Source: a virus. Taken from it: a stretch of DNA of 64,000 nt. The stretch spans positions 32,001 to 96,000 of IMG/VR virus record IMGVR_UViG_3300028412_000004. One strand, written 5' to 3'. The notes under the pieces are model-generated. The model was not told where the DNA came from, ran no database searches, and worked only from the letters and a program-made list of their open reading frames with translations. Shown piece after piece: positions 1 through 64,000 of this stretch; positions within the stretch are counted from its first letter, which is position 1; each line of letters begins with the position of its first letter. A program made the translations under genes and the position numbers.

Positions 1-323
1 CATTCTACGCCTACACCAAAAGCTTGAAATTCTGGGTGAACCGCATGATCTACATCCCTAGTAACCTCCGCTTGACAGCAAGCAGAGGAGGTACGCACGA
101 TCACCTCATCGATGATCTACAACTCCGAAGCTCTGAAGTAGTATTTCACCCGGATGATGCTAAAGGTATGGAGATCGATCACGACGACAGCCATGCATAC
201 GGGGACAGTAAGAAATCATTCGCATTACTACTTCACGGGCAGCAGCCCAAGGATACACCCGCGGCTGCTGCCATCAAGCGGTTAAACAAAGAGAAAATAA
301 AATATAGCTATGCCAAAACGTAA
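1..323 (+). CDS. hypothetical protein, probably 5'-truncated by the window edge
   Basis: Frame of track ORF 24..323 is open back to the window start; overlaps the next gene; no family recognised. Confidence 0.5.
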   Translation, partial: FYAYTKSLKFWVNRMIYIPSNLRLTASRGGTHDHLIDDLQLRSSEVVFHPDDAKGMEIDHDDSHAYGDSKKSFALLLHGQQPKDTPAAAAIKRLNKEKIKYSYAKT

Positions 324-576
324 ATCTACAAAAAAAGAAGATGAGTTCACAGTACCTAAGCCTGACTCGGCTGAGGCAGGTCGCTTCCTGAACTCCATTA
401 ACCACAAGAACGCGCACCGGGTTAACCGGGAAATTGTTTGGCTTAAGGATTTTGACATGTATGAGGTTCAATTCGCAGGTCCTCAGCTCTCTGCGATAAT
501 GGACACCTTCACGTTCAAACATAAGGAGTCGGCGCAGAAATGCATCGATCACGCGAGTAGATTAAAGCCTGCATGA
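310..576 (+). CDS. hypothetical protein (non-structural island)
   Basis: 88 aa ORF packed between neighbours; ATGA overlap with the next gene. Confidence 0.6.
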   Translation: MPKRKSTKKEDEFTVPKPDSAEAGRFLNSINHKNAHRVNREIVWLKDFDMYEVQFAGPQLSAIMDTFTFKHKESAQKCIDHASRLKPA

Positions 577-821
577 CACCAGCCGTACGCAGGATGATAT
601 ACGATAAGGCCGTTTATCGTATGCAGTTATTTCGACGGGCGCAGGCTGTGTTGCTTTGGTATTTGCTGAGCTTGATACCTATCATACACTTACTCGACCT
701 GCATGAAGCAGATGTTCCATTATTCGGGACAGGTATTATCCTGCTGGCCGTCGCACATTACAGACGCCTCTATTGGAGGAAGGTCGCTTGCAATCACGAA
801 ACACAAACACACCAAAACTAA
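573..821 (+). CDS. small putative membrane protein
   Basis: Two hydrophobic stretches (AVLLWYLLSLIPII; LFGTGIILLAVA). Confidence 0.55.
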   Translation: MTPAVRRMIYDKAVYRMQLFRRAQAVLLWYLLSLIPIIHLLDLHEADVPLFGTGIILLAVAHYRRLYWRKVACNHETQTHQN

Positions 822-831
822 GTAGATTAAA

Positions 832-1125
832 ATGGAAACAACCAAAGAAATAAAACTAAAGGAAGTGCTCGCGAATACTCTTTTCGCAACTGGCGACAAC
901 GCAGAGGTGGACACATGGCGGAGTGACGGAGACGTCCGTAATGCTTACCGCCGGATAGCCGACGAGTTCCTGGAGAGTCTGACCGAAGCAGGTCTGCGCG
1001 TAAGTGTGAAGAACTCGAAGAAAGTCGACGAGGCCCTAGAAACCATAATCACCGTCCCGGCAGTACACGCTTACACCTTAGATGAGTTGGGATTAAAGAA
1101 GTCGCCTTCATCAATACTGGAATAA
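832..1125 (+). CDS. hypothetical protein
   Basis: 97 aa ORF with normal globular composition, in a tight gene run. Confidence 0.6.
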   Translation: METTKEIKLKEVLANTLFATGDNAEVDTWRSDGDVRNAYRRIADEFLESLTEAGLRVSVKNSKKVDEALETIITVPAVHAYTLDELGLKKSPSSILE

Positions 1126-1154
1126 GCCCTACCGCAGACCTCATATAGGCGGGT

Positions 1155-1187
1155 GCAAAAATACCCGTTGTTGCGTTATATAGAAAT
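1155..1187 (+). promoter_or_regulatory. island-type bipartite motif GCAAAAA-N13-GTTATATAGAAAT (candidate early promoter)
   Basis: Same motif and spacing at 8074-8106; both lie upstream of SD-led island genes. Confidence 0.55.
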
Positions 1188-1210
1188 AGGAGAACCGCCA
1201 CATCTCCATC

Positions 1211-1245
1211 AAGCGCCCAGCGAATTAGACAATCGTTGGGCGCTT
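1211..1245 (+). other. 13-bp hairpin in the leader of the 306 aa gene
   Basis: AAGCGCCCAGCGA / TCGTTGGGCGCTT with one G-U pair. Confidence 0.6.
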
Positions 1246-1283
1246 TCGTCTGTGGTATGTTATAACAAGCAAGGAAGGAAAAT

Positions 1284-2204
1284 ATGGACCCCAAGAAGAA
1301 AATGAAACTAAACGGGTTAGAGAGCGCCATGAGCGCCCTCAAACCCGTTCACAGCCGCCGGCGCTCCAAGCCTGCAGGGCGAGCGGTACATAAAAAGTCC
1401 ACCAGCGTGGTGGACTTAGAGTGCACGGAAGTCCACCAGGACTTCCTGGTCGTAGTTAAGGCGGGGCTTTGCCTCGTCTTGGATGCTGCGAACAAATCCG
1501 GGGTGACGACCTCGGATCTGTACGGCAAGGTGCCGTATCACAAGTTAGCGGCGGATTACTTCCGCCAAAATTGTGACGCTACACCTTTCTCGGTTATGCG
1601 CTTTTATAAGAAAGCGCGTCGCTGGGCACTCTCCCCTCAGACCTTCCCCTTAAAACAGGGAGAGTCTAACAACTCTAAGACAAAAGTCTTAGAGTTGCGG
1701 AGGGCTCCGACGGCCCTGTACGTCTTCCGCGGGGTAGCCCGCGCTGCCTCCAAGGCAGGCATTACTGAGACAGCCAATACACGGCTGGCGCAATACAAAA
1801 ATCTGCCTCTAGGACTTTTTCACAGCTTGTACAAGCTGGAAAATAAAATGGTCGCAGAATACGCGACCATGCGAGGTAATCCACCTGCGGAGCTGGTCAC
1901 CCCGCAGGTGATTGAAAAAGCTGAGGAGCTGGCTCCTAAAGCTGAGGAGCCAGCTCCTAAAGCTGAGTCCACAGCGCAGCTGCACTCAATCCGGGTGCAG
2001 TTAGCGGAGTATACTGACGACGGTCAGTATATTCAAAACTGGCAAGAGGAGTGGGACATCGAGGCCCCCTCCCACGCTGCGGCTTGCGCCTCAGCGCGCC
2101 AGCGCATAGAAAACAGGGATCCAGACTGGGTCCCTGTTAAGAAAGGTTCCGATTACCAACAGGTCATCGGAACCATATTGACGGACGCAGTTGCGTCCGT
2201 CTAG
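1284..2204 (+). CDS. basic hypothetical protein, possibly nucleic-acid binding
   Basis: 306 aa, Lys/Arg-rich N-terminus, SD-like AAGGAAGGA upstream. Confidence 0.65.
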   Translation: MDPKKKMKLNGLESAMSALKPVHSRRRSKPAGRAVHKKSTSVVDLECTEVHQDFLVVVKAGLCLVLDAANKSGVTTSDLYGKVPYHKLAADYFRQNCDATPFSVMRFYKKARRWALSPQTFPLKQGESNNSKTKVLELRRAPTALYVFRGVARAASKAGITETANTRLAQYKNLPLGLFHSLYKLENKMVAEYATMRGNPPAELVTPQVIEKAEELAPKAEEPAPKAESTAQLHSIRVQLAEYTDDGQYIQNWQEEWDIEAPSHAAACASARQRIENRDPDWVPVKKGSDYQQVIGTILTDAVASV

Positions 2205-2250
2205 GTTCATTTTCACCGCGGGGGACTGGAGACAGTCCCCCGCGGTGTTT
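2180..2250 (+). terminator. tandem perfect hairpins ending the first island (probable terminator)
   Basis: 9-bp stem 2180-2201 and 15-bp perfect stem 2214-2247 with a GAGA (GNRA) loop, followed by T-rich sequence. Confidence 0.7.
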
Positions 2251-2273
2251 GAATTTTACCTATCAGCTGAGAA

Positions 2274-2307
2274 TTGACTTATCGAGTTGAGTCGCTTCAA
2301 TACCTTT
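2274..2307 (+). promoter_or_regulatory. TTGACT..TTCAAT promoter, predicted leaderless
   Basis: -10-like hexamer ends 6 nt before ATG 2308. Confidence 0.55.
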
Positions 2308-2745
2308 ATGTATTACATTGAGGAAGCCAGGTTTGTTAAGTCCGCAGGGAGCTCATCCAGCTACACACTGGATCCGCAGAAGCTGCAAGAATGTGAAGGT
2401 ATCATGGATCAGATCTACCAGGAAAATCCTAACTACTGGCCCTACGGGCTGAGCCCCTCCCACATGGATGGAGGTCTCTACATGGTAAGACAGGCATCCG
2501 ACAACTCCCCGGTCGGGTTCGTAGGTTGGCAGGAGCGTAAGCGTGGGCATGAGAAGATCGGATACTACTCGGTTGGTATCCTGCCACAACACCGTAAGAT
2601 GGGTTTCGCTAAAGAGGCGGTTCGGCGTCTCATAGCTAAGAAAGCATCCGGGGTGGATCGTGTGGTGGCTATGATTCTGAAAGGAAACGAAAAAAGCGAA
2701 GGGCTTGCGCGTAATCTAGGGGTTGCGGTGGAGAGCGTCGGATAG
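2308..2745 (+). CDS. GNAT-family acetyltransferase
   Basis: YSVGILPQHRKMGFAKEAV matches the acetyl-CoA binding motif A; start moved to ATG 2308. Confidence 0.75.
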   Translation: MYYIEEARFVKSAGSSSSYTLDPQKLQECEGIMDQIYQENPNYWPYGLSPSHMDGGLYMVRQASDNSPVGFVGWQERKRGHEKIGYYSVGILPQHRKMGFAKEAVRRLIAKKASGVDRVVAMILKGNEKSEGLARNLGVAVESVG

Positions 2746-2755
2746 TGTTCCTGCG

Positions 2756-2792
2756 TTGACACTTACTAAACAGAGCGACAATTTACTATAAT
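2756..2792 (+). promoter_or_regulatory. TTGACA promoter candidate
   Basis: TTGACA 37 nt before ATG 2793; no SD. Confidence 0.5.
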
Positions 2793-5057
2793 ATGAACCC
2801 AACACTTTTAAATGCGATTAAACCGACTGGCTCAACCAAGTCCGCTTCCAAGGCCTCCATCCTAAAGCAGCTGGCGGGTTACAGCGGCGGCGGTGTACTG
2901 GGTTCTGCATTCTACGACCAGCTCCAAGGGCACGACATCCCTACCTCCTTAGACGACATCTCAAAGCAACGCGCTCTGAACTTTTTGTTCAATGCCGCTC
3001 TGGTCGGCGGAGGCTCTAAGATGCTGCGAAGTGGTCTAACCGGCGCAGGTAATACAACGCAGGCTTTAGCAGGATCCGCTACGGTGTTTTCACCTCCGTT
3101 CAAGGACCTTGCGCTGGCCGCCACTAAGCCGGTTATGAAGCTGTCGGATACCATGGATTCTCTCAAGGATAACCGCACCAGTAAGTTTTTAGCTGGTGGC
3201 GCTCTAGGGTTAGGTACTCTGGGGTTGGGCATGTATGGTCTTAGTAAGTATAAAGACCACGTCAAAGACGAAGAGGGTAACATAGAGATAGCACTTCCTA
3301 CTCGGGATCCGAACGACACTGAAACGGTTGTCCGCATGCCTATGTCACAAGTAAATATGTCCAAGAGTATGCGAGATAACATTGAGCGAGATATGCGTCG
3401 ACGTCTCCGGGCTGGCGGTAGTGAACGTACGAAGAAACGCGATCCGCAGACCGGAGACCTTATATCCAAATTTGAATACCAGCAGAAGTATGCAGCCTCC
3501 ACACCTCCTGGATCTATTACGCCTGCACCACCTCCTCCGCCTAATGCGCCTGCTGCAGGAGCTATGCTGCCTGCTAGTGTGCGCCAGCCAGCGCCTGTGG
3601 TTGATGCAGAAGTGCCCCAAGTAGACCCTGCTTTAGAGGCTGCACAGACTGAAGCCGCGCAAGCCGCGCAAGCCATACAGAGTGCCACGATGGAGAGGGA
3701 ACATCTGAAACTGGAGAACGAGAAACTGAAGGCTAAAGCTGAGGTTGCTGCCGGCGTTCCCGAAATACCTAGCGCAGAACTTTCTCCTGCGTTAAAAGCC
3801 CAGGCCTCCAGGGCTATGAAAGCAGTAGGAGGCGTTAAGATGGGCAGCAGCTCCGTATTCCTTCTGGCTCACGCGATCGCGGAAGTATACAGCACAAAGC
3901 GCGCACATTTCAAATCGGCTTCCGCCCGAGTTCCGTCGTCTTTAGGAAACAGTCCCGCTGTAGCCGCTGCGGAGGGTGTTAAGCCCAAAGTGAACAAGAT
4001 TACTAAACAAGTAGGGCCCAACAGTATGGCGCAGCCTGCAACTGCGCGTAACGCCGGAGGAGACTCTAAAGGTTACCTGCCTTACAACCGCGCAGACTAC
4101 GCAAACCTTACCGAATCACAGAAGGCGGAGCAGAGTGCTGCTCTTACTAAATACCACCGAGCGCAGATGGTAGAACCAAACTGGTTCGATAATATGACAA
4201 ACCGCGCAGGACGTGGTGAGAATATTTTCGGCGTAACTGAGGACGCATCAGGTTTTGCGAGAGGTGCCGGTGCTGTAGGAGACTTTTTAATAGGTACCCC
4301 CGTACGAGGTTACACACAGGCCGCTGACGCCTACGGACGCGCCGATGCAGCGCAGAGTCGTGGAGAAGAAATAGGTGCGCGTTACGATGGTTATAAAGGC
4401 CCAGGTGCGAAGCTGTGGAGCGATCTTACTAATAGGATAGAAGGTCGAAACGAATTTAAAGCCTACCAGGAAGAGATGGATGCTGCCAACGCGCTGACTG
4501 GTTTTCAAGGCCGTTTAGGTAAATTAAAAGCCCAAGCAACAGGGGGTCTTACGGCCGCAGGCGCCGCGGCGTCTGTTATACCGGCCACACGTCTTGCTTC
4601 AGGTCTAGGCACAACGGCAAGGGTTGGACTCAGCGCGTCCGGTATGGTGCCCGGGATGCTGTTCTCTAAAGGAGGTGTAAACCCGAACGATATCAGCGAC
4701 AGTGCAGCCAGAGATTACTTCTCACAAGCAGGCTCAGGTAGACCTGACATGCTGATGCCGCGACAGGGTGGAGGTTACTCTAATTATGCGCTCAACAACA
4801 TGAACGGTAATCCTTACCACAACGCCTTTTCGGGCGCGTCCAACTACGGCGGTAACGGTTGGTTAAACGCAGGCGTAAACCAAATCCTGCCGACTGTCAT
4901 GGGATACGCTGGGCAGAACCCTTCGTGGAACAACACAATGTCAGGAATGTATAGCGGCGGGTCACCACAGCGTAATCAAATGATGCAGGCCTTAAACTCT
5001 GGGATCAACCTTGGCGGAGGTTCGTTTAATCAAAAACTCTGGCCCGCAGCAGTATAA
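2793..5057 (+). CDS. putative internal virion/ejection protein with Gly-zipper helices and K-x-A sites
   Basis: 754 aa, Gly/Ala-rich, hydrophobic GxxxG helices, motifs KSAS, KYAA, KSAS, Pro-rich linker. Confidence 0.65.
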   Translation: MNPTLLNAIKPTGSTKSASKASILKQLAGYSGGGVLGSAFYDQLQGHDIPTSLDDISKQRALNFLFNAALVGGGSKMLRSGLTGAGNTTQALAGSATVFSPPFKDLALAATKPVMKLSDTMDSLKDNRTSKFLAGGALGLGTLGLGMYGLSKYKDHVKDEEGNIEIALPTRDPNDTETVVRMPMSQVNMSKSMRDNIERDMRRRLRAGGSERTKKRDPQTGDLISKFEYQQKYAASTPPGSITPAPPPPPNAPAAGAMLPASVRQPAPVVDAEVPQVDPALEAAQTEAAQAAQAIQSATMEREHLKLENEKLKAKAEVAAGVPEIPSAELSPALKAQASRAMKAVGGVKMGSSSVFLLAHAIAEVYSTKRAHFKSASARVPSSLGNSPAVAAAEGVKPKVNKITKQVGPNSMAQPATARNAGGDSKGYLPYNRADYANLTESQKAEQSAALTKYHRAQMVEPNWFDNMTNRAGRGENIFGVTEDASGFARGAGAVGDFLIGTPVRGYTQAADAYGRADAAQSRGEEIGARYDGYKGPGAKLWSDLTNRIEGRNEFKAYQEEMDAANALTGFQGRLGKLKAQATGGLTAAGAAASVIPATRLASGLGTTARVGLSASGMVPGMLFSKGGVNPNDISDSAARDYFSQAGSGRPDMLMPRQGGGYSNYALNNMNGNPYHNAFSGASNYGGNGWLNAGVNQILPTVMGYAGQNPSWNNTMSGMYSGGSPQRNQMMQALNSGINLGGGSFNQKLWPAAV

Positions 5058-5080
5058 ACAACTAGAAGGATCTCAATATT

Positions 5081-8035
5081 ATGCCACTGGGTATTAAAGA
5101 CAACGTCATTCAAGATGTTCTGGAAGAAGATGTAGACGTAGAGTTCACCAACTCGAATAAATTCTTTGGGTCGCACGCTAATCTGGTCCCGCTACAGTCG
5201 GCTGTGGCAGCCCCGCGTATATTCTACGGATCCCGCTTCATGAACCAAGCCCTCCCACTTATAGGAGCAGAGGCTCCTTTAGTGCAGAATCTCAACAGTG
5301 ACGATGAGCAGGGTCGCTCGTTCGACGAGCTGCAAGGCCGCGCGTCCGGCGCAGTGTTCTCGGACAGCGATGGACGTGTGAAGGATATTACGCCGGACTA
5401 CATCACCCTCGAAACTCCCGACGGTAAAGAGGTTCGTAGAAACCTCTACAACAACTTTATTTTCAACCGGAAAACTTCCATACATAACACGCCTCTAGTA
5501 GAGCTGGGGCAGTCGGTGAAAGCAGGACAGCTTTTAGCTAAGTCAAACTTCACAGATGATAAAGGCACGCTAGCGATGGGTCGTAATGCTCGCGTAGGCG
5601 TGGTTCCCTACAAAGGCTTCACAATGGATGACTCGATCGCAATTAGCAGCGACTTCGCCGGGAAGCTGTCTAGTGAGCATACCGAGACCTACAGCTTGGA
5701 GAAGGACAAAGTTATTAAAAGCGGCCTAAACCACTTCATCAGCCTGTTCCCGGATAAATACACCAAAGCGCAGAGAGCCACTATAACGCCCGACGGTGTT
5801 GTTAAAAAAGGTACTATCTTACAGGAGGGAGATCCTATGATACTCGCCTCTAAACCTCGTATGGTATCCAGCTCCGCCTCTCAGATGGGTAAGTTGTCGA
5901 AGGTCATGCGGGAGTCCCGCACAGATGCCAGCCAGCTGTGGGAATCCTCGAAGCCTGGTAAGGTGTTGGATGTCGTCAACACGCCCAAAGGTATTAAAGT
6001 TGTTGTACAGTCGATTAAACCTGCAGAGGAAGGTGATAAGATAGTCTACCGCTCCGGTCAGAAAGGGATCATATCTAAGATTATCCCAAACGAGCACATG
6101 CCTCGCACCACTGATGGTAAGCCTCTAGAGGTGCTGCTTAATCCACTCAGCATACCCAGTCGCGTGAACAACTCGATCATCTACGAGATTCTTTTAGGAA
6201 AGATCGCGCAGAAGACTGGTAAACCTATCAAGATGCCTGGCTTCACAAAACCTGGAGAAGAATGGTTCGACATCATACAGCGTGCTCTTGATGAAGCAGG
6301 TCTATCTGACACAGAGGAAGTATTTGATCCAATGTCAGGTAAGACACTGCAGAACCCGATCACCGTCGGCAACGGCTATGTCTTAAAGCTGCACCACACC
6401 GGTGCGTCGAAAGCATCCGCGAGAGGACAAGGAAGTTACTGCTACGACGAAGAAACTGAAGTACTCACTGACACAGGTTGGACAGCGTGGCCTGCTGTAA
6501 ACGCATCTCACAAATTGGCAACTCTCGACGATAGTGACAGTATTGTATTCCAGAAGCCTTCTGAACTCATAGCACAGGACTACTCAGGTGAGATGTATGG
6601 GTTCAAGGAGAGTAATTACATAGACTACCTAGTTACACCAGAACACGACCACTGGGTTAAGTTCCGCGGACCCGTATCTGAATACAGGAGGGTGAAAGCT
6701 AAGGATCTACACGGTAAAATGTTTTATGTAAAGCGGCAGGGCTTTAAATACACAGGAGGAGTAGATCCTAAGAGTACCACCATCCTGGAAGACGGACACG
6801 TCGAGCCTATAAAATTCGACTGGGGCGACTATGTTGAATTCATGGGTTGGTGGCTTACGGAAGGGTCTGTGCGTTTAAATGAGAACACCTCAGAGAATGA
6901 GGTCTACATACGGCAGAGCAAGCACACCAGTGAAGCTAACTTTTACAGAATCCAAAAACTTCTGGATCGTGTGGGCATCGCATACAGGGTCCACACAAAC
7001 AAAGAAAAGCAGAGTTTGGGATTCTGTATGAGCAGTAAGGCGCTGGCTCGACATCTTAAAGAATCCTGCGGTGGATCCGAGTGTGGTAATAAATCCATCA
7101 CACACACACTACTACACGCCTCGTATGCTAGTAGGATGCTTCTATACAATGTCATGATGCTGGGCGATGGTTGTCTAAGCACAGGAGTATACACCACATC
7201 ATCTAAAGCTCTCATAGACACTTTCCAGATCCTGGTAACAGGCTTGGGCTGGTCCGCAGTACCGCACTGCAGGGAAGTAAGGCCGACGACAGATGGCCCT
7301 GTATCGAACCCGGTCTACGAGACTACTACGTCGAAGAAGCGCGCTAACGCGCTGATACAGCAAGCACCTAGATACTCTGGAAAATTTTACACGAAACACT
7401 ACGAAGGTAGAATATATTGCGCAGTCATGGGAGGACGTGGATTACTCTACGTGCGTAGGTGTGGTAAGCCAATGTGGTCCGGTAACTCGCTCGACCAGCA
7501 GCCACTCAAAGGTGGTAGTGAAGGAGGTAAGGCTAAACGCTTCTCCGGGCTAGAGGTCGGCTCAATGCTGTCGGCCGGTGCCTACAAAACTTTACGGGAG
7601 GGCTCCACACTTCGCGGACAGCAGAATGACGAGTATTGGAGGCAGCTACGCCAGGGTAAAACACCCAGACGCCCCGGTGAACCTTTTGTTTGGCGTAAGT
7701 TCCAGACCTTGTTACAGGGCGCTGGTATGAATCCTCGCGACATGGGCGGAGGACAATTACGACTAGGCCCGCTCACCGAGACAGAGCTGCAAAAACGCAA
7801 ACCTTTCGAAATACGCAATGGGAAGATGGTTAACCTAAACTCGCTGGAACCTGAAGCTGGCGGGTTGTTTGACCCCGCTTTGGTAGGGTCTGGTAAGTGG
7901 GGCAAGATTCCGCTCGACATGGCTCTACCAAACCCTGCTTTCGAAAAACCTATACTGCGTTTACTGGGACTTACTCAGAAAGATTTCAACGCTATCATGG
8001 CTGGCGAAATGGAATTACCAGAGCGGTTGCGATAA
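5081..8035 (+). CDS. rpoB: RNA polymerase beta C-terminal part fused to beta' N-terminal part, intein-containing
   Basis: beta motifs GFTMDDSI, GDKIVYRSGQKG, NPLSIPSRVN, YVLKLHH, QQPLKGG; tail resembles beta' start (LRLGPLT..EPEAGGLFD..WGKIPL..NPAF). Confidence 0.92.
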   Translation: MPLGIKDNVIQDVLEEDVDVEFTNSNKFFGSHANLVPLQSAVAAPRIFYGSRFMNQALPLIGAEAPLVQNLNSDDEQGRSFDELQGRASGAVFSDSDGRVKDITPDYITLETPDGKEVRRNLYNNFIFNRKTSIHNTPLVELGQSVKAGQLLAKSNFTDDKGTLAMGRNARVGVVPYKGFTMDDSIAISSDFAGKLSSEHTETYSLEKDKVIKSGLNHFISLFPDKYTKAQRATITPDGVVKKGTILQEGDPMILASKPRMVSSSASQMGKLSKVMRESRTDASQLWESSKPGKVLDVVNTPKGIKVVVQSIKPAEEGDKIVYRSGQKGIISKIIPNEHMPRTTDGKPLEVLLNPLSIPSRVNNSIIYEILLGKIAQKTGKPIKMPGFTKPGEEWFDIIQRALDEAGLSDTEEVFDPMSGKTLQNPITVGNGYVLKLHHTGASKASARGQGSYCYDEETEVLTDTGWTAWPAVNASHKLATLDDSDSIVFQKPSELIAQDYSGEMYGFKESNYIDYLVTPEHDHWVKFRGPVSEYRRVKAKDLHGKMFYVKRQGFKYTGGVDPKSTTILEDGHVEPIKFDWGDYVEFMGWWLTEGSVRLNENTSENEVYIRQSKHTSEANFYRIQKLLDRVGIAYRVHTNKEKQSLGFCMSSKALARHLKESCGGSECGNKSITHTLLHASYASRMLLYNVMMLGDGCLSTGVYTTSSKALIDTFQILVTGLGWSAVPHCREVRPTTDGPVSNPVYETTTSKKRANALIQQAPRYSGKFYTKHYEGRIYCAVMGGRGLLYVRRCGKPMWSGNSLDQQPLKGGSEGGKAKRFSGLEVGSMLSAGAYKTLREGSTLRGQQNDEYWRQLRQGKTPRRPGEPFVWRKFQTLLQGAGMNPRDMGGGQLRLGPLTETELQKRKPFEIRNGKMVNLNSLEPEAGGLFDPALVGSGKWGKIPLDMALPNPAFEKPILRLLGLTQKDFNAIMAGEMELPERLR
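6440..7486 (+). mobile_element. intein with LAGLIDADG homing endonuclease (349 aa)
   Basis: Begins C-YDEETEVLT, ends WSGN before Ser+1; removal restores ARGQGSY-SLDQQP; motifs GWWLTEGS and MMLGDG. Confidence 0.9.
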
Positions 8036-8073
8036 GCTCCAAGGATTGGATTTTCATACATCCTCGGAAATAC

Positions 8074-8106
8074 GCAAAAACGAGTGTTTTCAGGTTATAT
8101 AAAAAT
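8074..8106 (+). promoter_or_regulatory. island-type bipartite motif GCAAAAA-N13-GTTATATAAAAAT
   Basis: Matches 1155-1187 in sequence and spacing. Confidence 0.55.
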
Positions 8107-8171
8107 GTAGAGTAGTGGTTCTATCTACACCACTTTGTTGGAACATGACCTGTGTGTGTTCCTAAAGCCCG

Positions 8172-8342
8172 CGCCGACCTCCTTACACGTCACACTGTAG
8201 TGGTTTGGATTGATTCTCTATTCCATTAGGGAGGTCGGCGTCTGGTAATTTTAAACCCTCCTCGGGTTAATAGAGGGTAGCAATCCGTAAAGCTACGTTC
8301 TGAGATTTCACTCAGATGGTTCTAACTCTCCCTGTCGGAGAG
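8172..8342 (+). ncRNA. candidate structured leader or small RNA
   Basis: 11-bp long-range stem 8172-8182/8230-8240 plus 6-bp stems 8299-8316 and 8326-8342 in a 369-nt non-coding gap. Confidence 0.35.
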
Positions 8343-8404
8343 TCCACTCACCTATAATCAATGGTGCTGACAAAAAAGATCGGAAAAAGGAGCTAAGCAA
8401 AACT

Positions 8405-8797
8405 ATGAAAAAAGGAATCAAAAAAGCTGGCCGCATGGCCACATCCGCAGTAATCACATCCTCTGCTTTCACAGGTAAATACCTGTGTTTAGGGCTCGCC
8501 GCCCCGCTGACTCTGATCTCCGCCACGGCGGAGCTCGGGCGGAAGCCCCTAAAAAAGGGCCAGGCAAGCTGCACGGAGGTGCTCGACCTCACAGAGGTCG
8601 AACGCTCGGAGGTGCGAATCATCCGCGCGAAGGCGCGGCTGATTCGCGCTAACGAGCGCCTCGAGTGCGCGAAGCACCGCGCCCTCGAGGTAGAAGCAGC
8701 GCGTGAGCAACGCGCTGCTGCGCGTGAGCAGCGCGCAGCAGCAAAGGAGGCAGTAGCGGCTAACGCCGCAACTGTCGGCGATCTCGTCAACGCCTAA
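8405..8797 (+). CDS. coiled-coil hypothetical protein (stand-alone island gene)
   Basis: SD AAGGAG upstream, Ala/Arg/Glu helical C-terminus, own terminator. Confidence 0.7.
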   Translation: MKKGIKKAGRMATSAVITSSAFTGKYLCLGLAAPLTLISATAELGRKPLKKGQASCTEVLDLTEVERSEVRIIRAKARLIRANERLECAKHRALEVEAAREQRAAAREQRAAAKEAVAANAATVGDLVNA

Positions 8798-8805
8798 CCT
8801 ACACA

Positions 8806-8850
8806 GGAAAGTGGTGGAGGGCTTCGGCCTTCCACCACTTTCCTTTTTTT
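8806..8850 (+). terminator. rho-independent terminator
   Basis: Long stem closed by a C-UUCG-G loop and followed by seven T. Confidence 0.9.
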
Positions 8851-8870
8851 AGCTATCAGCAGAATTAGGC

Positions 8871-8906
8871 TTGAAAATTTAAGAGACGCCTGCGAGTTTA
8901 CACCGT
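8871..8906 (+). promoter_or_regulatory. TTGAAA promoter candidate, predicted leaderless
   Basis: TTG 36 nt before ATG 8907; no SD. Confidence 0.45.
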
Positions 8907-9581
8907 ATGGATGTGAACGATTTACCTAGGACAGGTATACACAGTGAAGTAGCGAAGCCCTTATCATCAGGGCTTGCGTTGTTCCTCGCCTCTATCGCTA
9001 ACAGTACGGCGCAAAAAACATACCTGGAGGCTGCTCGCGACAAACTTACAGGTTCAGGATTTAAGGACTGGGGAATTCGTAAATTGATTCAAGCGCGCGC
9101 CCTGGCGAACGGTTACATCCCTCATAACGTGGATAAGCCGGAACACTCCGCGATCATGAATTTTAAAAAGCCTAAATCGATCGGTCCGTTCGAGCTGAAA
9201 GGCGTGCTTGCATCCTCCAAGGATACAGGCCCAGGCGTTATGGCCCACGAGATGGGTCACATACTGCAGAATACTCACCTCCCGACATACTCCCTTTCGC
9301 AACAGGCCCCGTCTTTAGGTACGCTAGGCGTAGCACTACTTCCCGGCAGGCGTGCGAAGTTAACATCTGCAATAGCTGGAGCTGTCGGCGGGCTTCCTAC
9401 ACTAGGTTACGAAGTAGATGCCTCGCGTAGAGGCAGTAACATCTTAGAGAGCTTGGGTTACGACAGCCCAGGCACGGCGTATGTCGGAGTCCCAACTTAC
9501 GCCCTCAATGTGGGTATGCCACTGGGTGCTTACGGCATACGGCAGGCTGTACTCAAAGCATTGACCAAAGGCCGGGCTTAG
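8907..9581 (+). CDS. zincin-like Zn metallopeptidase with hydrophobic Gly-rich helices
   Basis: HEMGH (HExxH) plus downstream YEVDASRRG third-ligand motif. Confidence 0.75.
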   Translation: MDVNDLPRTGIHSEVAKPLSSGLALFLASIANSTAQKTYLEAARDKLTGSGFKDWGIRKLIQARALANGYIPHNVDKPEHSAIMNFKKPKSIGPFELKGVLASSKDTGPGVMAHEMGHILQNTHLPTYSLSQQAPSLGTLGVALLPGRRAKLTSAIAGAVGGLPTLGYEVDASRRGSNILESLGYDSPGTAYVGVPTYALNVGMPLGAYGIRQAVLKALTKGRA

Positions 9582-9595
9582 GGCACACTTCGCAA
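9561..9595 (+). promoter_or_regulatory. TTGACC..CACACT promoter inside the end of the peptidase gene, predicted leaderless
   Basis: 17-nt spacer; hexamer ends 6 nt before ATG 9596. Confidence 0.5.
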
Positions 9596-10747
9596 ATGAC
9601 ATCCGTAGATTCAGTAGAAAACGTAGATACGCCTAAACCTAAGCTGACAGGCCCAGCCGCGATTGAGCACGCGCTCACTGGCCTTGATCTTGGTAAATTG
9701 GAGGCGGAGCAGCGCGACATTATTAATAAGAAGCTGGTATCCAAAAGACCTAAGGCTGTGCAGGTGCTTAACGTTCTGGAAGGTCTGAAGCGTAACAACG
9801 TGCAGCCTACTGACTTTCTTATAAAGAACGTCCCTGTGATTCCATCTGAGTTTAGACCGTTCACTGCTATGGGAAACACTTTTGTAGCTGGCGACGCTAA
9901 TGAGCTTTACCGGGACTTAATTGATATGCGAGACGCCCACCGCGAGGAGCGCAGTGTTTTTGGGGATGAGGGTGCAGGGGACTCTAGGATGGGACTCTAT
10001 AACGCGGTTAAAGCGACTTACGGCTACGGAGACCCCGTCAAGACAAAGACCCGGCAGCGCGGTGTGTCAGGGTTTCTTAAAAAGGTAACTGGTAGTAATC
10101 CTAAACATGGTTTTTTCCAGCAGAAGCTTATAGGTAAGACGCAGGATAATGTAGCACGCGGGACCATCGGCGTTAATCCTGACCTCTCCATGGACCAGAT
10201 CGATTTACCTAAAGACATGGCTTGGCGTATGTATGCTCCTTACATTCAACGTAGGCTTGTGCGGGCGGGTGTTGGACCTATGGATGCCATTAAAGGTATT
10301 CGTGATAGAACACCTCTAGCAGAGCGGGCGCTGCAGAAAGAGGTCGAGGAGCGACCGGTTATTTACTCTCGATCGCCAAGCTGGCATAAATACAACGTGC
10401 TCGCAGGACGTCCTAATCTGATCGACGGGGATGCTATCCGTATTAATCCATTCGTAACAACAGGTTTAAATGCTGACTTCGACGGCGATGCCATTAATGT
10501 GCACGTCCCTAGTGAAAGCGAGGTGGTAAAAGAAGCTCTAGAAAAGCTGGCACCTTCAAAACAACTCCTGTCTACGCGAGATCCTACGAGGGTTGTTCCT
10601 TCCTTAAAGCACGAACAGATACTCGGGCTCTACACGGCGAAGCACCGCAAAGGGAACAAGTTTCAATTTTCATCCAAGGAGGCGGCGCTGGCTGCTATCA
10701 AACGAGGTGAAGTATCTCTCAACGATGACATCGCTATAATGAGTTAA
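9596..10747 (+). CDS. rpoC: RNA polymerase beta' central, catalytic fragment
   Basis: NADFDGD motif; VPVIPSEFRP; GFFQQKLIGK; IYSRSPSWH. Confidence 0.95.
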   Translation: MTSVDSVENVDTPKPKLTGPAAIEHALTGLDLGKLEAEQRDIINKKLVSKRPKAVQVLNVLEGLKRNNVQPTDFLIKNVPVIPSEFRPFTAMGNTFVAGDANELYRDLIDMRDAHREERSVFGDEGAGDSRMGLYNAVKATYGYGDPVKTKTRQRGVSGFLKKVTGSNPKHGFFQQKLIGKTQDNVARGTIGVNPDLSMDQIDLPKDMAWRMYAPYIQRRLVRAGVGPMDAIKGIRDRTPLAERALQKEVEERPVIYSRSPSWHKYNVLAGRPNLIDGDAIRINPFVTTGLNADFDGDAINVHVPSESEVVKEALEKLAPSKQLLSTRDPTRVVPSLKHEQILGLYTAKHRKGNKFQFSSKEAALAAIKRGEVSLNDDIAIMS

Positions 10748-10762
10748 TCTAGCAGTCTACGC

Positions 10763-10797
10763 TTGCATACTTAGAGGTGTTATTTTTCAATGTAAGT
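10763..10797 (+). promoter_or_regulatory. TTGCAT..TTCAAT promoter, predicted leaderless
   Basis: 17-nt spacer; hexamer ends 6 nt before ATG 10798. Confidence 0.55.
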
Positions 10798-11337
10798 ATG
10801 ACCACTAGCATATACTCCTCTGAAAAAGCTCTTAACCTTTTAGCGAATCTATCTTCGTTTAACAAACGCGCATTTCAACCGGCTCCGCCGCCGCAGGGCG
10901 CGATGCCTCCTGGTGTGGATCCCTCAATGATGCCCCCTGGTGCGATGCCTCCTGGTGTGGATCCCTCAATGATGCCTCCTGGTATGGATCCCTCGATGAT
11001 GCCTCCTGGAGCGATGCCCCCTGGCGCGATGCCTCCTGGTGCGATGCCCCCTGGCGCGATGCCTCCTGGTGCGATGCCTCCTGGTGCGATGCCTCCTGGT
11101 ATGGATCCCTCGATGATGCCTCCTGGAGCGATGCCTCCACAGCCTGCTGGCGTTAACCCAGAAATAGAAACCATGCTCAGTGAAGTGTTGGGCGGCATGG
11201 AGCAGATGGCATTGGTGTTGGAGCAGGAAAAAGCCGAGAAGGCTGAAATGGCACAGCGTCTTGAGAGTATGTCTTCACGAATGAATCAACTGGAATCTTT
11301 TTTTAAACAATCGGACAGCGCTCCAGCAGGAGTTTAA
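10798..11337 (+). CDS. Met/Pro/Gly-repeat protein with C-terminal coiled coil
   Basis: KRAF site, then GAMPP and GxDPSMMPP repeats, then an acidic helical tail; start moved to ATG 10798. Confidence 0.7.
   Translation: MTTSIYSSEKALNLLANLSSFNKRAFQPAPPPQGAMPPGVDPSMMPPGAMPPGVDPSMMPPGMDPSMMPPGAMPPGAMPPGAMPPGAMPPGAMPPGAMPPGMDPSMMPPGAMPPQPAGVNPEIETMLSEVLGGMEQMALVLEQEKAEKAEMAQRLESMSSRMNQLESFFKQSDSAPAGV
10897..11139 (+). repeat. in-frame tandem repeats GAMPP (15 nt) and G(V/M)DPSMMPP (27 nt)
   Basis: Directly visible near-identical units. Confidence 0.95.
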
Positions 11338-11339
11338 TT

Positions 11340-11552
11340 ATGATTAGAATGCGTAAAACAGATGGCACTTTTGTCACACTGAGAGATGAATTCAAGTTTG
11401 TGGAGCTATGCGACTTGGACGGTAACATAGGAGAACTTCTGCTAGATCAAGACGATGGAAGTATTCAACGTGTGTCGGCAGACAGTCCGGAGGCCAAGCG
11501 CTACGCGAGCCTCTTCGGAGTTGATTTCTGCGAGATGAAACAATTAGATTAA
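11340..11552 (+). CDS. hypothetical protein
   Basis: 70 aa ORF, 2 nt after the previous stop. Confidence 0.6.
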   Translation: MIRMRKTDGTFVTLRDEFKFVELCDLDGNIGELLLDQDDGSIQRVSADSPEAKRYASLFGVDFCEMKQLD

Positions 11553-11576
11553 CAACACAGCAACGGTAGAACTGAG

Positions 11577-12173
11577 ATGCACCACTTCATAGTAGTATCA
11601 GGCTTCACGCAGAAGAAATGGGCGAAGCACGGCAACGGCAGTATAAACATATACCGCAACGTCCGTGACATCCTCAAGGGTGTAGGTAATATTGAGTTCG
11701 CGCTACTAGAGTGGCACAACGACCCGGAAGGGTATGCCAGGTTCGTAGCGCAGCACTACGTGTCGGGTGATACAATCGTGTTAGCGGGTTACAGCTATGG
11801 GGGCGGTTACTGGGCGCGTGAATTTCTTAAGACTCTTAAGAGTATAGCACCTCACATCAAAGTGAATACCGTCATATTGTGTGACCCTGTATATCGTCAC
11901 CCGTTCTTCTTAATGAGATTTCTTGCATTGTTCTCAATCAAACTCAAAATTAATTTTGGGAATGTAGATAACCTTGTGCATTTTTTCCAGACTAAGGATA
12001 AGCCGGGTAACAATTCTTTGATACTCGACGAAGGTGTTAATTATGCCGGACCATGTGAGCTTGACTATCATCATGTGAAGATGGATAACTCGGTGGAGTA
12101 TCACGACGCGGTATTAGAAGCTGCGGTTAAGCATTTCCTAGAAGAAAAGAGAGAACACCATTGTGAAGTTTAA
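11577..12173 (+). CDS. alpha/beta hydrolase
   Basis: Nucleophile elbow AGYSYGG (GxSxG), N-terminal VVSGF strand, late His. Confidence 0.75.
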   Translation: MHHFIVVSGFTQKKWAKHGNGSINIYRNVRDILKGVGNIEFALLEWHNDPEGYARFVAQHYVSGDTIVLAGYSYGGGYWAREFLKTLKSIAPHIKVNTVILCDPVYRHPFFLMRFLALFSIKLKINFGNVDNLVHFFQTKDKPGNNSLILDEGVNYAGPCELDYHHVKMDNSVEYHDAVLEAAVKHFLEEKREHHCEV

Positions 12174-12450
12174 ACTGCTAATACTTACAGCGCTATGCGG
12201 CGTGGCGTTCCTGTCCGGATGCCAAAGCGTTACTGTTAACATTTACCTCCTGCCTGAAGGGGAGGAAGATTCCCCAGGGGTGCATCTTGCAGACTTGGAG
12301 GAGTTAGGAGCCAAGTTATCTGGGGTCAGAGTGAATCAGTCTATGTACAAGGCAAACGCCGGCGTAGGTAACTGGTTGGATCAAGATACAGACGCGTCTG
12401 CCACAATTCCCGCCTCCATTCTAGGGGGCCCTCAAAACGTAAGAAAATAA
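12163..12450 (+). CDS. lipoprotein
   Basis: GTG start, signal peptide ending LSG-C. Confidence 0.7.
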   Translation: MKFKLLILTALCGVAFLSGCQSVTVNIYLLPEGEEDSPGVHLADLEELGAKLSGVRVNQSMYKANAGVGNWLDQDTDASATIPASILGGPQNVRK

Positions 12451-12455
12451 AAACC

Positions 12456-13118
12456 ATGAAATCAGTAAAAATAAACATGCTATTAGCTCTACTCACTGGG
12501 CTAGTATTCGGGTGTACCACTATACAAAACAACCCCATCATAGCGAAAGGTGTTATTCAATACGGCGCCTACGAGCTATTCGAAGCCTCCGACGACAGTA
12601 TCAGGAGTGCGGAAAACGTGCTGGATATTTCGAAGAAGTTGGCGGACTCCAGCGCCGAAGCTGTTACCGTGAAGGTTCTGGCAGACCTGGCGCGTGCCGA
12701 GGTAGCTAAAAAGAATCTGACTCCCGAACGACAAGCCGCGGCTGATGTTTTTATCACGGCTATTAAGGATCAGATCGATAAACGTATTGCGGCGAACTTC
12801 TTAAGCCCGGAGGACCTTGTTACTATTAATCAGGTATTCGTATGGACTCGAGAAGCTGCGGAGCTTTATCTAGCGTCTCGCGAAAAGACTATGGAGGCTG
12901 CACGAGTGCCGGCACTCGCGGTGTCTGCTGAACAGACTTCCGTGTATCAAGCACCATTATGGGCGCATTGGAAATACGGGGAGCATTGGTCTGACTCTCT
13001 GTGGGATACCACTTCTTGGTTCTCAGGTTGTGATAGTTACGCAAGCTTCCGCGCATTTCACAGCTACGGACTGACCGATGCAGAGCGGAGTGCCTTTGCT
13101 CAACAAACTGCTAAGTAA
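12456..13118 (+). CDS. lipoprotein, helical
   Basis: Signal peptide ending VFG-C. Confidence 0.7.
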   Translation: MKSVKINMLLALLTGLVFGCTTIQNNPIIAKGVIQYGAYELFEASDDSIRSAENVLDISKKLADSSAEAVTVKVLADLARAEVAKKNLTPERQAAADVFITAIKDQIDKRIAANFLSPEDLVTINQVFVWTREAAELYLASREKTMEAARVPALAVSAEQTSVYQAPLWAHWKYGEHWSDSLWDTTSWFSGCDSYASFRAFHSYGLTDAERSAFAQQTAK

Positions 13119-13387
13119 TGAAAATAACAGCACTCTACTTACTAGCAGCGCTGTTACTTGTCGGCGGTTGCGTTAATCCTGGAAATCGCGCAGGTACGCT
13201 ACCGCCGACTCCGGCAGAAGTTTACGCTTCTACTGGATGGCAGGCCAACACTGTCACTGCGCTGGCCTTCGACCTTAGGGAAGATGGCAAGTTTGACTAC
13301 GTATGGGCGGAGGACGTCCCGCAAGACCTCCGACACAAGCTCGAACTCAGAGCCATACACCTGAATAAAAACTGGGACGGAGAATAA
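13118..13387 (+). CDS. lipoprotein
   Basis: Signal peptide ending VGG-C; TAATG coupling to the previous gene. Confidence 0.7.
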   Translation: MKITALYLLAALLLVGGCVNPGNRAGTLPPTPAEVYASTGWQANTVTALAFDLREDGKFDYVWAEDVPQDLRHKLELRAIHLNKNWDGE

Positions 13388-13393
13388 TTACTA

Positions 13394-14212
13394 ATGCCTA
13401 AGCTCAAGAGATCACACAACCTTTACTTAAAATCCAGGGCCTTAGTGGGTATGCCTCCACTGCCCGAAGAGAAGTTGGGGCTTAAAGGTCCGGACCCTGT
13501 GGACGTTAATGACTTTATACGAGAGCCTGCCGGCGATCGGTTAACGCCCATAAACCTACTGGATACCTACCCGGTACCTGTAATGGACCAGGGACGCACC
13601 AACCGCTGCGGGCCTTACTCCGGGGTTAGTGGGATGTCCATATTGATGCAGAAAGCCACGACGGAACGTACGCCTATGAGCGTGAACGACCTGTATAGGT
13701 TTTGCAGCAGAGACATCACAGTGGACGAGGGTGTTTATATGCGCGACCTTATGGCGGGTATGGCCGAGCACGGGGCCCTGCCAGAAAGAATGTGGCCTAA
13801 CCATAGAAGGTTCGACGAACTTCCGAAAGGTCTAGACGAAACCCACGCCTGGGACCCTATGCGATTTCGCATACGCGGCGGTTACTGGCGTATACGTGAT
13901 GCAAAAGACGCTGCTCATATTCTTTCCGCAGAGCAGTTACCAATCTGGGTTGGGTGCACTCTTTACAAGAACGTGGTCGACGCGGCTATGTATGACGGCG
14001 TGTTTAAGATGCCCTCCCCGCGAGACACGATTATAGGAGGTCATGCTATGTTGGTGGTAGGGTGGTTATACAAGAACGGCGTGCGTTACTTCATCCTACT
14101 CAATTCCTGGGGATACAACGTAGGCTTACGTGGACTTTTCCTAATGCCGGACTCTTATGTGGACGAGAATATCTGTACCGACCTATGGACAGTGGCTAGA
14201 GACATGTTTTAG
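13394..14212 (+). CDS. papain-like (C1) cysteine peptidase
   Basis: DQGRTNRC, GGHAMLVVGW and LLNSWG catalytic motifs. Confidence 0.9.
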   Translation: MPKLKRSHNLYLKSRALVGMPPLPEEKLGLKGPDPVDVNDFIREPAGDRLTPINLLDTYPVPVMDQGRTNRCGPYSGVSGMSILMQKATTERTPMSVNDLYRFCSRDITVDEGVYMRDLMAGMAEHGALPERMWPNHRRFDELPKGLDETHAWDPMRFRIRGGYWRIRDAKDAAHILSAEQLPIWVGCTLYKNVVDAAMYDGVFKMPSPRDTIIGGHAMLVVGWLYKNGVRYFILLNSWGYNVGLRGLFLMPDSYVDENICTDLWTVARDMF

Positions 14213-14267
14213 TAAAATAGTACCGTTGACACTTTAGCGGTTTAACCAATAACATACTTGCTAAATT

Positions 14268-14837
14268 ATGACACCTGAAGAACGCAAAGACCTCGCTAAG
14301 GATTTCCACGAAATAGCCCGAGCCACTGTTAGTCAAAGCAAACGCCCTTGGTGGTTGAGTTGGGGTATCCCATTGCTTGTACTAGGGCTTTTGGGATGGT
14401 TTACCAACGAGATGTACCAGAACCTTAAGGACGGGCAGAATGCTACAATGCAGTCTCAGAAAGAAGCTTCGCAAACGAATGCTGCGCAGAATGAATCCCT
14501 CGCAGTCACGGCGCGAGTCCTGCAAGGGCTTCAAAAGGATATTACAGAAACAAGAGCCTACACTAAAGAAGAATCCCTAGCTCTGCGACAGGAGATACAA
14601 GCGGCTAGAGCTGATCCGTGGACCGCAACAGACGACGCCCAAACTCGTAGAGACATGCATGATTTAGTCGAACGCGGGAATATCGTCCTACAAACACAGA
14701 TCGGGAGGCACAGCGATATCTTAGATAAACACGCAGTCCGACTAGACCGACTAGACAACTTCAACACAAGCACCCGGATAAACACAGAGCGTATTAACGG
14801 AAAGTTAAACACACTCTTAGAAAACATTAAAAATTAA
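14268..14837 (+). CDS. single-TM coiled-coil protein (holin/hemolysin-like)
   Basis: TM segment WWLSWGIPLLVLGLLGWF followed by heptad-rich region; TTGACA at 14226. Confidence 0.5.
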   Translation: MTPEERKDLAKDFHEIARATVSQSKRPWWLSWGIPLLVLGLLGWFTNEMYQNLKDGQNATMQSQKEASQTNAAQNESLAVTARVLQGLQKDITETRAYTKEESLALRQEIQAARADPWTATDDAQTRRDMHDLVERGNIVLQTQIGRHSDILDKHAVRLDRLDNFNTSTRINTERINGKLNTLLENIKN

Positions 14838-14862
14838 TGCCGCTGCCAGCACCCATAACAAT

Positions 14863-15060
14863 ATGTTTGGAAGACAAATAGCTTTTGCAATATTTAGGAC
14901 CGCATTTAGACCTATCGCGGAGCCTGCTGCTGGGCGCAATGTCCCTGTTTTTGACAACGACCCGTCTACCTACACAGACACTGGCTGGATTTTAGCTTAT
15001 GGATCTTGGGATGACTCAAAGGTGTGGATGGATTCAGAAACTTTCAACACAAACCCTTAA
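14863..15060 (+). CDS. small hypothetical, possibly structural protein
   Basis: Trp/Asp motif WILAYGSWDDSKVWMD. Confidence 0.5.
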   Translation: MFGRQIAFAIFRTAFRPIAEPAAGRNVPVFDNDPSTYTDTGWILAYGSWDDSKVWMDSETFNTNP

Positions 15061-15158
15061 AATGAACACCGCAGCACTTTCCTACCAGTTTGGAGTCCTT
15101 GAGACTTTTAATAAGTTGTTGCTTAAATAGACTTATTCTACTTTAACACCTAAACATT

Positions 15159-16229
15159 ATGATCGAAGATATTGAAAATGGAGAATCCGGCGCAGTCGTC
15201 CGGGGTAAACTGAATGCCGCTTTAGCTGAAATCAATAACCTCGGCACCGCCGCGCTGCTCGACACTGGTAGCGGGATTGGGGAAGTAATCATCTCTGAAG
15301 CTACAGCACCCGTCACCCTGCAGCCCGTCGTATGGGGAGCAGCAGGAGGTGTTGATCAATCGACGTTCCCAGAGTTTCTTAGTAATCTGAACGCCGCCCG
15401 AGGCGTAGATCTGCTCGATGAGAATACTGGATTCACTCAGGCACAAATTCAAGCATCCGAGGCAGTCATCCAGGACGAGTTGACCGCCCTCGACGCCGCG
15501 ATCACGCAGACGGATGCCGACACTGTAGCGGCACTTGCGCTCAAGCAAGACATACTGGCAGAAGGCGCGTTCGTGGATGGCGATAAGGACAAACTGGATG
15601 CCGCTTTCGCCAATCAACTTAACCTCACCCTCTTAGTAGGTGCAGCAGACGCAGTGACAGGCTTCGCTCTGGATGCTATTCCTGATTATTGGAAAAGCGG
15701 CGTAACCACGATCACCGCTGCTCATATCGGAAACAGCGTAACGAGCATCGGCAGCTCCGCATTCTACAGCTGCACTGCCCTAACCTCCGTCACTATCGGA
15801 AACAGCGTCACAACCATCGGCAGCTCCGCATTCTACTCCTGCACTGCCCTAACCCCCATCACCATCCCAGACAGCGTCACAACCATCGACAGCTACGCAT
15901 TCCATTACTGCACTGCCCTAACCTCCATCACCATCCCAGACAGCGTAACGAGCATCGGCATGTCCGCATTCGGCTTGTCTGGTCTAACCTCCATCACCAT
16001 CCCAGACAGCGTCACAACCATCGGCAGCTACGCATTCCAATACTGCACTAGCTTAACATCCATCACCATAACAAGCGTGCCTGCCGCCGCTTGGACAGGA
16101 ACAAACGGGCTTTTAAGCACAACATTACTTACCGACATCAATATCACGGCAGATGTGTTCGCTCAGTATGACGGGGCATGGCGCACCGCTCAAAGCGTTG
16201 ATCCTAGCGTAACCCTCAACTCAATCTAA
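15159..16229 (+). CDS. fibre-like protein with BspA-type leucine-rich repeats
   Basis: Five IPDSVTTIGSxAFxxCTxLTSIT repeats; N-terminus resembles a phage fibre anchor. Confidence 0.85.
   Translation: MIEDIENGESGAVVRGKLNAALAEINNLGTAALLDTGSGIGEVIISEATAPVTLQPVVWGAAGGVDQSTFPEFLSNLNAARGVDLLDENTGFTQAQIQASEAVIQDELTALDAAITQTDADTVAALALKQDILAEGAFVDGDKDKLDAAFANQLNLTLLVGAADAVTGFALDAIPDYWKSGVTTITAAHIGNSVTSIGSSAFYSCTALTSVTIGNSVTTIGSSAFYSCTALTPITIPDSVTTIDSYAFHYCTALTSITIPDSVTSIGMSAFGLSGLTSITIPDSVTTIGSYAFQYCTSLTSITITSVPAAAWTGTNGLLSTTLLTDINITADVFAQYDGAWRTAQSVDPSVTLNSI
15726..16067 (+). repeat. five LRR-coding units (69, 69, 69, 66, 69 nt)
   Basis: Units start at 15726, 15795, 15864, 15933 and 15999. Confidence 0.95.
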
Positions 16230-16230
16230 T

Positions 16231-17031
16231 ATGGCTAAACAAATACATTATACCAGCGGCTTACCGCGAGCTTGTAGCACACTCCTGCAAAATCTACTTG
16301 CTCAAAATCCTCTTGTTCACGCAACAGCTACGAGTGGGGTGCATGAGATTATGTATCTATCAAAAGCGTTCTTCAAGACGGATGAGTTTCGCACACTCCC
16401 TAATCCCTTGGATGGTGAGAGATTATTTGGCGACTTTATGCGAGCCGGTATTGCCAACTCATTTGAAAGTTTAACAGATCGACCTGTGGTGGTAGATAAG
16501 TGCCGTTCATGGATTGGTAGTGCCAACCTACTGTTTAAGCTCTATCCAGATGCCAAGCTATTAATCCCTGTTCGCGACATTCGTGGGGTTCTCTCAAGCA
16601 TGGAAAAGAAGTTTCAAGCACACCCAGAATTTCAATTGGAGGCGACACAGCAAGACACTGGCCGCATCCAAACTATCGAGGGTCGTTGCCAGTTCTGGCT
16701 AGATAGTGCCCCTGTCGGTATCGCTATTCAACGCCTCCATGAGATAGTCCGACTCCATAAGGACAAGGTTCACTTCGTTCATGCGGAAGACCTCACCAGC
16801 GACCCACAAGGCACGATGAGTCAGGTGTGGGATTACTTAGGTATGGAGCCATTCATCCATAACACAAGCAACGTGGAGCAATACACCACAGAGCACGAAC
16901 TCGGTTTCCCATACGGGGATCACTCAGTTCGCTCCGAAGTTAAGCCACTCAAACCAGATTGGCATGAAACTCTCGGCAGAACATTATCAGAACAAATCAA
17001 CCAAAAATTTAACTGGGTAAACACCTTATGA
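16231..17031 (+). CDS. sulfotransferase family protein
   Basis: PAPS-binding loop SGLPRACSTLL and 3'-PB-like IPVRDIRGVLSS. Confidence 0.8.
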   Translation: MAKQIHYTSGLPRACSTLLQNLLAQNPLVHATATSGVHEIMYLSKAFFKTDEFRTLPNPLDGERLFGDFMRAGIANSFESLTDRPVVVDKCRSWIGSANLLFKLYPDAKLLIPVRDIRGVLSSMEKKFQAHPEFQLEATQQDTGRIQTIEGRCQFWLDSAPVGIAIQRLHEIVRLHKDKVHFVHAEDLTSDPQGTMSQVWDYLGMEPFIHNTSNVEQYTTEHELGFPYGDHSVRSEVKPLKPDWHETLGRTLSEQINQKFNWVNTL

Positions 17032-17603
17032 AATACGCCATAGTAAACATTGAACGCAGACGCATAAATCGTGTCACAGACGAGACCCCGCAATTTGTCG
17101 GAGAGCAAATGGAAGTCGTTGAGATTACCGACGAACAAGCTGCCGCGATTGCTGCATCAGATACGCCGAGTTTTTTAATCGACGGAGAGCTTAAATCTAT
17201 GCCAGAAGTCATGGCAATCCGCCATGCTGAACGTGAGGCGACGCGTCTCACAGAACTCTACGCAGCAGACCCTGAAGCGGCCAAAGCAGCAAAGATTAAC
17301 CAGCTACGTTCAGCACGCGATGCAGTAGAGTTTGGGGGCATCACCTTTAACGGACTGCCCGTGCAGACCAACATGGTGACTCAGGCGCGATTAACCAGTG
17401 CTCTCTCCCTAGTGGCTCTTAATCCTGCTACAGTAATCAAGTGGGAGTTCCCCGATGGTAGTATTGTCGATCTGGACAAAGCCACCATTGAGGCTCTCGC
17501 AGCAGTGGTGTTCGGTCACGTTCAGCAAACGAGAACAGATTTCGCGGCTGCTAAAGCATTGGTTGAAGCCGCTACGACCACTGGGGAACTGGTAGCGATC
17601 TAA
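17028..17603 (+). CDS. DUF4376-like tail fibre assembly-type protein
   Basis: KINQLRSARDAVEFGGITFNG..QT..WEFPDGSIVDL pattern. Confidence 0.7.
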   Translation: MKYAIVNIERRRINRVTDETPQFVGEQMEVVEITDEQAAAIAASDTPSFLIDGELKSMPEVMAIRHAEREATRLTELYAADPEAAKAAKINQLRSARDAVEFGGITFNGLPVQTNMVTQARLTSALSLVALNPATVIKWEFPDGSIVDLDKATIEALAAVVFGHVQQTRTDFAAAKALVEAATTTGELVAI

Positions 17604-17718
17604 CCCTCACACGCTCGCAGCACCGTAGATGTTAGGATTGACTGTAAGAGTGCAGAGGCTTAACTTAAGTTGAACAATAGCAGTGGCGTCGCCGCTGTAA
17701 ACCAACAGCAGCAATATC

Positions 17719-18045
17719 ATGATCCTAAAAAACAACTCCGGTTTAACCACCCTCTTCAAAGACAATACTGAAGCGAATGCCAGCAGCCCGATACTGCCCT
17801 GCAGCTCTTTTGAGATGCACAGCGTGCAAATCGTTAACTCGGGAGGAGAGACGGTTAAGATCATGGGCAGTAACAGCCCTGAGAACACAGATGCTGATAT
17901 CGAGTTCGTGCAGATTGTAACGAACATCGTTGGTAGTGAGATTGTCATACTGGACGGAACCATACGGTGGCTGCGTATAGACCGAGGACCTGGCACAACA
18001 CCCGTAACCGCTTATGTTCTAAGCTCCGCTCTTAACGTCGGATAA
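17719..18045 (+). CDS. small beta-rich hypothetical protein
   Basis: 108 aa ORF ending 10 nt before the next gene. Confidence 0.55.
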   Translation: MILKNNSGLTTLFKDNTEANASSPILPCSSFEMHSVQIVNSGGETVKIMGSNSPENTDADIEFVQIVTNIVGSEIVILDGTIRWLRIDRGPGTTPVTAYVLSSALNVG

Positions 18046-18055
18046 GAAGGTATCT

Positions 18056-21000
18056 ATGAAAGCGGTTGATCTGCTCATAGACTCACTCCTACCAGAGGAG
18101 CTACAAGGCACGGTAAAAGACATGGACTCCAAGTCATTGGATATCCTGATGTCAGCTATCGCCACCAAATACCCGGATAAATACGAAGCTATCTCTAAGG
18201 GTATCGCCGACGCTGGTAGGAATGCCAGCTATCTACAGGGTGAGACTATCACCCTCAACGACATGCGCACGCCGTTCGACAAGTCGAGCATACTGGCTGC
18301 CATGGACAAAGAGCTGGACCGGGTTAGACAGGCTAATCCGGAGACATTTCCCAAGACCCGAGTAAAGGTTTGGGAGAAGTATAATGACATCATGCAGAAT
18401 ATGACGAGTCAGAGTGCTCGTGAGAAGAACAATAATTTAGCCTACAGTGTCGTCTCCGGTGCGCGTGGTAAGCCTGCTCAACTTAAAGCTATGCTGGCTA
18501 CACCAGGCTACTACGCCGATTATAAGGGCGACACCATTCCCCTGTTCGTCCGTAACAGCTTCGGCCAGGGACTACGCCCTGCAGAGTTCCTTGCAGGCAC
18601 TTACGGCGCGCGGACTTCCGTCTTGTCGACAAAGAACTCCACCGCCCGTGGTGGGGATTTCGCAAAGCAGCTTGGGCAGAGTGCCGCTTCCACCATTGTG
18701 ACGATGTTGGATTGCGGTGTTAAAAATGGCATAGATCTGGAGCTGGAAGATAGTTCAATGCGCGGGCGTGTGCTGGCAAGAAGCACCGCAGGGGTGCCGG
18801 CCGGTACCATACTGGACAAGCACGCGCTCGGACAACTTCGTAGAAGTAAATCGGATACGGCCGTAGTGCGATCCCCCTTAACCTGTCAGGCTAGGGAAGG
18901 TGTGTGTGCTAAGTGTGTAGGCCAGTTCCACAACAACAAGCTCCCCTCGGTGGGAGATGCTGTAGGTATTACGGCCGCGCAATCGATCTCCGAACCAGTT
19001 ACGCAAGGCGCTCTGAACTGTTTAGCAGAGAACACCGAAGTTCTCATGGGCGACTTTTCCTATAAAAAAATCCAAGACGTCAGAGTTGGGGACATGGTAA
19101 TGGGGGCGGACGTCGAAGCACACTTATTCCCGGTAAAGGTAACACATACATGGGATCAAGGTTTACAGCCCGTCCAGACGTATGGTTACAAGCTGGGGCA
19201 GACGAAGGATATCCGGGAGGTTGTTTGCACAGAGGAGCACAAAATTTTACAGATTACGACCTACAGTAACGCAAAAGAGGGAAAGTTTAATTTCACCCCC
19301 AGGATACTTAAAGCAGGACGCCCCGCTGGGTTACCTTCCGCCGTATTACCCTCTGGGTTCAAAGAAGGTGTAGGAATTGAGGAGGATTTCGCCACGCTTT
19401 ATGGGTTCCACCTGGGAGACGGCATCCGCTTGAGTCCAGAGTGTTTACAAGCCTCCGTGTGTGTTTCTTGCGCTTGCTCCGAGACAGCAGCCGATCTTAA
19501 AACAGAGATGGCTAAGTTGGGCCTCACGATGAAGAAACGTAAGCGTAGCCACGACTGGGCTGTGTCGGATCTACAGAAAGGAACTAGTCTTGTAGACGCT
19601 AAGGGGCAGTTCGAGAAAGGTTTCCATAATCGTTATAAGCTGCTGCTCCAATCATTAGGGGCTTTGCATGAATGCTACCACAATAAAGTAATAGCACCTG
19701 TGGTTTGGGAGTGGGATAACAAGTCTATCGCCAAAATGATTGCCGGGTTTGTGTCCGCGGACGGATCTGTATACAGAGTCAAGGAATTGACACCAGGTGT
19801 GTCTTTTGGATCTACGGCGCTGTCGATGCTGGAAGAGTTGAAGCGCTTACTTGAATTAAGGTTTGGCATCTACAGCACACAACTCACACGAACGTCCCTA
19901 GCCTCTAAGAGCGAAACAAGGAAGCACGACGGCTGGCAATTCTGTATCACACGCCGAGATCAGCTTAAAAAGTTCAACGAACTCATAGCACCATTTATAC
20001 CAGGCCCTAAAAGAGAAAAACTGAGACAATACCTAGAGGAGGCTCCAAAGTCTCACTACGAGACGTCCACTTTCTATAAAGGCCGCCGTATTTACGCCGA
20101 ACCCAAAGGTATGACGCAGTGCTACGACATAACCGTGGACCACAAGGATCATTTGTTCGTGTTAAGAAATGGCTTAATTGTAAGCAACTCCAAGCACACT
20201 GGCGGTATGGCTTCCGGTAAGCGTGAGTATTCTGGCTTCGACGTCATCAATCAACTCGTCCAATCCCCCGAGGTGTTCCCCGACCGCGCCACCGTCGCAC
20301 ATGAGGCCGGTCGCGTGGAGTCCATCACAGAAGCCCCGCAGGGTGGTTTCTACATTAAACTAAATGGGAAGGACCTATACGTACCCGCTGGTTACGACGT
20401 CACTGCAAAGGTCGGTGATAAGGTGGAGGCTGGCGACCAACTCTCCGACGGTATTGTCGACCCTGAGGACATCATGAAGTTGAGAGGGCTGGGGTCCGGT
20501 CGCCGGTATTATGCCGAGCGTCTTAATAAGGCTTTGACCGATTCAGGTATGGCCGTCGATCGTCGCAACGTGGAGCTCGTATCTAGAGGAGCGTTCGATC
20601 ATGTGAAGATACAGGACGACGAGGGTATGCCAGGCTACCTCCCGGACGACGTAGTTAGTTACAATAAACTCACATCACATGCAGCTCCTGCGAAGGACGC
20701 GAAAGGCATGCGCCCGAGTCAGGCTGTGGGTAAGTTCCTGGCGACGCCAGCGCTGCACTACTCGATAGGTACTAAAATCACACCTCGAATGGCAGATAGG
20801 TTAGAGAAGTCTCACTACGATAGCATCTACACCTCCGATAGGGAGCCTAGTTTTACACCACAGTCAGTACGGCTACGCACTGCTGCGCACAGTAATCCTG
20901 ACTGGCTCGCATCCATGGCCACTTCTTACTTGAAAACTCAGCTAGAGCATGCTGCAATACGGGGAGACGATACCAATGTTAACTCAAACGTGCACTTCGG

Positions 21001-21061
21001 ACCTCGTCTAGCAAGAGGGACAGAGTTCGGCAAGGATGTCGCAACAACAGGTAAATTTTAA
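18056..21061 (+). CDS. rpoC: RNA polymerase beta' C-terminal fragment (bridge helix, trigger loop), intein-containing
   Basis: SGARG, GTYGAR, RSPLTC..GVCAKC, VGITAAQSISEPVTQ, HTGG. Confidence 0.93.
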   Translation: MKAVDLLIDSLLPEELQGTVKDMDSKSLDILMSAIATKYPDKYEAISKGIADAGRNASYLQGETITLNDMRTPFDKSSILAAMDKELDRVRQANPETFPKTRVKVWEKYNDIMQNMTSQSAREKNNNLAYSVVSGARGKPAQLKAMLATPGYYADYKGDTIPLFVRNSFGQGLRPAEFLAGTYGARTSVLSTKNSTARGGDFAKQLGQSAASTIVTMLDCGVKNGIDLELEDSSMRGRVLARSTAGVPAGTILDKHALGQLRRSKSDTAVVRSPLTCQAREGVCAKCVGQFHNNKLPSVGDAVGITAAQSISEPVTQGALNCLAENTEVLMGDFSYKKIQDVRVGDMVMGADVEAHLFPVKVTHTWDQGLQPVQTYGYKLGQTKDIREVVCTEEHKILQITTYSNAKEGKFNFTPRILKAGRPAGLPSAVLPSGFKEGVGIEEDFATLYGFHLGDGIRLSPECLQASVCVSCACSETAADLKTEMAKLGLTMKKRKRSHDWAVSDLQKGTSLVDAKGQFEKGFHNRYKLLLQSLGALHECYHNKVIAPVVWEWDNKSIAKMIAGFVSADGSVYRVKELTPGVSFGSTALSMLEELKRLLELRFGIYSTQLTRTSLASKSETRKHDGWQFCITRRDQLKKFNELIAPFIPGPKREKLRQYLEEAPKSHYETSTFYKGRRIYAEPKGMTQCYDITVDHKDHLFVLRNGLIVSNSKHTGGMASGKREYSGFDVINQLVQSPEVFPDRATVAHEAGRVESITEAPQGGFYIKLNGKDLYVPAGYDVTAKVGDKVEAGDQLSDGIVDPEDIMKLRGLGSGRRYYAERLNKALTDSGMAVDRRNVELVSRGAFDHVKIQDDEGMPGYLPDDVVSYNKLTSHAAPAKDAKGMRPSQAVGKFLATPALHYSIGTKITPRMADRLEKSHYDSIYTSDREPSFTPQSVRLRTAAHSNPDWLASMATSYLKTQLEHAAIRGDDTNVNSNVHFGPRLARGTEFGKDVATTGKF
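19019..20188 (+). mobile_element. intein with LAGLIDADG homing endonuclease (390 aa)
   Basis: Begins C-LAENTEV, ends LIVSN before Ser+1; motifs YGFHLGDG and AGFVSADG; removal restores TQGALN-SKHTGG. Confidence 0.92.
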
Positions 21062-21074
21062 TAAAGAAAACACT

Positions 21075-22226
21075 ATGAAAAACACTATGAAAAACACTGA
21101 ACTACTCACCTCGTCATTTTCTAGCGCCCCCGCTAAATCTGCTGCTGCTTTTGATGCTGCTACTGCTGCTACTGCTCTTGCTTCTGCCCCTCTAATTGGT
21201 GCAGCTGTTGGCGGGTCTTCTGGCCTTTTAAATGGTCTAATTAACGCACGCCCCGGACGCGTTGCGCAGGATAGTGCTTACGAGACAACTTATGGAACTG
21301 GTACCGGGCTAGGTGCAGGACTGGGTGTACTTGGCGGCGGCAGTCTTGCGGCGGGCCTGACGCACGGTGTAGATAGCAAGGCGCTTCGCGCATTACTTAT
21401 AAGTCTCGGTGTTGTTGGCGGTGGTGTTGGTGGGGCTGGGCTAGGAGCTAAATTAACTGATCTTGCCGTCGCTCGTGACTCGGCCAAGCTAGAGGAACGC
21501 AGGCGTCGCAGGGAAGAGAAGAAGGCATCCAATCAAGAACTACTCGCCGCATCCTTCGTCGTGAAAGAAGCCATGGAGAAGGAGGCATCTCTCGGCAAGC
21601 TGGGACTTTCAGCAGGTAAGGCCCTCTTGAGTGGAGGCGCTAACAAGCTACTATCCGGCGCAGCTAAGACGTGGTCTTTGCCTATGCGATTTATCGGAAG
21701 AGGTATGGGGCCTAAGAGTACAATAGGTAAGGCACTCGATGGAGCAGGCCGGCGCGTCGCTACCGTCGGAGCTAAAGCAACGCGGCGAGCCAGGCATGCT
21801 GAGAATGCGTTCGCTAAAGACGTAGCAAAAAATACTGCGGAAGATGCTGCCAAGAAGGTGGTAAGGCGTCGTGCGCAGAAGGCTATGGGGTATGGAACAG
21901 GTGCAGCAGGTCTGGCGGGTCTTGTAACAGCCCCAGCAGTAGCCGGCGCCACAGGTATACCAGGAGTTGGAGCAGCGACAAACCTTGCCGCCTTCGGCCC
22001 TATGTGGTATGGCGCAGGGAAAGCCTTAGATATAGGCCGTAACGTAAAGCAGCGAGGCGCTCAGCAAGCAACAGGCGCTTTGCTGAATCAGATGCAGAAC
22101 GCTTCGTTTATGGATCGTATGGGTTACCTGATGGCACCTGGAGCAGCTACCGGCAAGGTCCGAGGTATGGCAAACCAATACCTACCAGGATTCGAAAAAT
22201 ATTACAACCAAACATACGGCGGCTAA
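21075..22226 (+). CDS. Gly-zipper putative internal virion protein
   Basis: Gly/Ala hydrophobic helices; KSAA, KKAS, KEAS; start at ATG 21075 or 21087 uncertain. Confidence 0.65.
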   Translation: MKNTMKNTELLTSSFSSAPAKSAAAFDAATAATALASAPLIGAAVGGSSGLLNGLINARPGRVAQDSAYETTYGTGTGLGAGLGVLGGGSLAAGLTHGVDSKALRALLISLGVVGGGVGGAGLGAKLTDLAVARDSAKLEERRRRREEKKASNQELLAASFVVKEAMEKEASLGKLGLSAGKALLSGGANKLLSGAAKTWSLPMRFIGRGMGPKSTIGKALDGAGRRVATVGAKATRRARHAENAFAKDVAKNTAEDAAKKVVRRRAQKAMGYGTGAAGLAGLVTAPAVAGATGIPGVGAATNLAAFGPMWYGAGKALDIGRNVKQRGAQQATGALLNQMQNASFMDRMGYLMAPGAATGKVRGMANQYLPGFEKYYNQTYGG

Positions 22227-22234
22227 GTTAAGCA

Positions 22235-22270
22235 TTGCCGACAAGCTTACACTAGTATTAAACATTGAAT
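22235..22270 (+). promoter_or_regulatory. TTGCCG promoter candidate, predicted leaderless
   Basis: TTG 36 nt before ATG 22271. Confidence 0.4.
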
Positions 22271-24505
22271 ATGGATACTCTAACTCACGACTGGAAAAAG
22301 AAAGCAGCTGCAGCTTCTAGTGCAGCAGATTCCGAAGCGATCGAAAAAGCTTTCATGGATCAAGCCTACACCTTCGTAGCCAACAAGGCTGGAGATTTGA
22401 TGACAGACCCATACAGACTCGGGTTCGAGGTCGTCTACAAGAACGACGACAACACCCGGATGGTCGGTATATTTGCCTTCCGTATCGATGATGAACTGCT
22501 CTACGTTCCTTGCTTCTTCCTGTCGGGAGAGATCAAAGGCACTGACCTACTTTACCGCCATGACTCCAAGAAGTTCGTCCCGCTCAACCGGGATTGGGTT
22601 GCGTTCCTTTTAGAAAAGTCCGAGGCTTTCGAAGGGAAAGGTATCGACAAGGACCATCTACGTAAGATGCCTACGGATGTTAACCTGCGAGAGCTTGCAT
22701 CGCCGCCTTCCCGAGGCGGACGTGGTATTGGAAAATACGCCTCTGTTGAGGAAAAGCCTACCTTTAAGGATCTAGAGAAAATGGCCGGCGCGCACGTCGA
22801 AGCTTTCAAACCTGTGTTGAAGTCATTCCTGCAAGAGAATGGTATGGAGGCTTTCGACAAGCTTGCAGGTTGGATCGGGGAAAGTCCCCGCTTCACTAAA
22901 ACTCTACTCGAAAACGTAGCTGAGAGCGAGTTCCTACTCGACGATCTCGACTATCCTGTCAAAGAAGCTGCAGCAAAGTCAGGCAGCCTTCGCCTTATTA
23001 CCGGAGCTATCCCAGAGGAAGGGATCAAGTCGGCGTCCGAGGCTGAAGATTTCTTCAAGCGAGGCTTCGCCTTACTGGACGATCGCAGTAAAGATCTTTC
23101 CGTCATCACACAAGACGACACCGAGCAGTTCCAGGGTATCAGCGAAGCTGGTATCTACGACATCATCATGGGGGACGGATCTCTTGAGGAAGCCCTCGTC
23201 ACTAACGGCGAGTGTGTCGCCTTCCCGAGTCGGACGAGTCTATGCCCATCCAGTAACTACGAACCGGGATGCTATGCCAATGAGGTTAATGAAAGTGTTG
23301 TGGTTCTGCGTAAATCCAAGGAGTCTGGAGTACACTCTGAGGTGGTGGGTATTCAAAAGAAGGACATGCATACCACCCTCGCAGACGAGGACATGCTCAA
23401 AAAGACCATGTCCAGCGGAAAGACCTACCGTATTTTCGACACCAAGTCTGGTGCGCTTACAGACCCTATCTACTGTAAGGAATCCAAAACTAAGAATGGC
23501 ATCAAGTGCTACTCTGTATGCACTAGTTACGAGCAACCCTGGACTTTAAAGGTAAATCCTGATTATGATGGGTTCGACTTAGAGGCTTGTGTAATTGGCG
23601 GTAACAACCGGTTTGTGGAAATCGCCGCCAAAATCTCTGCTGTAGAACACTCACCGCAAGACGAAGTCAGGATCGATGTAAAGCCTACGCAGAACGTTGG
23701 TAATATGAAACACTTACTGTTCCGTATCTCGGAGGCGGGATATAAGAGAGCTTGCGTTGTTCGGACTTCGGAAGATTTCTACCGTATACACACCGGATCC
23801 AAATACCTCGCGGAAGAAGTAGGATTCAAATCTGCATGTGTTGGGCTGGCCAAAGGCTTAGCTATTCCAGGTGAGCAGGCTTTGGCTATTATGGACAAGG
23901 TCGCTGCCGATGGTAAGTTTGCATTCTTTATCCAACCTTGTGGGACTAAAGAAGCCTCTGTCATCCGTACTTTAAATGAACCCGCTTTCGAGAATACCTA
24001 CGATAATGACTTTGGTGTGGAGGTTGAGCCTGTGCAGCAATACACCGTTGATACTGAGGCAGACTTTGAGGACGTACCAGAGCAACGTGTGGGCGATGCT
24101 ATGGATCCAAGAGTGCCTGGCGGAATCCCTGGTAATGGAGACAGCGTCCCTATGGATGTCCTCCGATCGGCACCTCCGGAGGCTCTGGCGCAGTATGCAA
24201 AAATGCATAATCTTCCCAATGTGTTCGAGCACGGACTCGTAGGTTCACTTGTAAAGACCTACGACAGTGTCGCCATGATCGATAAATACGTACCTGAGAT
24301 TGAATCAGCTCTCGACAGTATCGGACGCATCCTATTCCTCTTCTGGTGGAAGCCGGGTGATTTCCAGGAAGCCTACGGCGTCGACGATATGACCAATCTT
24401 GAGCATGAGTTACTTTCCAACTTCAAGTCTGTTGGAGAACTCACACTGGACTTGATCAAACGCTCTAAGAAGCACACCAGGGGCACACCACCACTGCCCA
24501 GTTGA
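22271..24505 (+). CDS. large head-region protein of unknown function with many K-x-A sites
   Basis: About 745 aa; KKAA, KYAS, KMAG, KEAA, KSAS, KEAS. Confidence 0.75.
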   Translation: MDTLTHDWKKKAAAASSAADSEAIEKAFMDQAYTFVANKAGDLMTDPYRLGFEVVYKNDDNTRMVGIFAFRIDDELLYVPCFFLSGEIKGTDLLYRHDSKKFVPLNRDWVAFLLEKSEAFEGKGIDKDHLRKMPTDVNLRELASPPSRGGRGIGKYASVEEKPTFKDLEKMAGAHVEAFKPVLKSFLQENGMEAFDKLAGWIGESPRFTKTLLENVAESEFLLDDLDYPVKEAAAKSGSLRLITGAIPEEGIKSASEAEDFFKRGFALLDDRSKDLSVITQDDTEQFQGISEAGIYDIIMGDGSLEEALVTNGECVAFPSRTSLCPSSNYEPGCYANEVNESVVVLRKSKESGVHSEVVGIQKKDMHTTLADEDMLKKTMSSGKTYRIFDTKSGALTDPIYCKESKTKNGIKCYSVCTSYEQPWTLKVNPDYDGFDLEACVIGGNNRFVEIAAKISAVEHSPQDEVRIDVKPTQNVGNMKHLLFRISEAGYKRACVVRTSEDFYRIHTGSKYLAEEVGFKSACVGLAKGLAIPGEQALAIMDKVAADGKFAFFIQPCGTKEASVIRTLNEPAFENTYDNDFGVEVEPVQQYTVDTEADFEDVPEQRVGDAMDPRVPGGIPGNGDSVPMDVLRSAPPEALAQYAKMHNLPNVFEHGLVGSLVKTYDSVAMIDKYVPEIESALDSIGRILFLFWWKPGDFQEAYGVDDMTNLEHELLSNFKSVGELTLDLIKRSKKHTRGTPPLPS

Positions 24506-24508
24506 GTT

Positions 24509-25435
24509 ATGAATGCTACGCGTATTAAACAACTGGCTTGGTATCTGCCGGACGGAGACACAAATCCTCTCCGCAGAACCCAGTTCAAAGAAAATGAAAA
24601 CATCCCAGAGTGGTTGGAGGGTGACGTGTTGCATTTCACAGCCTGCTACTCCGATTTAAAGTTCGGATGGACACTCGTAAGATCCCTGGCTTCTCGCGGC
24701 GCTCCGATGCCTTGCATCGTAGACGGTGATGATACGGTCCTCTGGAGAGCGTACTACCACCTAAACGGTTTCCATGATAGCATTATAGCGTCTGCCATGC
24801 AGTTAACGACAACTGCTATGGAGCAGACCCGAATGTCTCTGGAAGCAGCCCTACTCACCTCGCAAGGTGTGGACGATAAAGAAAGCTGGCTGCAGGTAGT
24901 TTGCAAAGAGCATACACTTTCCAGGGACGTGGTGATTGCTTACGAGAAGCTTTTCTTCAACATACTCGATCGCCTCGGCGATGAGAAATTTATACGCCAG
25001 ACCGTATACCCGGGATCAAGGATGGTGGAGATGATGGAGAATTACATTCAAAACGAAGGTATTGGATCCATCATGCGCCGCACTGGTTATAACAACGGCC
25101 TCAGCGATCTGATGTATCTCATGGGCGACCGTCGCAACCCCTTGAACAACTCAGACAGCAGACAGTCTGCTGCTATGCTGGAAAAGACCATGATGGTTAA
25201 CGGACTTTACCTTGCCCGAAACGGCTGGTTGAACCAAATGCAAAACTCCGCAGGACTTATGCACTCAAGACAGCTCATGCAGGCGGCCAAAGCCGGCGGC
25301 GAGTCTGATCAACCTGTATCGCCCATCTCATCGCTTGGTGATATTCTTATAGGAGAGATCCAAACCATGCACGAGAAAGAGAGTGGAGAACGTGCAATAC
25401 TATCTCGAAATGTTATGCGGCCCGAGAATACTTAA
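24509..25435 (+). CDS. hypothetical protein
   Basis: 308 aa ORF, 3 nt after the previous stop. Confidence 0.7.
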   Translation: MNATRIKQLAWYLPDGDTNPLRRTQFKENENIPEWLEGDVLHFTACYSDLKFGWTLVRSLASRGAPMPCIVDGDDTVLWRAYYHLNGFHDSIIASAMQLTTTAMEQTRMSLEAALLTSQGVDDKESWLQVVCKEHTLSRDVVIAYEKLFFNILDRLGDEKFIRQTVYPGSRMVEMMENYIQNEGIGSIMRRTGYNNGLSDLMYLMGDRRNPLNNSDSRQSAAMLEKTMMVNGLYLARNGWLNQMQNSAGLMHSRQLMQAAKAGGESDQPVSPISSLGDILIGEIQTMHEKESGERAILSRNVMRPENT

Positions 25436-25451
25436 CTGCGGCAATACAAGC

Positions 25452-25486
25452 TTGATATAATATTACTTTCACACTTTAATGCCATT
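25452..25486 (+). promoter_or_regulatory. TTGATA..TTTAAT promoter, predicted leaderless
   Basis: 17-nt spacer; hexamer ends 6 nt before ATG 25487. Confidence 0.6.
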
Positions 25487-27010
25487 ATGAATCAGCAAGA
25501 AGCCATCGGTTATATACAGGATATTCTTCCCCAGATCTCTCACAGCTCAGAAGCTGAGGATGTTCTACTAAAGTTCGCACACGCTAAGAACTTAGCACCT
25601 GCGCAAGTAGAAAGGCTTGGACAAGTCTTCAACAACGCCAAAACGCTCACATTCCTCGAGAAATCGGCGAACAGAGGAGGATCGTTCCCGGTGATAGATA
25701 CAGAGAACCTCGTAGCACGCTATACTGACCTTCCAACTAAACGCAGCATTCAGCAACCAGGCCGTAGTGCTGAGGTGAGCGAGTGGTGTGGTGACGACCT
25801 TTCAAAGTCGGCTTCAGAATACGAGGAGCTTTCCTCTTTCCCCTCGCTGGAAGCGTTGCAAAGCTCCGAGCCTCGCTTCGTTGGAGAGCCTGATGCGTGC
25901 ACAAGTAAAGAAGCGTCCGAATTGGAGGAGCGTATACAATTCTTCCGCAAGCATGCGGCTCATGCTTGTATGCGTATCGACGAAGAATTCCTCGACATGT
26001 TTGAAGACGAGCAAAGAGATATCATCCGGGATAAGGTTGCTTCCATAGTAGACTCTGGGCGTTCTTCGACTCTTGACTTTAAGTCTGCCATCAAAGCAGC
26101 TGCCTACTTACTGGGACCAGAAACCTACGGGGAAGTCCAAGGTATTTTGAAAAGCGCTTCCAACGGCCGGTTAAATGCTGTTGATATGGACTTCAAGCAA
26201 CTTGACGAGGAATACGCGTTCAACCCAGAAGCCCGGCAAACGGAGGAAGTGGTTGATCTGCACGACAAACTGGCATCCATTCTTCATTCTTACGATCTGC
26301 TAAGAATCGCCCGTGAAGAACGTGAAAGTATCATAGGAGAAAAAAGCGCCGCCGTCGCCACTGGTTACGGCGATACTGCGCAGCAAAGTAAAGCTAAGAT
26401 GCATTACAACCAGTCTACACACAGTCCTCAAAGCTCCAGTAAGACGACTAAAAGTAACCCAAAAGGTAAACCACGTGGCACCCCGTCCAGCCGCGGTAAT
26501 GGTGGCAATGGTGGTGGTGGCAATGGTGGTGGTGGCAATGGTGGTGATGACAAGGACAAGAAGGACAAGAAGGATAACAAAAAAAACACCGCAGACGAAA
26601 TCCTTGAATCTCTAGTCGGTGTCATGAACCCCTCGAATGTAAACAGTAAAGTTAAAGAACTCATCAACGATTTTAAATCGCCGAACAAGAGTCAGTATGC
26701 CGTAGACACCGCGTTATCAGACTCTGCAGCCCACGTGGCTCTGACCAAAGCTCTACGAGATCCGATTGTATCGGAGGCGGATCCAGAAACAGTCGTTTCG
26801 TTGTTTAACTCTATGCGTGCTGCTAACCCTGCGTTCGTGGAGGACCCAAACAATCTTGTTATGGCACTGCGTGAAGCGGTGCAGTATGACTCCATCCCGA
26901 TTCACACACTTAAGGAGTTGCTGGACATGAGCCTGTCACAGGCTAAGATTAAAGATCTTAACGACAAGGCATATCAATCTAACTACGGAAACGTTCCACG
27001 TAAGGCATGA
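25487..27010 (+). CDS. head-region protein with many K-x-A sites and a Gly/Asn, Lys/Asp low-complexity linker
   Basis: KSAN, KSAS, KEAS, KHAA, KSAS, KSAA; GNGGNGGGG..DDKDKKDKK. Confidence 0.7.
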   Translation: MNQQEAIGYIQDILPQISHSSEAEDVLLKFAHAKNLAPAQVERLGQVFNNAKTLTFLEKSANRGGSFPVIDTENLVARYTDLPTKRSIQQPGRSAEVSEWCGDDLSKSASEYEELSSFPSLEALQSSEPRFVGEPDACTSKEASELEERIQFFRKHAAHACMRIDEEFLDMFEDEQRDIIRDKVASIVDSGRSSTLDFKSAIKAAAYLLGPETYGEVQGILKSASNGRLNAVDMDFKQLDEEYAFNPEARQTEEVVDLHDKLASILHSYDLLRIAREERESIIGEKSAAVATGYGDTAQQSKAKMHYNQSTHSPQSSSKTTKSNPKGKPRGTPSSRGNGGNGGGGNGGGGNGGDDKDKKDKKDNKKNTADEILESLVGVMNPSNVNSKVKELINDFKSPNKSQYAVDTALSDSAAHVALTKALRDPIVSEADPETVVSLFNSMRAANPAFVEDPNNLVMALREAVQYDSIPIHTLKELLDMSLSQAKIKDLNDKAYQSNYGNVPRKA

Positions 27011-27396
27011 AGTTGAGTAAGACTATACGTTTTTACAACAACGCCTACCACGTGATCTTAAAGATTCAGTGGTCTGGCGATAGCCTGAGCGAAAAAGAAA
27101 AAGAGGTGTTTGAAGCCGGCGCAGAGGTAGAACTGGACGTAGGTGGGTGTTTTGAATCAGAAAGGCCTGATGTTGATTTCTGTATACCTGCAGACATACG
27201 CAAGTTCCCTTTCAAAGCAGAGATACGTCAAGTATTTGGAGGCTCGGATGATTGCTCCCTTGAAAGAGCCAACCTTAAGGCTATAGTTTACTTCACACAA
27301 CTGAGAGATCGGATAGTTAACGCACGTGACAGACTGATCGCAGAACACTCCAGACAAACTCAAAATTCAAAAGAAGCCTATTATGACAAATACTGA
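27007..27396 (+). CDS. hypothetical protein
   Basis: 129 aa, overlaps both neighbours. Confidence 0.65.
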   Translation: MKLSKTIRFYNNAYHVILKIQWSGDSLSEKEKEVFEAGAEVELDVGGCFESERPDVDFCIPADIRKFPFKAEIRQVFGGSDDCSLERANLKAIVYFTQLRDRIVNARDRLIAEHSRQTQNSKEAYYDKY

Positions 27397-28300
27397 GATG
27401 CAGAAGGAAGCCTTTGCTGATAGGATCAGCGATCTTACAGACACCGCAAAAGATAAGCTGGGGGAAGTCGGGACACGTATGGGGGACTTGGATCCTAAAA
27501 TACTAACAGCCCTTCTTGCAAGCGGCGCTGGTGCAGGCCTTCTAGGTGGCTACCTAACTTCACGTGGACGTGAGCGTCGTGGTGAATCTTCAGGAGCCCG
27601 GCGTCGGCGCATTCTACGCAACGCGCTGCTGACGGCTGGCGCTGGCGCTGGCGCTGCTGGGTTGGGTATGTATGGCCTTAACCAGTTAAATACTGCACTC
27701 CCTGAAGGCGATGAGGATCCTGCAAGTAAGTTCTTCACCTCTAACCTTATGCGCGGCGGTTACGGTTACACCGGTTACCAGCTCGGTGACATGATGTCTG
27801 GTATGGGAGCGCAGGGTTCGCGCGCAAAAACTATTTTAGGTAATGGAGGATTTGCTGGATATGAATCACGCATGTCCAACTCCGCAGCGCGTAACCAACT
27901 ACGCTCACTTGCTGGAACTACCAACAAAACCGACCTGGCAAGGCTTACGCGGGCCGGAGACAAGGCGCTAATGCGTGCAGGCTTGGATCCTACTAAGGTG
28001 CAAATGAAAGGATTAACTCCAGAAGAAGCATTCCCTTGGCTCTTAGGCAAGACTAAGGATGTGCGCGGTCGTATTGGAGCTTCTCCCCTAGGACAAACAA
28101 TTTCTAACACCGCAAAAAAAATCCCTGGGGTGAGTAAGGTGCCTAAAACGCTCGGCGGTCTTAGAGGTGTCGCCAACGCGGCCGGTGGTAGAAAGGCAGG
28201 ACTTGGAGTAGCTCTAGCAGGTTTGTTACTACCGGAAGTCCTCGGCACTGCTAAATCCTTGGGAGGTTTAGCAACGTCTAACCCTTTTAAAGGAGAGTAA
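27383..28300 (+). CDS. Gly-zipper putative internal virion protein
   Basis: N-terminal KEAF; helices ASGAGAGLLGG, TAGAGAGAAGLG, AGLGVALAGLL. Confidence 0.65.
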   Translation: MTNTEMQKEAFADRISDLTDTAKDKLGEVGTRMGDLDPKILTALLASGAGAGLLGGYLTSRGRERRGESSGARRRRILRNALLTAGAGAGAAGLGMYGLNQLNTALPEGDEDPASKFFTSNLMRGGYGYTGYQLGDMMSGMGAQGSRAKTILGNGGFAGYESRMSNSAARNQLRSLAGTTNKTDLARLTRAGDKALMRAGLDPTKVQMKGLTPEEAFPWLLGKTKDVRGRIGASPLGQTISNTAKKIPGVSKVPKTLGGLRGVANAAGGRKAGLGVALAGLLLPEVLGTAKSLGGLATSNPFKGE

Positions 28301-28306
28301 AGCATT

Positions 28307-29815
28307 ATGATTAAAGTACACTATCAGGATGATCAGGACGAGCTGCGCCAAGCTTGTGGCGGCGTCATGACGTCCCTAATCGAAACAGACACCGGTATAA
28401 AGTCCGCAGCCTCAGATCTAATCGACGCAGGCACCCTGGAACGCTATCGCCCGGACAAGGACCACTTCATGATACACTGTATCGCTATGGGTGATCAAGA
28501 AACTTACGGGCCTAATAAAAATGGCGATGGGTGGCCTAAGGAAGCTCTCGAGCGGAGACATCAAACTTTCGTCGAGTGTGGTCACATGTTTGAGGAACAC
28601 CGCAACCGGGATCCTAAGAAGAAGATAGGCGATATCAAATACGCGGCCTACGACCCCAACGGCATGCGCCGTGTCGAACTTATTATGCATGGGCATAAGA
28701 AGAAAGCTTCTGAGTATTACGAGAAGGCTCGCAGCGGGGAAGAGTTATCTTTTTCTATGTCTGCGCGAGTTCCAGAGGACATTTGCTCATGCTGTGATAA
28801 TCACGCCAAATCTCCGGCGAGTTACTGCGATCACTTAAAGTATGCCATGCTGCAATACAAGCCGGAGTTCAAGAAGTATGCTTTCGCTATAAACCCAGAC
28901 CCGACTTTCTTCGACAACTCTGTAGTTGGACGTCCTGCGGATCGTATCGCTCGCTACCTGGAATACAAATTTAACGATGTTGATATGCGCAAAGCGGCCT
29001 CTGACGGAGGTCAGGTTATCACTGGTACAGACTGGGCGGAGTTCGAAGGCGTGGCAATTCCAGACGGTTATGCTATTGGAGGTCCTAAGGGAGATCTACT
29101 GCGTAAGATGGCCGCCCTGGAAGCAGAGGTCGCACAACTCTCACAAGAGGATACGAAGCACAACCATAAGGCTGCTTTCGCATTCAACTGCGCACCTCTT
29201 GCCATGGCTGAAAACGTTACAGCCAAGGAGCTGGATGCTATGAAGGATGTTCGTCCAGGCACGCTATTCAGAGAAATGGCTAAGGCCGGCTGTGTGCTTC
29301 CGTTTCCTGCATTCGCCGCGTACTTATCCAACAGTGATGCTAAATCAGCCTCAGAAGATGCTGTCACTAAAAGAGCCGCGCAACTTATGCCCGGTATCTT
29401 TTCTAAGTTGTCGGAGTGCGGATGCTCCGGGGATATGATGAACATGTTTGATGCTGACTCTGAATTCAGTTCCAGTTGCGACCCTGCACGCAGTGATCTT
29501 ATAAATGAAATGATGTCTAAAGCAGACGAGCGTTTCGCAGTAGATCCGGAAGGGGTTAAGAACCGCGTGACAGTCATTATAATTAAACAAGGTAGCAACC
29601 TTAACATCGACCAGTATCGTGCAGACTGTGTTGCTGCTGGTAAGGAACTTGTTAAGAACGCTTCTTTCGATGCGCGGGCTTCTGTGCTTGCAGAAGCCTA
29701 CGCGCAGTATCAACTTTCAGCAATTACAGATATCGAAAATATAAAAGGCGCGTCTATAGATGAAGCTCAAAGGCTAGTATTTATCGGACATAACGCTCAC
29801 TGTATTTTCGGTTGA
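28307..29815 (+). CDS. prohead maturation protease with Cys/His cluster
   Basis: NKNGDGWP, EEHRN, SFSMS then CSCC..YCDH; sits upstream of scaffold and capsid genes; SD AAAGGAG. Confidence 0.75.
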   Translation: MIKVHYQDDQDELRQACGGVMTSLIETDTGIKSAASDLIDAGTLERYRPDKDHFMIHCIAMGDQETYGPNKNGDGWPKEALERRHQTFVECGHMFEEHRNRDPKKKIGDIKYAAYDPNGMRRVELIMHGHKKKASEYYEKARSGEELSFSMSARVPEDICSCCDNHAKSPASYCDHLKYAMLQYKPEFKKYAFAINPDPTFFDNSVVGRPADRIARYLEYKFNDVDMRKAASDGGQVITGTDWAEFEGVAIPDGYAIGGPKGDLLRKMAALEAEVAQLSQEDTKHNHKAAFAFNCAPLAMAENVTAKELDAMKDVRPGTLFREMAKAGCVLPFPAFAAYLSNSDAKSASEDAVTKRAAQLMPGIFSKLSECGCSGDMMNMFDADSEFSSSCDPARSDLINEMMSKADERFAVDPEGVKNRVTVIIIKQGSNLNIDQYRADCVAAGKELVKNASFDARASVLAEAYAQYQLSAITDIENIKGASIDEAQRLVFIGHNAHCIFG

Positions 29816-29862
29816 CAGTTTTTATAATCACCAGCAAAGTTAATCCACAACCAATAAACACC

Positions 29863-30984
29863 ATGCCAAGAAAATACGAAGACATCACAAAGAGAGTAGC
29901 CGACATTCAGACTAAACGAGCTTCGGCTGCTAAGTCTGCTTCGGAGACTCCTGACGCAACCGACCCTACTGAAAAAGGAACGGTTACTCCTCCTAACCAC
30001 CCTGATGGTGACAGCGCTGCGAAGAAGAATCTTCCAGAAGGCACTGCCAACACTAAGGGCGATACCGCGCTTCCCGCAGGCACGACCACCAACCCATCTG
30101 GACACGGTGAGAATGTGCCGGGAGATGTTTGCAGTGGGGATGCTAAGGACGTGCAGGCTACTAAGCCCAACGACCCAATTTCAAAAATCGCCGGTATTCT
30201 AGGACGCATTAATAAGCTCCGTGATACTGATGCCGATGCTAAGCAAGCTGGCGCACCTGCTTCCAAGACAGAACGTGAGTCTGAGGGTTCGCAACTCTCT
30301 TACGAGGTTCGCGTCAAGCTCGCCAATGAGATCTGCGCTTCTGAGGATGGCATGCTATTAGCAGAGCAAATTCTTAAACAAGCGTCCGGACGGGATGCCG
30401 CTCTTGAACTGATTAAGTCAGCGCACGAAGAATACGGTGCGCATCTGCAGCACATCCACCAAGAGGACGAGCAACAAAAGCAGGCGTCGCAAGAAATGGA
30501 AGCCTTGAATGGTTACTACGACGAGCTGACCAAGAATGCTTCTGAGGAGGATATGCAGAAGATCGCCAAGTTTCAGAAAGTTCACTCTGCTGTAATTGAC
30601 TCGCTCGAATACGACTTCGAGAAACAAGCTTACTTCAAATCCGCCATGGATGCCGCAGCCATGGAAGACGCTATGGTCGCAGGTGCTGCTCCTGAAGAAG
30701 CAATGATTCCTGAAGGTGGCGAAGAGCCCCTTTCTCCGGAAGCCATCATTGAACTTCTGGAAGCGCTTGTAGCATCTGGGCAGATGGATGAGGCGACTGC
30801 AGCCGCAGTAGCAGCTGAGATTCTCGGAGGTGGTGAAATGCTGCCTCCTGAAGCAGGTATGGAAGCAATGCCTCCTGAAGCAGGTATGGAAGCAATGCCT
30901 CCTGAAGCAGGTATGGAAGCAATGCCTGAGGAAGTTAAGGCTGCCAACGTAATCCTCGCAGAGCTAGAAGCGGAGAGTAAGTAA
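29863..30984 (+). CDS. probable scaffolding protein
   Basis: Acidic, helical, between protease and capsid; about nine K-x-A sites; start moved to ATG 29863. Confidence 0.6.
   Translation: MPRKYEDITKRVADIQTKRASAAKSASETPDATDPTEKGTVTPPNHPDGDSAAKKNLPEGTANTKGDTALPAGTTTNPSGHGENVPGDVCSGDAKDVQATKPNDPISKIAGILGRINKLRDTDADAKQAGAPASKTERESEGSQLSYEVRVKLANEICASEDGMLLAEQILKQASGRDAALELIKSAHEEYGAHLQHIHQEDEQQKQASQEMEALNGYYDELTKNASEEDMQKIAKFQKVHSAVIDSLEYDFEKQAYFKSAMDAAAMEDAMVAGAAPEEAMIPEGGEEPLSPEAIIELLEALVASGQMDEATAAAVAAEILGGGEMLPPEAGMEAMPPEAGMEAMPPEAGMEAMPEEVKAANVILAELEAESK
30844..30924 (+). repeat. three 27-nt units coding PPEAGMEAM
   Basis: Exact tandem copies. Confidence 0.95.
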
Positions 30985-31019
30985 GCTCCGCTGCATCATC
31001 CCCGCACCGATTTATAATC

Positions 31020-31475
31020 ATGGCCAAAAAAGATACATACAAGAAAGCTGAAGTAGATCCTATTTTACAGGAAACTATGGAAGCGACGCAAGTACTCCTG
31101 GAGGACAACCAAAAGCAAGCGCAAGAGATTGAAGCCCACAAGGCTAGAATCTTAGAGCTTGAAAAGGCTTCCAATGTCTCGGAGGAAAGTAAGATCAACT
31201 TGGAAAAGGTAGCAGGCACAGACGGTCCAAAACTGGACATGAGCCTGGTCAACAACCTTGTGGATCAATTGGCCGACCTGGGCTTCGTTGAGACGAGCAA
31301 AAGTGCTCGCGAGGAGCTTATAAATCACATCAAGGAAGACCCTTCAACTCACGCGCTGAAGCTCGCTTCACGCGTTATAAAACTTTCTTCTCCAGCCCCG
31401 GACTCGGGGTTTGGCGTTGAGAAATCGGCATCGGCGCCCGAAACGGAAAATTCAGACTGGCAAGAATGGATCTAA
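31020..31475 (+). CDS. scaffold-like coiled-coil protein
   Basis: Coiled-coil N-terminus; KVAG and KSAS; position before the decoration and capsid genes. Confidence 0.55.
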   Translation: MAKKDTYKKAEVDPILQETMEATQVLLEDNQKQAQEIEAHKARILELEKASNVSEESKINLEKVAGTDGPKLDMSLVNNLVDQLADLGFVETSKSAREELINHIKEDPSTHALKLASRVIKLSSPAPDSGFGVEKSASAPETENSDWQEWI

Positions 31476-31522
31476 GTTACGCAACCGGTGATTTACACTA
31501 ACAAAACAACACAGGACTAGTT

Positions 31523-32080
31523 ATGCCAACATACGGTACAATACAGAGGGTAAACCCCTCGAAACCACGGCTGGAAGTTCTCAGAGGGTTTAATCCCAAT
31601 GAGCCTTTTCAGCAGTCGGCTACGCACCCTGTCCAAGATGATGTTAACATCGCGAGCGGACAACTCATCGTGTTAGTCGGGGAAGAACTTTCCCCTACTG
31701 GATACGAATGGATTGTTTGCCCGACTGATTACTCTGGAGGCGCGGTATACGTGGCTCAAAAGGATTCAGAAGATGAAGACATTTTATCTGCTGGCAATAT
31801 GTCCGGGCTCTCATGCGCCGGCCAATACGAATTAGAAATGGCTTTCTTTGATGGAGCTGCAACTGACTACACAGAAAGCGTCTACCTGACGCCTTCCGAC
31901 ACAGTTGCAGGTAACGTTATGCCTATAGCAGCAGCAGCAACCACCAATTTCCCGGCGGCTGCAGAAACTGTAATCGGTCAGATCACCCGCAAGGCTGGCA
32001 GCACCGATGGTATCAACTCCAACGTAGCCCCTACGGACGTCATCACGTGGCGTACAGTGTTCATCCCTCGCACAGCGTAA
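31523..32080 (+). CDS. probable capsid decoration/cement protein
   Basis: beta-rich 185 aa protein directly upstream of the major capsid gene. Confidence 0.55.
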   Translation: MPTYGTIQRVNPSKPRLEVLRGFNPNEPFQQSATHPVQDDVNIASGQLIVLVGEELSPTGYEWIVCPTDYSGGAVYVAQKDSEDEDILSAGNMSGLSCAGQYELEMAFFDGAATDYTESVYLTPSDTVAGNVMPIAAAATTNFPAAAETVIGQITRKAGSTDGINSNVAPTDVITWRTVFIPRTA

Positions 32081-32109
32081 GCTAGTGCTACAACACAAGG
32101 AATAACATT

Positions 32110-33057
32110 ATGTCACAAGAAGAACCACAAATCGAAAACGTGGAAGTACTGAATCGCGAACTTCTAGACTCCATCCGGCAAGCTCCGGACGGCGTCCTTA
32201 CGAAGCAAGCCTCGGCAGCAACGAATATGATCCGCCGCAAAATCCGTGAGAACGGGTTCAGCCGGGTTATTATTCCGCACAAAACCGTGTCCGATGACGA
32301 CCTCTCGTATCTCCCGAATACCGAGCTCCCTGTAGTAGTTGAAGAAATGGAACCAGAATCTACTGGTGCAAAATCCATCTCCTTCAACGACTCCGCGGAT
32401 ACTCGTTTCTACCGTAGTGATAAGTTCGTCGTTATCTTTAACAAGATCACGACAGACGAATACACCAAGAATGTTGATGAGCTGCGTTCCTACAAGGGCG
32501 ATCTCCGAGGCGTTGTCACCGACAATGCCCTTAAGGAAATCCAAACCGAAGAGGACCGCGCATTCATCAGCACCGTCGATCGTCTCGTCGGTACTATTGA
32601 CACTGCTGATGGCGCCACTGGCGGTATTCAACACCATGGTATCGCAGGCGGTATTACCCGGTCATCCTACGTTGATTCGATCTCCTTCTTAGAGGACCGC
32701 GATCTCATCAACGGTATTTTCCTCATGAACCGTAAGACCGCGAAAGCGTTCCTTAAGTTCAAGCGGGACGAAATCGGGGGTGACCTGTCTCAGTCATTGT
32801 TCACTGATGGTCTAAGCTCTCTCTCCGAGGGTAAGGTCATGAGTGTGCGTCACATCTTCACCATCAAGGGTGATTTAGTTCCAAACGATGTTGTTTACCA
32901 ATTCGCGGAACCAAACTACCTTGGACGTGCTTACATTCTTCAGAATGTAACCATGTATGTAGAGAAGAAGAAGGACATCCTTCGATTCTCCGCCATGGAA
33001 AAGATCGGCGTAACCATTGCCAACGTGGCAGCGGTTAACAAGGTCGACTTCAGCTAA
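32110..33057 (+). CDS. major capsid protein (HK97 fold)
   Basis: 315 aa; backbone-helix-like ALKEIQTEEDRAFI; followed by a strong terminator; KQAS near the N-terminus. Confidence 0.8.
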   Translation: MSQEEPQIENVEVLNRELLDSIRQAPDGVLTKQASAATNMIRRKIRENGFSRVIIPHKTVSDDDLSYLPNTELPVVVEEMEPESTGAKSISFNDSADTRFYRSDKFVVIFNKITTDEYTKNVDELRSYKGDLRGVVTDNALKEIQTEEDRAFISTVDRLVGTIDTADGATGGIQHHGIAGGITRSSYVDSISFLEDRDLINGIFLMNRKTAKAFLKFKRDEIGGDLSQSLFTDGLSSLSEGKVMSVRHIFTIKGDLVPNDVVYQFAEPNYLGRAYILQNVTMYVEKKKDILRFSAMEKIGVTIANVAAVNKVDFS

Positions 33058-33080
33058 GCGATAGTCTAAAACCACATTCC

Positions 33081-33118
33081 AAAGGCCGCTCCTTCACCGG
33101 GGCGGCCTTTTCATTTTC
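33081..33118 (+). terminator. rho-independent terminator after the capsid gene
   Basis: AAAGGCCGCTCC / GGGGCGGCCTTT stem followed by a T-rich tail. Confidence 0.85.
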
Positions 33119-33122
33119 ACAC

Positions 33123-33158
33123 TTGCTCTAGCGGCTATGTGAGTCGTATTATCTCCCT
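33123..33158 (+). promoter_or_regulatory. TTGCTC..TATTAT promoter, predicted leaderless
   Basis: 18-nt spacer; hexamer ends 6 nt before ATG 33159. Confidence 0.55.
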
Positions 33159-34169
33159 ATGATTACACAGGATGGAAACTTTATCACAGGGTTCGTCAAA
33201 CAATGCTTTGATGCAGGTCTCTCGGAAGACGAGACCACTCTTCTTTACGATGCTGCCGTGTGGCGTGAAGACTTGAAGGATCCTGACTTCAACAAAGGCT
33301 TCAAACAAGCCAGCGAGGACGGCGGGTTGAATCCATTCTCCGTCATGAGCCCTACAGCCAAAGGTGTAGGCGGTGCAGGCGCGGGTGCGGCAATAGGCAC
33401 TGGTATAGGCGGTTTAATCGCCCTTAGTAAAGGTAAATTAGGATTAGGCAAGCGTCTGCTAGGGTTCGGTGCTTCTGCCGGCGCGGCTGGTGGTGTTACG
33501 GGCGGAATTGTAGGCTCCACCTTGGGAAAAGGCGGGAAGAAACCCGAAGAATGGGTACCAGACTACCTCGTTCCCGGCATGTCGGACGTTAAGTCGCATA
33601 CCGGCGGCGGAGGCAACGTCTTTGATAGTATGTCTGGTTACGCCGATATAGGCGGAGCTGCAACGGCAGCTGCAACGACATCTGGTAACGCCGTACAACC
33701 TGTATTGTATGGACGCCAACTTACGCAAGAGCTGAGTTCTCTCGAGAAACAAATGGCTTCCTTAGAGGCTGGTATGTCCTCCGGGGAAGGTTTGTCGGGC
33801 GCTTTATCTAACCGCCGCATCCAGTCACAGCTGGACGCTTTAGAGAATAGACGATCCAAGCTTATGCGTGGAATAGGTGACACTTACAATGGAGTCCGCC
33901 AAGACCAAGCCAGATCCGCCAAGACGATAGCCGCAAGACTGGCCGCGGTAGAGGGAGAGATCGAAAGTAGGTCTGGTCGCGCTGGAGATATTGCAGCCTG
34001 GCTGGAAGCAACACGTAGTGGTACTCCAGGAGACCTCCCAGGACGTCTCTGGAACAAGGTGGTCGGAGCTGAACAGACTGCTTCTAATCTCAGTTACGAA
34101 ATGCAGCGGCTTCAGGAGGAACGTAAAAGACTTCTCGCCCTTCAAAGTCGTGTAGGTGGTATGCTCTAA
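33159..34169 (+). CDS. Gly-zipper plus coiled-coil putative internal virion protein
   Basis: KQAS followed by GAGAGAAIGTGIGG and GASAGAAGGVTGG helices. Confidence 0.65.
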   Translation: MITQDGNFITGFVKQCFDAGLSEDETTLLYDAAVWREDLKDPDFNKGFKQASEDGGLNPFSVMSPTAKGVGGAGAGAAIGTGIGGLIALSKGKLGLGKRLLGFGASAGAAGGVTGGIVGSTLGKGGKKPEEWVPDYLVPGMSDVKSHTGGGGNVFDSMSGYADIGGAATAAATTSGNAVQPVLYGRQLTQELSSLEKQMASLEAGMSSGEGLSGALSNRRIQSQLDALENRRSKLMRGIGDTYNGVRQDQARSAKTIAARLAAVEGEIESRSGRAGDIAAWLEATRSGTPGDLPGRLWNKVVGAEQTASNLSYEMQRLQEERKRLLALQSRVGGML

Positions 34170-34170
34170 T

Positions 34171-34875
34171 ATGTCATTTAAACAAGGCACATTCACTATA
34201 CCGCCCAACGCGGTGAATCCAGTAACAGTCCCGTTCAACTATAATTTCGGGACAGCTCCTGAGCTTGTACTGGTTTCGATAACTTCAACACTGGCAAACC
34301 CTGCTGCTATTACCGCGGTGGTAGGGACCATCGTTGCAACGGACTTCGAGGTAACTCTGTCCACACCGCCTGTGGTTACTGGTTACAGCATCAACTGGAT
34401 TGCAGGGTCTCAGGCTGAGGTGGTGAACGCGTTAAGCGTATCTCGAAAACCAGTCAAGCTCACATATCTCACCGTAGAAGAAATGCGCATGTTTCTACTG
34501 GATAACAGCGCAGAGGACAACTCCCTGGACATGGACCTGTCTTTCTCGGACGACGAGATTGCTTACTCCATGAGGCGCGCGGCCCGCGAGTATAACTCAA
34601 CTCCACCGTTCGTTGGACGTGTAGATCCTAACAGCCTGCCGATTGATACAAACCTTTTCCTACACGCGACAGCAGAGCAGCTTTACATTTCTGAACTGGC
34701 TCGATCGAAGCGTAACGACATGGACTACACCGCCGGCGGTGTAACTGTTAACATAGAGGCGAAACGCATCAAGCACTTTGAAGGTCTTGTCGCATACCAC
34801 CGGGAACAGTGGAAGGATACTGCCACCAAGATCAAGGTCTCAGCCAATCTGGCAAAAGCGTATCGTAAATTTTAG
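34171..34875 (+). CDS. probable head-tail adaptor (neck) protein
   Basis: Position after the capsid block; FSDDEIAYSM..YN and C-terminal helix typical of adaptors; start moved to ATG 34171. Confidence 0.55.
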   Translation: MSFKQGTFTIPPNAVNPVTVPFNYNFGTAPELVLVSITSTLANPAAITAVVGTIVATDFEVTLSTPPVVTGYSINWIAGSQAEVVNALSVSRKPVKLTYLTVEEMRMFLLDNSAEDNSLDMDLSFSDDEIAYSMRRAAREYNSTPPFVGRVDPNSLPIDTNLFLHATAEQLYISELARSKRNDMDYTAGGVTVNIEAKRIKHFEGLVAYHREQWKDTATKIKVSANLAKAYRKF

Positions 34876-35706
34876 ATGAGTGTGTTCCGCAACATTACTG
34901 TACAGCCCTCCTATGGTAAACGAGCTGTGCTGCTTACTTGGGACGTTGCGCCAGATTACCAGACCGGCGACTTCTTCATATTCAAATCCCCGGACGGTTC
35001 CGGCGGGTGGGAACTTGTAAACTCGACGCCTGTAAGTGGAACTTCCTACGAGGTCGCAGACTTCGTAATACAGAACTTAAGCACCATCCCACACTTCCGA
35101 ATTCTTTTAGAGTTTGAAGGGAATAGCTACGACAGTCCCACCGTCGGCATCTTCGACGATATGACAAGGCGGGAGTATGCTGCTATGACGCAGATCATGC
35201 GTAGGGAATACCTTGGCGTGAGCCGGGGAAATGGTATGCGTGTTCTTCACTACACTCCCAAAACTAAAGGAGAGCTTTGCGATAGTTCGGATCCCGACAC
35301 AGGTCAAATCGTAGGTACCGACTGTCCGCCAGTTGATCCGGAAGAAGAATGCTTTGGCCAGAGGTATAAGGGAGGCTTCCGCACGCCGTATTACACTTGG
35401 TGTCGCTTGGACGAGACAGGCCCTACCATAACAATGGATTACAAGGAGGGCCTGGGTGCCGTCGACGAATTCATGTCTCGGGCAAGATTTCTAGCGTTCC
35501 CACACCCTCGTAAAAACGACCTTATTGTAAACCCGCGTACGGATGATCGCTACGCGGTCTCACCAATCGTAAAGCCCTATAAATTCAGAGGCTTGTTCCC
35601 TATTGCTTACGACGTGCAGTTAGAATTACTTCCTCGCAGCGATGTCCGCTACAGGGTCCCTATCCCGGACCCACTACCTGAATTAACGCCGACCGTATAC
35701 CTATGA
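34876..35706 (+). CDS. probable head-closure (neck) protein
   Basis: Position; Cys cluster followed by C-terminal beta-barrel-like FLAFP..NDLIV. Confidence 0.5.
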   Translation: MSVFRNITVQPSYGKRAVLLTWDVAPDYQTGDFFIFKSPDGSGGWELVNSTPVSGTSYEVADFVIQNLSTIPHFRILLEFEGNSYDSPTVGIFDDMTRREYAAMTQIMRREYLGVSRGNGMRVLHYTPKTKGELCDSSDPDTGQIVGTDCPPVDPEEECFGQRYKGGFRTPYYTWCRLDETGPTITMDYKEGLGAVDEFMSRARFLAFPHPRKNDLIVNPRTDDRYAVSPIVKPYKFRGLFPIAYDVQLELLPRSDVRYRVPIPDPLPELTPTVYL

Positions 35707-36344
35707 GTGCTAGATTATCAGCTAAAGAATTTTTCGGAAACTGTGTCGATAAACCTTTGGATATGGTGATGCTTCGTCGTGTATTCCTTTTACACATGCG
35801 TATCCATTGGAGCGCTGGTGAAAACCACTACCAGGATGATGCTGATTTTTCTTGCTTAGAATATTCCGACGACGCAACGAAGTCTAAGTTGGCTGTGGAA
35901 CTCACCGACATTCTAAACGAGGATGACACCGACAACTTCCCAGGAGTATTCGTCGGATTCAAAGGTGGCTACAAACTGCGTAAGAACATGCTCGACTACT
36001 CATCTAATTTGTCTGAGGATAATTCCAAGACTTCTAAGAATGTTCAGTGGCGGGGAACATTGGCTATATCACACATACACAAATCCTCCGACACAGCCCT
36101 CGCGATGGCTGATTCTAGTTTCGTGTTTCTTATGGCTGTGCGCGAGACGTTGATGGATCACTTCCCTATTGGTGTAATGGATTTCGAGGGTGTAACAGAC
36201 CCGCAAAAATTGGATCCTAAGAAATCCAACAGCTTTTTCAAGGTTGACCTGTTGGTGAGCGTAGAGTTTACTGCAACCGTAAATATCAGCCTCGAAGGAC
36301 ACAGACTTAAAACCTATGGTATAGAGTTATCGCCAACCTCCTAA
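35703..36344 (+). CDS. probable tail completion/terminator protein
   Basis: Directly upstream of the sheath; alpha/beta pattern of tail terminators. Confidence 0.5.
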   Translation: MSARLSAKEFFGNCVDKPLDMVMLRRVFLLHMRIHWSAGENHYQDDADFSCLEYSDDATKSKLAVELTDILNEDDTDNFPGVFVGFKGGYKLRKNMLDYSSNLSEDNSKTSKNVQWRGTLAISHIHKSSDTALAMADSSFVFLMAVRETLMDHFPIGVMDFEGVTDPQKLDPKKSNSFFKVDLLVSVEFTATVNISLEGHRLKTYGIELSPTS

Positions 36345-36351
36345 TCTTCAC

Positions 36352-36386
36352 TTGACCAAACCAAACACCACATACATCCTAATATT
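36352..36386 (+). promoter_or_regulatory. TTGACC..CATCCT promoter, predicted leaderless
   Basis: 17-nt spacer; hexamer ends 6 nt before ATG 36387. Confidence 0.5.
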
Positions 36387-38468
36387 ATGAGCATCGCAAA
36401 TTACGTAAGACCTCAGCTGACCATTAAGCAGCTTTTAGACCGCACTCCGGACACTGTAGGGGATCACTTGAACACCCTTTTAATTGGGGCTGAGTACTTC
36501 CTTAACATTTACGACGAGCTGGACATTCCTGGAGTGACTTTTGCAGCTGAGTCGGCAAGTCAAACTTTGGATTTTACATATTTCGACGAGCTTAAAACCA
36601 CTCAAGAGTTGGATCACGGCGACTACACAGTCGACGAGGATTCTATCAGAGTGTTTGCAGAAGACTTGGAGGCTGTCGTAGCCACGTTCCTAGCGGACGG
36701 CACGACCGCAGGTAACCAATTCACAGTTCCCGGAGACTTATCTGTTCTTAATTTGACAGAAGTTGGCGCAGGCGATGTCGCTCCTTATGTGCGTGGGGCC
36801 TCTCTGGCCGGAGAGCTTGACGGACGCAATGTCTCTCTCGGAGACAGCGTGCGTATCACAGACGCTGATGGTGTTAAGCGTGTACGTACAGTTGTAGGAT
36901 TCGCATCCGCGACGGTCGACGCGCAGGAACTCAATCAGATCATATTAAGCGGTCCAGCGGTCGGCGCGGGACACCTGCCTGCTGACAAAGTACTTGTTGA
37001 TATCTTCCTTAAGTGGAGCGGCGAACTTACAGACTTCTCCCTCGAAGATCCAATCACAGGGGGTGTCACACTTGCCTCCGGACAATCTCTAAATGTTGTC
37101 GACAAAACAACTACTACAGTAGTTTTCTCGGACAACGTTGGTAAGGTTTACCTAAGCTATCGTGCTCTCGAAGAGCCCGCCTCCGGTGAAGGAATCCTTG
37201 AAATAAAATCAGTTACAGACATCTTCAATCAACTAGGGAGAATTTCCCTTTACAACGATCTGGCCTTTGCAGCCAATGAGGCTCTCAACGGCTCGCAAGG
37301 CAAACCTATCAAAGTACTTAAAGTAGCCTCCGATGACCTTGATGGCTTTCTTGAAGTTCTTCCGAAGATCGAAACCACGGATATGGTTTATGCCATTGCA
37401 GCTATCACGACCAATACGGACGCGATCGAAGCAGTTGTAAATCACGCAGAGGTAATGTCCAGTGAGGTTAACAAGAAGTTCCGCCGAGTTTACTTCGGCA
37501 CTGACAGTCCTGGTGATTACCTTAAAGCTACGAAGGACACCAGCGGATCCCCGATTCTAGTAACTATCGGAGCAGCTGGAGGTTCCGGGATTATAACACA
37601 GGTGACCACCACCAGCGCGGGAATCAACTTCCTCTCGCTTGGGTTAGTTGATGGAGACTTCCTTATGGTAGGCGGGACCAAGCATATCGTTGAGGAAGTT
37701 ATCGACGCTACCACACTGCTGCTTAAGACAGCCACAGCGGCTGTAACCGACGTGAGTGCGGAGATCTGGAAGGCTGACACCCCTAGGAGTCAAATTGAAT
37801 ACGTAGCGGATATTTCAAAAGGTATCGCCAGCCGGCGCGCCGCTAACATATGGACCGAGGGCGGCACACGCATACTCGGCGGAGAGACTACCTCCATACC
37901 TAACAGGTTCCTCGCCGCTGAGATTGCCGGACTTCGCTCCGCGCTGTTGCCGCAACAAGGCCTCACACGCACAGAAATCACCGCGATCACCGATGCCCCG
38001 GACATGTATATCCGTTACACCCCTACCATGCTCGACGATCTCGCTGCAGAGGGTGTGTTCATCGTAACGCAGGAAGTAGAGAACGGTGACGTATTCATCA
38101 GACACCAGCTCACCACTGACGTATCCAGTGGAAGCCTCTACTACGAGGACAGCGTCGGAACAAACATCGACAACATCTCCTATATCATTAAGGACACCCT
38201 TGATGGCTACATCGGAAGACGCAACGTCAACAGGGCGACTTTAGTCGAGATTCGTGGCAATATGTATGAGATACTTAAGAGTCAGACTCTTGCAGATGCA
38301 GGCTTCGACAGGTCAATCGGTCCAGCCCTTATAGGCTTTGACAATCTTGTGGTAGAAGCTGACGACGTTCTTAAGGACCGTATTAAGGTCTTTGCACGCG
38401 GGCTTATACCACTTCCACTCAACAACATCGCGGCGGCCCTTCAAGGTGCTGTAGATGTGAACATTTAA
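36387..38468 (+). CDS. contractile tail sheath protein
   Basis: 693 aa; sheath-like C-terminus (FIRHQLTT..EDSV..NIDNISY..DGYIG); followed by a tube-sized gene. Confidence 0.8.
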   Translation: MSIANYVRPQLTIKQLLDRTPDTVGDHLNTLLIGAEYFLNIYDELDIPGVTFAAESASQTLDFTYFDELKTTQELDHGDYTVDEDSIRVFAEDLEAVVATFLADGTTAGNQFTVPGDLSVLNLTEVGAGDVAPYVRGASLAGELDGRNVSLGDSVRITDADGVKRVRTVVGFASATVDAQELNQIILSGPAVGAGHLPADKVLVDIFLKWSGELTDFSLEDPITGGVTLASGQSLNVVDKTTTTVVFSDNVGKVYLSYRALEEPASGEGILEIKSVTDIFNQLGRISLYNDLAFAANEALNGSQGKPIKVLKVASDDLDGFLEVLPKIETTDMVYAIAAITTNTDAIEAVVNHAEVMSSEVNKKFRRVYFGTDSPGDYLKATKDTSGSPILVTIGAAGGSGIITQVTTTSAGINFLSLGLVDGDFLMVGGTKHIVEEVIDATTLLLKTATAAVTDVSAEIWKADTPRSQIEYVADISKGIASRRAANIWTEGGTRILGGETTSIPNRFLAAEIAGLRSALLPQQGLTRTEITAITDAPDMYIRYTPTMLDDLAAEGVFIVTQEVENGDVFIRHQLTTDVSSGSLYYEDSVGTNIDNISYIIKDTLDGYIGRRNVNRATLVEIRGNMYEILKSQTLADAGFDRSIGPALIGFDNLVVEADDVLKDRIKVFARGLIPLPLNNIAAALQGAVDVNI

Positions 38469-38488
38469 CAACTAGAGGATAAAACACT

Positions 38489-38935
38489 ATGACAAAAAAT
38501 ATATACGGATACGAGAGAACTGAAAAATCGGACCCTGGTCAGATTGTTAGCTCTGACCACGCTCTTATCGACGTCGGAGGGGTTGTAGGCCTTGTGCAAA
38601 GCGTCACCGGCAACTACTCGCACAGAGTTGAACCTAAGTTCGAAGCCGGATCCCCCAACCTCTATTGGGTAACGGGGCAAGCCAGCGGAACTATCGAGAT
38701 AGGACGACTCCTCGGCGCAGGAAATTTCGAAGGCGGCCTGAGTCTAGGAGACGGGTGTGGTGTAATCTCCCCCATAACCATATCTATGGACGGCGGTTCC
38801 TGTGTGAAAGCTGGTGAATCGCAGACGATCGTATTCAGTGGAGCTGTCGTACAGTCTTACACGCTCGCCTTCAGTGTGGGTAATCTAGAAGTTACAGAAG
38901 GTTTGCGCATCATGATCGCCGAACTCGCGAGATAA
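38489..38935 (+). CDS. tail tube protein
   Basis: 148 aa after the sheath; beta-strand pattern GLVQSVTGNYS..GTIEIGRL. Confidence 0.75.
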   Translation: MTKNIYGYERTEKSDPGQIVSSDHALIDVGGVVGLVQSVTGNYSHRVEPKFEAGSPNLYWVTGQASGTIEIGRLLGAGNFEGGLSLGDGCGVISPITISMDGGSCVKAGESQTIVFSGAVVQSYTLAFSVGNLEVTEGLRIMIAELAR

Positions 38936-38967
38936 AAAGACGTCCCTGAGTTAGGACTTGCATCATC

Positions 38968-39003
38968 GCAGCGCTACGGATTATCGTAGCGCTGCATTTG
39001 TTT
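38968..39003 (+). terminator. hairpin terminator after the tube gene
   Basis: Perfect 11-bp stem 38968-38978/38985-38995 followed by ATTTGTTT. Confidence 0.7.
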
Positions 39004-39013
39004 ACGCACACAT

Positions 39014-41500
39014 ATGAGTAGAACGTTCAAAAAAAAGACAGATCCAGAATCCGCGGAGACGCAGGGAGCTGAGATACGTGGGGAAGAAGCCTCTGAGCAG
39101 TTGAAGATGAACAGCCTGTACCGGGGTGTGGTGCAGGGTGTCGATCCTATCAACCTCAGCTACACCGTCAAGGTGGACGACAGAGACTCTGTTGTAGATA
39201 ATTGTATGTGGGCGGCCGGCATCTTCTCGCATATGTTTGGGATGCAGACTTCCTTTATCCCTACGGTAGGTACAGGCGTGATAATCCTCTACGGGGATGA
39301 GTCTATGATCATAGGAAGTTACCCGACAACCCCAGCGGACTTAAATTCCAGCAGCTTCAAAACACACACAGGTACCGGTAAGCTAAAGAAAGACATAAGT
39401 GCTTACACCAAGGATTTTGTGAATAAAGGGTCCCGCGCAGCGCCAGGGGCGACTATTCCCGGTGACATGCTAGAGGGCGAGTTTGATATAGGACATACCA
39501 CAGGGTGTGGTATAGCCTTCCTGACCAACTTGGTTAAGATGCGGGCCAGCGACCGCGCTAAGGTTGAAACACATCTCCTGAACGACATGGTGCGTATTGT
39601 GAGCGAGACCTACAGGCACCACTCCAGTTTCGGAGACTTTGAGGTTTACAATGACGGGAGGCTTAATTGCCGCGTCAACGGTACAAGCTATGAACACGAA
39701 GCCTGGGGCAGGCTTGAGCCCTCTGATGCGAAGGTGAAGACAAAGCAAGAATACGCTGATTTGAAAGATATCGACCGTATTAAAGAAACGGGTAGGTGGC
39801 GGTTCAGCAACTACCTAGGCTTCTTGGGAGACTTCTTACACCAGATCATTACAGACCCCACAGTAGTCATCGGAAAATACGCTACCGAAGCTGCGAGGTC
39901 AGGTAAGTCCCGCATGCAATTCATGAACGACGGTTCTATACTAGCGCAGTCTGTTGGAGATATCGTCTTGGAAAGAGTTACTCGCATTGTCGCTCCAATT
40001 GAAAAGAATCGCAGCGACGACCCCGCAGGAAACACCTACGAAGATTTCGAGAAGTTGGAGTCTAAATATCTAAAGATCTGGGAATACGGAGCAGATTTAG
40101 AAGACATGTCTAAGACCTGTTACCAGCTGCGGGAATACGCCAGATACCTTTCTGGATTCCATGCGTATGCCAGGTTCCTTCAACTTGACAAAGATTGGGA
40201 CGTTCCCACAGAGGCCGAGTCCCCTATACCGGAGTGGTCTTCTAAGGAGAAAGACCGGGAAGCTGTGCACACGGGTCCTAACAACATTGATGTTTACTCA
40301 AGTATTCGAATCATGCGGGACGGCTCTCAAGTATTTATGGATGGTTACGGTTCCGCTGTGGTGATGTCGCGTGGTATTATACAGATATCAGCCTCCAAGC
40401 ACATCGAACTGGAGGCGCCCGGTAATATCAACATAAGAGCCGGCCAAGACGTCAATATCACTGCACGTAGGAATATCGACATCGTCTCAGTTGTAGGAGG
40501 TGTTATAATCAAATCTAGAACATGGCTTAAAGGACTTTGTGAGTGGGGCTCTATATGGCTTAAATCAGACGCTGACACAAAGACTGGTGCCACGCCGCCA
40601 GAACTAGGCGACGCAACTCAAGACCCTGCACCAGAGATACTAACACACGGTATTGTGTTGGACGCTCCCAATAGTGGTATCCTTTGCGAGACAGACCACC
40701 AGGTCATGTTTAACCTCAGAGGTTATGAGGAGGCAGAGAAAGGTGCGTTCATCGTAAAGAATGCTGGGGGTGATGTTATGGTGGACGCGCGTAAGGATGT
40801 GGTTGTCAAAACACTGGGCGATATAAAAACAAAGTCTAATAATTTCAACGTGATCTCACGGAAAACTAATATTGGCGCGAACCAGTTCAACGTGGTCGGT
40901 AGGGAAGGTGTTCCTTTTCTCCATGTAAGGAGCGGACTTACGGAGATGCAACGCGTGCGTGCGGAGTCTGTAGATGCTACGCACTACCTATACGGACCCG
41001 AGTTTAAATACAATCACTACAGCTCCTTTGGTAATGCTTCGGAGAGTCCTGGAAACATGGTTTTCACCACACCAGGACAGGAAGTATTCGAGTCTGTGGA
41101 TGTGGCGGATTTCGTAGCGTGGGAGGGCGAGGACGTTGATCTGGAGGTCCCAGAGCAAGAATCTGGTTGGAAGCTTCGCGAGGCCGCGGACTACCGATGG
41201 GACGTAGACTACGAATTCTTCGAGTCCCTCGCTCAGCAGACCATCAGACAGCTAAACCCAGCCGACGAGCATTACTTAGATCCGGATGCCTACGGGGACT
41301 GGAATGTAGGCGGCATGGTATTAAAAGCTGGACTCAGAACGGAAATAAGCACTCCATGGCCCGGAGAATCAGCACAGCATTTCACACACACTGCCGGGGA
41401 TGCTTTGTATAAGCCGCTGGAGAAGCATTACAAAAACCTATCCAATAAACCAACGCCACTCCAACAACAATCCGCATCATGGAAATACCTAAAGAAGTAG
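39014..41500 (+). CDS. baseplate central spike (gp5/VgrG-like)
   Basis: N-terminal OB-fold-like YRGVVQGVDP..P.VGT.V; beta-helix-like IELEAPGNINIRAGQDVNITA. Confidence 0.6.
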   Translation: MSRTFKKKTDPESAETQGAEIRGEEASEQLKMNSLYRGVVQGVDPINLSYTVKVDDRDSVVDNCMWAAGIFSHMFGMQTSFIPTVGTGVIILYGDESMIIGSYPTTPADLNSSSFKTHTGTGKLKKDISAYTKDFVNKGSRAAPGATIPGDMLEGEFDIGHTTGCGIAFLTNLVKMRASDRAKVETHLLNDMVRIVSETYRHHSSFGDFEVYNDGRLNCRVNGTSYEHEAWGRLEPSDAKVKTKQEYADLKDIDRIKETGRWRFSNYLGFLGDFLHQIITDPTVVIGKYATEAARSGKSRMQFMNDGSILAQSVGDIVLERVTRIVAPIEKNRSDDPAGNTYEDFEKLESKYLKIWEYGADLEDMSKTCYQLREYARYLSGFHAYARFLQLDKDWDVPTEAESPIPEWSSKEKDREAVHTGPNNIDVYSSIRIMRDGSQVFMDGYGSAVVMSRGIIQISASKHIELEAPGNINIRAGQDVNITARRNIDIVSVVGGVIIKSRTWLKGLCEWGSIWLKSDADTKTGATPPELGDATQDPAPEILTHGIVLDAPNSGILCETDHQVMFNLRGYEEAEKGAFIVKNAGGDVMVDARKDVVVKTLGDIKTKSNNFNVISRKTNIGANQFNVVGREGVPFLHVRSGLTEMQRVRAESVDATHYLYGPEFKYNHYSSFGNASESPGNMVFTTPGQEVFESVDVADFVAWEGEDVDLEVPEQESGWKLREAADYRWDVDYEFFESLAQQTIRQLNPADEHYLDPDAYGDWNVGGMVLKAGLRTEISTPWPGESAQHFTHTAGDALYKPLEKHYKNLSNKPTPLQQQSASWKYLKK

Positions 41501-42201
41501 CACCACAACCCAGCCCAGACCCTGAGGCTGTTAAACAGTTCATTAAGGACAACTCCAATAAAAAGGAGGCCCGCGAAGTGAAGCTGGATCTAGATCCTGC
41601 AGATTTAGCTCCTGCGAGTAAACACACGCCTAAGAAACAGGTGGACACTCCACTAGACCCGACTTTCACCAGCGACACTCCGAATGCGAACTCCCAAGAC
41701 CCTTGGGTATTCACCTCCCCGGACGAGGCTTCTGTGAGTGTGGAGCAGGAAGAGAAGGACATATTCTTTAAAGCTGTACTTAACGACGATCCTGTAGTTA
41801 TGGATATTAAGGTTTCTTTAGGGCCGAATCCTATACCCGTACGCTGCAGATCACTCAGTAACTTTGAGATAGACGTGATCTACGCTGCGATCGACAAGGA
41901 TCGTTCAGCGGGTAATATAGTTAGCACTGCGCAGTTTATGACTATGCTGCAGCGCTACTCTATCATGTTACAGGTGTCTTCTTTTAACACGAAGTCTTTG
42001 AATGCAGTTTCAGTCACAGGTCTCGAAATCCCTGAAGCTGTAGAGGAGTTGCAAAGTAAGTATAATGCTTTAGTGCAGGGGGTCGATCAAGCGCGCTGGC
42101 AAGTCATACTGACAGCCCTGCGGCTTTTTTCCATCAAGCTTAAGATCTGCAACGATAATATCCTTAATGAAAATTTTTGGTGTCCCGCAGATACCGATTA
42201 A
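41479..42201 (+). CDS. tail assembly chaperone (short form)
   Basis: Position before the tape measure; slippery site at the 3' end. Confidence 0.65.
   Translation: MEIPKEVAPQPSPDPEAVKQFIKDNSNKKEAREVKLDLDPADLAPASKHTPKKQVDTPLDPTFTSDTPNANSQDPWVFTSPDEASVSVEQEEKDIFFKAVLNDDPVVMDIKVSLGPNPIPVRCRSLSNFEIDVIYAAIDKDRSAGNIVSTAQFMTMLQRYSIMLQVSSFNTKSLNAVSVTGLEIPEAVEELQSKYNALVQGVDQARWQVILTALRLFSIKLKICNDNILNENFWCPADTD
42171..42177 (+). other. programmed -1 ribosomal frameshift site A AAT TTT
   Basis: X XXY YYZ heptamer in the zero frame of the chaperone; the -1 frame opens just after a TGA at 42168 and continues as ORF 42177..42533. Confidence 0.75.
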
Positions 42202-42533
42202 TGCTTCTGGCATATCTGCGGGGCTTATTACGCCCAGACTATAAACAAGGCATGCGGTCTAAGGTTAGGGAGGAAGTAATCCTCGCAGCCTTAGATAAAG
42301 AACAGCGCGCTAAATACAGCGCGGACCTTATAGCGTTGGAAGGCTCAATTTTGTCCAGTCTAAAGCCTGAGGCTACGCGCACGCATTACAGAAAATTGAA
42401 TGAAGCGGTCTTACAAGTCGCGAACTTGAGAGAGTTCCTAGAGGCTGAAAACGATAATGTGAGCAACCTTAGCAGCATTGACGCTTCAGTAAAACTATAC
42501 CATGCTTTAGAAAAAGCAGGAATTTTAAGCTGA
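42177..42533 (+). CDS. tail assembly chaperone, frameshift extension
   Basis: -1 frame relative to 41479..42201; ends 1 nt before the tape measure. Confidence 0.65.
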   Translation: MVSRRYRLMLLAYLRGLLRPDYKQGMRSKVREEVILAALDKEQRAKYSADLIALEGSILSSLKPEATRTHYRKLNEAVLQVANLREFLEAENDNVSNLSSIDASVKLYHALEKAGILS

Positions 42534-42534
42534 T

Positions 42535-45500
42535 ATGGCCGCACCAACACAGGAAAATTTTAAATACGCGCAAGACGCCAACGGGCCTCAAGCGGGTGGG
42601 TATAACCCTACCCAGGTTGAGATGCTCCATCAGGCTCTGCAAGACAACATAAACCGCGACAAGCGTAACTTCTGGTTACAACAAGACCAGCGCTCGCAGT
42701 TCCTCTCAGCTATGGTGCTTAAGAACACCCACGGAGATACTGCCGCAGAAGCTTTTAACAGCGGAGAGGGTAGAGCTCTTCGCACCACGATAGGCATGGT
42801 TATGAATAGCCCTATGCTTGCCGGGTTCAATGGAGGTAACATGCTGGACCTCTACAACGGGGTGAATACCGGTATGCTTAACTCGGGAATGTCCTTCGCC
42901 TCGATCGACGGCGCCGGCGCCTACTCCTACGGAGGTACTGGCTACATGCAGGACACAGTCGCTAAAAAAATTACACAGGAAATGCAACGTGAGTTTTTTA
43001 CAGCTACTGGAGGCAGCCGCCTGGGGCGCACCTCAGGCATGGACCGTACAGAGTTAGGGCAGATTTCAGCTTACATAGGTATGCGCGGAGGCTTCAGCGG
43101 CCTGGATAGTGTCGGAGATGTGCGAAACTTTTCTAACAGGAAAGAGATAGAGGCCGAGATGAAAAGCTTAAAAGAATCCGGCGGAGCGGACTCAACCTAC
43201 ATGAAAGAGTTGGAGAGCTTAGCCGGCTTAGAGCAAGACTTAGGCGGTACAGCATTCAAGCTCAACGACGCAGTTGTTAAAAAGTTTACCGCTAAAATTA
43301 GGGAAGGCACTAAAGCTTTGAGTGCTGTAAAGGACATCCTCGGAGAACGTGGTATCGGTGAGTTGGCCGACGTTGCGGAGAGTCTCACAGGCCTTAGCAT
43401 CACCAACGTAGAGAATTCCAGAACCATCACAGAACGATTCCGGCGTATAAAACAGTTTTCTCAGGCTAATGGATTAAATGCCGAAGCCGTGGTGGGTCGG
43501 CAAATACAGGTTGGTGTAGGGCTCCAACAGCTAGGGCTTTCACAGCAAGCTTCGAGAGTCCTTAGCGAAGACGTAGACACAAATTCTCAGGCGGCGTTCA
43601 ATGCCAACAGAGCTGCTAGAAACAACTTAATCGGTCAAGGCCTTTACGTCCCGGAAACCACGCTAGCTGAAACAACTGCCATCAACCAGATGGATGTAGG
43701 TGCCATGCTTAAATCGGAGCCGCGTCTGGCGGCTTTGGCTTATAATATTGAAAACAACGCATTGATGTCCGCGGAGCAAAAGACCAATGCTTACGGAAAC
43801 TTAGCAAATATAAGCAGCCGGATATCTCCAGATCTTTCTGGCGCTTCGCAGAAAGAAGCTCTTACGAAAGAAATCAAGGCTATGGACGAGGCTAACGTCG
43901 CAGCAGGTGCTACATCTATAATGGACGCCTTTGCATCAGCAGGCGGCGATCCTTCGGCAGTTATACGCCGGGTGCAGGGGAGAGAATCGGCCAGCGCTAT
44001 GGGGGCCGCAGCCTATGGGATCTCGCAGCGAAGGTTATTAGGCAACAACTTAGATGAAGCTTTACGTAACCGCGCTGTAGGTACACGTCTTCAGAAAGCG
44101 GGTATTCTGGACGAAGAGGCGCCCGCATCGGAGCTGTATCAGACACTTGCGGATTTCAGGACAGACACGCCGAGTGACGTCAGGCAGACCCCGATTAACC
44201 GCATGATGCGCGCATTACGTGGAGATTCTCCTGAGGCTGCTCTCAACAAAGTTATCAACGAATCGGACGTTAGCGCTGCGAGTAAGGTAGGGCTTAAAGA
44301 ATATCTGAGTAGTGTTGAGGGTGTGAGTATGGGTGAGAATGGTGACCTCGTCCTCTCTGGAGACGGTCCTGCAAACACATTGAAGGCTATCGAGGATGGT
44401 CTAGGGGAAAGGGGCATAGGCAGCAGCGTAGAATCCACCGAGAGGTTGGCCAAGTCTATGATGCAATTCGACTCGGCAACTTCCGTCAACCGCATGATGC
44501 GCGCATTACGTGGAGATTCTCCTGAGGCTGCTCTCAACAAAGTTATCAACGAAGCAGACGTCAGTGATGCTACTAAAGCAAGGTTCAAAGAATCTCTGCA
44601 TAGTGTTGTTGGTGTGAGTATGGGCGCGGACGGTGACCTGTCTGTAGTCGGCGAAGGTGCTAAAAACGCGTTGTATGCTATCAACGAGATCGCAATGACA
44701 CGCGAGGGTAACCCCATGCTTAATAATTTCTTAGGTGAGGAGACTAAGAACAAAAACGCACGCGCGCTCATATACAATTCTCTGAAATCTGGGTCAAGTA
44801 ATTATGGGAAGACGGGCTTCCTGGAAGCTATATCAGAGGGTTTGTTAAAGGGTACGGACATTACCGCAGGGATGGCTATGGAGCATGCTGTGTTAACAGG
44901 TAAAGCCGACAGCTTTGTAAATATAGGAAACACCGGGGAAGATGGTTTATTCACCGACCTTGATGAGTCTCAAATGGACAGACTGGCCAAGATGTCTGGC
45001 ATGGGTCTGAGTGATTTCAAGGAGAAGATAAAAACAGACCCAGGGCAGGCCGAGGTTATAACTAGCATGGAAAGTCGAGGGTCTCACCTTGTAGCGGATA
45101 AGTTGGGCGATGTTTACGCCGCAGCCTATGGGGATGAGACGCTCGCCGAGAGTGATCAGGCTCTACGCTCCGCAGCAAAGCTTAAGTCCTATCAGGAGGT
45201 TTCCGGAAAAGATACCGCCTACGATTGGGAGGGTGACGACCTGTCGGAGAAAGGGATGGCACAGCACGGGGCTGATATGAAGGCCAAAGCAGAAAATTTT
45301 GCTGAGCGTAGTGAAGATCTCGTTAAAGGGTCCTATAAAGCTTTGATTGATGGGAACGACGGGTGGGGCTGGTCCAAGGGTAACGCGAGAGATCTTAAAG
45401 AGCTTCAGAGCCTGTCTCCCGACACACGGAACAGTATGATAGATCTACGCATGGACGTAGCCCGCGAAAAAGGAGATGACGAGCGTGTGGCAGATCTGCA

Positions 45501-45594
45501 AAAACTAAAACAACAGATGTCTACGGACGGTAACGAAGTCTCGCTTTTAACGCAGATACGTGATGTATTGCAACGCATGGAGAATGACAACTAA
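42535..45594 (+). CDS. tape measure protein
   Basis: 1019 aa, helical Ala/Gly/Leu-rich, follows the chaperone pair. Confidence 0.75.
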   Translation: MAAPTQENFKYAQDANGPQAGGYNPTQVEMLHQALQDNINRDKRNFWLQQDQRSQFLSAMVLKNTHGDTAAEAFNSGEGRALRTTIGMVMNSPMLAGFNGGNMLDLYNGVNTGMLNSGMSFASIDGAGAYSYGGTGYMQDTVAKKITQEMQREFFTATGGSRLGRTSGMDRTELGQISAYIGMRGGFSGLDSVGDVRNFSNRKEIEAEMKSLKESGGADSTYMKELESLAGLEQDLGGTAFKLNDAVVKKFTAKIREGTKALSAVKDILGERGIGELADVAESLTGLSITNVENSRTITERFRRIKQFSQANGLNAEAVVGRQIQVGVGLQQLGLSQQASRVLSEDVDTNSQAAFNANRAARNNLIGQGLYVPETTLAETTAINQMDVGAMLKSEPRLAALAYNIENNALMSAEQKTNAYGNLANISSRISPDLSGASQKEALTKEIKAMDEANVAAGATSIMDAFASAGGDPSAVIRRVQGRESASAMGAAAYGISQRRLLGNNLDEALRNRAVGTRLQKAGILDEEAPASELYQTLADFRTDTPSDVRQTPINRMMRALRGDSPEAALNKVINESDVSAASKVGLKEYLSSVEGVSMGENGDLVLSGDGPANTLKAIEDGLGERGIGSSVESTERLAKSMMQFDSATSVNRMMRALRGDSPEAALNKVINEADVSDATKARFKESLHSVVGVSMGADGDLSVVGEGAKNALYAINEIAMTREGNPMLNNFLGEETKNKNARALIYNSLKSGSSNYGKTGFLEAISEGLLKGTDITAGMAMEHAVLTGKADSFVNIGNTGEDGLFTDLDESQMDRLAKMSGMGLSDFKEKIKTDPGQAEVITSMESRGSHLVADKLGDVYAAAYGDETLAESDQALRSAAKLKSYQEVSGKDTAYDWEGDDLSEKGMAQHGADMKAKAENFAERSEDLVKGSYKALIDGNDGWGWSKGNARDLKELQSLSPDTRNSMIDLRMDVAREKGDDERVADLQKLKQQMSTDGNEVSLLTQIRDVLQRMENDN
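44197..44778 (+). repeat. internal tandem duplication of about 291 nt (97 aa) in the tape measure
   Basis: NRMMRALRGDSPEAALNKVINE is encoded identically at 44197 and 44488. Confidence 0.9.
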
Positions 45595-45596
45595 TT

Positions 45597-46043
45597 ATGA
45601 GCGACACACTATGGCCATCCCGCGGGTGCGTTTACAAAGTTGGAGAAGGTTCCAGCGGTCTGTATAAGTTGGGGTCGCTTGGCACCTCGCAAACTAAAAA
45701 CCCCATACTGTTGCGCGCCGTTAATTTATCGGACTCAGACGTTATAGGACCAGTGACTACTATAAACGCAGATTTTAAAGTTCTCTACGTATTCGGAGAG
45801 GCTTTCGGTAACGCCAGTATACAGGGTGAGGTACTGCTTGGTAAAACAGACGCATCCGAAGACAGGCTCGCAGAGTTAATCGGATGGTTTAATAAAAACC
45901 GTGTGAGCGTGCTGAAAAGGCCTGTATCATTATCTGTGAAAAACGAAGGTTACTCCTTATACGTCCACGGACTTGTAATAGGAGACACAGACCCGGAGCT
46001 GAATATACAGCGTTTCGCTATTAACGGATTAGTAACAAGGTGA
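45597..46043 (+). CDS. baseplate tube-like/initiator protein
   Basis: 148 aa, tube-like strand pattern, directly after the tape measure. Confidence 0.5.
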   Translation: MSDTLWPSRGCVYKVGEGSSGLYKLGSLGTSQTKNPILLRAVNLSDSDVIGPVTTINADFKVLYVFGEAFGNASIQGEVLLGKTDASEDRLAELIGWFNKNRVSVLKRPVSLSVKNEGYSLYVHGLVIGDTDPELNIQRFAINGLVTR

Positions 46044-46047
46044 CATT

Positions 46048-46770
46048 ATGTTAAACGAAATAGTTCATAGACTCACTAACAAGGCATCAGCCTTCGTAGC
46101 AGGATTTCCAAAACAGTCTCTATTCCGACCCAGCATTGCTGATGAGTTTGAGACGGACATCAGAGACGCGTTGCGCGTAAACGACGATGACTACTACCTG
46201 CGCAGCTATATACAACTCCTGCACGCTTACCCAGATCTCTTAACAGCCCTGGGGGAGCGTCAAAGAACCTTCGATCCTGGGAGAGGTGCGTCGGCAGAAG
46301 GATCGATCAGCGGGGCTACACTGGTTGCTCAAGGTGATACAGAGCCTAAACTTTACAGAAAGTATAGCGAGTGGCCTGTAGTATTTTCGATAACTTACAG
46401 CTACCTAAGCGCCGAATTACTGCAAACAGATTACTACGACGCGAAGGTGCCTTATACGATTGATGCTGGTGGTAACCTGGAGGTGCAGTGGCCCACCTGG
46501 AGCGGAGTCCGGGGCGGTGTTGTTGCTATGACAGTTGGGCCTGGTATAAATCCTGGAGCGTCTTTCACCATTACACAGAACCCTGCTGAGTTCCCTAGCG
46601 AAAAACTGGTGTCCGAGCTGCTTCTGAAAAGAAACCTTGTAGTAGTTCTACGTAAGGCAGGGCTGCTGAACCACTTCCACCTTGCAGAGACTGATGATGA
46701 GCGTATAGCTGTCGTAGTGACCGCCCTATGTATCTACAATAAATTAGAATACAGGTCTTTAACAACTTAG
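46048..46770 (+). CDS. hypothetical baseplate-region protein
   Basis: Position only. Confidence 0.55.
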   Translation: MLNEIVHRLTNKASAFVAGFPKQSLFRPSIADEFETDIRDALRVNDDDYYLRSYIQLLHAYPDLLTALGERQRTFDPGRGASAEGSISGATLVAQGDTEPKLYRKYSEWPVVFSITYSYLSAELLQTDYYDAKVPYTIDAGGNLEVQWPTWSGVRGGVVAMTVGPGINPGASFTITQNPAEFPSEKLVSELLLKRNLVVVLRKAGLLNHFHLAETDDERIAVVVTALCIYNKLEYRSLTT

Positions 46771-46780
46771 AATCTAAGCA

Positions 46781-48232
46781 ATGCCATACGTAGATGTCAG
46801 AAGACCAAATGCAGAGGTAAAGCTTCCAAGCGGTAAGGAGTTTGTCCCAGACAGTGTACGCATTGTGTATGCTGTCGACAGCTTCCCATACGCCACCGTG
46901 TCTATGCACGAGAAGCGGGGAGGGACCACTAGGGTTGACGATGTAAAATCGTCGGAGGCTGCTGGACCAGCGGGAGAATTGCAGAAAGTAATGTTTCAAG
47001 CTCGTTTTACGCCTGACGCCTCTTTGAGGCTCTTCGACGGGCACAGCGAGCTTGAGTTCGCAGGCTATGTGTCAGACCCTAGAGCAAACATGTCTCCCGG
47101 TAGTGTAGGTAATACGGTAACCATCGGGCATGAGTCCTCGCTGATTAATGCGTTACGTTTGAGCTCCCTCCCAGAGATAAAGGGAGACTACCGCCTTAAG
47201 TTAGAAAGTGTTACGGGGGATCTCGCAGAACGGTTCACCAAAGTAACAGATACCATCGTATCAAATTATGAGAGTGATCCAACCCAGTATTTAATAGAGC
47301 AATCCGGCGATAGTGGTGTTCTGTCTCAAATACACGAAACCAATAAGAAAATACTCCCGTTGTGGAAGACGCTACTAAAGAACAGTGTAGGGGGTGTAGG
47401 TTGGCCTGAGATCACAACACCCCCCACAACCGGTACGCAGTTGTCGCAGTTCAATCTAGGAGTTAACGATGCTATACGAAACACACTTAAACAAGGGACA
47501 GGTGGTTTTATGGGTACTATCCGAAGTCTCACATCCGAGTTTCAACTAGCATTCGTACCTAGTAAATACGTGGGCTCTCTAGGAAAATTTATCAACTGGA
47601 CGTCGATACTCGCAGAAGAATCTAATTTAGGACCTTTAGATTTTACTCATGGTGAGTTCTCAGGAGGGTCACCCAGAATACTGCCAGTCTCTAATGTTAT
47701 AGTATCCTTGACCGCAAATAGCTTCTACCGGGATTCGGTTGTGCCTTCTGTAGGCAAGGTTGCTAGTGTTAAAAACATAGCTATGTGGCCGGAAAAATTT
47801 CAGGGTGGTAACATCATTCCACTATCCGCCCCCAGGTGGTTTCCAACCATGCTAGACGTATCTAAGAACGACTTTCAGGAGCAGCCCAACCAAACTCTAG
47901 CGAACTACGAATCAAAGTTTAAAAAGGCGGTCGAACTTCGTAGCAAAATAGAGGATGAAGTTTATAGGGTTTTACTGCTGCGCTACGCCCGTAATTACTA
48001 CAATTATGCTTCTCTGAGGGAATCGACTGCGAGTGTTACAATACCTATGGATCTCTCGATCGAGGTGGGTAAAAGATACGAGCTGAAGACCCAAGAAGGT
48101 GTCATAGGCAGCGGGTTCCTGCAAAGAGTCACACACAACATGCATACTGGCGGTAATAACTCCAGCGCTGCTACAACTAGCTTGCTCTTCAGCCACGTAG
48201 AGTTTACTGGTTTTGAACTACCCGACAAATAA
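46781..48232 (+). CDS. probable baseplate hub protein (gp27-like)
   Basis: Size, position, and C-terminal LSIEVGKRY..GFLQRVTHNM..TTSL. Confidence 0.55.
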   Translation: MPYVDVRRPNAEVKLPSGKEFVPDSVRIVYAVDSFPYATVSMHEKRGGTTRVDDVKSSEAAGPAGELQKVMFQARFTPDASLRLFDGHSELEFAGYVSDPRANMSPGSVGNTVTIGHESSLINALRLSSLPEIKGDYRLKLESVTGDLAERFTKVTDTIVSNYESDPTQYLIEQSGDSGVLSQIHETNKKILPLWKTLLKNSVGGVGWPEITTPPTTGTQLSQFNLGVNDAIRNTLKQGTGGFMGTIRSLTSEFQLAFVPSKYVGSLGKFINWTSILAEESNLGPLDFTHGEFSGGSPRILPVSNVIVSLTANSFYRDSVVPSVGKVASVKNIAMWPEKFQGGNIIPLSAPRWFPTMLDVSKNDFQEQPNQTLANYESKFKKAVELRSKIEDEVYRVLLLRYARNYYNYASLRESTASVTIPMDLSIEVGKRYELKTQEGVIGSGFLQRVTHNMHTGGNNSSAATTSLLFSHVEFTGFELPDK

Positions 48233-48237
48233 ACTGT

Positions 48238-51200
48238 ATGGCCGATCGTGAAGATAGAGATAAGATACGCTCCGACGAGGACTGTGAAAAAGAATTCCAG
48301 CCCCCTGTGGATGATTTGTGTCTGCCGGCAGAGTCGGAACGCAGACCAGTTCCGTGTGAAGAATCTGACGAAGACTGTGTTGACGGCTTCAAGTTCCCCG
48401 AGGCTGTTATACCAGCAGAGCCTACCGACTTCGACACACCGGTCCCTCTCACACTTCGTAACATTGAGATCACACTGAATTGTCTCGAAGAGCTCAGCGA
48501 TACAGTGGGAGTCTACCCCACCAACGTCGACGACATCTTCTACTGGGAGACACTACCGGGAGTCAGTCCTGCACAGCTCACCTATATTGCTGCGTTGAGT
48601 CAGGCGGCTAGGAACAGTGTAATGGGGGCCACCAATGCCACGATCGAAACCGCGCTGGACGTGTCCGCGGAGCAGGCAGAATATTTCAGCACTACATTCG
48701 ATGCCGCTGTAGCGACCGCAGCTTCCAAAGGAGGTTACGGGACTTCGGTAACGACACCTGTCGGCTTGTTTACCGACAGCGTAGATTGGAGAACTATTCC
48801 TCGCATTACAGAATCTAAACTGGATTACATCAGCAAACTGCTTCCAGCTACGCAAGAGTCTGCTATCCTGATGTCGCCGACAGACTTGGAAGAGACTTTC
48901 AAACTCAGCACAACGCAAGCCACGTATTTCAGAGCATTTATAGATGCTAAGCTGAGTGACCTGAACGCTATAGCTTACGTGCAAACGGAGCTGAGTCTTC
49001 GCTGTTATTGGCAGAATGAGTTCCAAGATGCGGACTGCCCTGCTGCGAAATTAATAACTTCTCTAGGTGTCACTAGTTACGAGATAGTAGCAGGCGATTC
49101 TAGATTCCACTCATACAACAGCCAAGAGGAAGCGAACGCGCTGGCCTACACTGCCGCACTCGCCGAGCTAGAGTGTTGGTACGGTAACGATGCATTACAA
49201 GTAGACTGTGGTGACGAGGGGTTCCCAGACCTAGTTCCGGGTAATATTCACGTAGATAGTGTAGGAGGTGATATTGACAACACGGTGACGACATCAACCG
49301 GCCCAGGGCTGGATACCACAATACAGGTGGGCGTTGTTACAGTAGAAGCGCTCGACACAAGGTTCGCGTCACGTAGCGGCGCCGTCACAGCAACGGATGC
49401 AGCACGTGTTTACGCCATATCATTACTGGAATGCCGCTATAGGAACGCATTAAGGTCGGCAACGTGTGCAGTCAATACAGGGCCTGACGAAGCCCCTATC
49501 ACAATAGACCTTCAACCAGGGACGCCTTATGGTAATTTAGGACAAGTTGTAAACGTACTCCCGGACTACACTGTTTCTGAGATTTCTCAAATTGACGCTG
49601 ACGGACTCGCGGCAACTCTGGCGGGGTCCCTCCTCGACTGCTACTACTCGAACCCCGAAGTAACTGCAACGTGTGGCAATATACCTATAGGTCCCGAGGA
49701 AGCGCCAGTTATATATATCCCAAACGAAACTGTTACTGTAGACAGGCACGGAGCGCTGGCCTACTCAAACACCATACCAGCCAACACAACCCGCTCATAC
49801 ATAAGTAAGCAAGAAGCAGAAGATCAGGCTGACGCACTCGCAGCGGCGACTCTGTATTGCATGTATTGTTCTAAGGAGATAGATCCGCTTTGTGATAGCA
49901 CCCCATCGTCACTCTCTTTAACTCTGGGTATGGTAGAAGGTGCACTATGTGGCCCTGATCCAGCTTCTATACAAGAAGAAGCTAAAGCACTCGCACGCAT
50001 TCCTGTAGTGGAGGGAGATCTATGTGAGTACGGCAACGATGAAGTAGTTGGAGCGTGTGTTGCTGGCGCTGGTATAGATGCGTCGCGTTTCCCTGAAGGT
50101 ACAGCAGGGGTGGCTACCGGAGTATACCCACCTCTCGGGGAAACCGTCGTAATACCTGCTAACACTATAGTTGTAGCGGATGCAGCAATAAACGCAGCAG
50201 CAGCTAAGGCGAATGCGAACGCTCAGGCTGAAGCGCTCGCCCTAGCTGTAATGGATTGTTTCTACACAAATAACGATGTTACGCTCGAATGTGCTCAACC
50301 TGTCGTAAACGACAATTTCACACTACATACTAGTTCGGCAAAATATCCTGAAGGAGGTCCTGACGCCTCTCCTTTCGGAACCATATTTATTAAGAAAGAC
50401 ACCACCTTCTCCTACGTGAGCCAATCCGCCGCCCAAGATCAGGCAGCCGCTTTGGCGTTCAGTATGCAGGTGTGTTTATACGGGAATAATCAAGTGACGA
50501 TTTACTGCGACACCCCTATAGACGAATACGGACCAGGCTTCGACGACAGATCAAACATTGCCGGCAACGCCCCAACGCCTGTATTAGAGGATACAGTGGT
50601 TACTTTAGATGGTGTGCAATCCTACCAGCTGGCTAGTGTAATAGGGGCGGCGCGGTTAAAATGTTTATTTGAAAACGAGGTTGCATACACCCACACGTGT
50701 GGGAGTATGATTGGTAACAATATTGTATCAGTCGAGGTGGCCGGTTCTGCGGGCAAATACCCAGATAGCGAGTCGCCGGGTACAGTAAACGTAGCGGTAG
50801 GTACTGTACTTTCTTCTTTAAGTATAGCAGACGCAGACGATCGTGCTGAGGTGTTAGGCCGATCTCATGTAAATTGTCAGTATACAAACCTAGCTTTCAC
50901 GCTGGATTGTTTTGATACATACATGGGTGGAGATGGCAGCTCATACGACGCTACCGCTATGGCACCAGGGGCGAAAGGTACAGTAACCGTGGCGGCTGGC
51001 GCTGTTGTCGCTCCTACTATAGGCGGTGCGCAGGACGATACTGTATCTTTAGCAGCTTCACAGTTGCTATGTATTTACGTAGGTAAGGCGTCGGTGACGG
51101 GACGTTGTGATAGTAGTTCTGATATTGTTATACATGAGATAACTATACCACCAGGTATAATTTTATCCGCGGAAGGTGCCGACGACGCTGAAGCCCAAGC

Positions 51201-51699
51201 CCAAATCCTGGCGGACGCAATTACAATTTGCGGAGGTAGCAGCACCTCCACGAGCACCTCCACTGGCACCTCCACCGATCCTCCTCCGTCCGGTTCCAGT
51301 AAAGATACTGCGATTGTTTTAGCGCCGTGGTTGGGGGAGGGCGGCTACACAGCTCTCTTCGTGGAAGAGCAACCTGAGGTTGTATTCAGCGACCACTTCG
51401 ATGCGAAGATAGAAAAAAGAGTTTCCAGGTTTAAACTAGACTCTAGATTTTTCGATGTTTGTGAAAGGAACACGGTGAAAGTGGTAGGTGTCGTACCTAA
51501 TAGACCGGGAGTGGTTGGTGTTGAGGTGGACCTTGAAACCAACGAACTTATTGTGCGCGTGGGATGGTTCTCCAGTATAACGCGAGTGACTGGTCGTATA
51601 GCTGGTGTGCGGAAAGGGTTTGACCGCCTAAGATTCCCAACTAAAACTAGGGAAGACTTCGAATTAAACGAAGATTGGCTTAACCGAGATAAAAGATAA
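48238..51699 (+). CDS. large Cys-patterned repeat protein (DUF5977-like repeats), probable tail appendage
   Basis: About ten repeats of S..SQ.EA.A.A...A...L.C.Y.N; Ser/Thr linker before the C-terminal domain. Confidence 0.65.
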   Translation: MADREDRDKIRSDEDCEKEFQPPVDDLCLPAESERRPVPCEESDEDCVDGFKFPEAVIPAEPTDFDTPVPLTLRNIEITLNCLEELSDTVGVYPTNVDDIFYWETLPGVSPAQLTYIAALSQAARNSVMGATNATIETALDVSAEQAEYFSTTFDAAVATAASKGGYGTSVTTPVGLFTDSVDWRTIPRITESKLDYISKLLPATQESAILMSPTDLEETFKLSTTQATYFRAFIDAKLSDLNAIAYVQTELSLRCYWQNEFQDADCPAAKLITSLGVTSYEIVAGDSRFHSYNSQEEANALAYTAALAELECWYGNDALQVDCGDEGFPDLVPGNIHVDSVGGDIDNTVTTSTGPGLDTTIQVGVVTVEALDTRFASRSGAVTATDAARVYAISLLECRYRNALRSATCAVNTGPDEAPITIDLQPGTPYGNLGQVVNVLPDYTVSEISQIDADGLAATLAGSLLDCYYSNPEVTATCGNIPIGPEEAPVIYIPNETVTVDRHGALAYSNTIPANTTRSYISKQEAEDQADALAAATLYCMYCSKEIDPLCDSTPSSLSLTLGMVEGALCGPDPASIQEEAKALARIPVVEGDLCEYGNDEVVGACVAGAGIDASRFPEGTAGVATGVYPPLGETVVIPANTIVVADAAINAAAAKANANAQAEALALAVMDCFYTNNDVTLECAQPVVNDNFTLHTSSAKYPEGGPDASPFGTIFIKKDTTFSYVSQSAAQDQAAALAFSMQVCLYGNNQVTIYCDTPIDEYGPGFDDRSNIAGNAPTPVLEDTVVTLDGVQSYQLASVIGAARLKCLFENEVAYTHTCGSMIGNNIVSVEVAGSAGKYPDSESPGTVNVAVGTVLSSLSIADADDRAEVLGRSHVNCQYTNLAFTLDCFDTYMGGDGSSYDATAMAPGAKGTVTVAAGAVVAPTIGGAQDDTVSLAASQLLCIYVGKASVTGRCDSSSDIVIHEITIPPGIILSAEGADDAEAQAQILADAITICGGSSTSTSTSTGTSTDPPPSGSSKDTAIVLAPWLGEGGYTALFVEEQPEVVFSDHFDAKIEKRVSRFKLDSRFFDVCERNTVKVVGVVPNRPGVVGVEVDLETNELIVRVGWFSSITRVTGRIAGVRKGFDRLRFPTKTREDFELNEDWLNRDKR

Positions 51700-52529
51700 T
51701 GCCTAGTTACTCATCACAGGGATCCTCTAAAAGCGGCAGTTCCAGCTCCAGTTCGAGCGGCAGTTCCAGCTCCAGTTCGAGCGGCAGTTCCAGTTCAAGT
51801 GGTAGCACTAGCTCAAGTGGTAGTGTTAGCGGCAGCGTGAGCGGCAGCGGCAGCGTGAGCGGCAGCGTGAGCGGCAGCGGCAGCGTGAGCGGCAGCGGCA
51901 GCGTGAGCGGCAGCGTGAGCGGCAGCGGCAGCGTGAGCGGCAGCGGCAGCGTGAGCGGCAGCGGCAGCGGCAGCGTTTCCGGATCTGGATCTGGTAGCGC
52001 AGAGTGTAGCTGTCTGGCACAAACCGACGTATACACTGAAGGCGGTAATAATGGAGAAGGTTCTGGGGCCAGAAGCTACAGGACGGCTATTAGTGGTAGT
52101 TGGTCAAATCGTACGGGGAACGTGTTCAGCGATACTGCAGCCGGTTATCAAGAAGTGTCAGTTAATTTTTCGGTGTGTGACGTAGAATCCGCGAGATTCT
52201 CTATAGTCATGGACCCGGACCTCCCCGGCCAGGTCGCTAGCATCACATGTTCGGTAAATGGTACAACACTCTCTGCCCTTGATCTATCTATAAACGGAGA
52301 TGCGTACACAGCCACGCCGGCCACAGTGGACATAGATTTCAACTCCAGTCAAATAGATATCTTCTCTCCTAGACGTCTCTCCGTCTATTCCAGCGGCAGC
52401 GCTACGGATACAACTAATTTTATGAATAATGACAGCTGTGCGGCTGCTATTGAAGTAACCGTAACCTGTAATAATGACGGCGGGTTTAACGCTTTAGTGT
52501 TAACGTATGAAGGAGTCACTACGTTATAG
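51699..52529 (+). CDS. protein with a long Ser/Gly/Val repeat N-terminus and a beta-rich C-terminal domain
   Basis: TAATG-coupled to the previous gene; about 100 aa of S/G/V. Confidence 0.7.
   Translation: MPSYSSQGSSKSGSSSSSSSGSSSSSSSGSSSSSGSTSSSGSVSGSVSGSGSVSGSVSGSGSVSGSGSVSGSVSGSGSVSGSGSVSGSGSGSVSGSGSGSAECSCLAQTDVYTEGGNNGEGSGARSYRTAISGSWSNRTGNVFSDTAAGYQEVSVNFSVCDVESARFSIVMDPDLPGQVASITCSVNGTTLSALDLSINGDAYTATPATVDIDFNSSQIDIFSPRRLSVYSSGSATDTTNFMNNDSCAAAIEVTVTCNNDGGFNALVLTYEGVTTL
51732..51998 (+). repeat. low-complexity repeat of AGCGGCAGCGTG / AGCGGCAGCGGCAGCGTG and 24-nt units
   Basis: Directly visible. Confidence 0.95.
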
Positions 52530-52551
52530 ATTTAAACTCGAATGTGTGATT

Positions 52552-53616
52552 ATGTTAAAAGACCATTTCAGCAAAACCGTTATATTAACTACCAAAGGTC
52601 GTGAGGATAGAGCAGAGCAAGCTCTGTCTAAGATGCGGCGGCAGGGGCTTATAGAGAGTCCTGACGACATTGAACTAGTCTACGGGATTATGGGTAGCGA
52701 CCTACCGCCTCCAGCATGGTGGCGCGCCGGAGGCGGTGCGTGGGGTTGTCTTTCGTCACACATAAGAATACTGCAGGATGCTTGGCAGCTGGGCGTCCCT
52801 GAGATACTTATTTTAGAGGATGACGTATGCTGGGTGCCTGAAGCCTTAGATATCCTAGACAGCAGCATGCCCTACGCTCCGGATAACTGGGGACAAATGT
52901 ACCTAGGAGGACAACACAGAAAAAGACCTCAAGTAGTGTCGGACTTTTGGCTGGCGGCGCAGAGTGTTAATAGAACGCACGCTTACGCTGTCAGCAGGAA
53001 GACTATACCGCGTATGTTACAGCACATCCAATACGCCCCGGACTACATCAACAGCCCGTGGCCGAGGCATATTGATCACCAATTAGAGGTGGCACATCAA
53101 CGCGGTGATTGGAACATCATAGCCCCAAACTACTGGATTGCAGGACAAGATGAAAATCACTCTGCGATAAATGGACGGCACCATTTTAAACAGTGGTGGG
53201 ACTGGTATGAGCCCTCTGCCCCGGGAGAATCTCCGTTTGTAGTCATCCCCAAGGACTTTAATTACGACCCTCACATAACTATGCTGCACGAGGGTTATGA
53301 AGAGGATCTTAAAGAAAAAGTTTCCAACAGCTTGCACCGAGCGGCGGTGTTTTTAGCTATGAAAACTGTGGCGCAGCAAGCGTGGGGTTTACGGAGGATG
53401 CCTGCTATACGCGTGGAAGACAAAGACATGCTGGCGGTGCGTGAAACTTGCTGGAGCTCTGGGATCGTTGATATAGAGGATATGACACAAAGTAAATTCC
53501 AAGAGTTCTTAAAACCAGATACTTTTAGATTCAAACCATTGTCTACTACCGCCCCAGAAGAGACGGATACCTCCGCAGAGGTTCCGGAACCAGCAGTGCT
53601 AGACGACAGATTGTAA
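52552..53616 (+). CDS. glycosyltransferase, family 25-like
   Basis: GAWGCLSSH..ILILEDD and THAYAVS motifs; start moved to ATG 52552. Confidence 0.8.
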   Translation: MLKDHFSKTVILTTKGREDRAEQALSKMRRQGLIESPDDIELVYGIMGSDLPPPAWWRAGGGAWGCLSSHIRILQDAWQLGVPEILILEDDVCWVPEALDILDSSMPYAPDNWGQMYLGGQHRKRPQVVSDFWLAAQSVNRTHAYAVSRKTIPRMLQHIQYAPDYINSPWPRHIDHQLEVAHQRGDWNIIAPNYWIAGQDENHSAINGRHHFKQWWDWYEPSAPGESPFVVIPKDFNYDPHITMLHEGYEEDLKEKVSNSLHRAAVFLAMKTVAQQAWGLRRMPAIRVEDKDMLAVRETCWSSGIVDIEDMTQSKFQEFLKPDTFRFKPLSTTAPEETDTSAEVPEPAVLDDRL

Positions 53617-53635
53617 AACCTTAAGCCTGACAGAC

Positions 53636-56047
53636 ATGCCACTTAATTTTAAACCTTTAGAGTTGCAAAAAACTGATATCTTCATCGAAACCGGAACACA
53701 TGTAGGAAACACTATAGCGAAGATAAAAGACGACTACAGTGAGATACACACTGTGGAAATAGTGCCGGAGTGTTACGAAGCTGTAAGGAAGAAATATACA
53801 ACTGACCCCCACATAAATTTTCACTTAGATGATTCCCCAACAGGACTTACCAAAATACTAAAGAATGTAACAACACCAGTTACATTCTGGCTAGACGCGC
53901 ATGTCCAAGATATGTCCCAGCCCGCCGGGACAGGGGCTCCTTTATTGGAGGAGTTGGAAGTTATTAAAAATCACGTTGTGAAAACACACATGCTATTAAT
54001 AGACGACGTGCGCCTTTTCAAAAAGTATGGGACTACGGTGGAAAAGGTTAAGAGTAAAATACTGGAGATTAACAAAGACTACACATTCGAATTCGGTCGA
54101 GGTTACATTGCTAATGACGTGTTAATAGCAAGAGTAGGAGGTGCTAAAACCAAAGAGAACAATACCACAATGTTGAGTGAAGCTTTAAGAATATTAAAGG
54201 ATACCGGTCACCCGACTCGCAGCGTTGTGCATGTAGGCATGCATAACGCTACGGAAGTTGACGCCTACAAACGTGCCGGATTTTCGGATATTGTATACAT
54301 AGAAGCTGACGAAGCACTTTGTGTCGCGCAGGCAGGGCGGAAAGATATAGAGGTCATCAACGCAGTGGTTAGCGACGTGGAAGGGGAGGTCTCGTTTTAT
54401 AAAGCTTCGAACCGGGGTGTATCCTCGTCTATTTTAAAACCAACCGCGCACCTGGATAACTTTCGTAATGTAAAGTTCGACGCCCCGGTAAAGCTCAGAG
54501 CAGAAACACTGGATCAGGCGCTTCAACGCTCCGGCAACTATAACGCGGATACAATAGACTTACTGGTATTAGACATCCAGGGAGCAGAGCTTCTCGCACT
54601 TAAATCATTTTCAGATCTACACAAGGTAGCTGTGGTGAAGGTAGACGTGCATACGAAAAGCTTCTACAAAGGCGCCACCACAATAAATTCGCTGTTAAAT
54701 TTCTTCACCAAAAATAATTTCAGAATGGTTAAATATAGCAGATCTAAATACGGATCGGCTATATTTGTGAACTCCGCGCGACGGCAAGTGCGGGATTACA
54801 CTTTTGCAGTGCCTGTTAACGAGCCCTACTACGCCGGGTCGCACGGGGGCTTGATGGATCAAATCCTTGCAATGTTTGAGAATAGGTTGTACGCCGAGAC
54901 AGCTCTGAACACTCGTGTAGCCTTTAGGGTGACTGTCAACGACCACTGTCCAGGTTCTCTATTGGATTTCTTCGAGCCTATACCTCGTGTAACTTATTTC
55001 AACGATGAGGCGCCTTACAGTGAGCCCTTCGCACACAATAGGTCCCCCAGGTGGTTGTCTAGGTATCCCAACGCTAGTATAATTGCACGCACTCAAGATC
55101 TTAAAGTCAAACCTAAGATCGAACAACATGTTATAGACATACTGAACAACAACCCTAACCTACTAGCGGTACATGTCCGAAAAACAGATAGAGGCTGGCG
55201 ACACCGCCTCTCACTAAATACAAAAGAAGTCTACAGAAGATGCGACGAGCATACCGGCCCTATATACTTAGCGACGTGCTCTCCCGCGATACAGCGTAGT
55301 ATGGCGGAACGATACGGAGGGCGTCTCGTCAGTTTTGGTCCTGTCGAGAATAAAGGTGGTCGTAGGTGTACCAGCCTAGAACACGCGGTCGTAGACCTCG
55401 CCGTATGCTTAGAAGCGCCTGAATCGCTACCAGATCCTTGCAGCGGGTGGTGTTACTTTACAAGAGCATTCAGGGAGGCGGGCAACTCCCTTTTAAAGAC
55501 TTCTAAAAGTCTGGCACTTAAAAAGGAGGTTAAGATAATTAGTTTCTATTCTGAGCCAGAGGAGTTCTCGACTTATTACACCAAGCACAGCCAGCGCTTC
55601 GTCGAAAATTGTCGTCAACTCGGGTTGGATTGTTTTGTAGAACACTTGGAGGGACACGGCGATTACTGTAAAAATACGCTTCTTAAACCTAAATTTATAA
55701 AAGAATGTTTATTGAAATTTAAAACGCCTGTTTTGTGGTTAGACGTAGACTCTACTCTAGAAACTAGACCTGACTTCAACAGCTTCAGAGATAGTGACTT
55801 TGCAGCCGTCAGACAGCGCAGTAAGTTGGGACTGCATGCTTACTGTTTGTATTTTAACGATACGGCAAAGTCACACGAGATACTGGATAGGTGGATTGCT
55901 AAATGCGCTGCGTGCGAGGACCCGCTCACGGCAGATCACCAGCATCTGGCGTGGTCGGTAGAAAAGAAAGACATACACTTTATGAAAACAGCCCCAAAAT
56001 TAGTGTTCTCACCTAAGTCCGAGATTGTAAGTAAGAAATGGACGTAA
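53636..56047 (+). CDS. four-domain fusion: SAM methyltransferase, FkbM-type methyltransferase, fucosyltransferase-like GT-B domain, DxD glycosyltransferase
   Basis: FIETGTHVG..FWLDAH; HVGMH..IEAD..LDIQGAEL; LAVHVRKTD..IYLAT; VLWLDVD. Confidence 0.75.
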   Translation: MPLNFKPLELQKTDIFIETGTHVGNTIAKIKDDYSEIHTVEIVPECYEAVRKKYTTDPHINFHLDDSPTGLTKILKNVTTPVTFWLDAHVQDMSQPAGTGAPLLEELEVIKNHVVKTHMLLIDDVRLFKKYGTTVEKVKSKILEINKDYTFEFGRGYIANDVLIARVGGAKTKENNTTMLSEALRILKDTGHPTRSVVHVGMHNATEVDAYKRAGFSDIVYIEADEALCVAQAGRKDIEVINAVVSDVEGEVSFYKASNRGVSSSILKPTAHLDNFRNVKFDAPVKLRAETLDQALQRSGNYNADTIDLLVLDIQGAELLALKSFSDLHKVAVVKVDVHTKSFYKGATTINSLLNFFTKNNFRMVKYSRSKYGSAIFVNSARRQVRDYTFAVPVNEPYYAGSHGGLMDQILAMFENRLYAETALNTRVAFRVTVNDHCPGSLLDFFEPIPRVTYFNDEAPYSEPFAHNRSPRWLSRYPNASIIARTQDLKVKPKIEQHVIDILNNNPNLLAVHVRKTDRGWRHRLSLNTKEVYRRCDEHTGPIYLATCSPAIQRSMAERYGGRLVSFGPVENKGGRRCTSLEHAVVDLAVCLEAPESLPDPCSGWCYFTRAFREAGNSLLKTSKSLALKKEVKIISFYSEPEEFSTYYTKHSQRFVENCRQLGLDCFVEHLEGHGDYCKNTLLKPKFIKECLLKFKTPVLWLDVDSTLETRPDFNSFRDSDFAAVRQRSKLGLHAYCLYFNDTAKSHEILDRWIAKCAACEDPLTADHQHLAWSVEKKDIHFMKTAPKLVFSPKSEIVSKKWT

Positions 56048-56128
56048 TCAAAAATAATAATTGCTACCCTGAATGAATCAAGAGACTCTGTAGCATCTTC
56101 CCATTAAACCCACACTAGCGCTACTACA

Positions 56129-57490
56129 ATGCTGCACGCCGCTTTAAAAATATTCAAGGATACTGGACACCCGACTCGCAGCGTTGTGCATGTGGGTATG
56201 GGGCGTATGGACGAGTTATCACACTACAAAAAAACAGGATTCTCCAACGTCCTGTTCGTAGAAGCTGACGAAGTGCTTTGTGTCGCGCAGGCAGGTCGGA
56301 AAGATGTGGAAATCATCAACGCTGTAATCAGTGACGTTGCCGAAGAGGTCTCGTTTTATAGAGCTTCGAACCGGGGCCTGTCCTCATCTATCCTAAAGCC
56401 AGAAAAGCATATAAAACACTTCCCAGGTGTAAAGTTCGCCGCCCCGGTAAAGCTCAGAGCAGAAACACTGGATCAGGCGCTTCAACGCTCTAATAACTAT
56501 AACTCGGATACCATAGACTTACTGGTATTAGACATCCAGGGAGCAGAGCTTCTCGCGCTTAAATCATTTTCAGATCTGCACAAGGTAGCTGTGGTGCAGT
56601 TGGAAGTAAACTTTGTGGAGCTGTACAAGGGTGGCGCTAAAATGAACGAAACACTAGAATTCTTCTACAAAAACAATTTTAGACTGGTTAAATTCAATAG
56701 CACTAGGCATGGGTACGGGGATGCAATTTTTGTAAACTCCTCCAGGTGGCAGGTGGCGGATTACACTTTTGTGGTTCATACTGCTGAGCCTTTTTGTACA
56801 CGTGTAGAGGGTGGTATGGTGGACCAACTAGGGCACATATTTAAAGGACGTCTATTTGCTGAGACAAGCGCAGGCGTCTATTTAGAGACTAGCTTAAGAA
56901 GCCTCCACACTCCCGGTCGCGGAGGTATCTTTGACTTCTTTGAGCCTATAGCTCGTGTAAATTTCAGCAAGCAGCCGAGGAAAGACGCGTGTATGTTTAA
57001 ACAGCATGAGCCTTGGTGTAATGCGAAGAATCACTGGAGCATAACAGCGCGCGCTGGGGATCTTAAAGTAAAACCTAAGATCGAACAACATGTTATAGCC
57101 ATACTGAATAACAATCCGAACCTGTTAGCGGTACATGTCCGCAGGGGTGATAAAGGTTGGGAAAACCCGCTCGCGGTTTCTATGGAGGAAGTCCTTCACA
57201 GGTGCGACGCTCATGACGGTCCTATCTATCTCGCAACGGATACCCCCGAAGTCCAGCAAGACATGATACAACGTTACGGGGAAAGACTCATTTATTTCGA
57301 CACCGTGCGCCCCTCGTCTTCGTGGAGGAAGACAAGCCTAGAACACGCGGTTGTAGACCTCGCCGTATGTGTAGAAGCTCCCGAAGTGTTGCCAGACACG
57401 TGCAGTGGTTGGTATCACTTGATTACAGCTTTCAGAGAAGTAGGAGCTTCCCTGCTGCGTACTTCAAAAAAGCACACCCCAAGCGCGTGA
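56129..57490 (+). CDS. FkbM-type methyltransferase plus fucosyltransferase-like (NodZ/POFUT-type) domain
   Basis: LDIQGAEL; LAVHVRRGDK; IYLATDT; paralog of the middle of 53636..56047. Confidence 0.8.
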   Translation: MLHAALKIFKDTGHPTRSVVHVGMGRMDELSHYKKTGFSNVLFVEADEVLCVAQAGRKDVEIINAVISDVAEEVSFYRASNRGLSSSILKPEKHIKHFPGVKFAAPVKLRAETLDQALQRSNNYNSDTIDLLVLDIQGAELLALKSFSDLHKVAVVQLEVNFVELYKGGAKMNETLEFFYKNNFRLVKFNSTRHGYGDAIFVNSSRWQVADYTFVVHTAEPFCTRVEGGMVDQLGHIFKGRLFAETSAGVYLETSLRSLHTPGRGGIFDFFEPIARVNFSKQPRKDACMFKQHEPWCNAKNHWSITARAGDLKVKPKIEQHVIAILNNNPNLLAVHVRRGDKGWENPLAVSMEEVLHRCDAHDGPIYLATDTPEVQQDMIQRYGERLIYFDTVRPSSSWRKTSLEHAVVDLAVCVEAPEVLPDTCSGWYHLITAFREVGASLLRTSKKHTPSA

Positions 57491-57499
57491 ATAGAAACC

Positions 57500-58042
57500 A
57501 TGCATAAGAAACCTATGTCACCACAAACAGCTTGCAATAAGGCCAAGACCGCATTCCCGGAAGACCCTGACGAAGCTCTAGGTCCTATAGTCCGGATGCA
57601 GTGGCTCATGATCAAATCCCGCAGAAAAGGTCTAAGTGAGGAGGAGTTCCGGGAATACGTTGACATAGTGGACAAGAACTCCGAAGAGATATCGAAGTGG
57701 CACGAACGCTGGTTGTGCTCAGTGTTTGACACCTACGCTGAGAATGGTGAAGCTGTTTTTCTCGTGTTTAGTGTGATGCGTATGATGGAAAAGATGGCGT
57801 GTCCGCGTAAGAGTATTTCTGATCAATTTGTACGTTCCGTAAGTCTGAACAACATGGACATACACACAGCACTGGCGTATAGGATAAAAAAACTTCAGAA
57901 AGGGCACCCTTACATGTCTAAACTTACAACCAGTATGCTTAAACAAATCGAAGCAGATAAAGGATCTGTATTGGGCCGAGTTTCTCTTCTAAGGAAGCCT
58001 GGTGAGTCTGTTGTAGACGGTATGAATCGTATACTAAAATGA
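57500..58042 (+). CDS. hypothetical helical protein
   Basis: 180 aa ORF, overlaps the next gene. Confidence 0.6.
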   Translation: MHKKPMSPQTACNKAKTAFPEDPDEALGPIVRMQWLMIKSRRKGLSEEEFREYVDIVDKNSEEISKWHERWLCSVFDTYAENGEAVFLVFSVMRMMEKMACPRKSISDQFVRSVSLNNMDIHTALAYRIKKLQKGHPYMSKLTTSMLKQIEADKGSVLGRVSLLRKPGESVVDGMNRILK

Positions 58043-58629
58043 TTGATCTGACTAGAAATTGGGTGTTCCTGCATCCTTCCAAGACGGGCGGCTCCTCTGT
58101 AGAAGTAGCTTTGATGGAAAGTGCCTTAAACACTGGATCTGAGGTGGAATCAGTCTTCGGTCCTCTTTTCGCGGTGTGGGGTCCCGATGGTAAGCAGCAC
58201 TGGTCCTACGAGAAGATGGTATGCCATTTTCACTTTACCGCACATTGGAAGAAGTTTGCGACAGTCCGCCACCCTTACACACGTGTGCTATCTGAGTTTC
58301 GCTATCAGCTCTCCGGTAACAGACGCAAGGATGGTAACCAGGAGTGCTACGCCTCCGCTGATATTAACGCAGCTATAAAGTCTAAGACTTTGTGGCGCTG
58401 CGCGTGGCCCTGGCACGGTATGTCGCAATTTGCATACCTTAGCGACGACGTTGAGTTAATACGGTTCGAGAACCTTACGGAGGATTTTAAAAAAGTGACA
58501 GGGCTGGACAACCTCAAACATGTGCTGAAATCGCCTGAGGTTGAGCTTGACGAGCTGGACGATGAGTCTAAATCTATCATTCAGAAGAAATTTCCTTTGG
58601 ATTTTCTGAAACTAAACTACGATCCATAA
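58039..58629 (+). CDS. sulfotransferase (Sulfotransfer_2-like)
   Basis: FLHPSKTGGSSV and FATVRHPYTRVLSEFRY. Confidence 0.85.
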   Translation: MIDLTRNWVFLHPSKTGGSSVEVALMESALNTGSEVESVFGPLFAVWGPDGKQHWSYEKMVCHFHFTAHWKKFATVRHPYTRVLSEFRYQLSGNRRKDGNQECYASADINAAIKSKTLWRCAWPWHGMSQFAYLSDDVELIRFENLTEDFKKVTGLDNLKHVLKSPEVELDELDDESKSIIQKKFPLDFLKLNYDP

Positions 58630-58632
58630 TAT

Positions 58633-59013
58633 ATGCAGGAGAACGTCATATTATTTTTATCAGGGTTGATTTGTGTGGGCTGGGTGCTGGAGCTGTGGTT
58701 CAAGGACGCTCCGCCGACCTGGTTAATCAAGTCATTGGCTGTAGCAACATTTACGTCGAGGCAGACGCCGCAATACTCGAATGAGGATGAGTGGTTGATC
58801 TACGCCAATTTGAACCTGGGACTGCTCGGAGGGCTGCTTACTTGCAGACAATGCCTCAGCCAGCACGTGTCCTTCTGGGGCGCGCTATTCTTACAAGTGT
58901 TCCTGGATTCTGCGGACGTATACACACGGTGTGGGTTATTCTTAACCTGCGCGCTAGGTTGGCCTTATCTGTTAAACATCATGTCCAGTATATTAGAAAA
59001 AAATGAGTACTAG
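58633..59013 (+). CDS. membrane protein with CxxC (DUF1360-like)
   Basis: Hydrophobic helices around GLLTCRQCLSQHVSFW. Confidence 0.6.
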   Translation: MQENVILFLSGLICVGWVLELWFKDAPPTWLIKSLAVATFTSRQTPQYSNEDEWLIYANLNLGLLGGLLTCRQCLSQHVSFWGALFLQVFLDSADVYTRCGLFLTCALGWPYLLNIMSSILEKNEY

Positions 59014-59368
59014 AAACTTGCATCTGTTCCGTATGGTGGACGGTAAAAAAACACCAGTAATTATAACCGTGGACAAAGACATGATTATTCTGTCCGAGCG
59101 CGAAGACGGTGCGTCCAACCAAGGCATTATTATGGGGGACCGGTTCGATGAGGAAGGTAATAAGATAGGGCTCGCGATACAGCCAGGGGAGTCGGAAGTT
59201 CTCAGATTCTTTACACCGGGATACAAATGTACGACCGCGGGGTGTCAAAAGCTCCATGATGAGTATCAACGGAAAGTAGATACTGCTAAAGCCGCTAATT
59301 GTAAAAACTGCGAGTTAGGGGCCTTGATAAGAGAATACGCCCCTAGGGTGCGAGAGATCCTAAAGTAA
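59003..59368 (+). CDS. small Cys-motif protein
   Basis: CTTAGC and CKNC. Confidence 0.6.
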   Translation: MSTRNLHLFRMVDGKKTPVIITVDKDMIILSEREDGASNQGIIMGDRFDEEGNKIGLAIQPGESEVLRFFTPGYKCTTAGCQKLHDEYQRKVDTAKAANCKNCELGALIREYAPRVREILK

Positions 59369-59541
59369 TGGAATTACCTGGATTAGATGCGGATCTGCAG
59401 CGTAAGCTGGCTGTAGAGATCTCTAGACCCGGTTGCAGATCCTGCGCCAAGTCTAAAACTATCCGAAAGTATAAAAAAATCCAGGACGCTCGAAATGCAT
59501 CCCCACAAAACAACCTTGATAAGAAGCGTAATCACAGGTAG
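59368..59541 (+). CDS. 57 aa basic CxxC protein, not in the ORF track
   Basis: TAATG coupling; translated by hand as MELPGLDADLQRKLAVEISRPGCRSCAKSKTIRKYKK.. Confidence 0.55.
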   Translation: MELPGLDADLQRKLAVEISRPGCRSCAKSKTIRKYKKIQDARNASPQNNLDKKRNHR

Positions 59542-59550
59542 CTATAGTAT
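59516..59550 (+). promoter_or_regulatory. TTGATA promoter candidate before the sigma gene
   Basis: TTG 35 nt before GTG 59551. Confidence 0.4.
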
Positions 59551-60270
59551 GTGGATACCAATGAACCCTTAGAACCTTACGACCGCTGGAAGCAAGATCC
59601 CTCTCCTGGAAACCTCAAGGTTGCTGTGGATAGTCTCTCTCCGACGATCGACAATGTCCTGCGCAGTATAGGAGCTGCGGGTGATCCGTATCTAAAAACA
59701 AAGGCCAGAGTTCTGGCGTCTGGTGCGGTAAAGTCCTACGATCCGCAGTATGGGGCCAATATGCACACCTGGGTGTCCCGCCAGCTTTTACCTCTACGAC
59801 GCATGAAGCGCCGAAACCAATCCGTTGTCGATATTCCTGAGAGTATCCAACTGGACGCCTTTAAACTTATGAAGGCTGAGAATAAATTCTTAGATGAGAA
59901 CGACCGGGAGCCTGATCTTATTGAGCTCTCTGATATCACAAACCTCCCGAAGAAACGCATAGAGAAGGTGAGGGCGCTGCAGATGCCCACGCCCGCTGAG
60001 GGGGCTTATGTCGATGATTCAGGAGCTGCGGTAGGCCTTCCGGGAGGTAATTCCGACTACTTATCTGAGGCGATGGATTACGTCTACCACGACCTAGATT
60101 ATACAGACCGTAAGATCATGGAGTATAAATCAGGTTATGGCGGCTCCAGAATACTCCCATCGATCGAAATTGCTAAGAGGTTAAAACTGACACCGTCGCA
60201 ACTCACCCGACGCAGCGCTAAACTAGGGTATAAAGTGCAGGAAATCGAGAACGCACTATCCAGCACATGA
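59551..60270 (+). CDS. sigma70-family sigma factor (regions 2, 3 and 4; FliA/SigF-like size)
   Basis: AVKSYDPQYGANMHTWV (region 2), DREPDLIELSDIT (region 3), IEIAKRLKLTPSQL (region 4 HTH). Confidence 0.85.
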   Translation: MDTNEPLEPYDRWKQDPSPGNLKVAVDSLSPTIDNVLRSIGAAGDPYLKTKARVLASGAVKSYDPQYGANMHTWVSRQLLPLRRMKRRNQSVVDIPESIQLDAFKLMKAENKFLDENDREPDLIELSDITNLPKKRIEKVRALQMPTPAEGAYVDDSGAAVGLPGGNSDYLSEAMDYVYHDLDYTDRKIMEYKSGYGGSRILPSIEIAKRLKLTPSQLTRRSAKLGYKVQEIENALSST

Positions 60271-60620
60271 AATACGAAGCTACAATTTATTTTGACAAAG
60301 ACTCCAAGATCAAAGGTCTTAAGGATGAAGCAAATTACGCGGCTGGCGCTGTGTCAATACTGCCCCCGTTTTCTGACGAGGCAGCCACACTGGAATTTGA
60401 AGATTTAGAGGCAGAATTAGATGCAGCTGACGCCGCTATCACATCGTCTAACTTTAACTCACATCCTGAGAGAATAAACTTAGTTCATGCTGCGGCCATG
60501 CTTCGAGACGCAGAGTATGCTACAGCATCTCGCAGGTTTGTGAAGGCCTTAGGAGTGCAGGGCTCTTTCAGGCATCTATACGAGGTAGGTAAATCTCACA
60601 TCGATACGAACGGAATATAA
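60267..60620 (+). CDS. hypothetical protein
   Basis: ATGA overlap with the sigma gene. Confidence 0.6.
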   Translation: MKYEATIYFDKDSKIKGLKDEANYAAGAVSILPPFSDEAATLEFEDLEAELDAADAAITSSNFNSHPERINLVHAAAMLRDAEYATASRRFVKALGVQGSFRHLYEVGKSHIDTNGI

Positions 60621-60622
60621 AC

Positions 60623-61024
60623 ATGAAAAAAAGTATCCGCATAGACTTTACAGGAAACGCTCCAAAGCTGGATTTCAACAGACCTGTGGAAGGTTTCGAA
60701 AACACCATTCAACGCGCACTGGTTAACATAGGCACGCATCGTAATGATCTAAACTTATTCGAGAATAAAGGCACAGATTTATTGCGGAGGGGTGTAGAGG
60801 GTTCCTTAATCTCCATCCAAGCTGCGCAACACCAATCCAATTTCGCGGCTATTGAGACCTTGCTGTTCATGCGAGAGGAGGCTGCAAATACACTCGACGC
60901 AGGTGAGGGCCTGAGCAAAATAGGATTAGAACCCGCCTCACCTCTAGAAAATGGGCGGTTGAACATAAACGCAATATTCACCTCTGACACAGGAGAGGTG
61001 GTTGGCGCTGCCGGCAACATATAA
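60623..61024 (+). CDS. baseplate wedge gp25-like protein
   Basis: IQRALVNIGT..G..LFENKGTDL pattern; directly before the J-like gene. Confidence 0.55.
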   Translation: MKKSIRIDFTGNAPKLDFNRPVEGFENTIQRALVNIGTHRNDLNLFENKGTDLLRRGVEGSLISIQAAQHQSNFAAIETLLFMREEAANTLDAGEGLSKIGLEPASPLENGRLNINAIFTSDTGEVVGAAGNI

Positions 61025-61025
61025 T

Positions 61026-62765
61026 ATGAATTACCCAGACATCTTAGACATTTACTTCCCCGAAATCGGAGAGATTGATAAATCTCGGGTATTGGACACT
61101 CGTGCGCGTGTGGTTGCTTACCTAGCCCGCGGTTGGCCAGACGTGGACATGAGTCCTGGATCCGTCTTCGGAGATACCTACATAGACCCTGCGGCTTACC
61201 TCTTCGCAGCGCTGGAGACGGCTATGGGGCGTTACATGAGCGACCTAGACTTAGAGAACGTCGCACAAGGTATAATCTACAACTGCGACTTTGTAGAAAA
61301 ATACTTGGGTAATTTTGTAGATTCCCACAACCAATACTTAAAGGCCTCCGGAGTGGTGCGGCTTGTGTTTAACACAGATAAGGCCTACACGCTGGATCGC
61401 GGAATCCGTTTCAGGACGAGCGAAACGGACATCACGAACAACTTCAGCATAAGGCTCCCTTTCCCGGGAGACTGTGAAATACTCCCTACGGATGGTGCGG
61501 TAGTCGTTGGAGAAAATTCACAAACTCTTAAGAAGGTAGGAGCGAACACTTTCGTCGTGGATGTGCCAGTCGTAGGCGACATGAACTCACCGCTACTGTC
61601 TGGAGCCTTACTAGCCACCAACCAACTTGTCCAGGAGTTGGTGTCTGTTACAGCTCTTTACGATTTCTTCGACGCATCCGAGGCCCTTTCTCTACGTGTA
61701 TTGGCGCAGCGATCGCGACAGACATATTACTCTAAAGGACTGACAAGCAGAGGCAACGCCGCAAGCCTCATACGTAAAGAGTTCCCAGGCGTCACAGGCG
61801 TGTCACCTGTATTATCTGGGGATGATATTATGCTGCGTACAGCTGCTAATTTATTCGGGGTATTCGACGGCGGTGTGGACCTCTACGTCAAATCACAAGG
61901 GTTCACTTTCAAAGAGACTGCTGTCATCAAACTAATTTACTCTCCCTACGACGCGAGCGCTCCTGGTGTGGATGAAAGTTTCAAAGGGATATTGGAGCTG
62001 CCTGAGATACCGTATGTGGTAGACTCCGTCAAATGGGTCGGTGATACCAATGTAGCACTGTCCTACGATTTCATCATGTCTTCCTCCGACATTTCCAGAG
62101 CGCCTATGCTCTCTGCCGCATACTCTATGTTAGACAAGACCTACATTAACGTGCAGATGCCAACAGACATCGATGGTGATGTTATAACTACACAAGTCGA
62201 TGGAGATGGTAAAGAATACGCCGAGTTTGAAATAACTTACCGTGCGGATCCTCTGCTGAAAGGTATCGCTGCTTTTGTGCAGGGTCCTGATGTCGCGCCG
62301 GTTGGTGTAGATGTGCTGGTAAAAGGTTTTGTACCTATCGTCATAAGCAATATGACGGTCGTGTATAGAAAGGATGCGGGAAGGTCTTTCAACCGCAGAA
62401 AAGCTAGAGAAGAGATACTGGAGTATCTTCGAACATTGGCTTACCCAGATACTATCACACTGAGTAAGTTGGCAGACTCGATGTTCTACGCAGGAGCCGC
62501 TGATGTTAAAGACGTGCTTATCACGGCCGAGATCCGGTGGTCCTTAGGAACTCGGGTCAGCAGTGTAGCGGTAACTGGTACAGATCTCATCGAGCAGGAC
62601 ACCGTGGTAGTACCACCGCAGGCTATAACTACCTTGTCCGGGTTGAAGGCTACTCAAATAGACCCTGATCTAGGATTTGCTACAGAAAGCTTTAAAGCGG
62701 GTAGTGTTAGAAACTTCTGCTACGTTATAGATCCTGAAAACATTAACTTCAGTGAAGAACTTTAA
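61026..62765 (+). CDS. baseplate J / gp6-like wedge protein
   Basis: DMSPGSVFGD..IDPAA N-terminus; GDDIMLR..GGVDLYVK; start moved to ATG 61026. Confidence 0.7.
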   Translation: MNYPDILDIYFPEIGEIDKSRVLDTRARVVAYLARGWPDVDMSPGSVFGDTYIDPAAYLFAALETAMGRYMSDLDLENVAQGIIYNCDFVEKYLGNFVDSHNQYLKASGVVRLVFNTDKAYTLDRGIRFRTSETDITNNFSIRLPFPGDCEILPTDGAVVVGENSQTLKKVGANTFVVDVPVVGDMNSPLLSGALLATNQLVQELVSVTALYDFFDASEALSLRVLAQRSRQTYYSKGLTSRGNAASLIRKEFPGVTGVSPVLSGDDIMLRTAANLFGVFDGGVDLYVKSQGFTFKETAVIKLIYSPYDASAPGVDESFKGILELPEIPYVVDSVKWVGDTNVALSYDFIMSSSDISRAPMLSAAYSMLDKTYINVQMPTDIDGDVITTQVDGDGKEYAEFEITYRADPLLKGIAAFVQGPDVAPVGVDVLVKGFVPIVISNMTVVYRKDAGRSFNRRKAREEILEYLRTLAYPDTITLSKLADSMFYAGAADVKDVLITAEIRWSLGTRVSSVAVTGTDLIEQDTVVVPPQAITTLSGLKATQIDPDLGFATESFKAGSVRNFCYVIDPENINFSEEL

Positions 62766-64000
62766 TGGCCACACAACTCAACAACAAGCATGAGATAAGA
62801 CCCCGGCTGGGCTCTTTCTGGTATGACCAGATGGATACCGAGCAGGCAAAGGGTATTACTGCCATGCAACACCTTGTGGACCATTCCCGAGCGCAGAATC
62901 AACTGCAGGCTTCTGGGGATTGGGCACTGAATGCAGAATACGCCCGAGAGAATGATATTACACTACACTACGATCCGAGAGACGTTGTGAAGGTAGGAAG
63001 CATGTGGGAGATAACTCTATCGGATGATATCTACGCATCTGCCGTAATGACGGCCGACGGTCGCACGATGTTGCGCGGGATAGGTTTCGACGCGAACAAC
63101 ACCACAATCAGCTTCCACGACCACCCAGACACACTTTTCAAAAACAACTCAATCCTACTAGTGTCCGCTGAGGTTGGTAGAAGGAACCTGCTGTCCTATA
63201 CCATGCAGCTGGACGACATAAAAGGACCTGTCGATTATGTAAGGGACTACTACAGAGGCAGTCAGTCCCCATTAAAATTTGAACGTGCGCTCGCCCAGGC
63301 AGCTGGTTTAAAAATCACACCTCAGGACGGGTTCCTATTGCGAGCCACTACGACTGACGAGGGCATTTGTTACGAGTTCGACTACGGCTCTATCTGTGTA
63401 TCTTACGCACACGACTTTTTATTAGCACATACCTACTACTACGCGCACACCATAATAGGCGACCAGGTTAAAGTGTTTGCGTCGAACATAAGTGACGGCG
63501 CTTCCGCGGCTGATGGTTACGACCTGTATGATAACTTAGTGGATTGGAGTGACGGACTCTTACTGGACAGCATTTGCCCTATAAAGGAAGTCACCGTTCC
63601 TTTCGGAGATGTCGGCTTCACTACCGTAGTGTCTGGAAGCTCTGTACATTTAAAGTTTGATGCTTCCGACACGGCGCAGCCTAATAATTTACTTACCCCT
63701 ACCACCGCTGTAGACGATAAATTTCACGGGTGGTTATGGAACAGTGAGAAACGCTCAGGGTTGTATCTAAACTCCTTGCTGCCGGCTCCTTTTTCAACAG
63801 CCGGACAAACAGGGTCTGTAAACCTGCTGCAGTTGATGTTCCAACATCTGCTAGGGCGGCGTGGTTTAGTAATCGACCTTAGAACCGAGAGTATAGGAGA
63901 AGAATACCACAACCGTGCTTTGAAGTTCATTTACCGAGAAAAGCCTATGGGAGTTATCCCTATCGTACGAGGGTTTGCAGCAAACTACCCAGACCCGAGC
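62765..64000 (+). CDS. probable baseplate wedge protein, 3'-truncated, not in the ORF track
   Basis: TAATG coupling; hand translation of the first ~190 codons (MATQLNNKHEIRPRLGSFWY..) shows no stop; the rest was not fully checked. Confidence 0.55.
   Translation, partial: MATQLNNKHEIRPRLGSFWYDQMDTEQAKGITAMQHLVDHSRAQNQLQASGDWALNAEYARENDITLHYDPRDVVKVGSMWEITLSDDIYASAVMTADGRTMLRGIGFDANNTTISFHDHPDTLFKNNSILLVSAEVGRRNLLSYTMQLDDIKGPVDYVRDYYRGSQSPLKFERALAQAAGLKITPQDGFLLRATTTDEGICYEFDYGSICVSYAHDFLLAHTYYYAHTIIGDQVKVFASNISDGASAADGYDLYDNLVDWSDGLLLDSICPIKEVTVPFGDVGFTTVVSGSSVHLKFDASDTAQPNNLLTPTTAVDDKFHGWLWNSEKRSGLYLNSLLPAPFSTAGQTGSVNLLQLMFQHLLGRRGLVIDLRTESIGEEYHNRALKFIYREKPMGVIPIVRGFAANYPDPS

Follow-up and report, generated by a model that had tools for sequence, protein, structure and literature searches.

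A Lys-x-Ala-[Ser/Ala/Gly] motif is enriched in head-building proteins of an uncultured phage and is a candidate substrate code of its gp21-fold prohead protease

The known prohead-protease codes, those of T4 and of the phiKZ-type giant phages, both direct cleavage after Glu, and they have been the key to sorting head proteins into those that are processed, those that are degraded and those that are injected. T4 gp21 (MEROPS S77; PDB 5jbl) recognizes (L/I)-x-E, a short code whose determinants are spaced two residues apart and which scaffold and core proteins contain in excess; its named substrates are gp23, gp22, gp67, gp68 and the internal proteins, and the capsid protein loses an N-terminal piece. 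phiKZ gp175 and SPN3US gp245 (MEROPS S80) cleave at (S/A/G)-x-E, a motif that flags many processed head proteins. Proteases of giant phages cleave themselves and act at several sites within long propeptides of head proteins (PMC10052503). In herpesviruses, the assemblin/pUL26 precursor (MEROPS S21) starts with the protease, continues with a linker that contains a release site and ends with an assembly domain, and the PrV sites are YLQA-T and VQA-S (PMC4498786).

Distribution of K-x-A-[SAG] in the phage genome

We analysed a window of 64,000 nucleotides (positions 32,001 to 96,000 of IMG/VR record IMGVR_UViG_3300028412_000004) from the genome of an uncultured phage of about 125.5 kb, which, like phiKZ, codes for a multisubunit RNA polymerase. 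The enriched ORFs, the capsid protein gene and the other features given below in the form start..end lie on the plus strand. Per-ORF counts of K-x-A-[SAG] were compared with 5000 composition-keeping shuffles. The adjacent ORFs 22265, 25487, 28307, 29812 and 31020 contained 36 copies against 4.6 expected (about 8-fold; x7.8), and in ORFs 22265, 25487, 28307 and 29812 the observed count was reached by none of the 5000 shuffles in each case. Outside those five ORFs the genome was at chance (39 observed, 42.8 expected), in agreement with an initial annotation that had found the motif sparse in tail, baseplate and enzyme genes; the RNA polymerase subunit ORFs 5081 and 18056 of the window had zero copies. 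The copies listed in that annotation for the capsid protein, scaffold and protease were all present where it placed them. Among the further ORFs that it had named, the shuffles bore out 22265 (its ORF 22271), 25487 and 31020, and three others were at chance, namely 2793..5057 (3 copies, 2.0 expected, p = 0.32), its ORF 21075 at 21036..22226 (3 and 1.95, p = 0.31) and 33159..34169 (1 and 0.69, p = 0.51; 3 and 1.3 for two orthologs combined). Its ORF 2308, a GNAT acetyltransferase gene (2287..2745; Pfam Acetyltransf_3 and Acetyltransf_1), was borderline, with 2 copies against 0.17 (p = 0.01, uncorrected for the 148 ORFs), both of which fit the extended motif described below, and was not counted as a substrate. 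The presence of this gene in the window would suit a reading of the motif as a modification site, whose Lys might be acetylated by the GNAT or whose Ser might be modified. Nothing was found to connect the GNAT with the head module, such a reading would not explain why sites surround the protease domain, and we consider it scarcely credible.

An unbiased search of the five ORFs over every gapped word placed K.AS first (20 versus 1.4, P about 1e-16). Ser directly after K.A was enriched x4.3, a hydrophobic residue two positions ahead of the Lys was enriched 2.3-3.5-fold, and the extended form [LIMVF].K.A[SAG] occurred 16 times against 1.1 expected, giving the consensus hydrophobic-x-K-x-A-[S/A/G]. 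Mirror, permuted, shifted, Arg and Glu variants of the motif were without enrichment in the same ORFs (x0.7-1.9). As tests of enrichment rather than of cleavage, the T4-type [LI].E stood at x1.3, against x7.8 for K.A[SAG], and the phiKZ-type [SAG].E at x1.2, which is chance. Neither half of the motif was enriched by itself: hydrophobic-x-K without Ala at +2 reached x0.78 in the window and x0.95 in the clade, and A-S without Lys x0.5-0.7, so that Lys and Ala are co-dependent. Both Lys codons and all four Ala codons occur at motif sites, which indicates selection on the protein and not on the DNA. The same method applied as a positive control to the T4 code in gp22 gave 16 versus 5.7 (x2.8), a weaker signal than the one found here (x6-8). 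The enriched proteins contain much Ala and Lys and are for the most part helical, and the motif could in principle be a structural or compositional by-product of scaffold-like proteins rich in Ala, Lys and Glu, for example in helix capping, with no recognition involved. The controls already disfavour this: the shuffles keep composition and do not reach the counts, mirror and shifted forms are at chance, and the motif is also found in a disordered linker and at a conserved place in the capsid protein, which is not a scaffold. We regard the by-product explanation as highly improbable.

Predicted sites in the protease and the capsid protein

ORF 28307 (28307..29815) encodes a 502-aa protein with nine motif copies (KSAA, KAAS, KMAA, KSAS, KRAA, KNAS, KYAA, KKAS and KGAS; 1.12 expected). 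It matched no Pfam family at E <= 0.01 and no PDB entry by sequence, and its single match in PHROG was phrog_2774, of unknown function. In the AF2 model (pLDDT 83), a gp21/assemblin-fold domain spans about aa 1-221 and is joined by a disordered linker (222-254) to a C-terminal domain that is helical (255-502). The best Foldseek match was T4 gp21 (5jbl, probability 1.0), to which VIA aligned 144 of 165 residues with Z 12.8 and an rmsd of 2.7 A. Herpesvirus assemblins came after gp21 at Z about 5, followed by unrelated folds at Z about 5 or lower; the values for the HSV-1, HCMV, EBV and KSHV proteases (Z 4.6-5.7 over ~105-120 aa) are below the level that is clear of unrelated folds, and the likeness is far weaker than that to gp21. 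By its modelled fold, ORF 28307 is a prohead protease, as had been proposed from the sequence. Its neighbourhood also follows the T4 order of protease, scaffold and capsid protein, the genes of the head module being 28307 (protease), 29812, 31020, 31523 and 32110 (HK97-fold capsid protein). Unlike gp21, it is 502 aa long, with a CxxC-x10-CxH insert and a C-terminal domain that is long and helical; in this layout of N-terminal protease, linker with a predicted release site and C-terminal domain it resembles the herpesvirus precursor. H98, S150 and S152 were invariant among 36 homologs, and an hhalign comparison with T4 gp21 (E = 0.13) was too weak for mapping these residues onto the catalytic His and Ser of gp21.

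The same 36 homologs (38-55% identity) carried on average 7.2 motif copies against 0.89 expected, and two near-invariant sites flank the catalytic domain. The first, KSAA at residues 32-35 (28400..28411), is a predicted N-terminal self-processing site: 35 of the 36 homologs share the motif here, K32 and A34 are invariant, and it aligns with KQAA of gp222 in Salmonella phage Arash. The second, KAAS at residues 229-232 (28991..29002), is the predicted site for release of the catalytic from the C-terminal domain; here 34 of the 36 homologs have the motif, A231 is invariant, and the site falls within residues 222-254, the one part of the model where pLDDT drops below 50. Some copies are inside the fold, such as the one at K111, within a strand of the folded protease domain, and are probably uncut, so that not every copy is a site.

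The major capsid protein (ORF 32110, 32110..33057, 315 aa) was assigned by its AF2 model (pLDDT 77), which VIA aligned over 215-235 aa with HK97 Prohead I/II, encapsulins and SaPI1 capsids at Z about 15, and by a Pfam Phage_capsid match of 22.3 bits, below the cut-off of 24.2 bits. It contains one motif, KQAS at residues 32-35 (32203..32214), which is not significant as a count (1 versus 0.24) and is conserved in position: 118 of 120 capsid homologs have K-x-A-[SAG] at aa 27-34, and in 106 of the 120 this is the sole copy in the entire protein. All 14 orthologs, those of Arash and Vibrio phage D69 among them, have hydrophobic-x-K-x-A at the site, which shifts by one residue inside a segment of constant length. 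The VIA alignments begin at model residues 29-43, and residues 35-37, which come after helix 11-24 and before helix 38-48, have pLDDT below 50, placing the site in a low-confidence hinge that precedes the HK97 fold. Cleavage after A34 would yield a mature capsid protein of 281 aa, and we predict removal of an N-terminal piece as in T4. In this the phage would be unlike the herpesviruses, since cleavage is predicted for the capsid protein itself and each substrate has many sites.

Other candidate substrates and recurrence in related phages

Scaffold position is occupied by ORF 29812 (29812..30984), an Ala/Glu-rich protein of 390 aa with seven copies (KRAS, KSAS, KQAG, KQAS twice, KNAS and KIAG; 1.19 expected). 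We infer from its gene position that it is the scaffold, and its sites predict fragments of 6-147 aa. The small head-module protein of ORF 31020 (31020..31475, 151 aa) has three copies against 0.33 (p = 0.003). Two larger products are predicted processed head proteins. ORF 25487 (25487..27010, 507 aa) has eight copies against 0.96, all within aa 107-289, which would leave a C-terminal piece of about 219 aa. ORF 22265 (22265..24505, 746 aa) has nine against 1.04, seven of them in the first 258 aa and the others at aa 545 and 562; Pfam, PHROG and Atlas gave it no assignment. Its weak similarity is to Arash gp218, one of the abundant proteins of the virion, and the C-terminus of ORF 25487 weakly resembles Arash gp221, also a virion protein (PMC10585845). 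A further likely substrate is encoded just outside the window, at window positions 67753-68850. About ten processed proteins had originally been suggested; the statistics back the five ORFs of the window, the capsid protein and this one ORF beyond it.

The enrichment was present in the same orthologous groups across 20 related metagenomic loci, with 125 observed against 21.3 expected for the ORF 22265 group, 75 against 14.8 for 25487, 139 against 18 for 28307, 100 against 15.1 for 29812 and 8 against 0.8 for 31020; several of these loci are near duplicates, and the clade-wide sums overstate independence. It recurs in the cultured phages Arash and D69, which share the synteny of the head module and whose capsid proteins are only 24-26% identical: the genes syntenic to ORF 29812 have 6 copies against 0.95 (Arash gp223) and 10 against 0.91 (D69 0271). 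Processing goes unreported in the Arash paper, whose supplement contains no peptide data. Catalytic-domain homologs with 31-33% identity were found in gp19 of Bacillus phage G and in the N-terminal domain of gp86 of cluster C mycobacteriophages. Phage G gp19, named a head maturation protease (preprint 10.1101/2024.12.16.628780), has four copies of K-x-A-[SAG], located on either side of the domain (0.5 expected), and the phage G capsid protein (282 aa) has none. No motif is reported in the literature for phage G gp19 or mycobacteriophage gp86, and in ET08, where the domain heads a 1286-aa protein, the motif is unenriched. Head-building proteins of this phage and of distant relatives carry Lys-x-Ala-Ser/Ala/Gly far above chance, and the motif flags many head proteins, as the phiKZ-type motif does.

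T4 internal proteins bear an N-terminal capsid-targeting sequence, and the restriction of the motif to head-module proteins would agree with an uncut binding or targeting tag through which scaffold, portal or capsid interior recognise proteins to be loaded into the head. A protein with seven to nine copies, at positions that turn over between relatives, fits cleavage better than docking, and the copies that bracket the protease domain and the single copy before the capsid fold suit cleavage better as well. We consider such a tag very unlikely. The motif had been described as a cargo tag of this kind; nothing shows head targeting, and the number of copies per protein fits sites of degradation or trimming and not a targeting signal.

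A candidate cleavage code and its implications

The enrichment, its conservation in the clade, the sites on both sides of the catalytic domain and the single site ahead of the HK97 core argue for the Lys-x-Ala specificity first suggested for this protease. We infer cleavage at the motif from this pattern, and K-x-A-[S/A/G], preferably with a hydrophobic residue two positions before the Lys, is probably the substrate code of the N-terminal domain of ORF 28307. No paper was found that describes a Lys-x-Ala rule for such a protease. The determinants alternate as i, i+2 and i+4, as they do in (L/I)-x-E of T4, in (S/A/G)-x-E of phiKZ and in x-A|S of the herpesviruses. If the motif is cleaved, the scissile bond would probably be Ala|Ser, with a hydrophobic residue at P5, Lys at P3, Ala at P1 and Ser/Ala/Gly at P1'. 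Herpesvirus enzymes likewise have Ala followed by Ser/Thr at the bond; the PrV sites have Leu or Val two residues before the Ala, where Lys stands here. The same protease might instead cut the same motif after Lys (hydrophobic-x-K|x-A, with a hydrophobic P3 and Lys at P1). The enriched hydrophobic residue ahead of the Lys would then have a P3-x-P1 spacing identical to that of T4 (L/I)-x-E|, and the final cut in HK97 follows Lys103. As hydrophobic-x-K is unenriched where Ala is missing at +2, this version would require Ala at P2' and place Ser at P3', an unusual arrangement for such a fold, and the herpesvirus relatives cleave after Ala. Cleavage after Lys appears unlikely.

On the favoured reading, with cleavage after Ala, the 502-aa precursor would co-assemble in the procapsid with the products of ORFs 32110, 29812, 31020, 25487 and 22265. 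The protease would cut itself near residues 34 and 231 to set its catalytic domain free, strip a 34-residue N-terminal propeptide off the capsid protein (315 to 281 aa) and cut the scaffold to small peptides able to exit the shell. It would also trim the site-rich regions of ORFs 22265 and 25487, whose C-terminal domains would stay in the head.

It is about as likely as not that a gp21-fold protease with a hydrophobic-x-Lys-x-Ala|Ser code is used throughout a very large lineage of tailed phages, few of them cultured, that takes in Arash-like, Vibrio D69-like and possibly phage-G-like members; the clade that conserves the motif has hundreds of metagenomic members, and the two cultured ones, Arash and D69, make it directly testable. 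Because the motif Lys is itself a trypsin site, mature N-terminal peptides would be semi-tryptic and missed by standard searches, and the code, if true, would explain gaps in tryptic virion proteomes. It would also make the processed head proteome predictable from sequence, including cargo encoded far away, such as the ORF at 67753-68850. This would be the first phage maturation protease predicted to cleave after Ala, as herpesvirus assemblins do, and not after Glu. It would suggest that Ala|Ser specificity and the protease-linker-scaffold layout are old features common to the phage and herpesvirus enzymes, and would provide a functional link between their maturation proteases.

Enrichment of K-x-A-[S/A/G] in the head-module genes

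Sixty-one + strand ORFs of the window were translated, and the number of K-x-A-[S/A/G] copies in each was compared with the product of the residue frequencies and with 5000 shuffles. Nine copies were found in ORF 22265-24505 (1.04 expected), eight in ORF 25487-27010 (0.96 expected), nine in ORF 28307-29815 (1.12 expected) and seven in ORF 29812-30984 (1.19 expected), counts reached in 0 of 5000 shuffles for each of these four genes, and three in ORF 31020-31475 (0.33 expected; p = 0.003). All five ORFs lie on the + strand. When the whole genome was considered as 148 crude ORFs, these five adjacent ORFs held 36 of the 75 copies against 4.6 expected, whereas the remaining ORFs held 39 against 42.8. 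The proposal of the initial annotation that the motif exceeds composition in head-module genes was confirmed for these five ORFs. When every gapped word of two or three residues in the five ORFs was ranked, K.AS came first (20 versus 1.4, P about 1e-16), followed mostly by its own sub-words, indicating that choice by eye did not create the signal. Control motifs in the same ORFs (the mirror [SAG]A.K, the shifted KA.[SAG], K..A[SAG], and Arg and Glu variants) reached 0.7-1.9-fold, and the enrichment measure was 1.3-fold for T4-type [LI].E and 1.2-fold for phiKZ-type [SAG].E. Applied to T4 as a positive control, the method recovered [LI].E in gp22 (16/5.7, observed/expected), gp21 and gp68 and found no enrichment of it in tail proteins; the T4 signal was weaker than that of the present phage. 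At the sites of the present phage, Lys was encoded by either of its two codons and Ala by any of its four, indicating a protein-level signal. Among the 37 motif copies of the genes from ORF 22265 to ORF 32110, the Ser following K-x-A was encoded by TCN in 21 of 21 cases and never by AGY, which accounts for 28% of Ser codons there; such usage fits drift of the site among Ser (TCN), Ala (GCN) and Gly (GGN) via single-base steps.

Residues around the motif were also constrained. At 724 clade-wide K.A sites, the position two ahead of Lys was enriched in Met (3.3-fold), Phe (2.4-fold) and Leu (2.3-fold), and the position following Ala in Ser (4.3-fold) and Ala (1.8-fold). The extended form [LIMVF].K.A[SAG] occurred 16 times in the five ORFs against 1.1 expected, and elsewhere 16 times against 11.0. 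The Lys and Ala of the motif are co-dependent; hydrophobic-x-K without Ala at +2 stood at 0.78-fold in the window and 0.95-fold in the clade, and A-S without Lys at 0.54-fold and 0.73-fold, respectively.

Protease fold and site placement in the protease and capsid protein

Pfam and PHROGs searches with the head-module ORFs gave nothing useful beyond a weak Phage_capsid match and a function-unknown PHROG, and PDB sequence searches with the ORF 28307 protein and with its family profile gave nothing relevant. The ESM Atlas models of ORFs 22265 and 25487 were poor (pLDDT 0.37 and 0.41) and yielded no usable matches. More than 270 metagenomic homologs of ORF 28307 were found, and a cluster look-up returned no informative name for any NCBI-held homolog. 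An AF2 model of this protein built with 36 homologs (pLDDT 83) comprised a mixed alpha/beta domain (aa 1-221) joined through the sole disordered stretch (aa 222-254) to a helical domain (aa 255-502). The only coherent Foldseek match of the model was the T4 capsid assembly protease gp21 (5jbl, probability 1.0), with which VIA-align superposed 144 of 165 residues (Z 12.8, rmsd 2.7 A); herpesvirus assemblins came next (Z 4.6-5.7). H98, S150 and S152 were invariant in the 36 homologs, and the gp21 catalytic pair could not be transferred to them, the hhalign alignment of the family with T4 gp21 being weak (E = 0.13). Arash gp222 shares 39% identity with the catalytic domain, the D69 protein 35%, phage G gp19 31%, and the N-terminus of a 1286-aa cluster C mycobacteriophage protein 32-33%. 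A CxxC-x10-CxH motif follows directly on the invariant Ser-Met-Ser of the catalytic domain (protease residues 160-176, window 28784-28834) and resembles a zinc knuckle built into a gp21-type protease. Its cysteines (C160, C163 and C174) do not vary, conservation of H176 is 90% or more, and Arash gp222 and phage G gp19 share the motif; in the PDB family-profile search the one match, a faint one, was to a zinc-ribbon DUF35 protein (E = 1.8). Four long homologs (P0004, P0044, P0079 and P0129; 747-883 aa) contain Hint or LAGLIDADG Pfam domains, indicating that some relatives have an intein in the protease gene.

The 36 protease homologs (38-55% identical) carried a mean of 7.2 motif copies against 0.89 expected. 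The copy at residue 32, directly ahead of the catalytic domain, was present in 35 of them and that at residue 229, directly past the domain and within the disordered linker, in 34, while the remaining copies were gained and lost among homologs in the C-terminal domain. The K111 copy, which lies in a strand of the modelled fold, is probably not a cleavage site.

The ORF 32110 capsid protein was modelled with an HK97 fold (Z about 15), and alignments to HK97 Prohead II began at model residues 29-33. Its single motif copy, KQAS at aa 32-35, coincides with a drop in model confidence (below 50 at aa 35-37) and is flanked by an N-terminal helix (11-24) and the N-arm helix (38-48). Among capsid homologs 54-100% identical, K.A[SAG] was found at aa 27-34 in 118 of 120, with no second copy in 106, and residues 1-29 were less conserved (0.48) than the remainder (0.73-0.76). 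In most of these homologs the motif lies one residue earlier than in the window although the segment is of equal length, which argues for selection on the motif itself. Hydrophobic-x-K-x-A was kept at the capsid site in 14 of 14 orthologs, including those of Arash and D69. In the most distant subclade (L018-L021; protease 28-34% identical), the site reads K-x-A-E or K-x-A-Q instead of carrying Ser or Gly, and the head proteins favour Asn, Ala and Gly rather than Ser past K.A, which suggests that the preference at this position has shifted there.

Recurrence in relatives and further candidate substrates

The genome is a single contig of 125,531 bp, of which the window covers bases 32001-96000, and almost all genes lie on its + strand. 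Megablast with the head module found no nucleotide-level relative among named phages; capsid protein identity was 24-26% to Salmonella phage Arash (181 kb) and Vibrio phages D69, D181 and D148 (about 187 kb). The portal was not located, since Arash portal gp204 had no BLASTP match in the genome, and the weak BLASTP match of ORF 22265 was Arash gp218, which is not the portal. ORF 39014-41500 (828 aa), with weak sub-threshold Pfam matches to DUF2345 and DUF3540, may encode a tail spike or a baseplate hub.

Twenty related viral contigs (protease 28-50% identical) were compared. Summed over the orthologs, observed/expected counts in these 20 contigs, some of which are near duplicates, were 125/21.3 for ORF 22265, 75/14.8 for 25487, 139/17.8 for 28307, 100/15.1 for 29812 and 8/0.8 for 31020, and the motif was at chance in orthologs of the RNA polymerase subunit, of ORFs 27007, 27383 and 31523, and of genes past the capsid gene. 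In Arash, the syntenic genes gp220 (7/0.87), gp223 (6/0.95), gp225 (5/0.51), gp221 and gp222 were enriched, and a single copy lies at residue 27 of the capsid protein. The Arash virion proteins include gp218 and gp220-gp226, among 116 proteins in all, and neither the paper nor its supplement mentions a protease or cleavage or lists peptides (PMC10585845). In Vibrio phage D69, the scaffold-position gene (10/0.91) and the protease (5/0.76) were enriched, and residue 27 is again the position of the sole capsid copy. Phage G gp19 has 4/0.5 copies, flanking the catalytic domain as in ORF 28307. K-x-A-[SAG] was not enriched in cluster C mycobacteriophage ET08, so the code is not extended to every homolog of the protease domain. 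In cluster C mycobacteriophages (ET08 gp86, L023, and phrog_2774), the protease-like domain forms the N-terminus of a 1286-aa hypothetical protein just upstream of the major head protein.

The initial annotation had envisaged about ten processed cargo proteins marked by the motif; this is supported for the five window ORFs and the capsid protein, and not for ORFs 2793, 21075 and 33159, where counts were at chance. ORF 2308, also on that list, is borderline (2 versus 0.17 expected); as ORF 2287-2745 it encodes a GNAT acetyltransferase (Pfam Acetyltransf_3, Acetyltransf_1) whose two copies fit the extended motif. Nothing in the analysis points to a further role as a targeting tag. Far from the head module, a 365-aa ORF at genome 99753-100850 (window coordinates 67753-68850, outside the window) has four copies against 0.69 expected, all four fitting the extended motif. 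This ORF likely encodes an extra protease substrate or head cargo protein, and among genes outside the head module it is the strongest candidate for a processed head protein. Whereas virion polymerase subunits are processed in phiKZ-type phages, the RNA polymerase subunits of the present phage (ORFs 5081 and 18056) contain no copy of the motif.

Predicted cleavage code and cut position

The simplest account of the motif is that it is the predicted cleavage code of a maturation protease built into the procapsid. Once incorporated, the protease would cut itself at residues about 34 and 231 to release the catalytic domain and would strip 34 residues off the capsid protein, leaving a predicted 281-aa product if the cut falls after A34. 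The scaffold-position protein (ORF 29812) would be fragmented to pieces of 6-147 aa, and ORFs 22265 and 25487 would be trimmed in their site-rich parts (seven sites within aa 1-258 and eight within aa 107-289, respectively).

We place the predicted cut between Ala and Ser/Ala/Gly, because the hydrophobic residue, Lys and Ala are spaced i, i+2 and i+4, so that in an extended strand they would share one face as P5, P3 and P1; the determinants of the T4 and phiKZ codes are similarly spaced. A cut after Lys instead seems unlikely, though it retains some weight; it would require Ala as an obligatory P2' residue, and across subclades the residue past Ala differs while Lys and Ala are constant, which argues for the Ala/Ser position. 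The same position is supported by the related herpesvirus enzymes, which cut after Ala with Ser or Thr next, as at the PrV protease sites YLQA-T and VQA-S (PMC4498786).

In the literature searched, which included few subscription journals, we found no publication that assigns a Lys-x-Ala code to a phage protease; one preprint describes phage G gp19 as a head maturation protease and states no motif (10.1101/2024.12.16.628780). A prohead protease with a short code marking scaffold and internal proteins is a well-known kind of system; the predicted specificity, the clade that carries it and the herpesvirus-like Ala/Ser feature are new.

Follow-up and report, generated by a model that had tools for sequence, protein, structure and literature searches.

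We found that the window, the whole stretch of 64,000 nucleotides analysed, encodes three pieces of a bacterial-type RNA polymerase and a sigma70-family factor, all within a block of structural genes from an uncultured tailed phage that is distantly related to Salmonella phage Arash. Our preferred explanation, to which we assign a probability of about 0.6, is that these products belong to one bacterial-type core, divided into pieces and invaded by inteins, which works with a dedicated sigma factor and is packed in the virion and injected. All four genes are on the plus strand, where the first-pass annotation had placed them: a precursor of the C-terminal half of beta plus the N terminus of beta' (5081-8035; 984 aa, 635 aa spliced), a beta' middle piece (9596-10747; 383 aa), a precursor of the beta' C-terminal piece (18056-21061; 1001 aa, 611 aa spliced), and the small sigma70-family factor (59551-60270; 239 aa), with sigma2, sigma3 and sigma4 regions. 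The contig is 125.5 kb long, with an estimated completeness of 66%; complete relatives are ~200 kb.

The RNA polymerase content proposed earlier for the three core genes was borne out by Pfam domains and catalytic motifs. The first product begins at approximately E. coli beta residue 640 and comprises the beta double-psi barrel, the flap and the beta C terminus, followed by ~100 aa of beta' N terminus. It matches Pfam Rpb2_6 (E 1.2e-53) as well as beta chains in the PDB (E 9e-43), with alignment of the GQKGIISK motif and of the flap, whose length is conserved; the double-psi barrel with its conserved lysines and the flap identify it as a bacterial-type beta. The profile of its C-extein first covers ~85 residues at the end of bacterial beta (E. 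coli 1255-1338) and passes without a linker into residues 6-56 of beta', and the beta' portion is missing the Zn-ribbon cysteines. The middle piece, which matches Rpb1_2 (E 3e-20) and Rpb1_1 and aligns to Salmonella and Enterococcus beta', contains the clamp coiled-coil, the catalytic barrel with an intact NADFDGD motif and the start of domain 3. Fused relatives are continuous across the break between these two genes, which is clean and without loss of sequence. Both the flap-tip and the clamp-helix regions are conserved in length in alignments to bacterial beta and beta'; in bacterial beta', the clamp coiled-coil is where sigma region 2 docks. The third product, the orthologue of Arash gp216, contains the bridge helix, the trigger loop, and the C-terminal clamp and jaw region, with matches to Rpb1_5 (E 2.8e-16), Rpb1_4, Hom_end_hint and LAGLIDADG_3. 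With the NADFDGD loop, the bridge helix and, once its intein is removed, the trigger loop, the beta' pieces are likewise of bacterial type.

Class-1 LAGLIDADG inteins interrupt the first and third core genes. The beta intein (6440-7486, plus strand; 349 aa, residues 454-802 of the 984-aa ORF) has Cys1, a TPEH block B, a C-terminal Asn, a +1 Ser and a LAGLIDADG_3 match, and is inserted in a conserved beta motif, between GQGSY and S; a 655-aa intein-free orthologue (L015) is contiguous exactly over this site. The trigger-loop intein (19019-20188, plus strand; 390 aa, residues 322-711 of the 1001-aa ORF) has Hint and LAGLIDADG domains and lies between TQGALN and SKHTGG, where a 612-aa intein-free orthologue (L011) is again contiguous exactly over the site. 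Both share the features of the class (Cys1, a TxxH block B, a C-terminal Asn, a +1 Ser/Cys/Thr, LAGLIDADG motifs, and precise absence in orthologues), and the penultimate residue of the two is Gly or Ser, the usual His being found in neither. Since the second intein is within the trigger loop, three residues ahead of a conserved His, splicing is required for activity and the unspliced beta' C-terminal piece cannot be active.

In trees of beta and of beta', the phage sequences form a clade cleanly apart from bacteria (up to 15 phyla; support 96 and 100), based on quick, unrooted searches with a long stem that we read with midpoint rooting. The two trees are broadly congruent, and both put Arash and this phage in one clade with a support of 100. 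Identity to every sampled bacterial phylum is flat, at 29-34%. The same polymerase pieces occur in hundreds of clusters, 228 of them for the beta' middle piece; these homologues are 50-60% identical, and their catalytic residues are invariant. Moreover, the phage clade is much nearer to the bacterial enzymes than the phiKZ or AR9 polymerases are: PF00623 scored 73.5 bits here, compared to 17.6 bits for the best stretch of AR9 and no match in phiKZ at E<=1. These trees and Pfam scores agree with the proposal in the first-pass annotation of a distinct phage RNA polymerase lineage, apart from both bacterial rpoB/rpoC and phiKZ/AR9; the nesting in one host rpoB/rpoC lineage that it had named as the mark of recent decayed host copies was not seen.

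Members of the clade range from full beta-beta' fusions of 2,082-2,527 aa through to five pieces, and in the midpoint-rooted trees split forms are nested in clades of otherwise fused members. Judging from these sequences, the ancestor of the lineage appears to have been a beta-beta' fusion, cut afterwards at new places, which would account for the uninterrupted classical beta/beta' boundary here. The pieces had been described as non-canonical, and they are unusual, but this description does not hold for the break that separates the beta' middle and C-terminal pieces, which is within ~25 residues of the melainabacterial rpoC1/rpoC2 break and ~70 of the picocyanobacterial one.

A search for the beta N-terminal half, alpha and omega, as had been suggested, located the first of these in relatives. 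The N-terminal half is absent from the 125.5-kb contig, and the beta fork domain is encoded in all five near-complete relatives checked (414 clusters for the fork piece of relatives). In four of them it is 28-61 kb from the beta' middle gene, and in the fifth (G005) it is fused within a 1,506-aa gene; in relative G001 the beta N-terminal half consists of two adjacent genes. Alpha (PF01000) and omega (PF01192) gave no match at E<=1 on this contig or in four complete relatives, with profiles that matched 14 of 14 cellular genomes as controls. Genes for the beta barrel (Rpb2_6) number exactly one in each of the five near-complete relatives and one on this contig.

The product of 59551-60270 is a genuine sigma70-family factor, by sequence and by the predicted fold of regions 2, 3 and 4. 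Its family profile matched sigma factors in the PDB with E-values of 7e-15 to 1e-12 (RpoD, SigA, SigF and RpoS, the first three being the best) and aligned over the full length with Staphylococcus aureus SigB; in Foldseek, nearly all of the 50 best matches to its AlphaFold model (pLDDT 92) were sigma70-family chains. It is orthologous to Arash gp10 (28% identity, E 1e-15) and belongs to a family of 1,160 clusters, in the consensus of which the -10 melting aromatics of region 2.3 are poorly conserved. A sigma of this type was present in 5 of the 5 near-complete relatives, each time paired with a phage polymerase. The stop of the sigma gene and the start of the next gene overlap by 4 nt, and the gene after that, 61002-62765 (plus strand; 587 aa), is a lead for a Baseplate-J-like protein: it had no match in a Pfam search, and its resemblance, which comes without an E-value, is suggested by the ESM Atlas, in which the feature scores against Baseplate_J clusters are 0.95-0.98 and the structural TM is up to 0.52. 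The identity of the sigma and this neighbor fit the earlier placement of a sigma70-type factor in a baseplate operon.

The core genes had also been described as scattered among virion genes, and indeed the polymerase pieces are interspersed with, and followed by, homologues of structural proteins verified by mass spectrometry in Arash, the major capsid protein among them. The major capsid protein homologue (32110-33057, plus strand; 315 aa; 26% identity to Arash gp226, E 1.5e-24), which is followed by a terminator-like hairpin with a T-run, shows that the head module lies downstream of the polymerase genes. A homologue of Arash gp236 (36387-38468, plus strand; 693 aa; tblastn E 5.6e-13), a structural protein verified by mass spectrometry in Arash (PMC10585845), is probably a tail protein; a 148-aa ORF comes after it.

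If our preferred explanation is correct, five or more polypeptides would make up the core: two beta N-terminal pieces encoded off the contig, the beta C/beta' N fusion, the beta' middle piece and the beta' C-terminal piece, with two of these first shedding their LAGLIDADG inteins by protein splicing. The small sigma would most likely dock on the beta flap and on the clamp coiled-coil that beta' retains, and would guide this core to the promoters of the phage. Sigma and core would be made alongside the virion proteins, packed in the particle and injected with the DNA, and would then start transcription without the host enzyme. Packaging in this phage is plausible by analogy, the packaging evidence coming only from relatives at 26-34% identity, and we infer, again from relatives, that polymerase and sigma would be expressed late here.

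We considered that the sigma might instead serve the host polymerase, as do T4 gp55 and SPO1 gp28 and gp34, with the phage polymerase initiating in another way. All characterised phage-encoded sigma70-family factors act on the host core (PMC7598289), and some relatives (G001, G003 and Arash, as gp196) have an additional RpoD-like sigma, so sigma factors are not one-to-one with the core. We nevertheless think this unlikely, given that the sigma stands beside a phage core in Arash as well as in the five near-complete relatives, that Arash virions contain it together with the core, and that the phage enzyme retains the beta' clamp coiled-coil and a beta flap tip of conserved length; moreover, a virion-borne sigma lacking a virion-borne partner would be odd. 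A different possibility is that the polymerase is unpackaged in this phage and made in infection for middle or late genes, so that its location among structural genes is mere layout. In favor of this idea, the sequence by itself does not prove packaging; three polymerase subunit genes of Yersinia ruckeri phage YerA41 are expressed early (PMC7354516); and the polymerase pieces of G001 are 66 kb apart on opposite strands, and thus linkage to virion genes is not conserved. This alternative seems doubtful to us because mass spectrometry of Arash virions places the orthologues among the most abundant proteins (gp206, gp216 and sigma gp10 were all detected, gp206 being the most-detected protein; PMC10585845) and because LC-MS/MS of YerA41 particles found polymerase subunits together with a late-expressed sigma (PMC7354516). 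Furthermore, with one polymerase set per genome, host-independent expression of early genes would need that set to be delivered with the DNA.

Two further explanations concern the origin of the pieces, and we consider both highly improbable. The fragmented genes and the beta N-terminal half missing from the contig might suggest recently captured, decaying and non-working copies of host rpoB/rpoC. However, the flat identity across bacterial phyla and the strongly supported separation of the clade argue against this idea, as do the hundreds of clusters with invariant catalytic residues, the clean breaks and the congruent trees; a recent decayed host copy was ruled out by the conserved homologue clusters, the intact catalytic motifs and the trees. 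Alternatively, the splitting of the subunits, the lack of alpha and omega and the probable delivery in the virion are what one would see in a divergent non-canonical virion polymerase of the phiKZ/AR9 type. There is very little chance of this, considering the PF00623 scores, the one polymerase set here in place of two, and the presence of a sigma70-family factor; the sole tblastn match to that type, to an AR9-like phage, was weak and partial (E 9e-7).

Beyond the window, a wider reading, which we put forward tentatively and with less than even confidence, is that a large, global phage clade (genomes mostly 160-225 kb) has a self-contained, virion-delivered transcription system of bacterial style that is a deep sister of bacterial RNA polymerase. 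On this reading, there would be one beta/beta' core without alpha or omega, derived from a fusion, re-cut repeatedly, invaded by inteins and equipped with its own sigma70-family factors, and its branch would lie outside all sampled bacterial phyla and not stem from a captured host gene. Reviews of phage transcription divide large phages into those with a highly divergent multisubunit polymerase and no sigma and those with a sigma and no polymerase (PMC7598289, PMC7824862, PMC13282480). The Arash-like lineage, which is abundant in metagenomes, has both, unlike either group, and the wider reading, if true, would overturn the rule that polymerase phages lack sigma and sigma phages lack polymerase. 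Since there are cultured members (Arash and Vibrio phage D69), the issue is open to bench experiments. The lineage also provides a natural series, between one beta-beta' chain of 2,100 aa and sets of five or more pieces, that shows at which places a bacterial-type polymerase can be cut, fused or invaded by inteins; a minimal core without alpha or omega that would be useful for assembly studies; a compact sigma of 239 aa; and possibly orthogonal sigma-core pairs for synthetic biology.

A system combining polymerase and sigma is little studied yet has already been seen, and the idea is not wholly new. Arash (OQ632216; PMC10585845) has orthologous beta and beta' genes, 32-34% identical to those of this phage and also located in the structural module. 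The two phages have the capsid, the terminase and several virion proteins in common, in the same order (tblastn matches in Arash: gp206, gp216, gp10, gp226, gp218, gp222, gp233, gp234, gp236 and gp1), while most other proteins are not recognisably similar. In tblastn this sigma matched Arash only, and we did not find the second Arash sigma, gp196 (RpoS-like, also RpoD-like), on this contig. Among other close known systems are Vibrio phages D69, D181 and D148, of which D69 shares the beta and beta' orthologues. Arash and D69 each have two polymerase genes, of ~1,525 aa (beta and the part of beta' up to and including the catalytic centre) and ~606 aa (beta' C). In this phage the counterpart of the ~1,525-aa gene is cut into at least four genes, and there are two inteins, whereas the break between the beta' middle and C-terminal pieces is at the same position as in Arash. 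YerA41 (MW570730), with a genome of ~145 kb that could not be sequenced as DNA, also encodes beta, beta' and a sigma, the latter among late structural genes; it is much more distant than Arash, its beta being 26% identical to that of this phage.

The phiKZ and AR9 polymerases resemble this one in that they consist of split beta and beta' homologues without alpha or omega, and one of their two sets is delivered in the virion. In contrast to the one bacterial-like set here, those two sets (virion and non-virion) are paralogous and extremely divergent in sequence, and they use gp68- or gp226-type factors without similarity to sigma, where this phage has a true sigma70-family factor; phiKZ-type genomes lack one (PMC7824862). 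Cellular enzymes keep alpha2, omega and the beta' Zn ribbon; here alpha and omega are undetected, the enzyme lacks the Zn-ribbon cysteines, and additional breaks fall within beta and after ~100 aa of beta'. The break between the beta' middle and C-terminal pieces is comparable to the rpoC1/rpoC2 split of cyanobacteria and plastids, and beta-beta' fusion is tolerated in some bacteria, as seen in the rpoB-rpoC fusions of Helicobacter and Wolbachia.

We found that the polymerase is encoded in separate pieces on a linear 125.5-kb IMG/VR viral contig of 66% estimated completeness, of which the window represents bases 32001-96000, with nearly every gene on the + strand. As the first-pass annotation had claimed, three ORFs cover the C-half of beta joined to the beta' N-terminus, the beta' catalytic centre and the remainder of beta'. 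The first (5081-8035, 984 aa) combines an Rpb2_6 match (E 1.2e-53) with a LAGLIDADG domain; the second (9596-10747, 383 aa) matches Rpb1_1 and Rpb1_2 and carries NADFDGD; the third (18056-21061, 1001 aa) matches Rpb1_4 and Rpb1_5 around a Hint plus LAGLIDADG insert. The N-extein of the first protein aligns with bacterial beta (E 9e-43), starting near Thermus residue 527 (E. coli ~640) and covering the catalytic GQKGIISK segment and a flap region whose length is conserved. A profile of its C-extein, built from 14 orthologues, matches the final ~85 residues of beta (E. coli 1255-1338) and, directly after these, beta' residues 6-56 (E ~5e-4, many chains). Thus, beta is joined to the start of beta' without a linker; the beta' Zn-ribbon cysteines are missing from this protein. 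Alignment of the second protein to Salmonella and Enterococcus beta' begins at the clamp coiled-coil, and since fused relatives are continuous across the break between the first two genes, no sequence has been lost there. The break between the second and third pieces lies at most ~25 residues from the melainabacterial rpoC1/rpoC2 break and ~70 from the picocyanobacterial one.

The first two polymerase genes are separated by one (8907-9581) whose 224-aa product has hydrophobic stretches and an HExxH motif (AHEMGH); a homologue of this protein adjoins the beta' middle gene in two relatives (L010, L020). The protein was considered both as a homing endonuclease and as a polymerase accessory, neither of which gained support.

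Two of the three polymerase genes are interrupted by inteins, whose limits are exact from intein-free orthologues: residues 454-802 of the first ORF (6440-7486) and residues 322-711 of the third (19019-20188). Cys1, a block B of the form TxxH, a terminal Asn and Ser at +1 are present in both, and the usual penultimate His in neither. The second sits in the trigger loop, 3 residues ahead of the conserved His, and splicing is therefore a precondition for catalysis. The intein load of this phage is unusually high, as its terminase large subunit and DnaB-like helicase, encoded outside the window at contig positions 101673-104327 (-) and 113522-115822 (+), also bear inteins. The family-A DNA polymerase is divided between two ORFs (contig 118712-121156 and 122420-124189, +), with a uracil-DNA-glycosylase-like domain fused to the first.

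We ran the searches for the beta N-half, alpha and omega that the first-pass annotation had proposed. The beta N-half was absent from the 125.5-kb contig with PF04565, PF04563, the N-terminus of gp206 from Salmonella phage Arash, or the relatives' pieces as queries; the lone match, at 14 bits and antisense to the ligase gene, was judged to be chance, and the ORF just upstream (2793-5057) was rejected as a candidate, being low-complexity, rich in Gly, Ala and Pro, and without a Pfam or PHROG match. The beta fork domain is encoded in all five near-complete relative genomes, lying 28-61 kb away from the beta' middle gene in four of them (G001-G004) and within a single 1,506-aa gene in the fifth (G005). 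In G001, the beta N-half consists of two adjacent ORFs (359 and 229 aa) matching Arash gp206 residues 29-164 and 259-469. Based on synteny with G002 and G004, we place the N-half of the window's phage beyond both of its assembled contigs, the second of which, a 161-kb ENA contig, extends to the right only and is the source of none of the stand-alone fork-piece homologues listed. A beta barrel gene occurs exactly once in each of the five relatives, which therefore have a single polymerase set apiece. Models of alpha and omega matched nothing in the contig or in four complete relatives.

We considered that the pieces might be decayed copies of host genes, but this explanation is contradicted by both of our trees, which are quick, unrooted searches with long branches. 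Identity of beta' to bacteria is flat (29%-34%) over the best 80 bacterial loci, drawn from many phyla. In the maximum-likelihood beta' tree, 42 bacterial sequences from 15 phyla fall on one side of a branch (support 96), while Arash, Vibrio phage D69 and the fused and split phage sequences form a single 40-row clade (support 100, stem 1.06), inside which the split forms make up a 23-row subclade (support 99). An independent beta tree recovers the same bipartition (support 100), with an internal order that broadly agrees. The phage sequences are not nested within one host rpoB/rpoC lineage; the trees rule out recent acquisition from any of the phyla sampled, but do not demonstrate antiquity. 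They are unrooted because phiKZ and AR9, jumbo phages with divergent multisubunit polymerases, could not be aligned as outgroups. Membership in the phiKZ type is likewise contradicted, since PF00623 has no match in phiKZ at E<=1 and a best stretch of 17.6 bits in AR9, compared to 73.5 bits in the window's beta' middle piece. The proposal of a distinct phage polymerase lineage is therefore upheld on both sides. We also note that Rhizobium phage RHph_TM30, Vibrio phage 1.031.O and Vibrio phage Va2 encode full-length beta'-like proteins (~1,130-1,260 aa) in replication modules. In the beta' tree they lie on long branches, apart from both the bacteria and the Arash-type clade, and they may represent additional phage polymerase lineages not yet described.

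The sigma70-type factor reported by the first-pass annotation (59551-60270, 239 aa) was confirmed by a family profile and an AlphaFold model. The ORF alone scores weakly (Pfam r3 E 0.005; PHROG 351 E 5e-6), and it has 1,160 relatives at representative level; a 41-member profile matches RpoD, SigA, SigF and RpoS over regions 2.2 to 4.2 (E 7e-15 to 1e-12) and aligned along its entire length with S. aureus SigB. The model reaches a pLDDT of 92, and almost every one of its 50 best Foldseek matches is a sigma70-family chain. The sigma stop codon overlaps the start of the following gene, and a 587-aa protein two genes past sigma resembles Baseplate J, an ESM Atlas lead that comes without an E-value and supports a place for sigma in the baseplate block. 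Among 50,697 phage records, the sole match was Arash, whose gp10 (234 aa, 28% identity, E 1e-15) is the orthologue and is encoded among structural genes verified by MS. Two relatives, G001 and G003, encode an additional large RpoD-like sigma.

The most likely reading is that the phage encodes a single bacterial-type core and a dedicated sigma70-family factor. Several polypeptides would assemble into one core after splicing, the core would pair with the sigma, both would be produced alongside virion proteins, and the particle would deliver the polymerase, which would then initiate transcription. One main rival is that the sigma works on the host core; its putative pairing with the phage core is supported by their co-occurrence in 5/5 genomes, by their joint packaging in Arash and by the docking elements that the core retains. 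The other is that the enzyme is not packaged. Packaging in the window's phage is what we infer from its closest cultured phage, Arash, in whose virions gp206 is the most-detected protein and gp216 and gp10 are also present (PMC10585845); polymerase subunits and a late sigma are also associated with particles of Yersinia phage YerA41 (PMC7354516). The window had no nucleotide match to cultured phages by blastn, and since PHROGs and Pfam named very few of its proteins, leaving most virion genes nameless, its structural context rests on the ESM Atlas lead and Arash homology, comprising the major capsid protein (32110-33057), homologues of gp218, gp222, gp233, gp234 and gp236, and the terminase beyond the window.

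Only weak candidates for a shared promoter emerged from a k-mer search. TT[GC]ACACTT, similar to TTGACA, the sigma70 -35 box, and possibly part of a phage promoter, occurs in four coding-strand (+) copies (2756, 14226, 25468, 33116), all in short intergenic gaps 19-43 nt ahead of structural-module start codons (5 matches in total vs 1.1 expected); TTTACACTA at 31492 is related. The 14-mer TTTCAGGTTATATA is a weak promoter-like candidate with just two exact intergenic copies (window 8088-8101, contig 99572-99585), both with GCAAAAA 7-8 nt upstream. GC-rich hairpins with T-runs, like intrinsic terminators, lie past the ORF ending at 2204 (~2215-2250), between the first two polymerase genes (~8815-8860) and directly after the capsid gene (~33075-33110), two of them trailed by the word CTATCAGC. 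The start codons examined have A/T-rich surroundings such as ATTATG without a Shine-Dalgarno sequence, which hints at a host with weak use of this signal, for example Bacteroidota. Beyond the window, the k-mer contexts show tRNA-like sequences in intergenic DNA of the contig's left arm, at ~15.5 kb and at ~22.5 kb. Several unexpected genes between the polymerase pieces or near tail genes (13394-14212, 15159-16229, 16231-17031, 53636-57490, 58039-58629) encode a papain-like C1 peptidase, a BspA-type leucine-rich-repeat protein, two sulfotransferase-like proteins, FkbM-type methyltransferase-domain proteins and a glucosyltransferase-like protein; their products may modify the virion surface or a glycan.

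The lineage is large, with 228 clusters of the beta' middle piece (E<=1e-10), many of which are stand-alone (375-390 aa) and come from contigs as long as 224 kb, and 414 clusters of the relatives' stand-alone fork piece. Across ~26 viral contigs, with loci retrieved by alignment query (a single-protein locus query of viral contigs returned zero), we observed a full beta-beta' fusion in one polypeptide of 2,082-2,527 aa, two genes in the Arash style, a 1,008-1,030-aa protein of beta-C, beta'-N and beta'-middle with the other pieces separate, and the more fragmented form of the window; intein sites vary among them. In Arash, gp206 (1,525 aa) comprises beta and beta' through the catalytic centre and gp216 (606 aa) is the counterpart of the window's third piece, a layout shared by Vibrio phages D69, D181 and D148, whose records are unannotated; YerA41 is remoter (26% beta identity). 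According to reviews, phages that encode a polymerase have no sigma, and those that encode a sigma have no polymerase (PMC7598289, PMC7824862, PMC13282480). In the literature we found no paper treating the Arash-type lineage as a class; because the only relevant reports, both descriptive, are those on Arash and YerA41, we regard our finding as a variation on a kind already glimpsed in isolates, to which the split pattern, the inteins and the large metagenomic clade are new.
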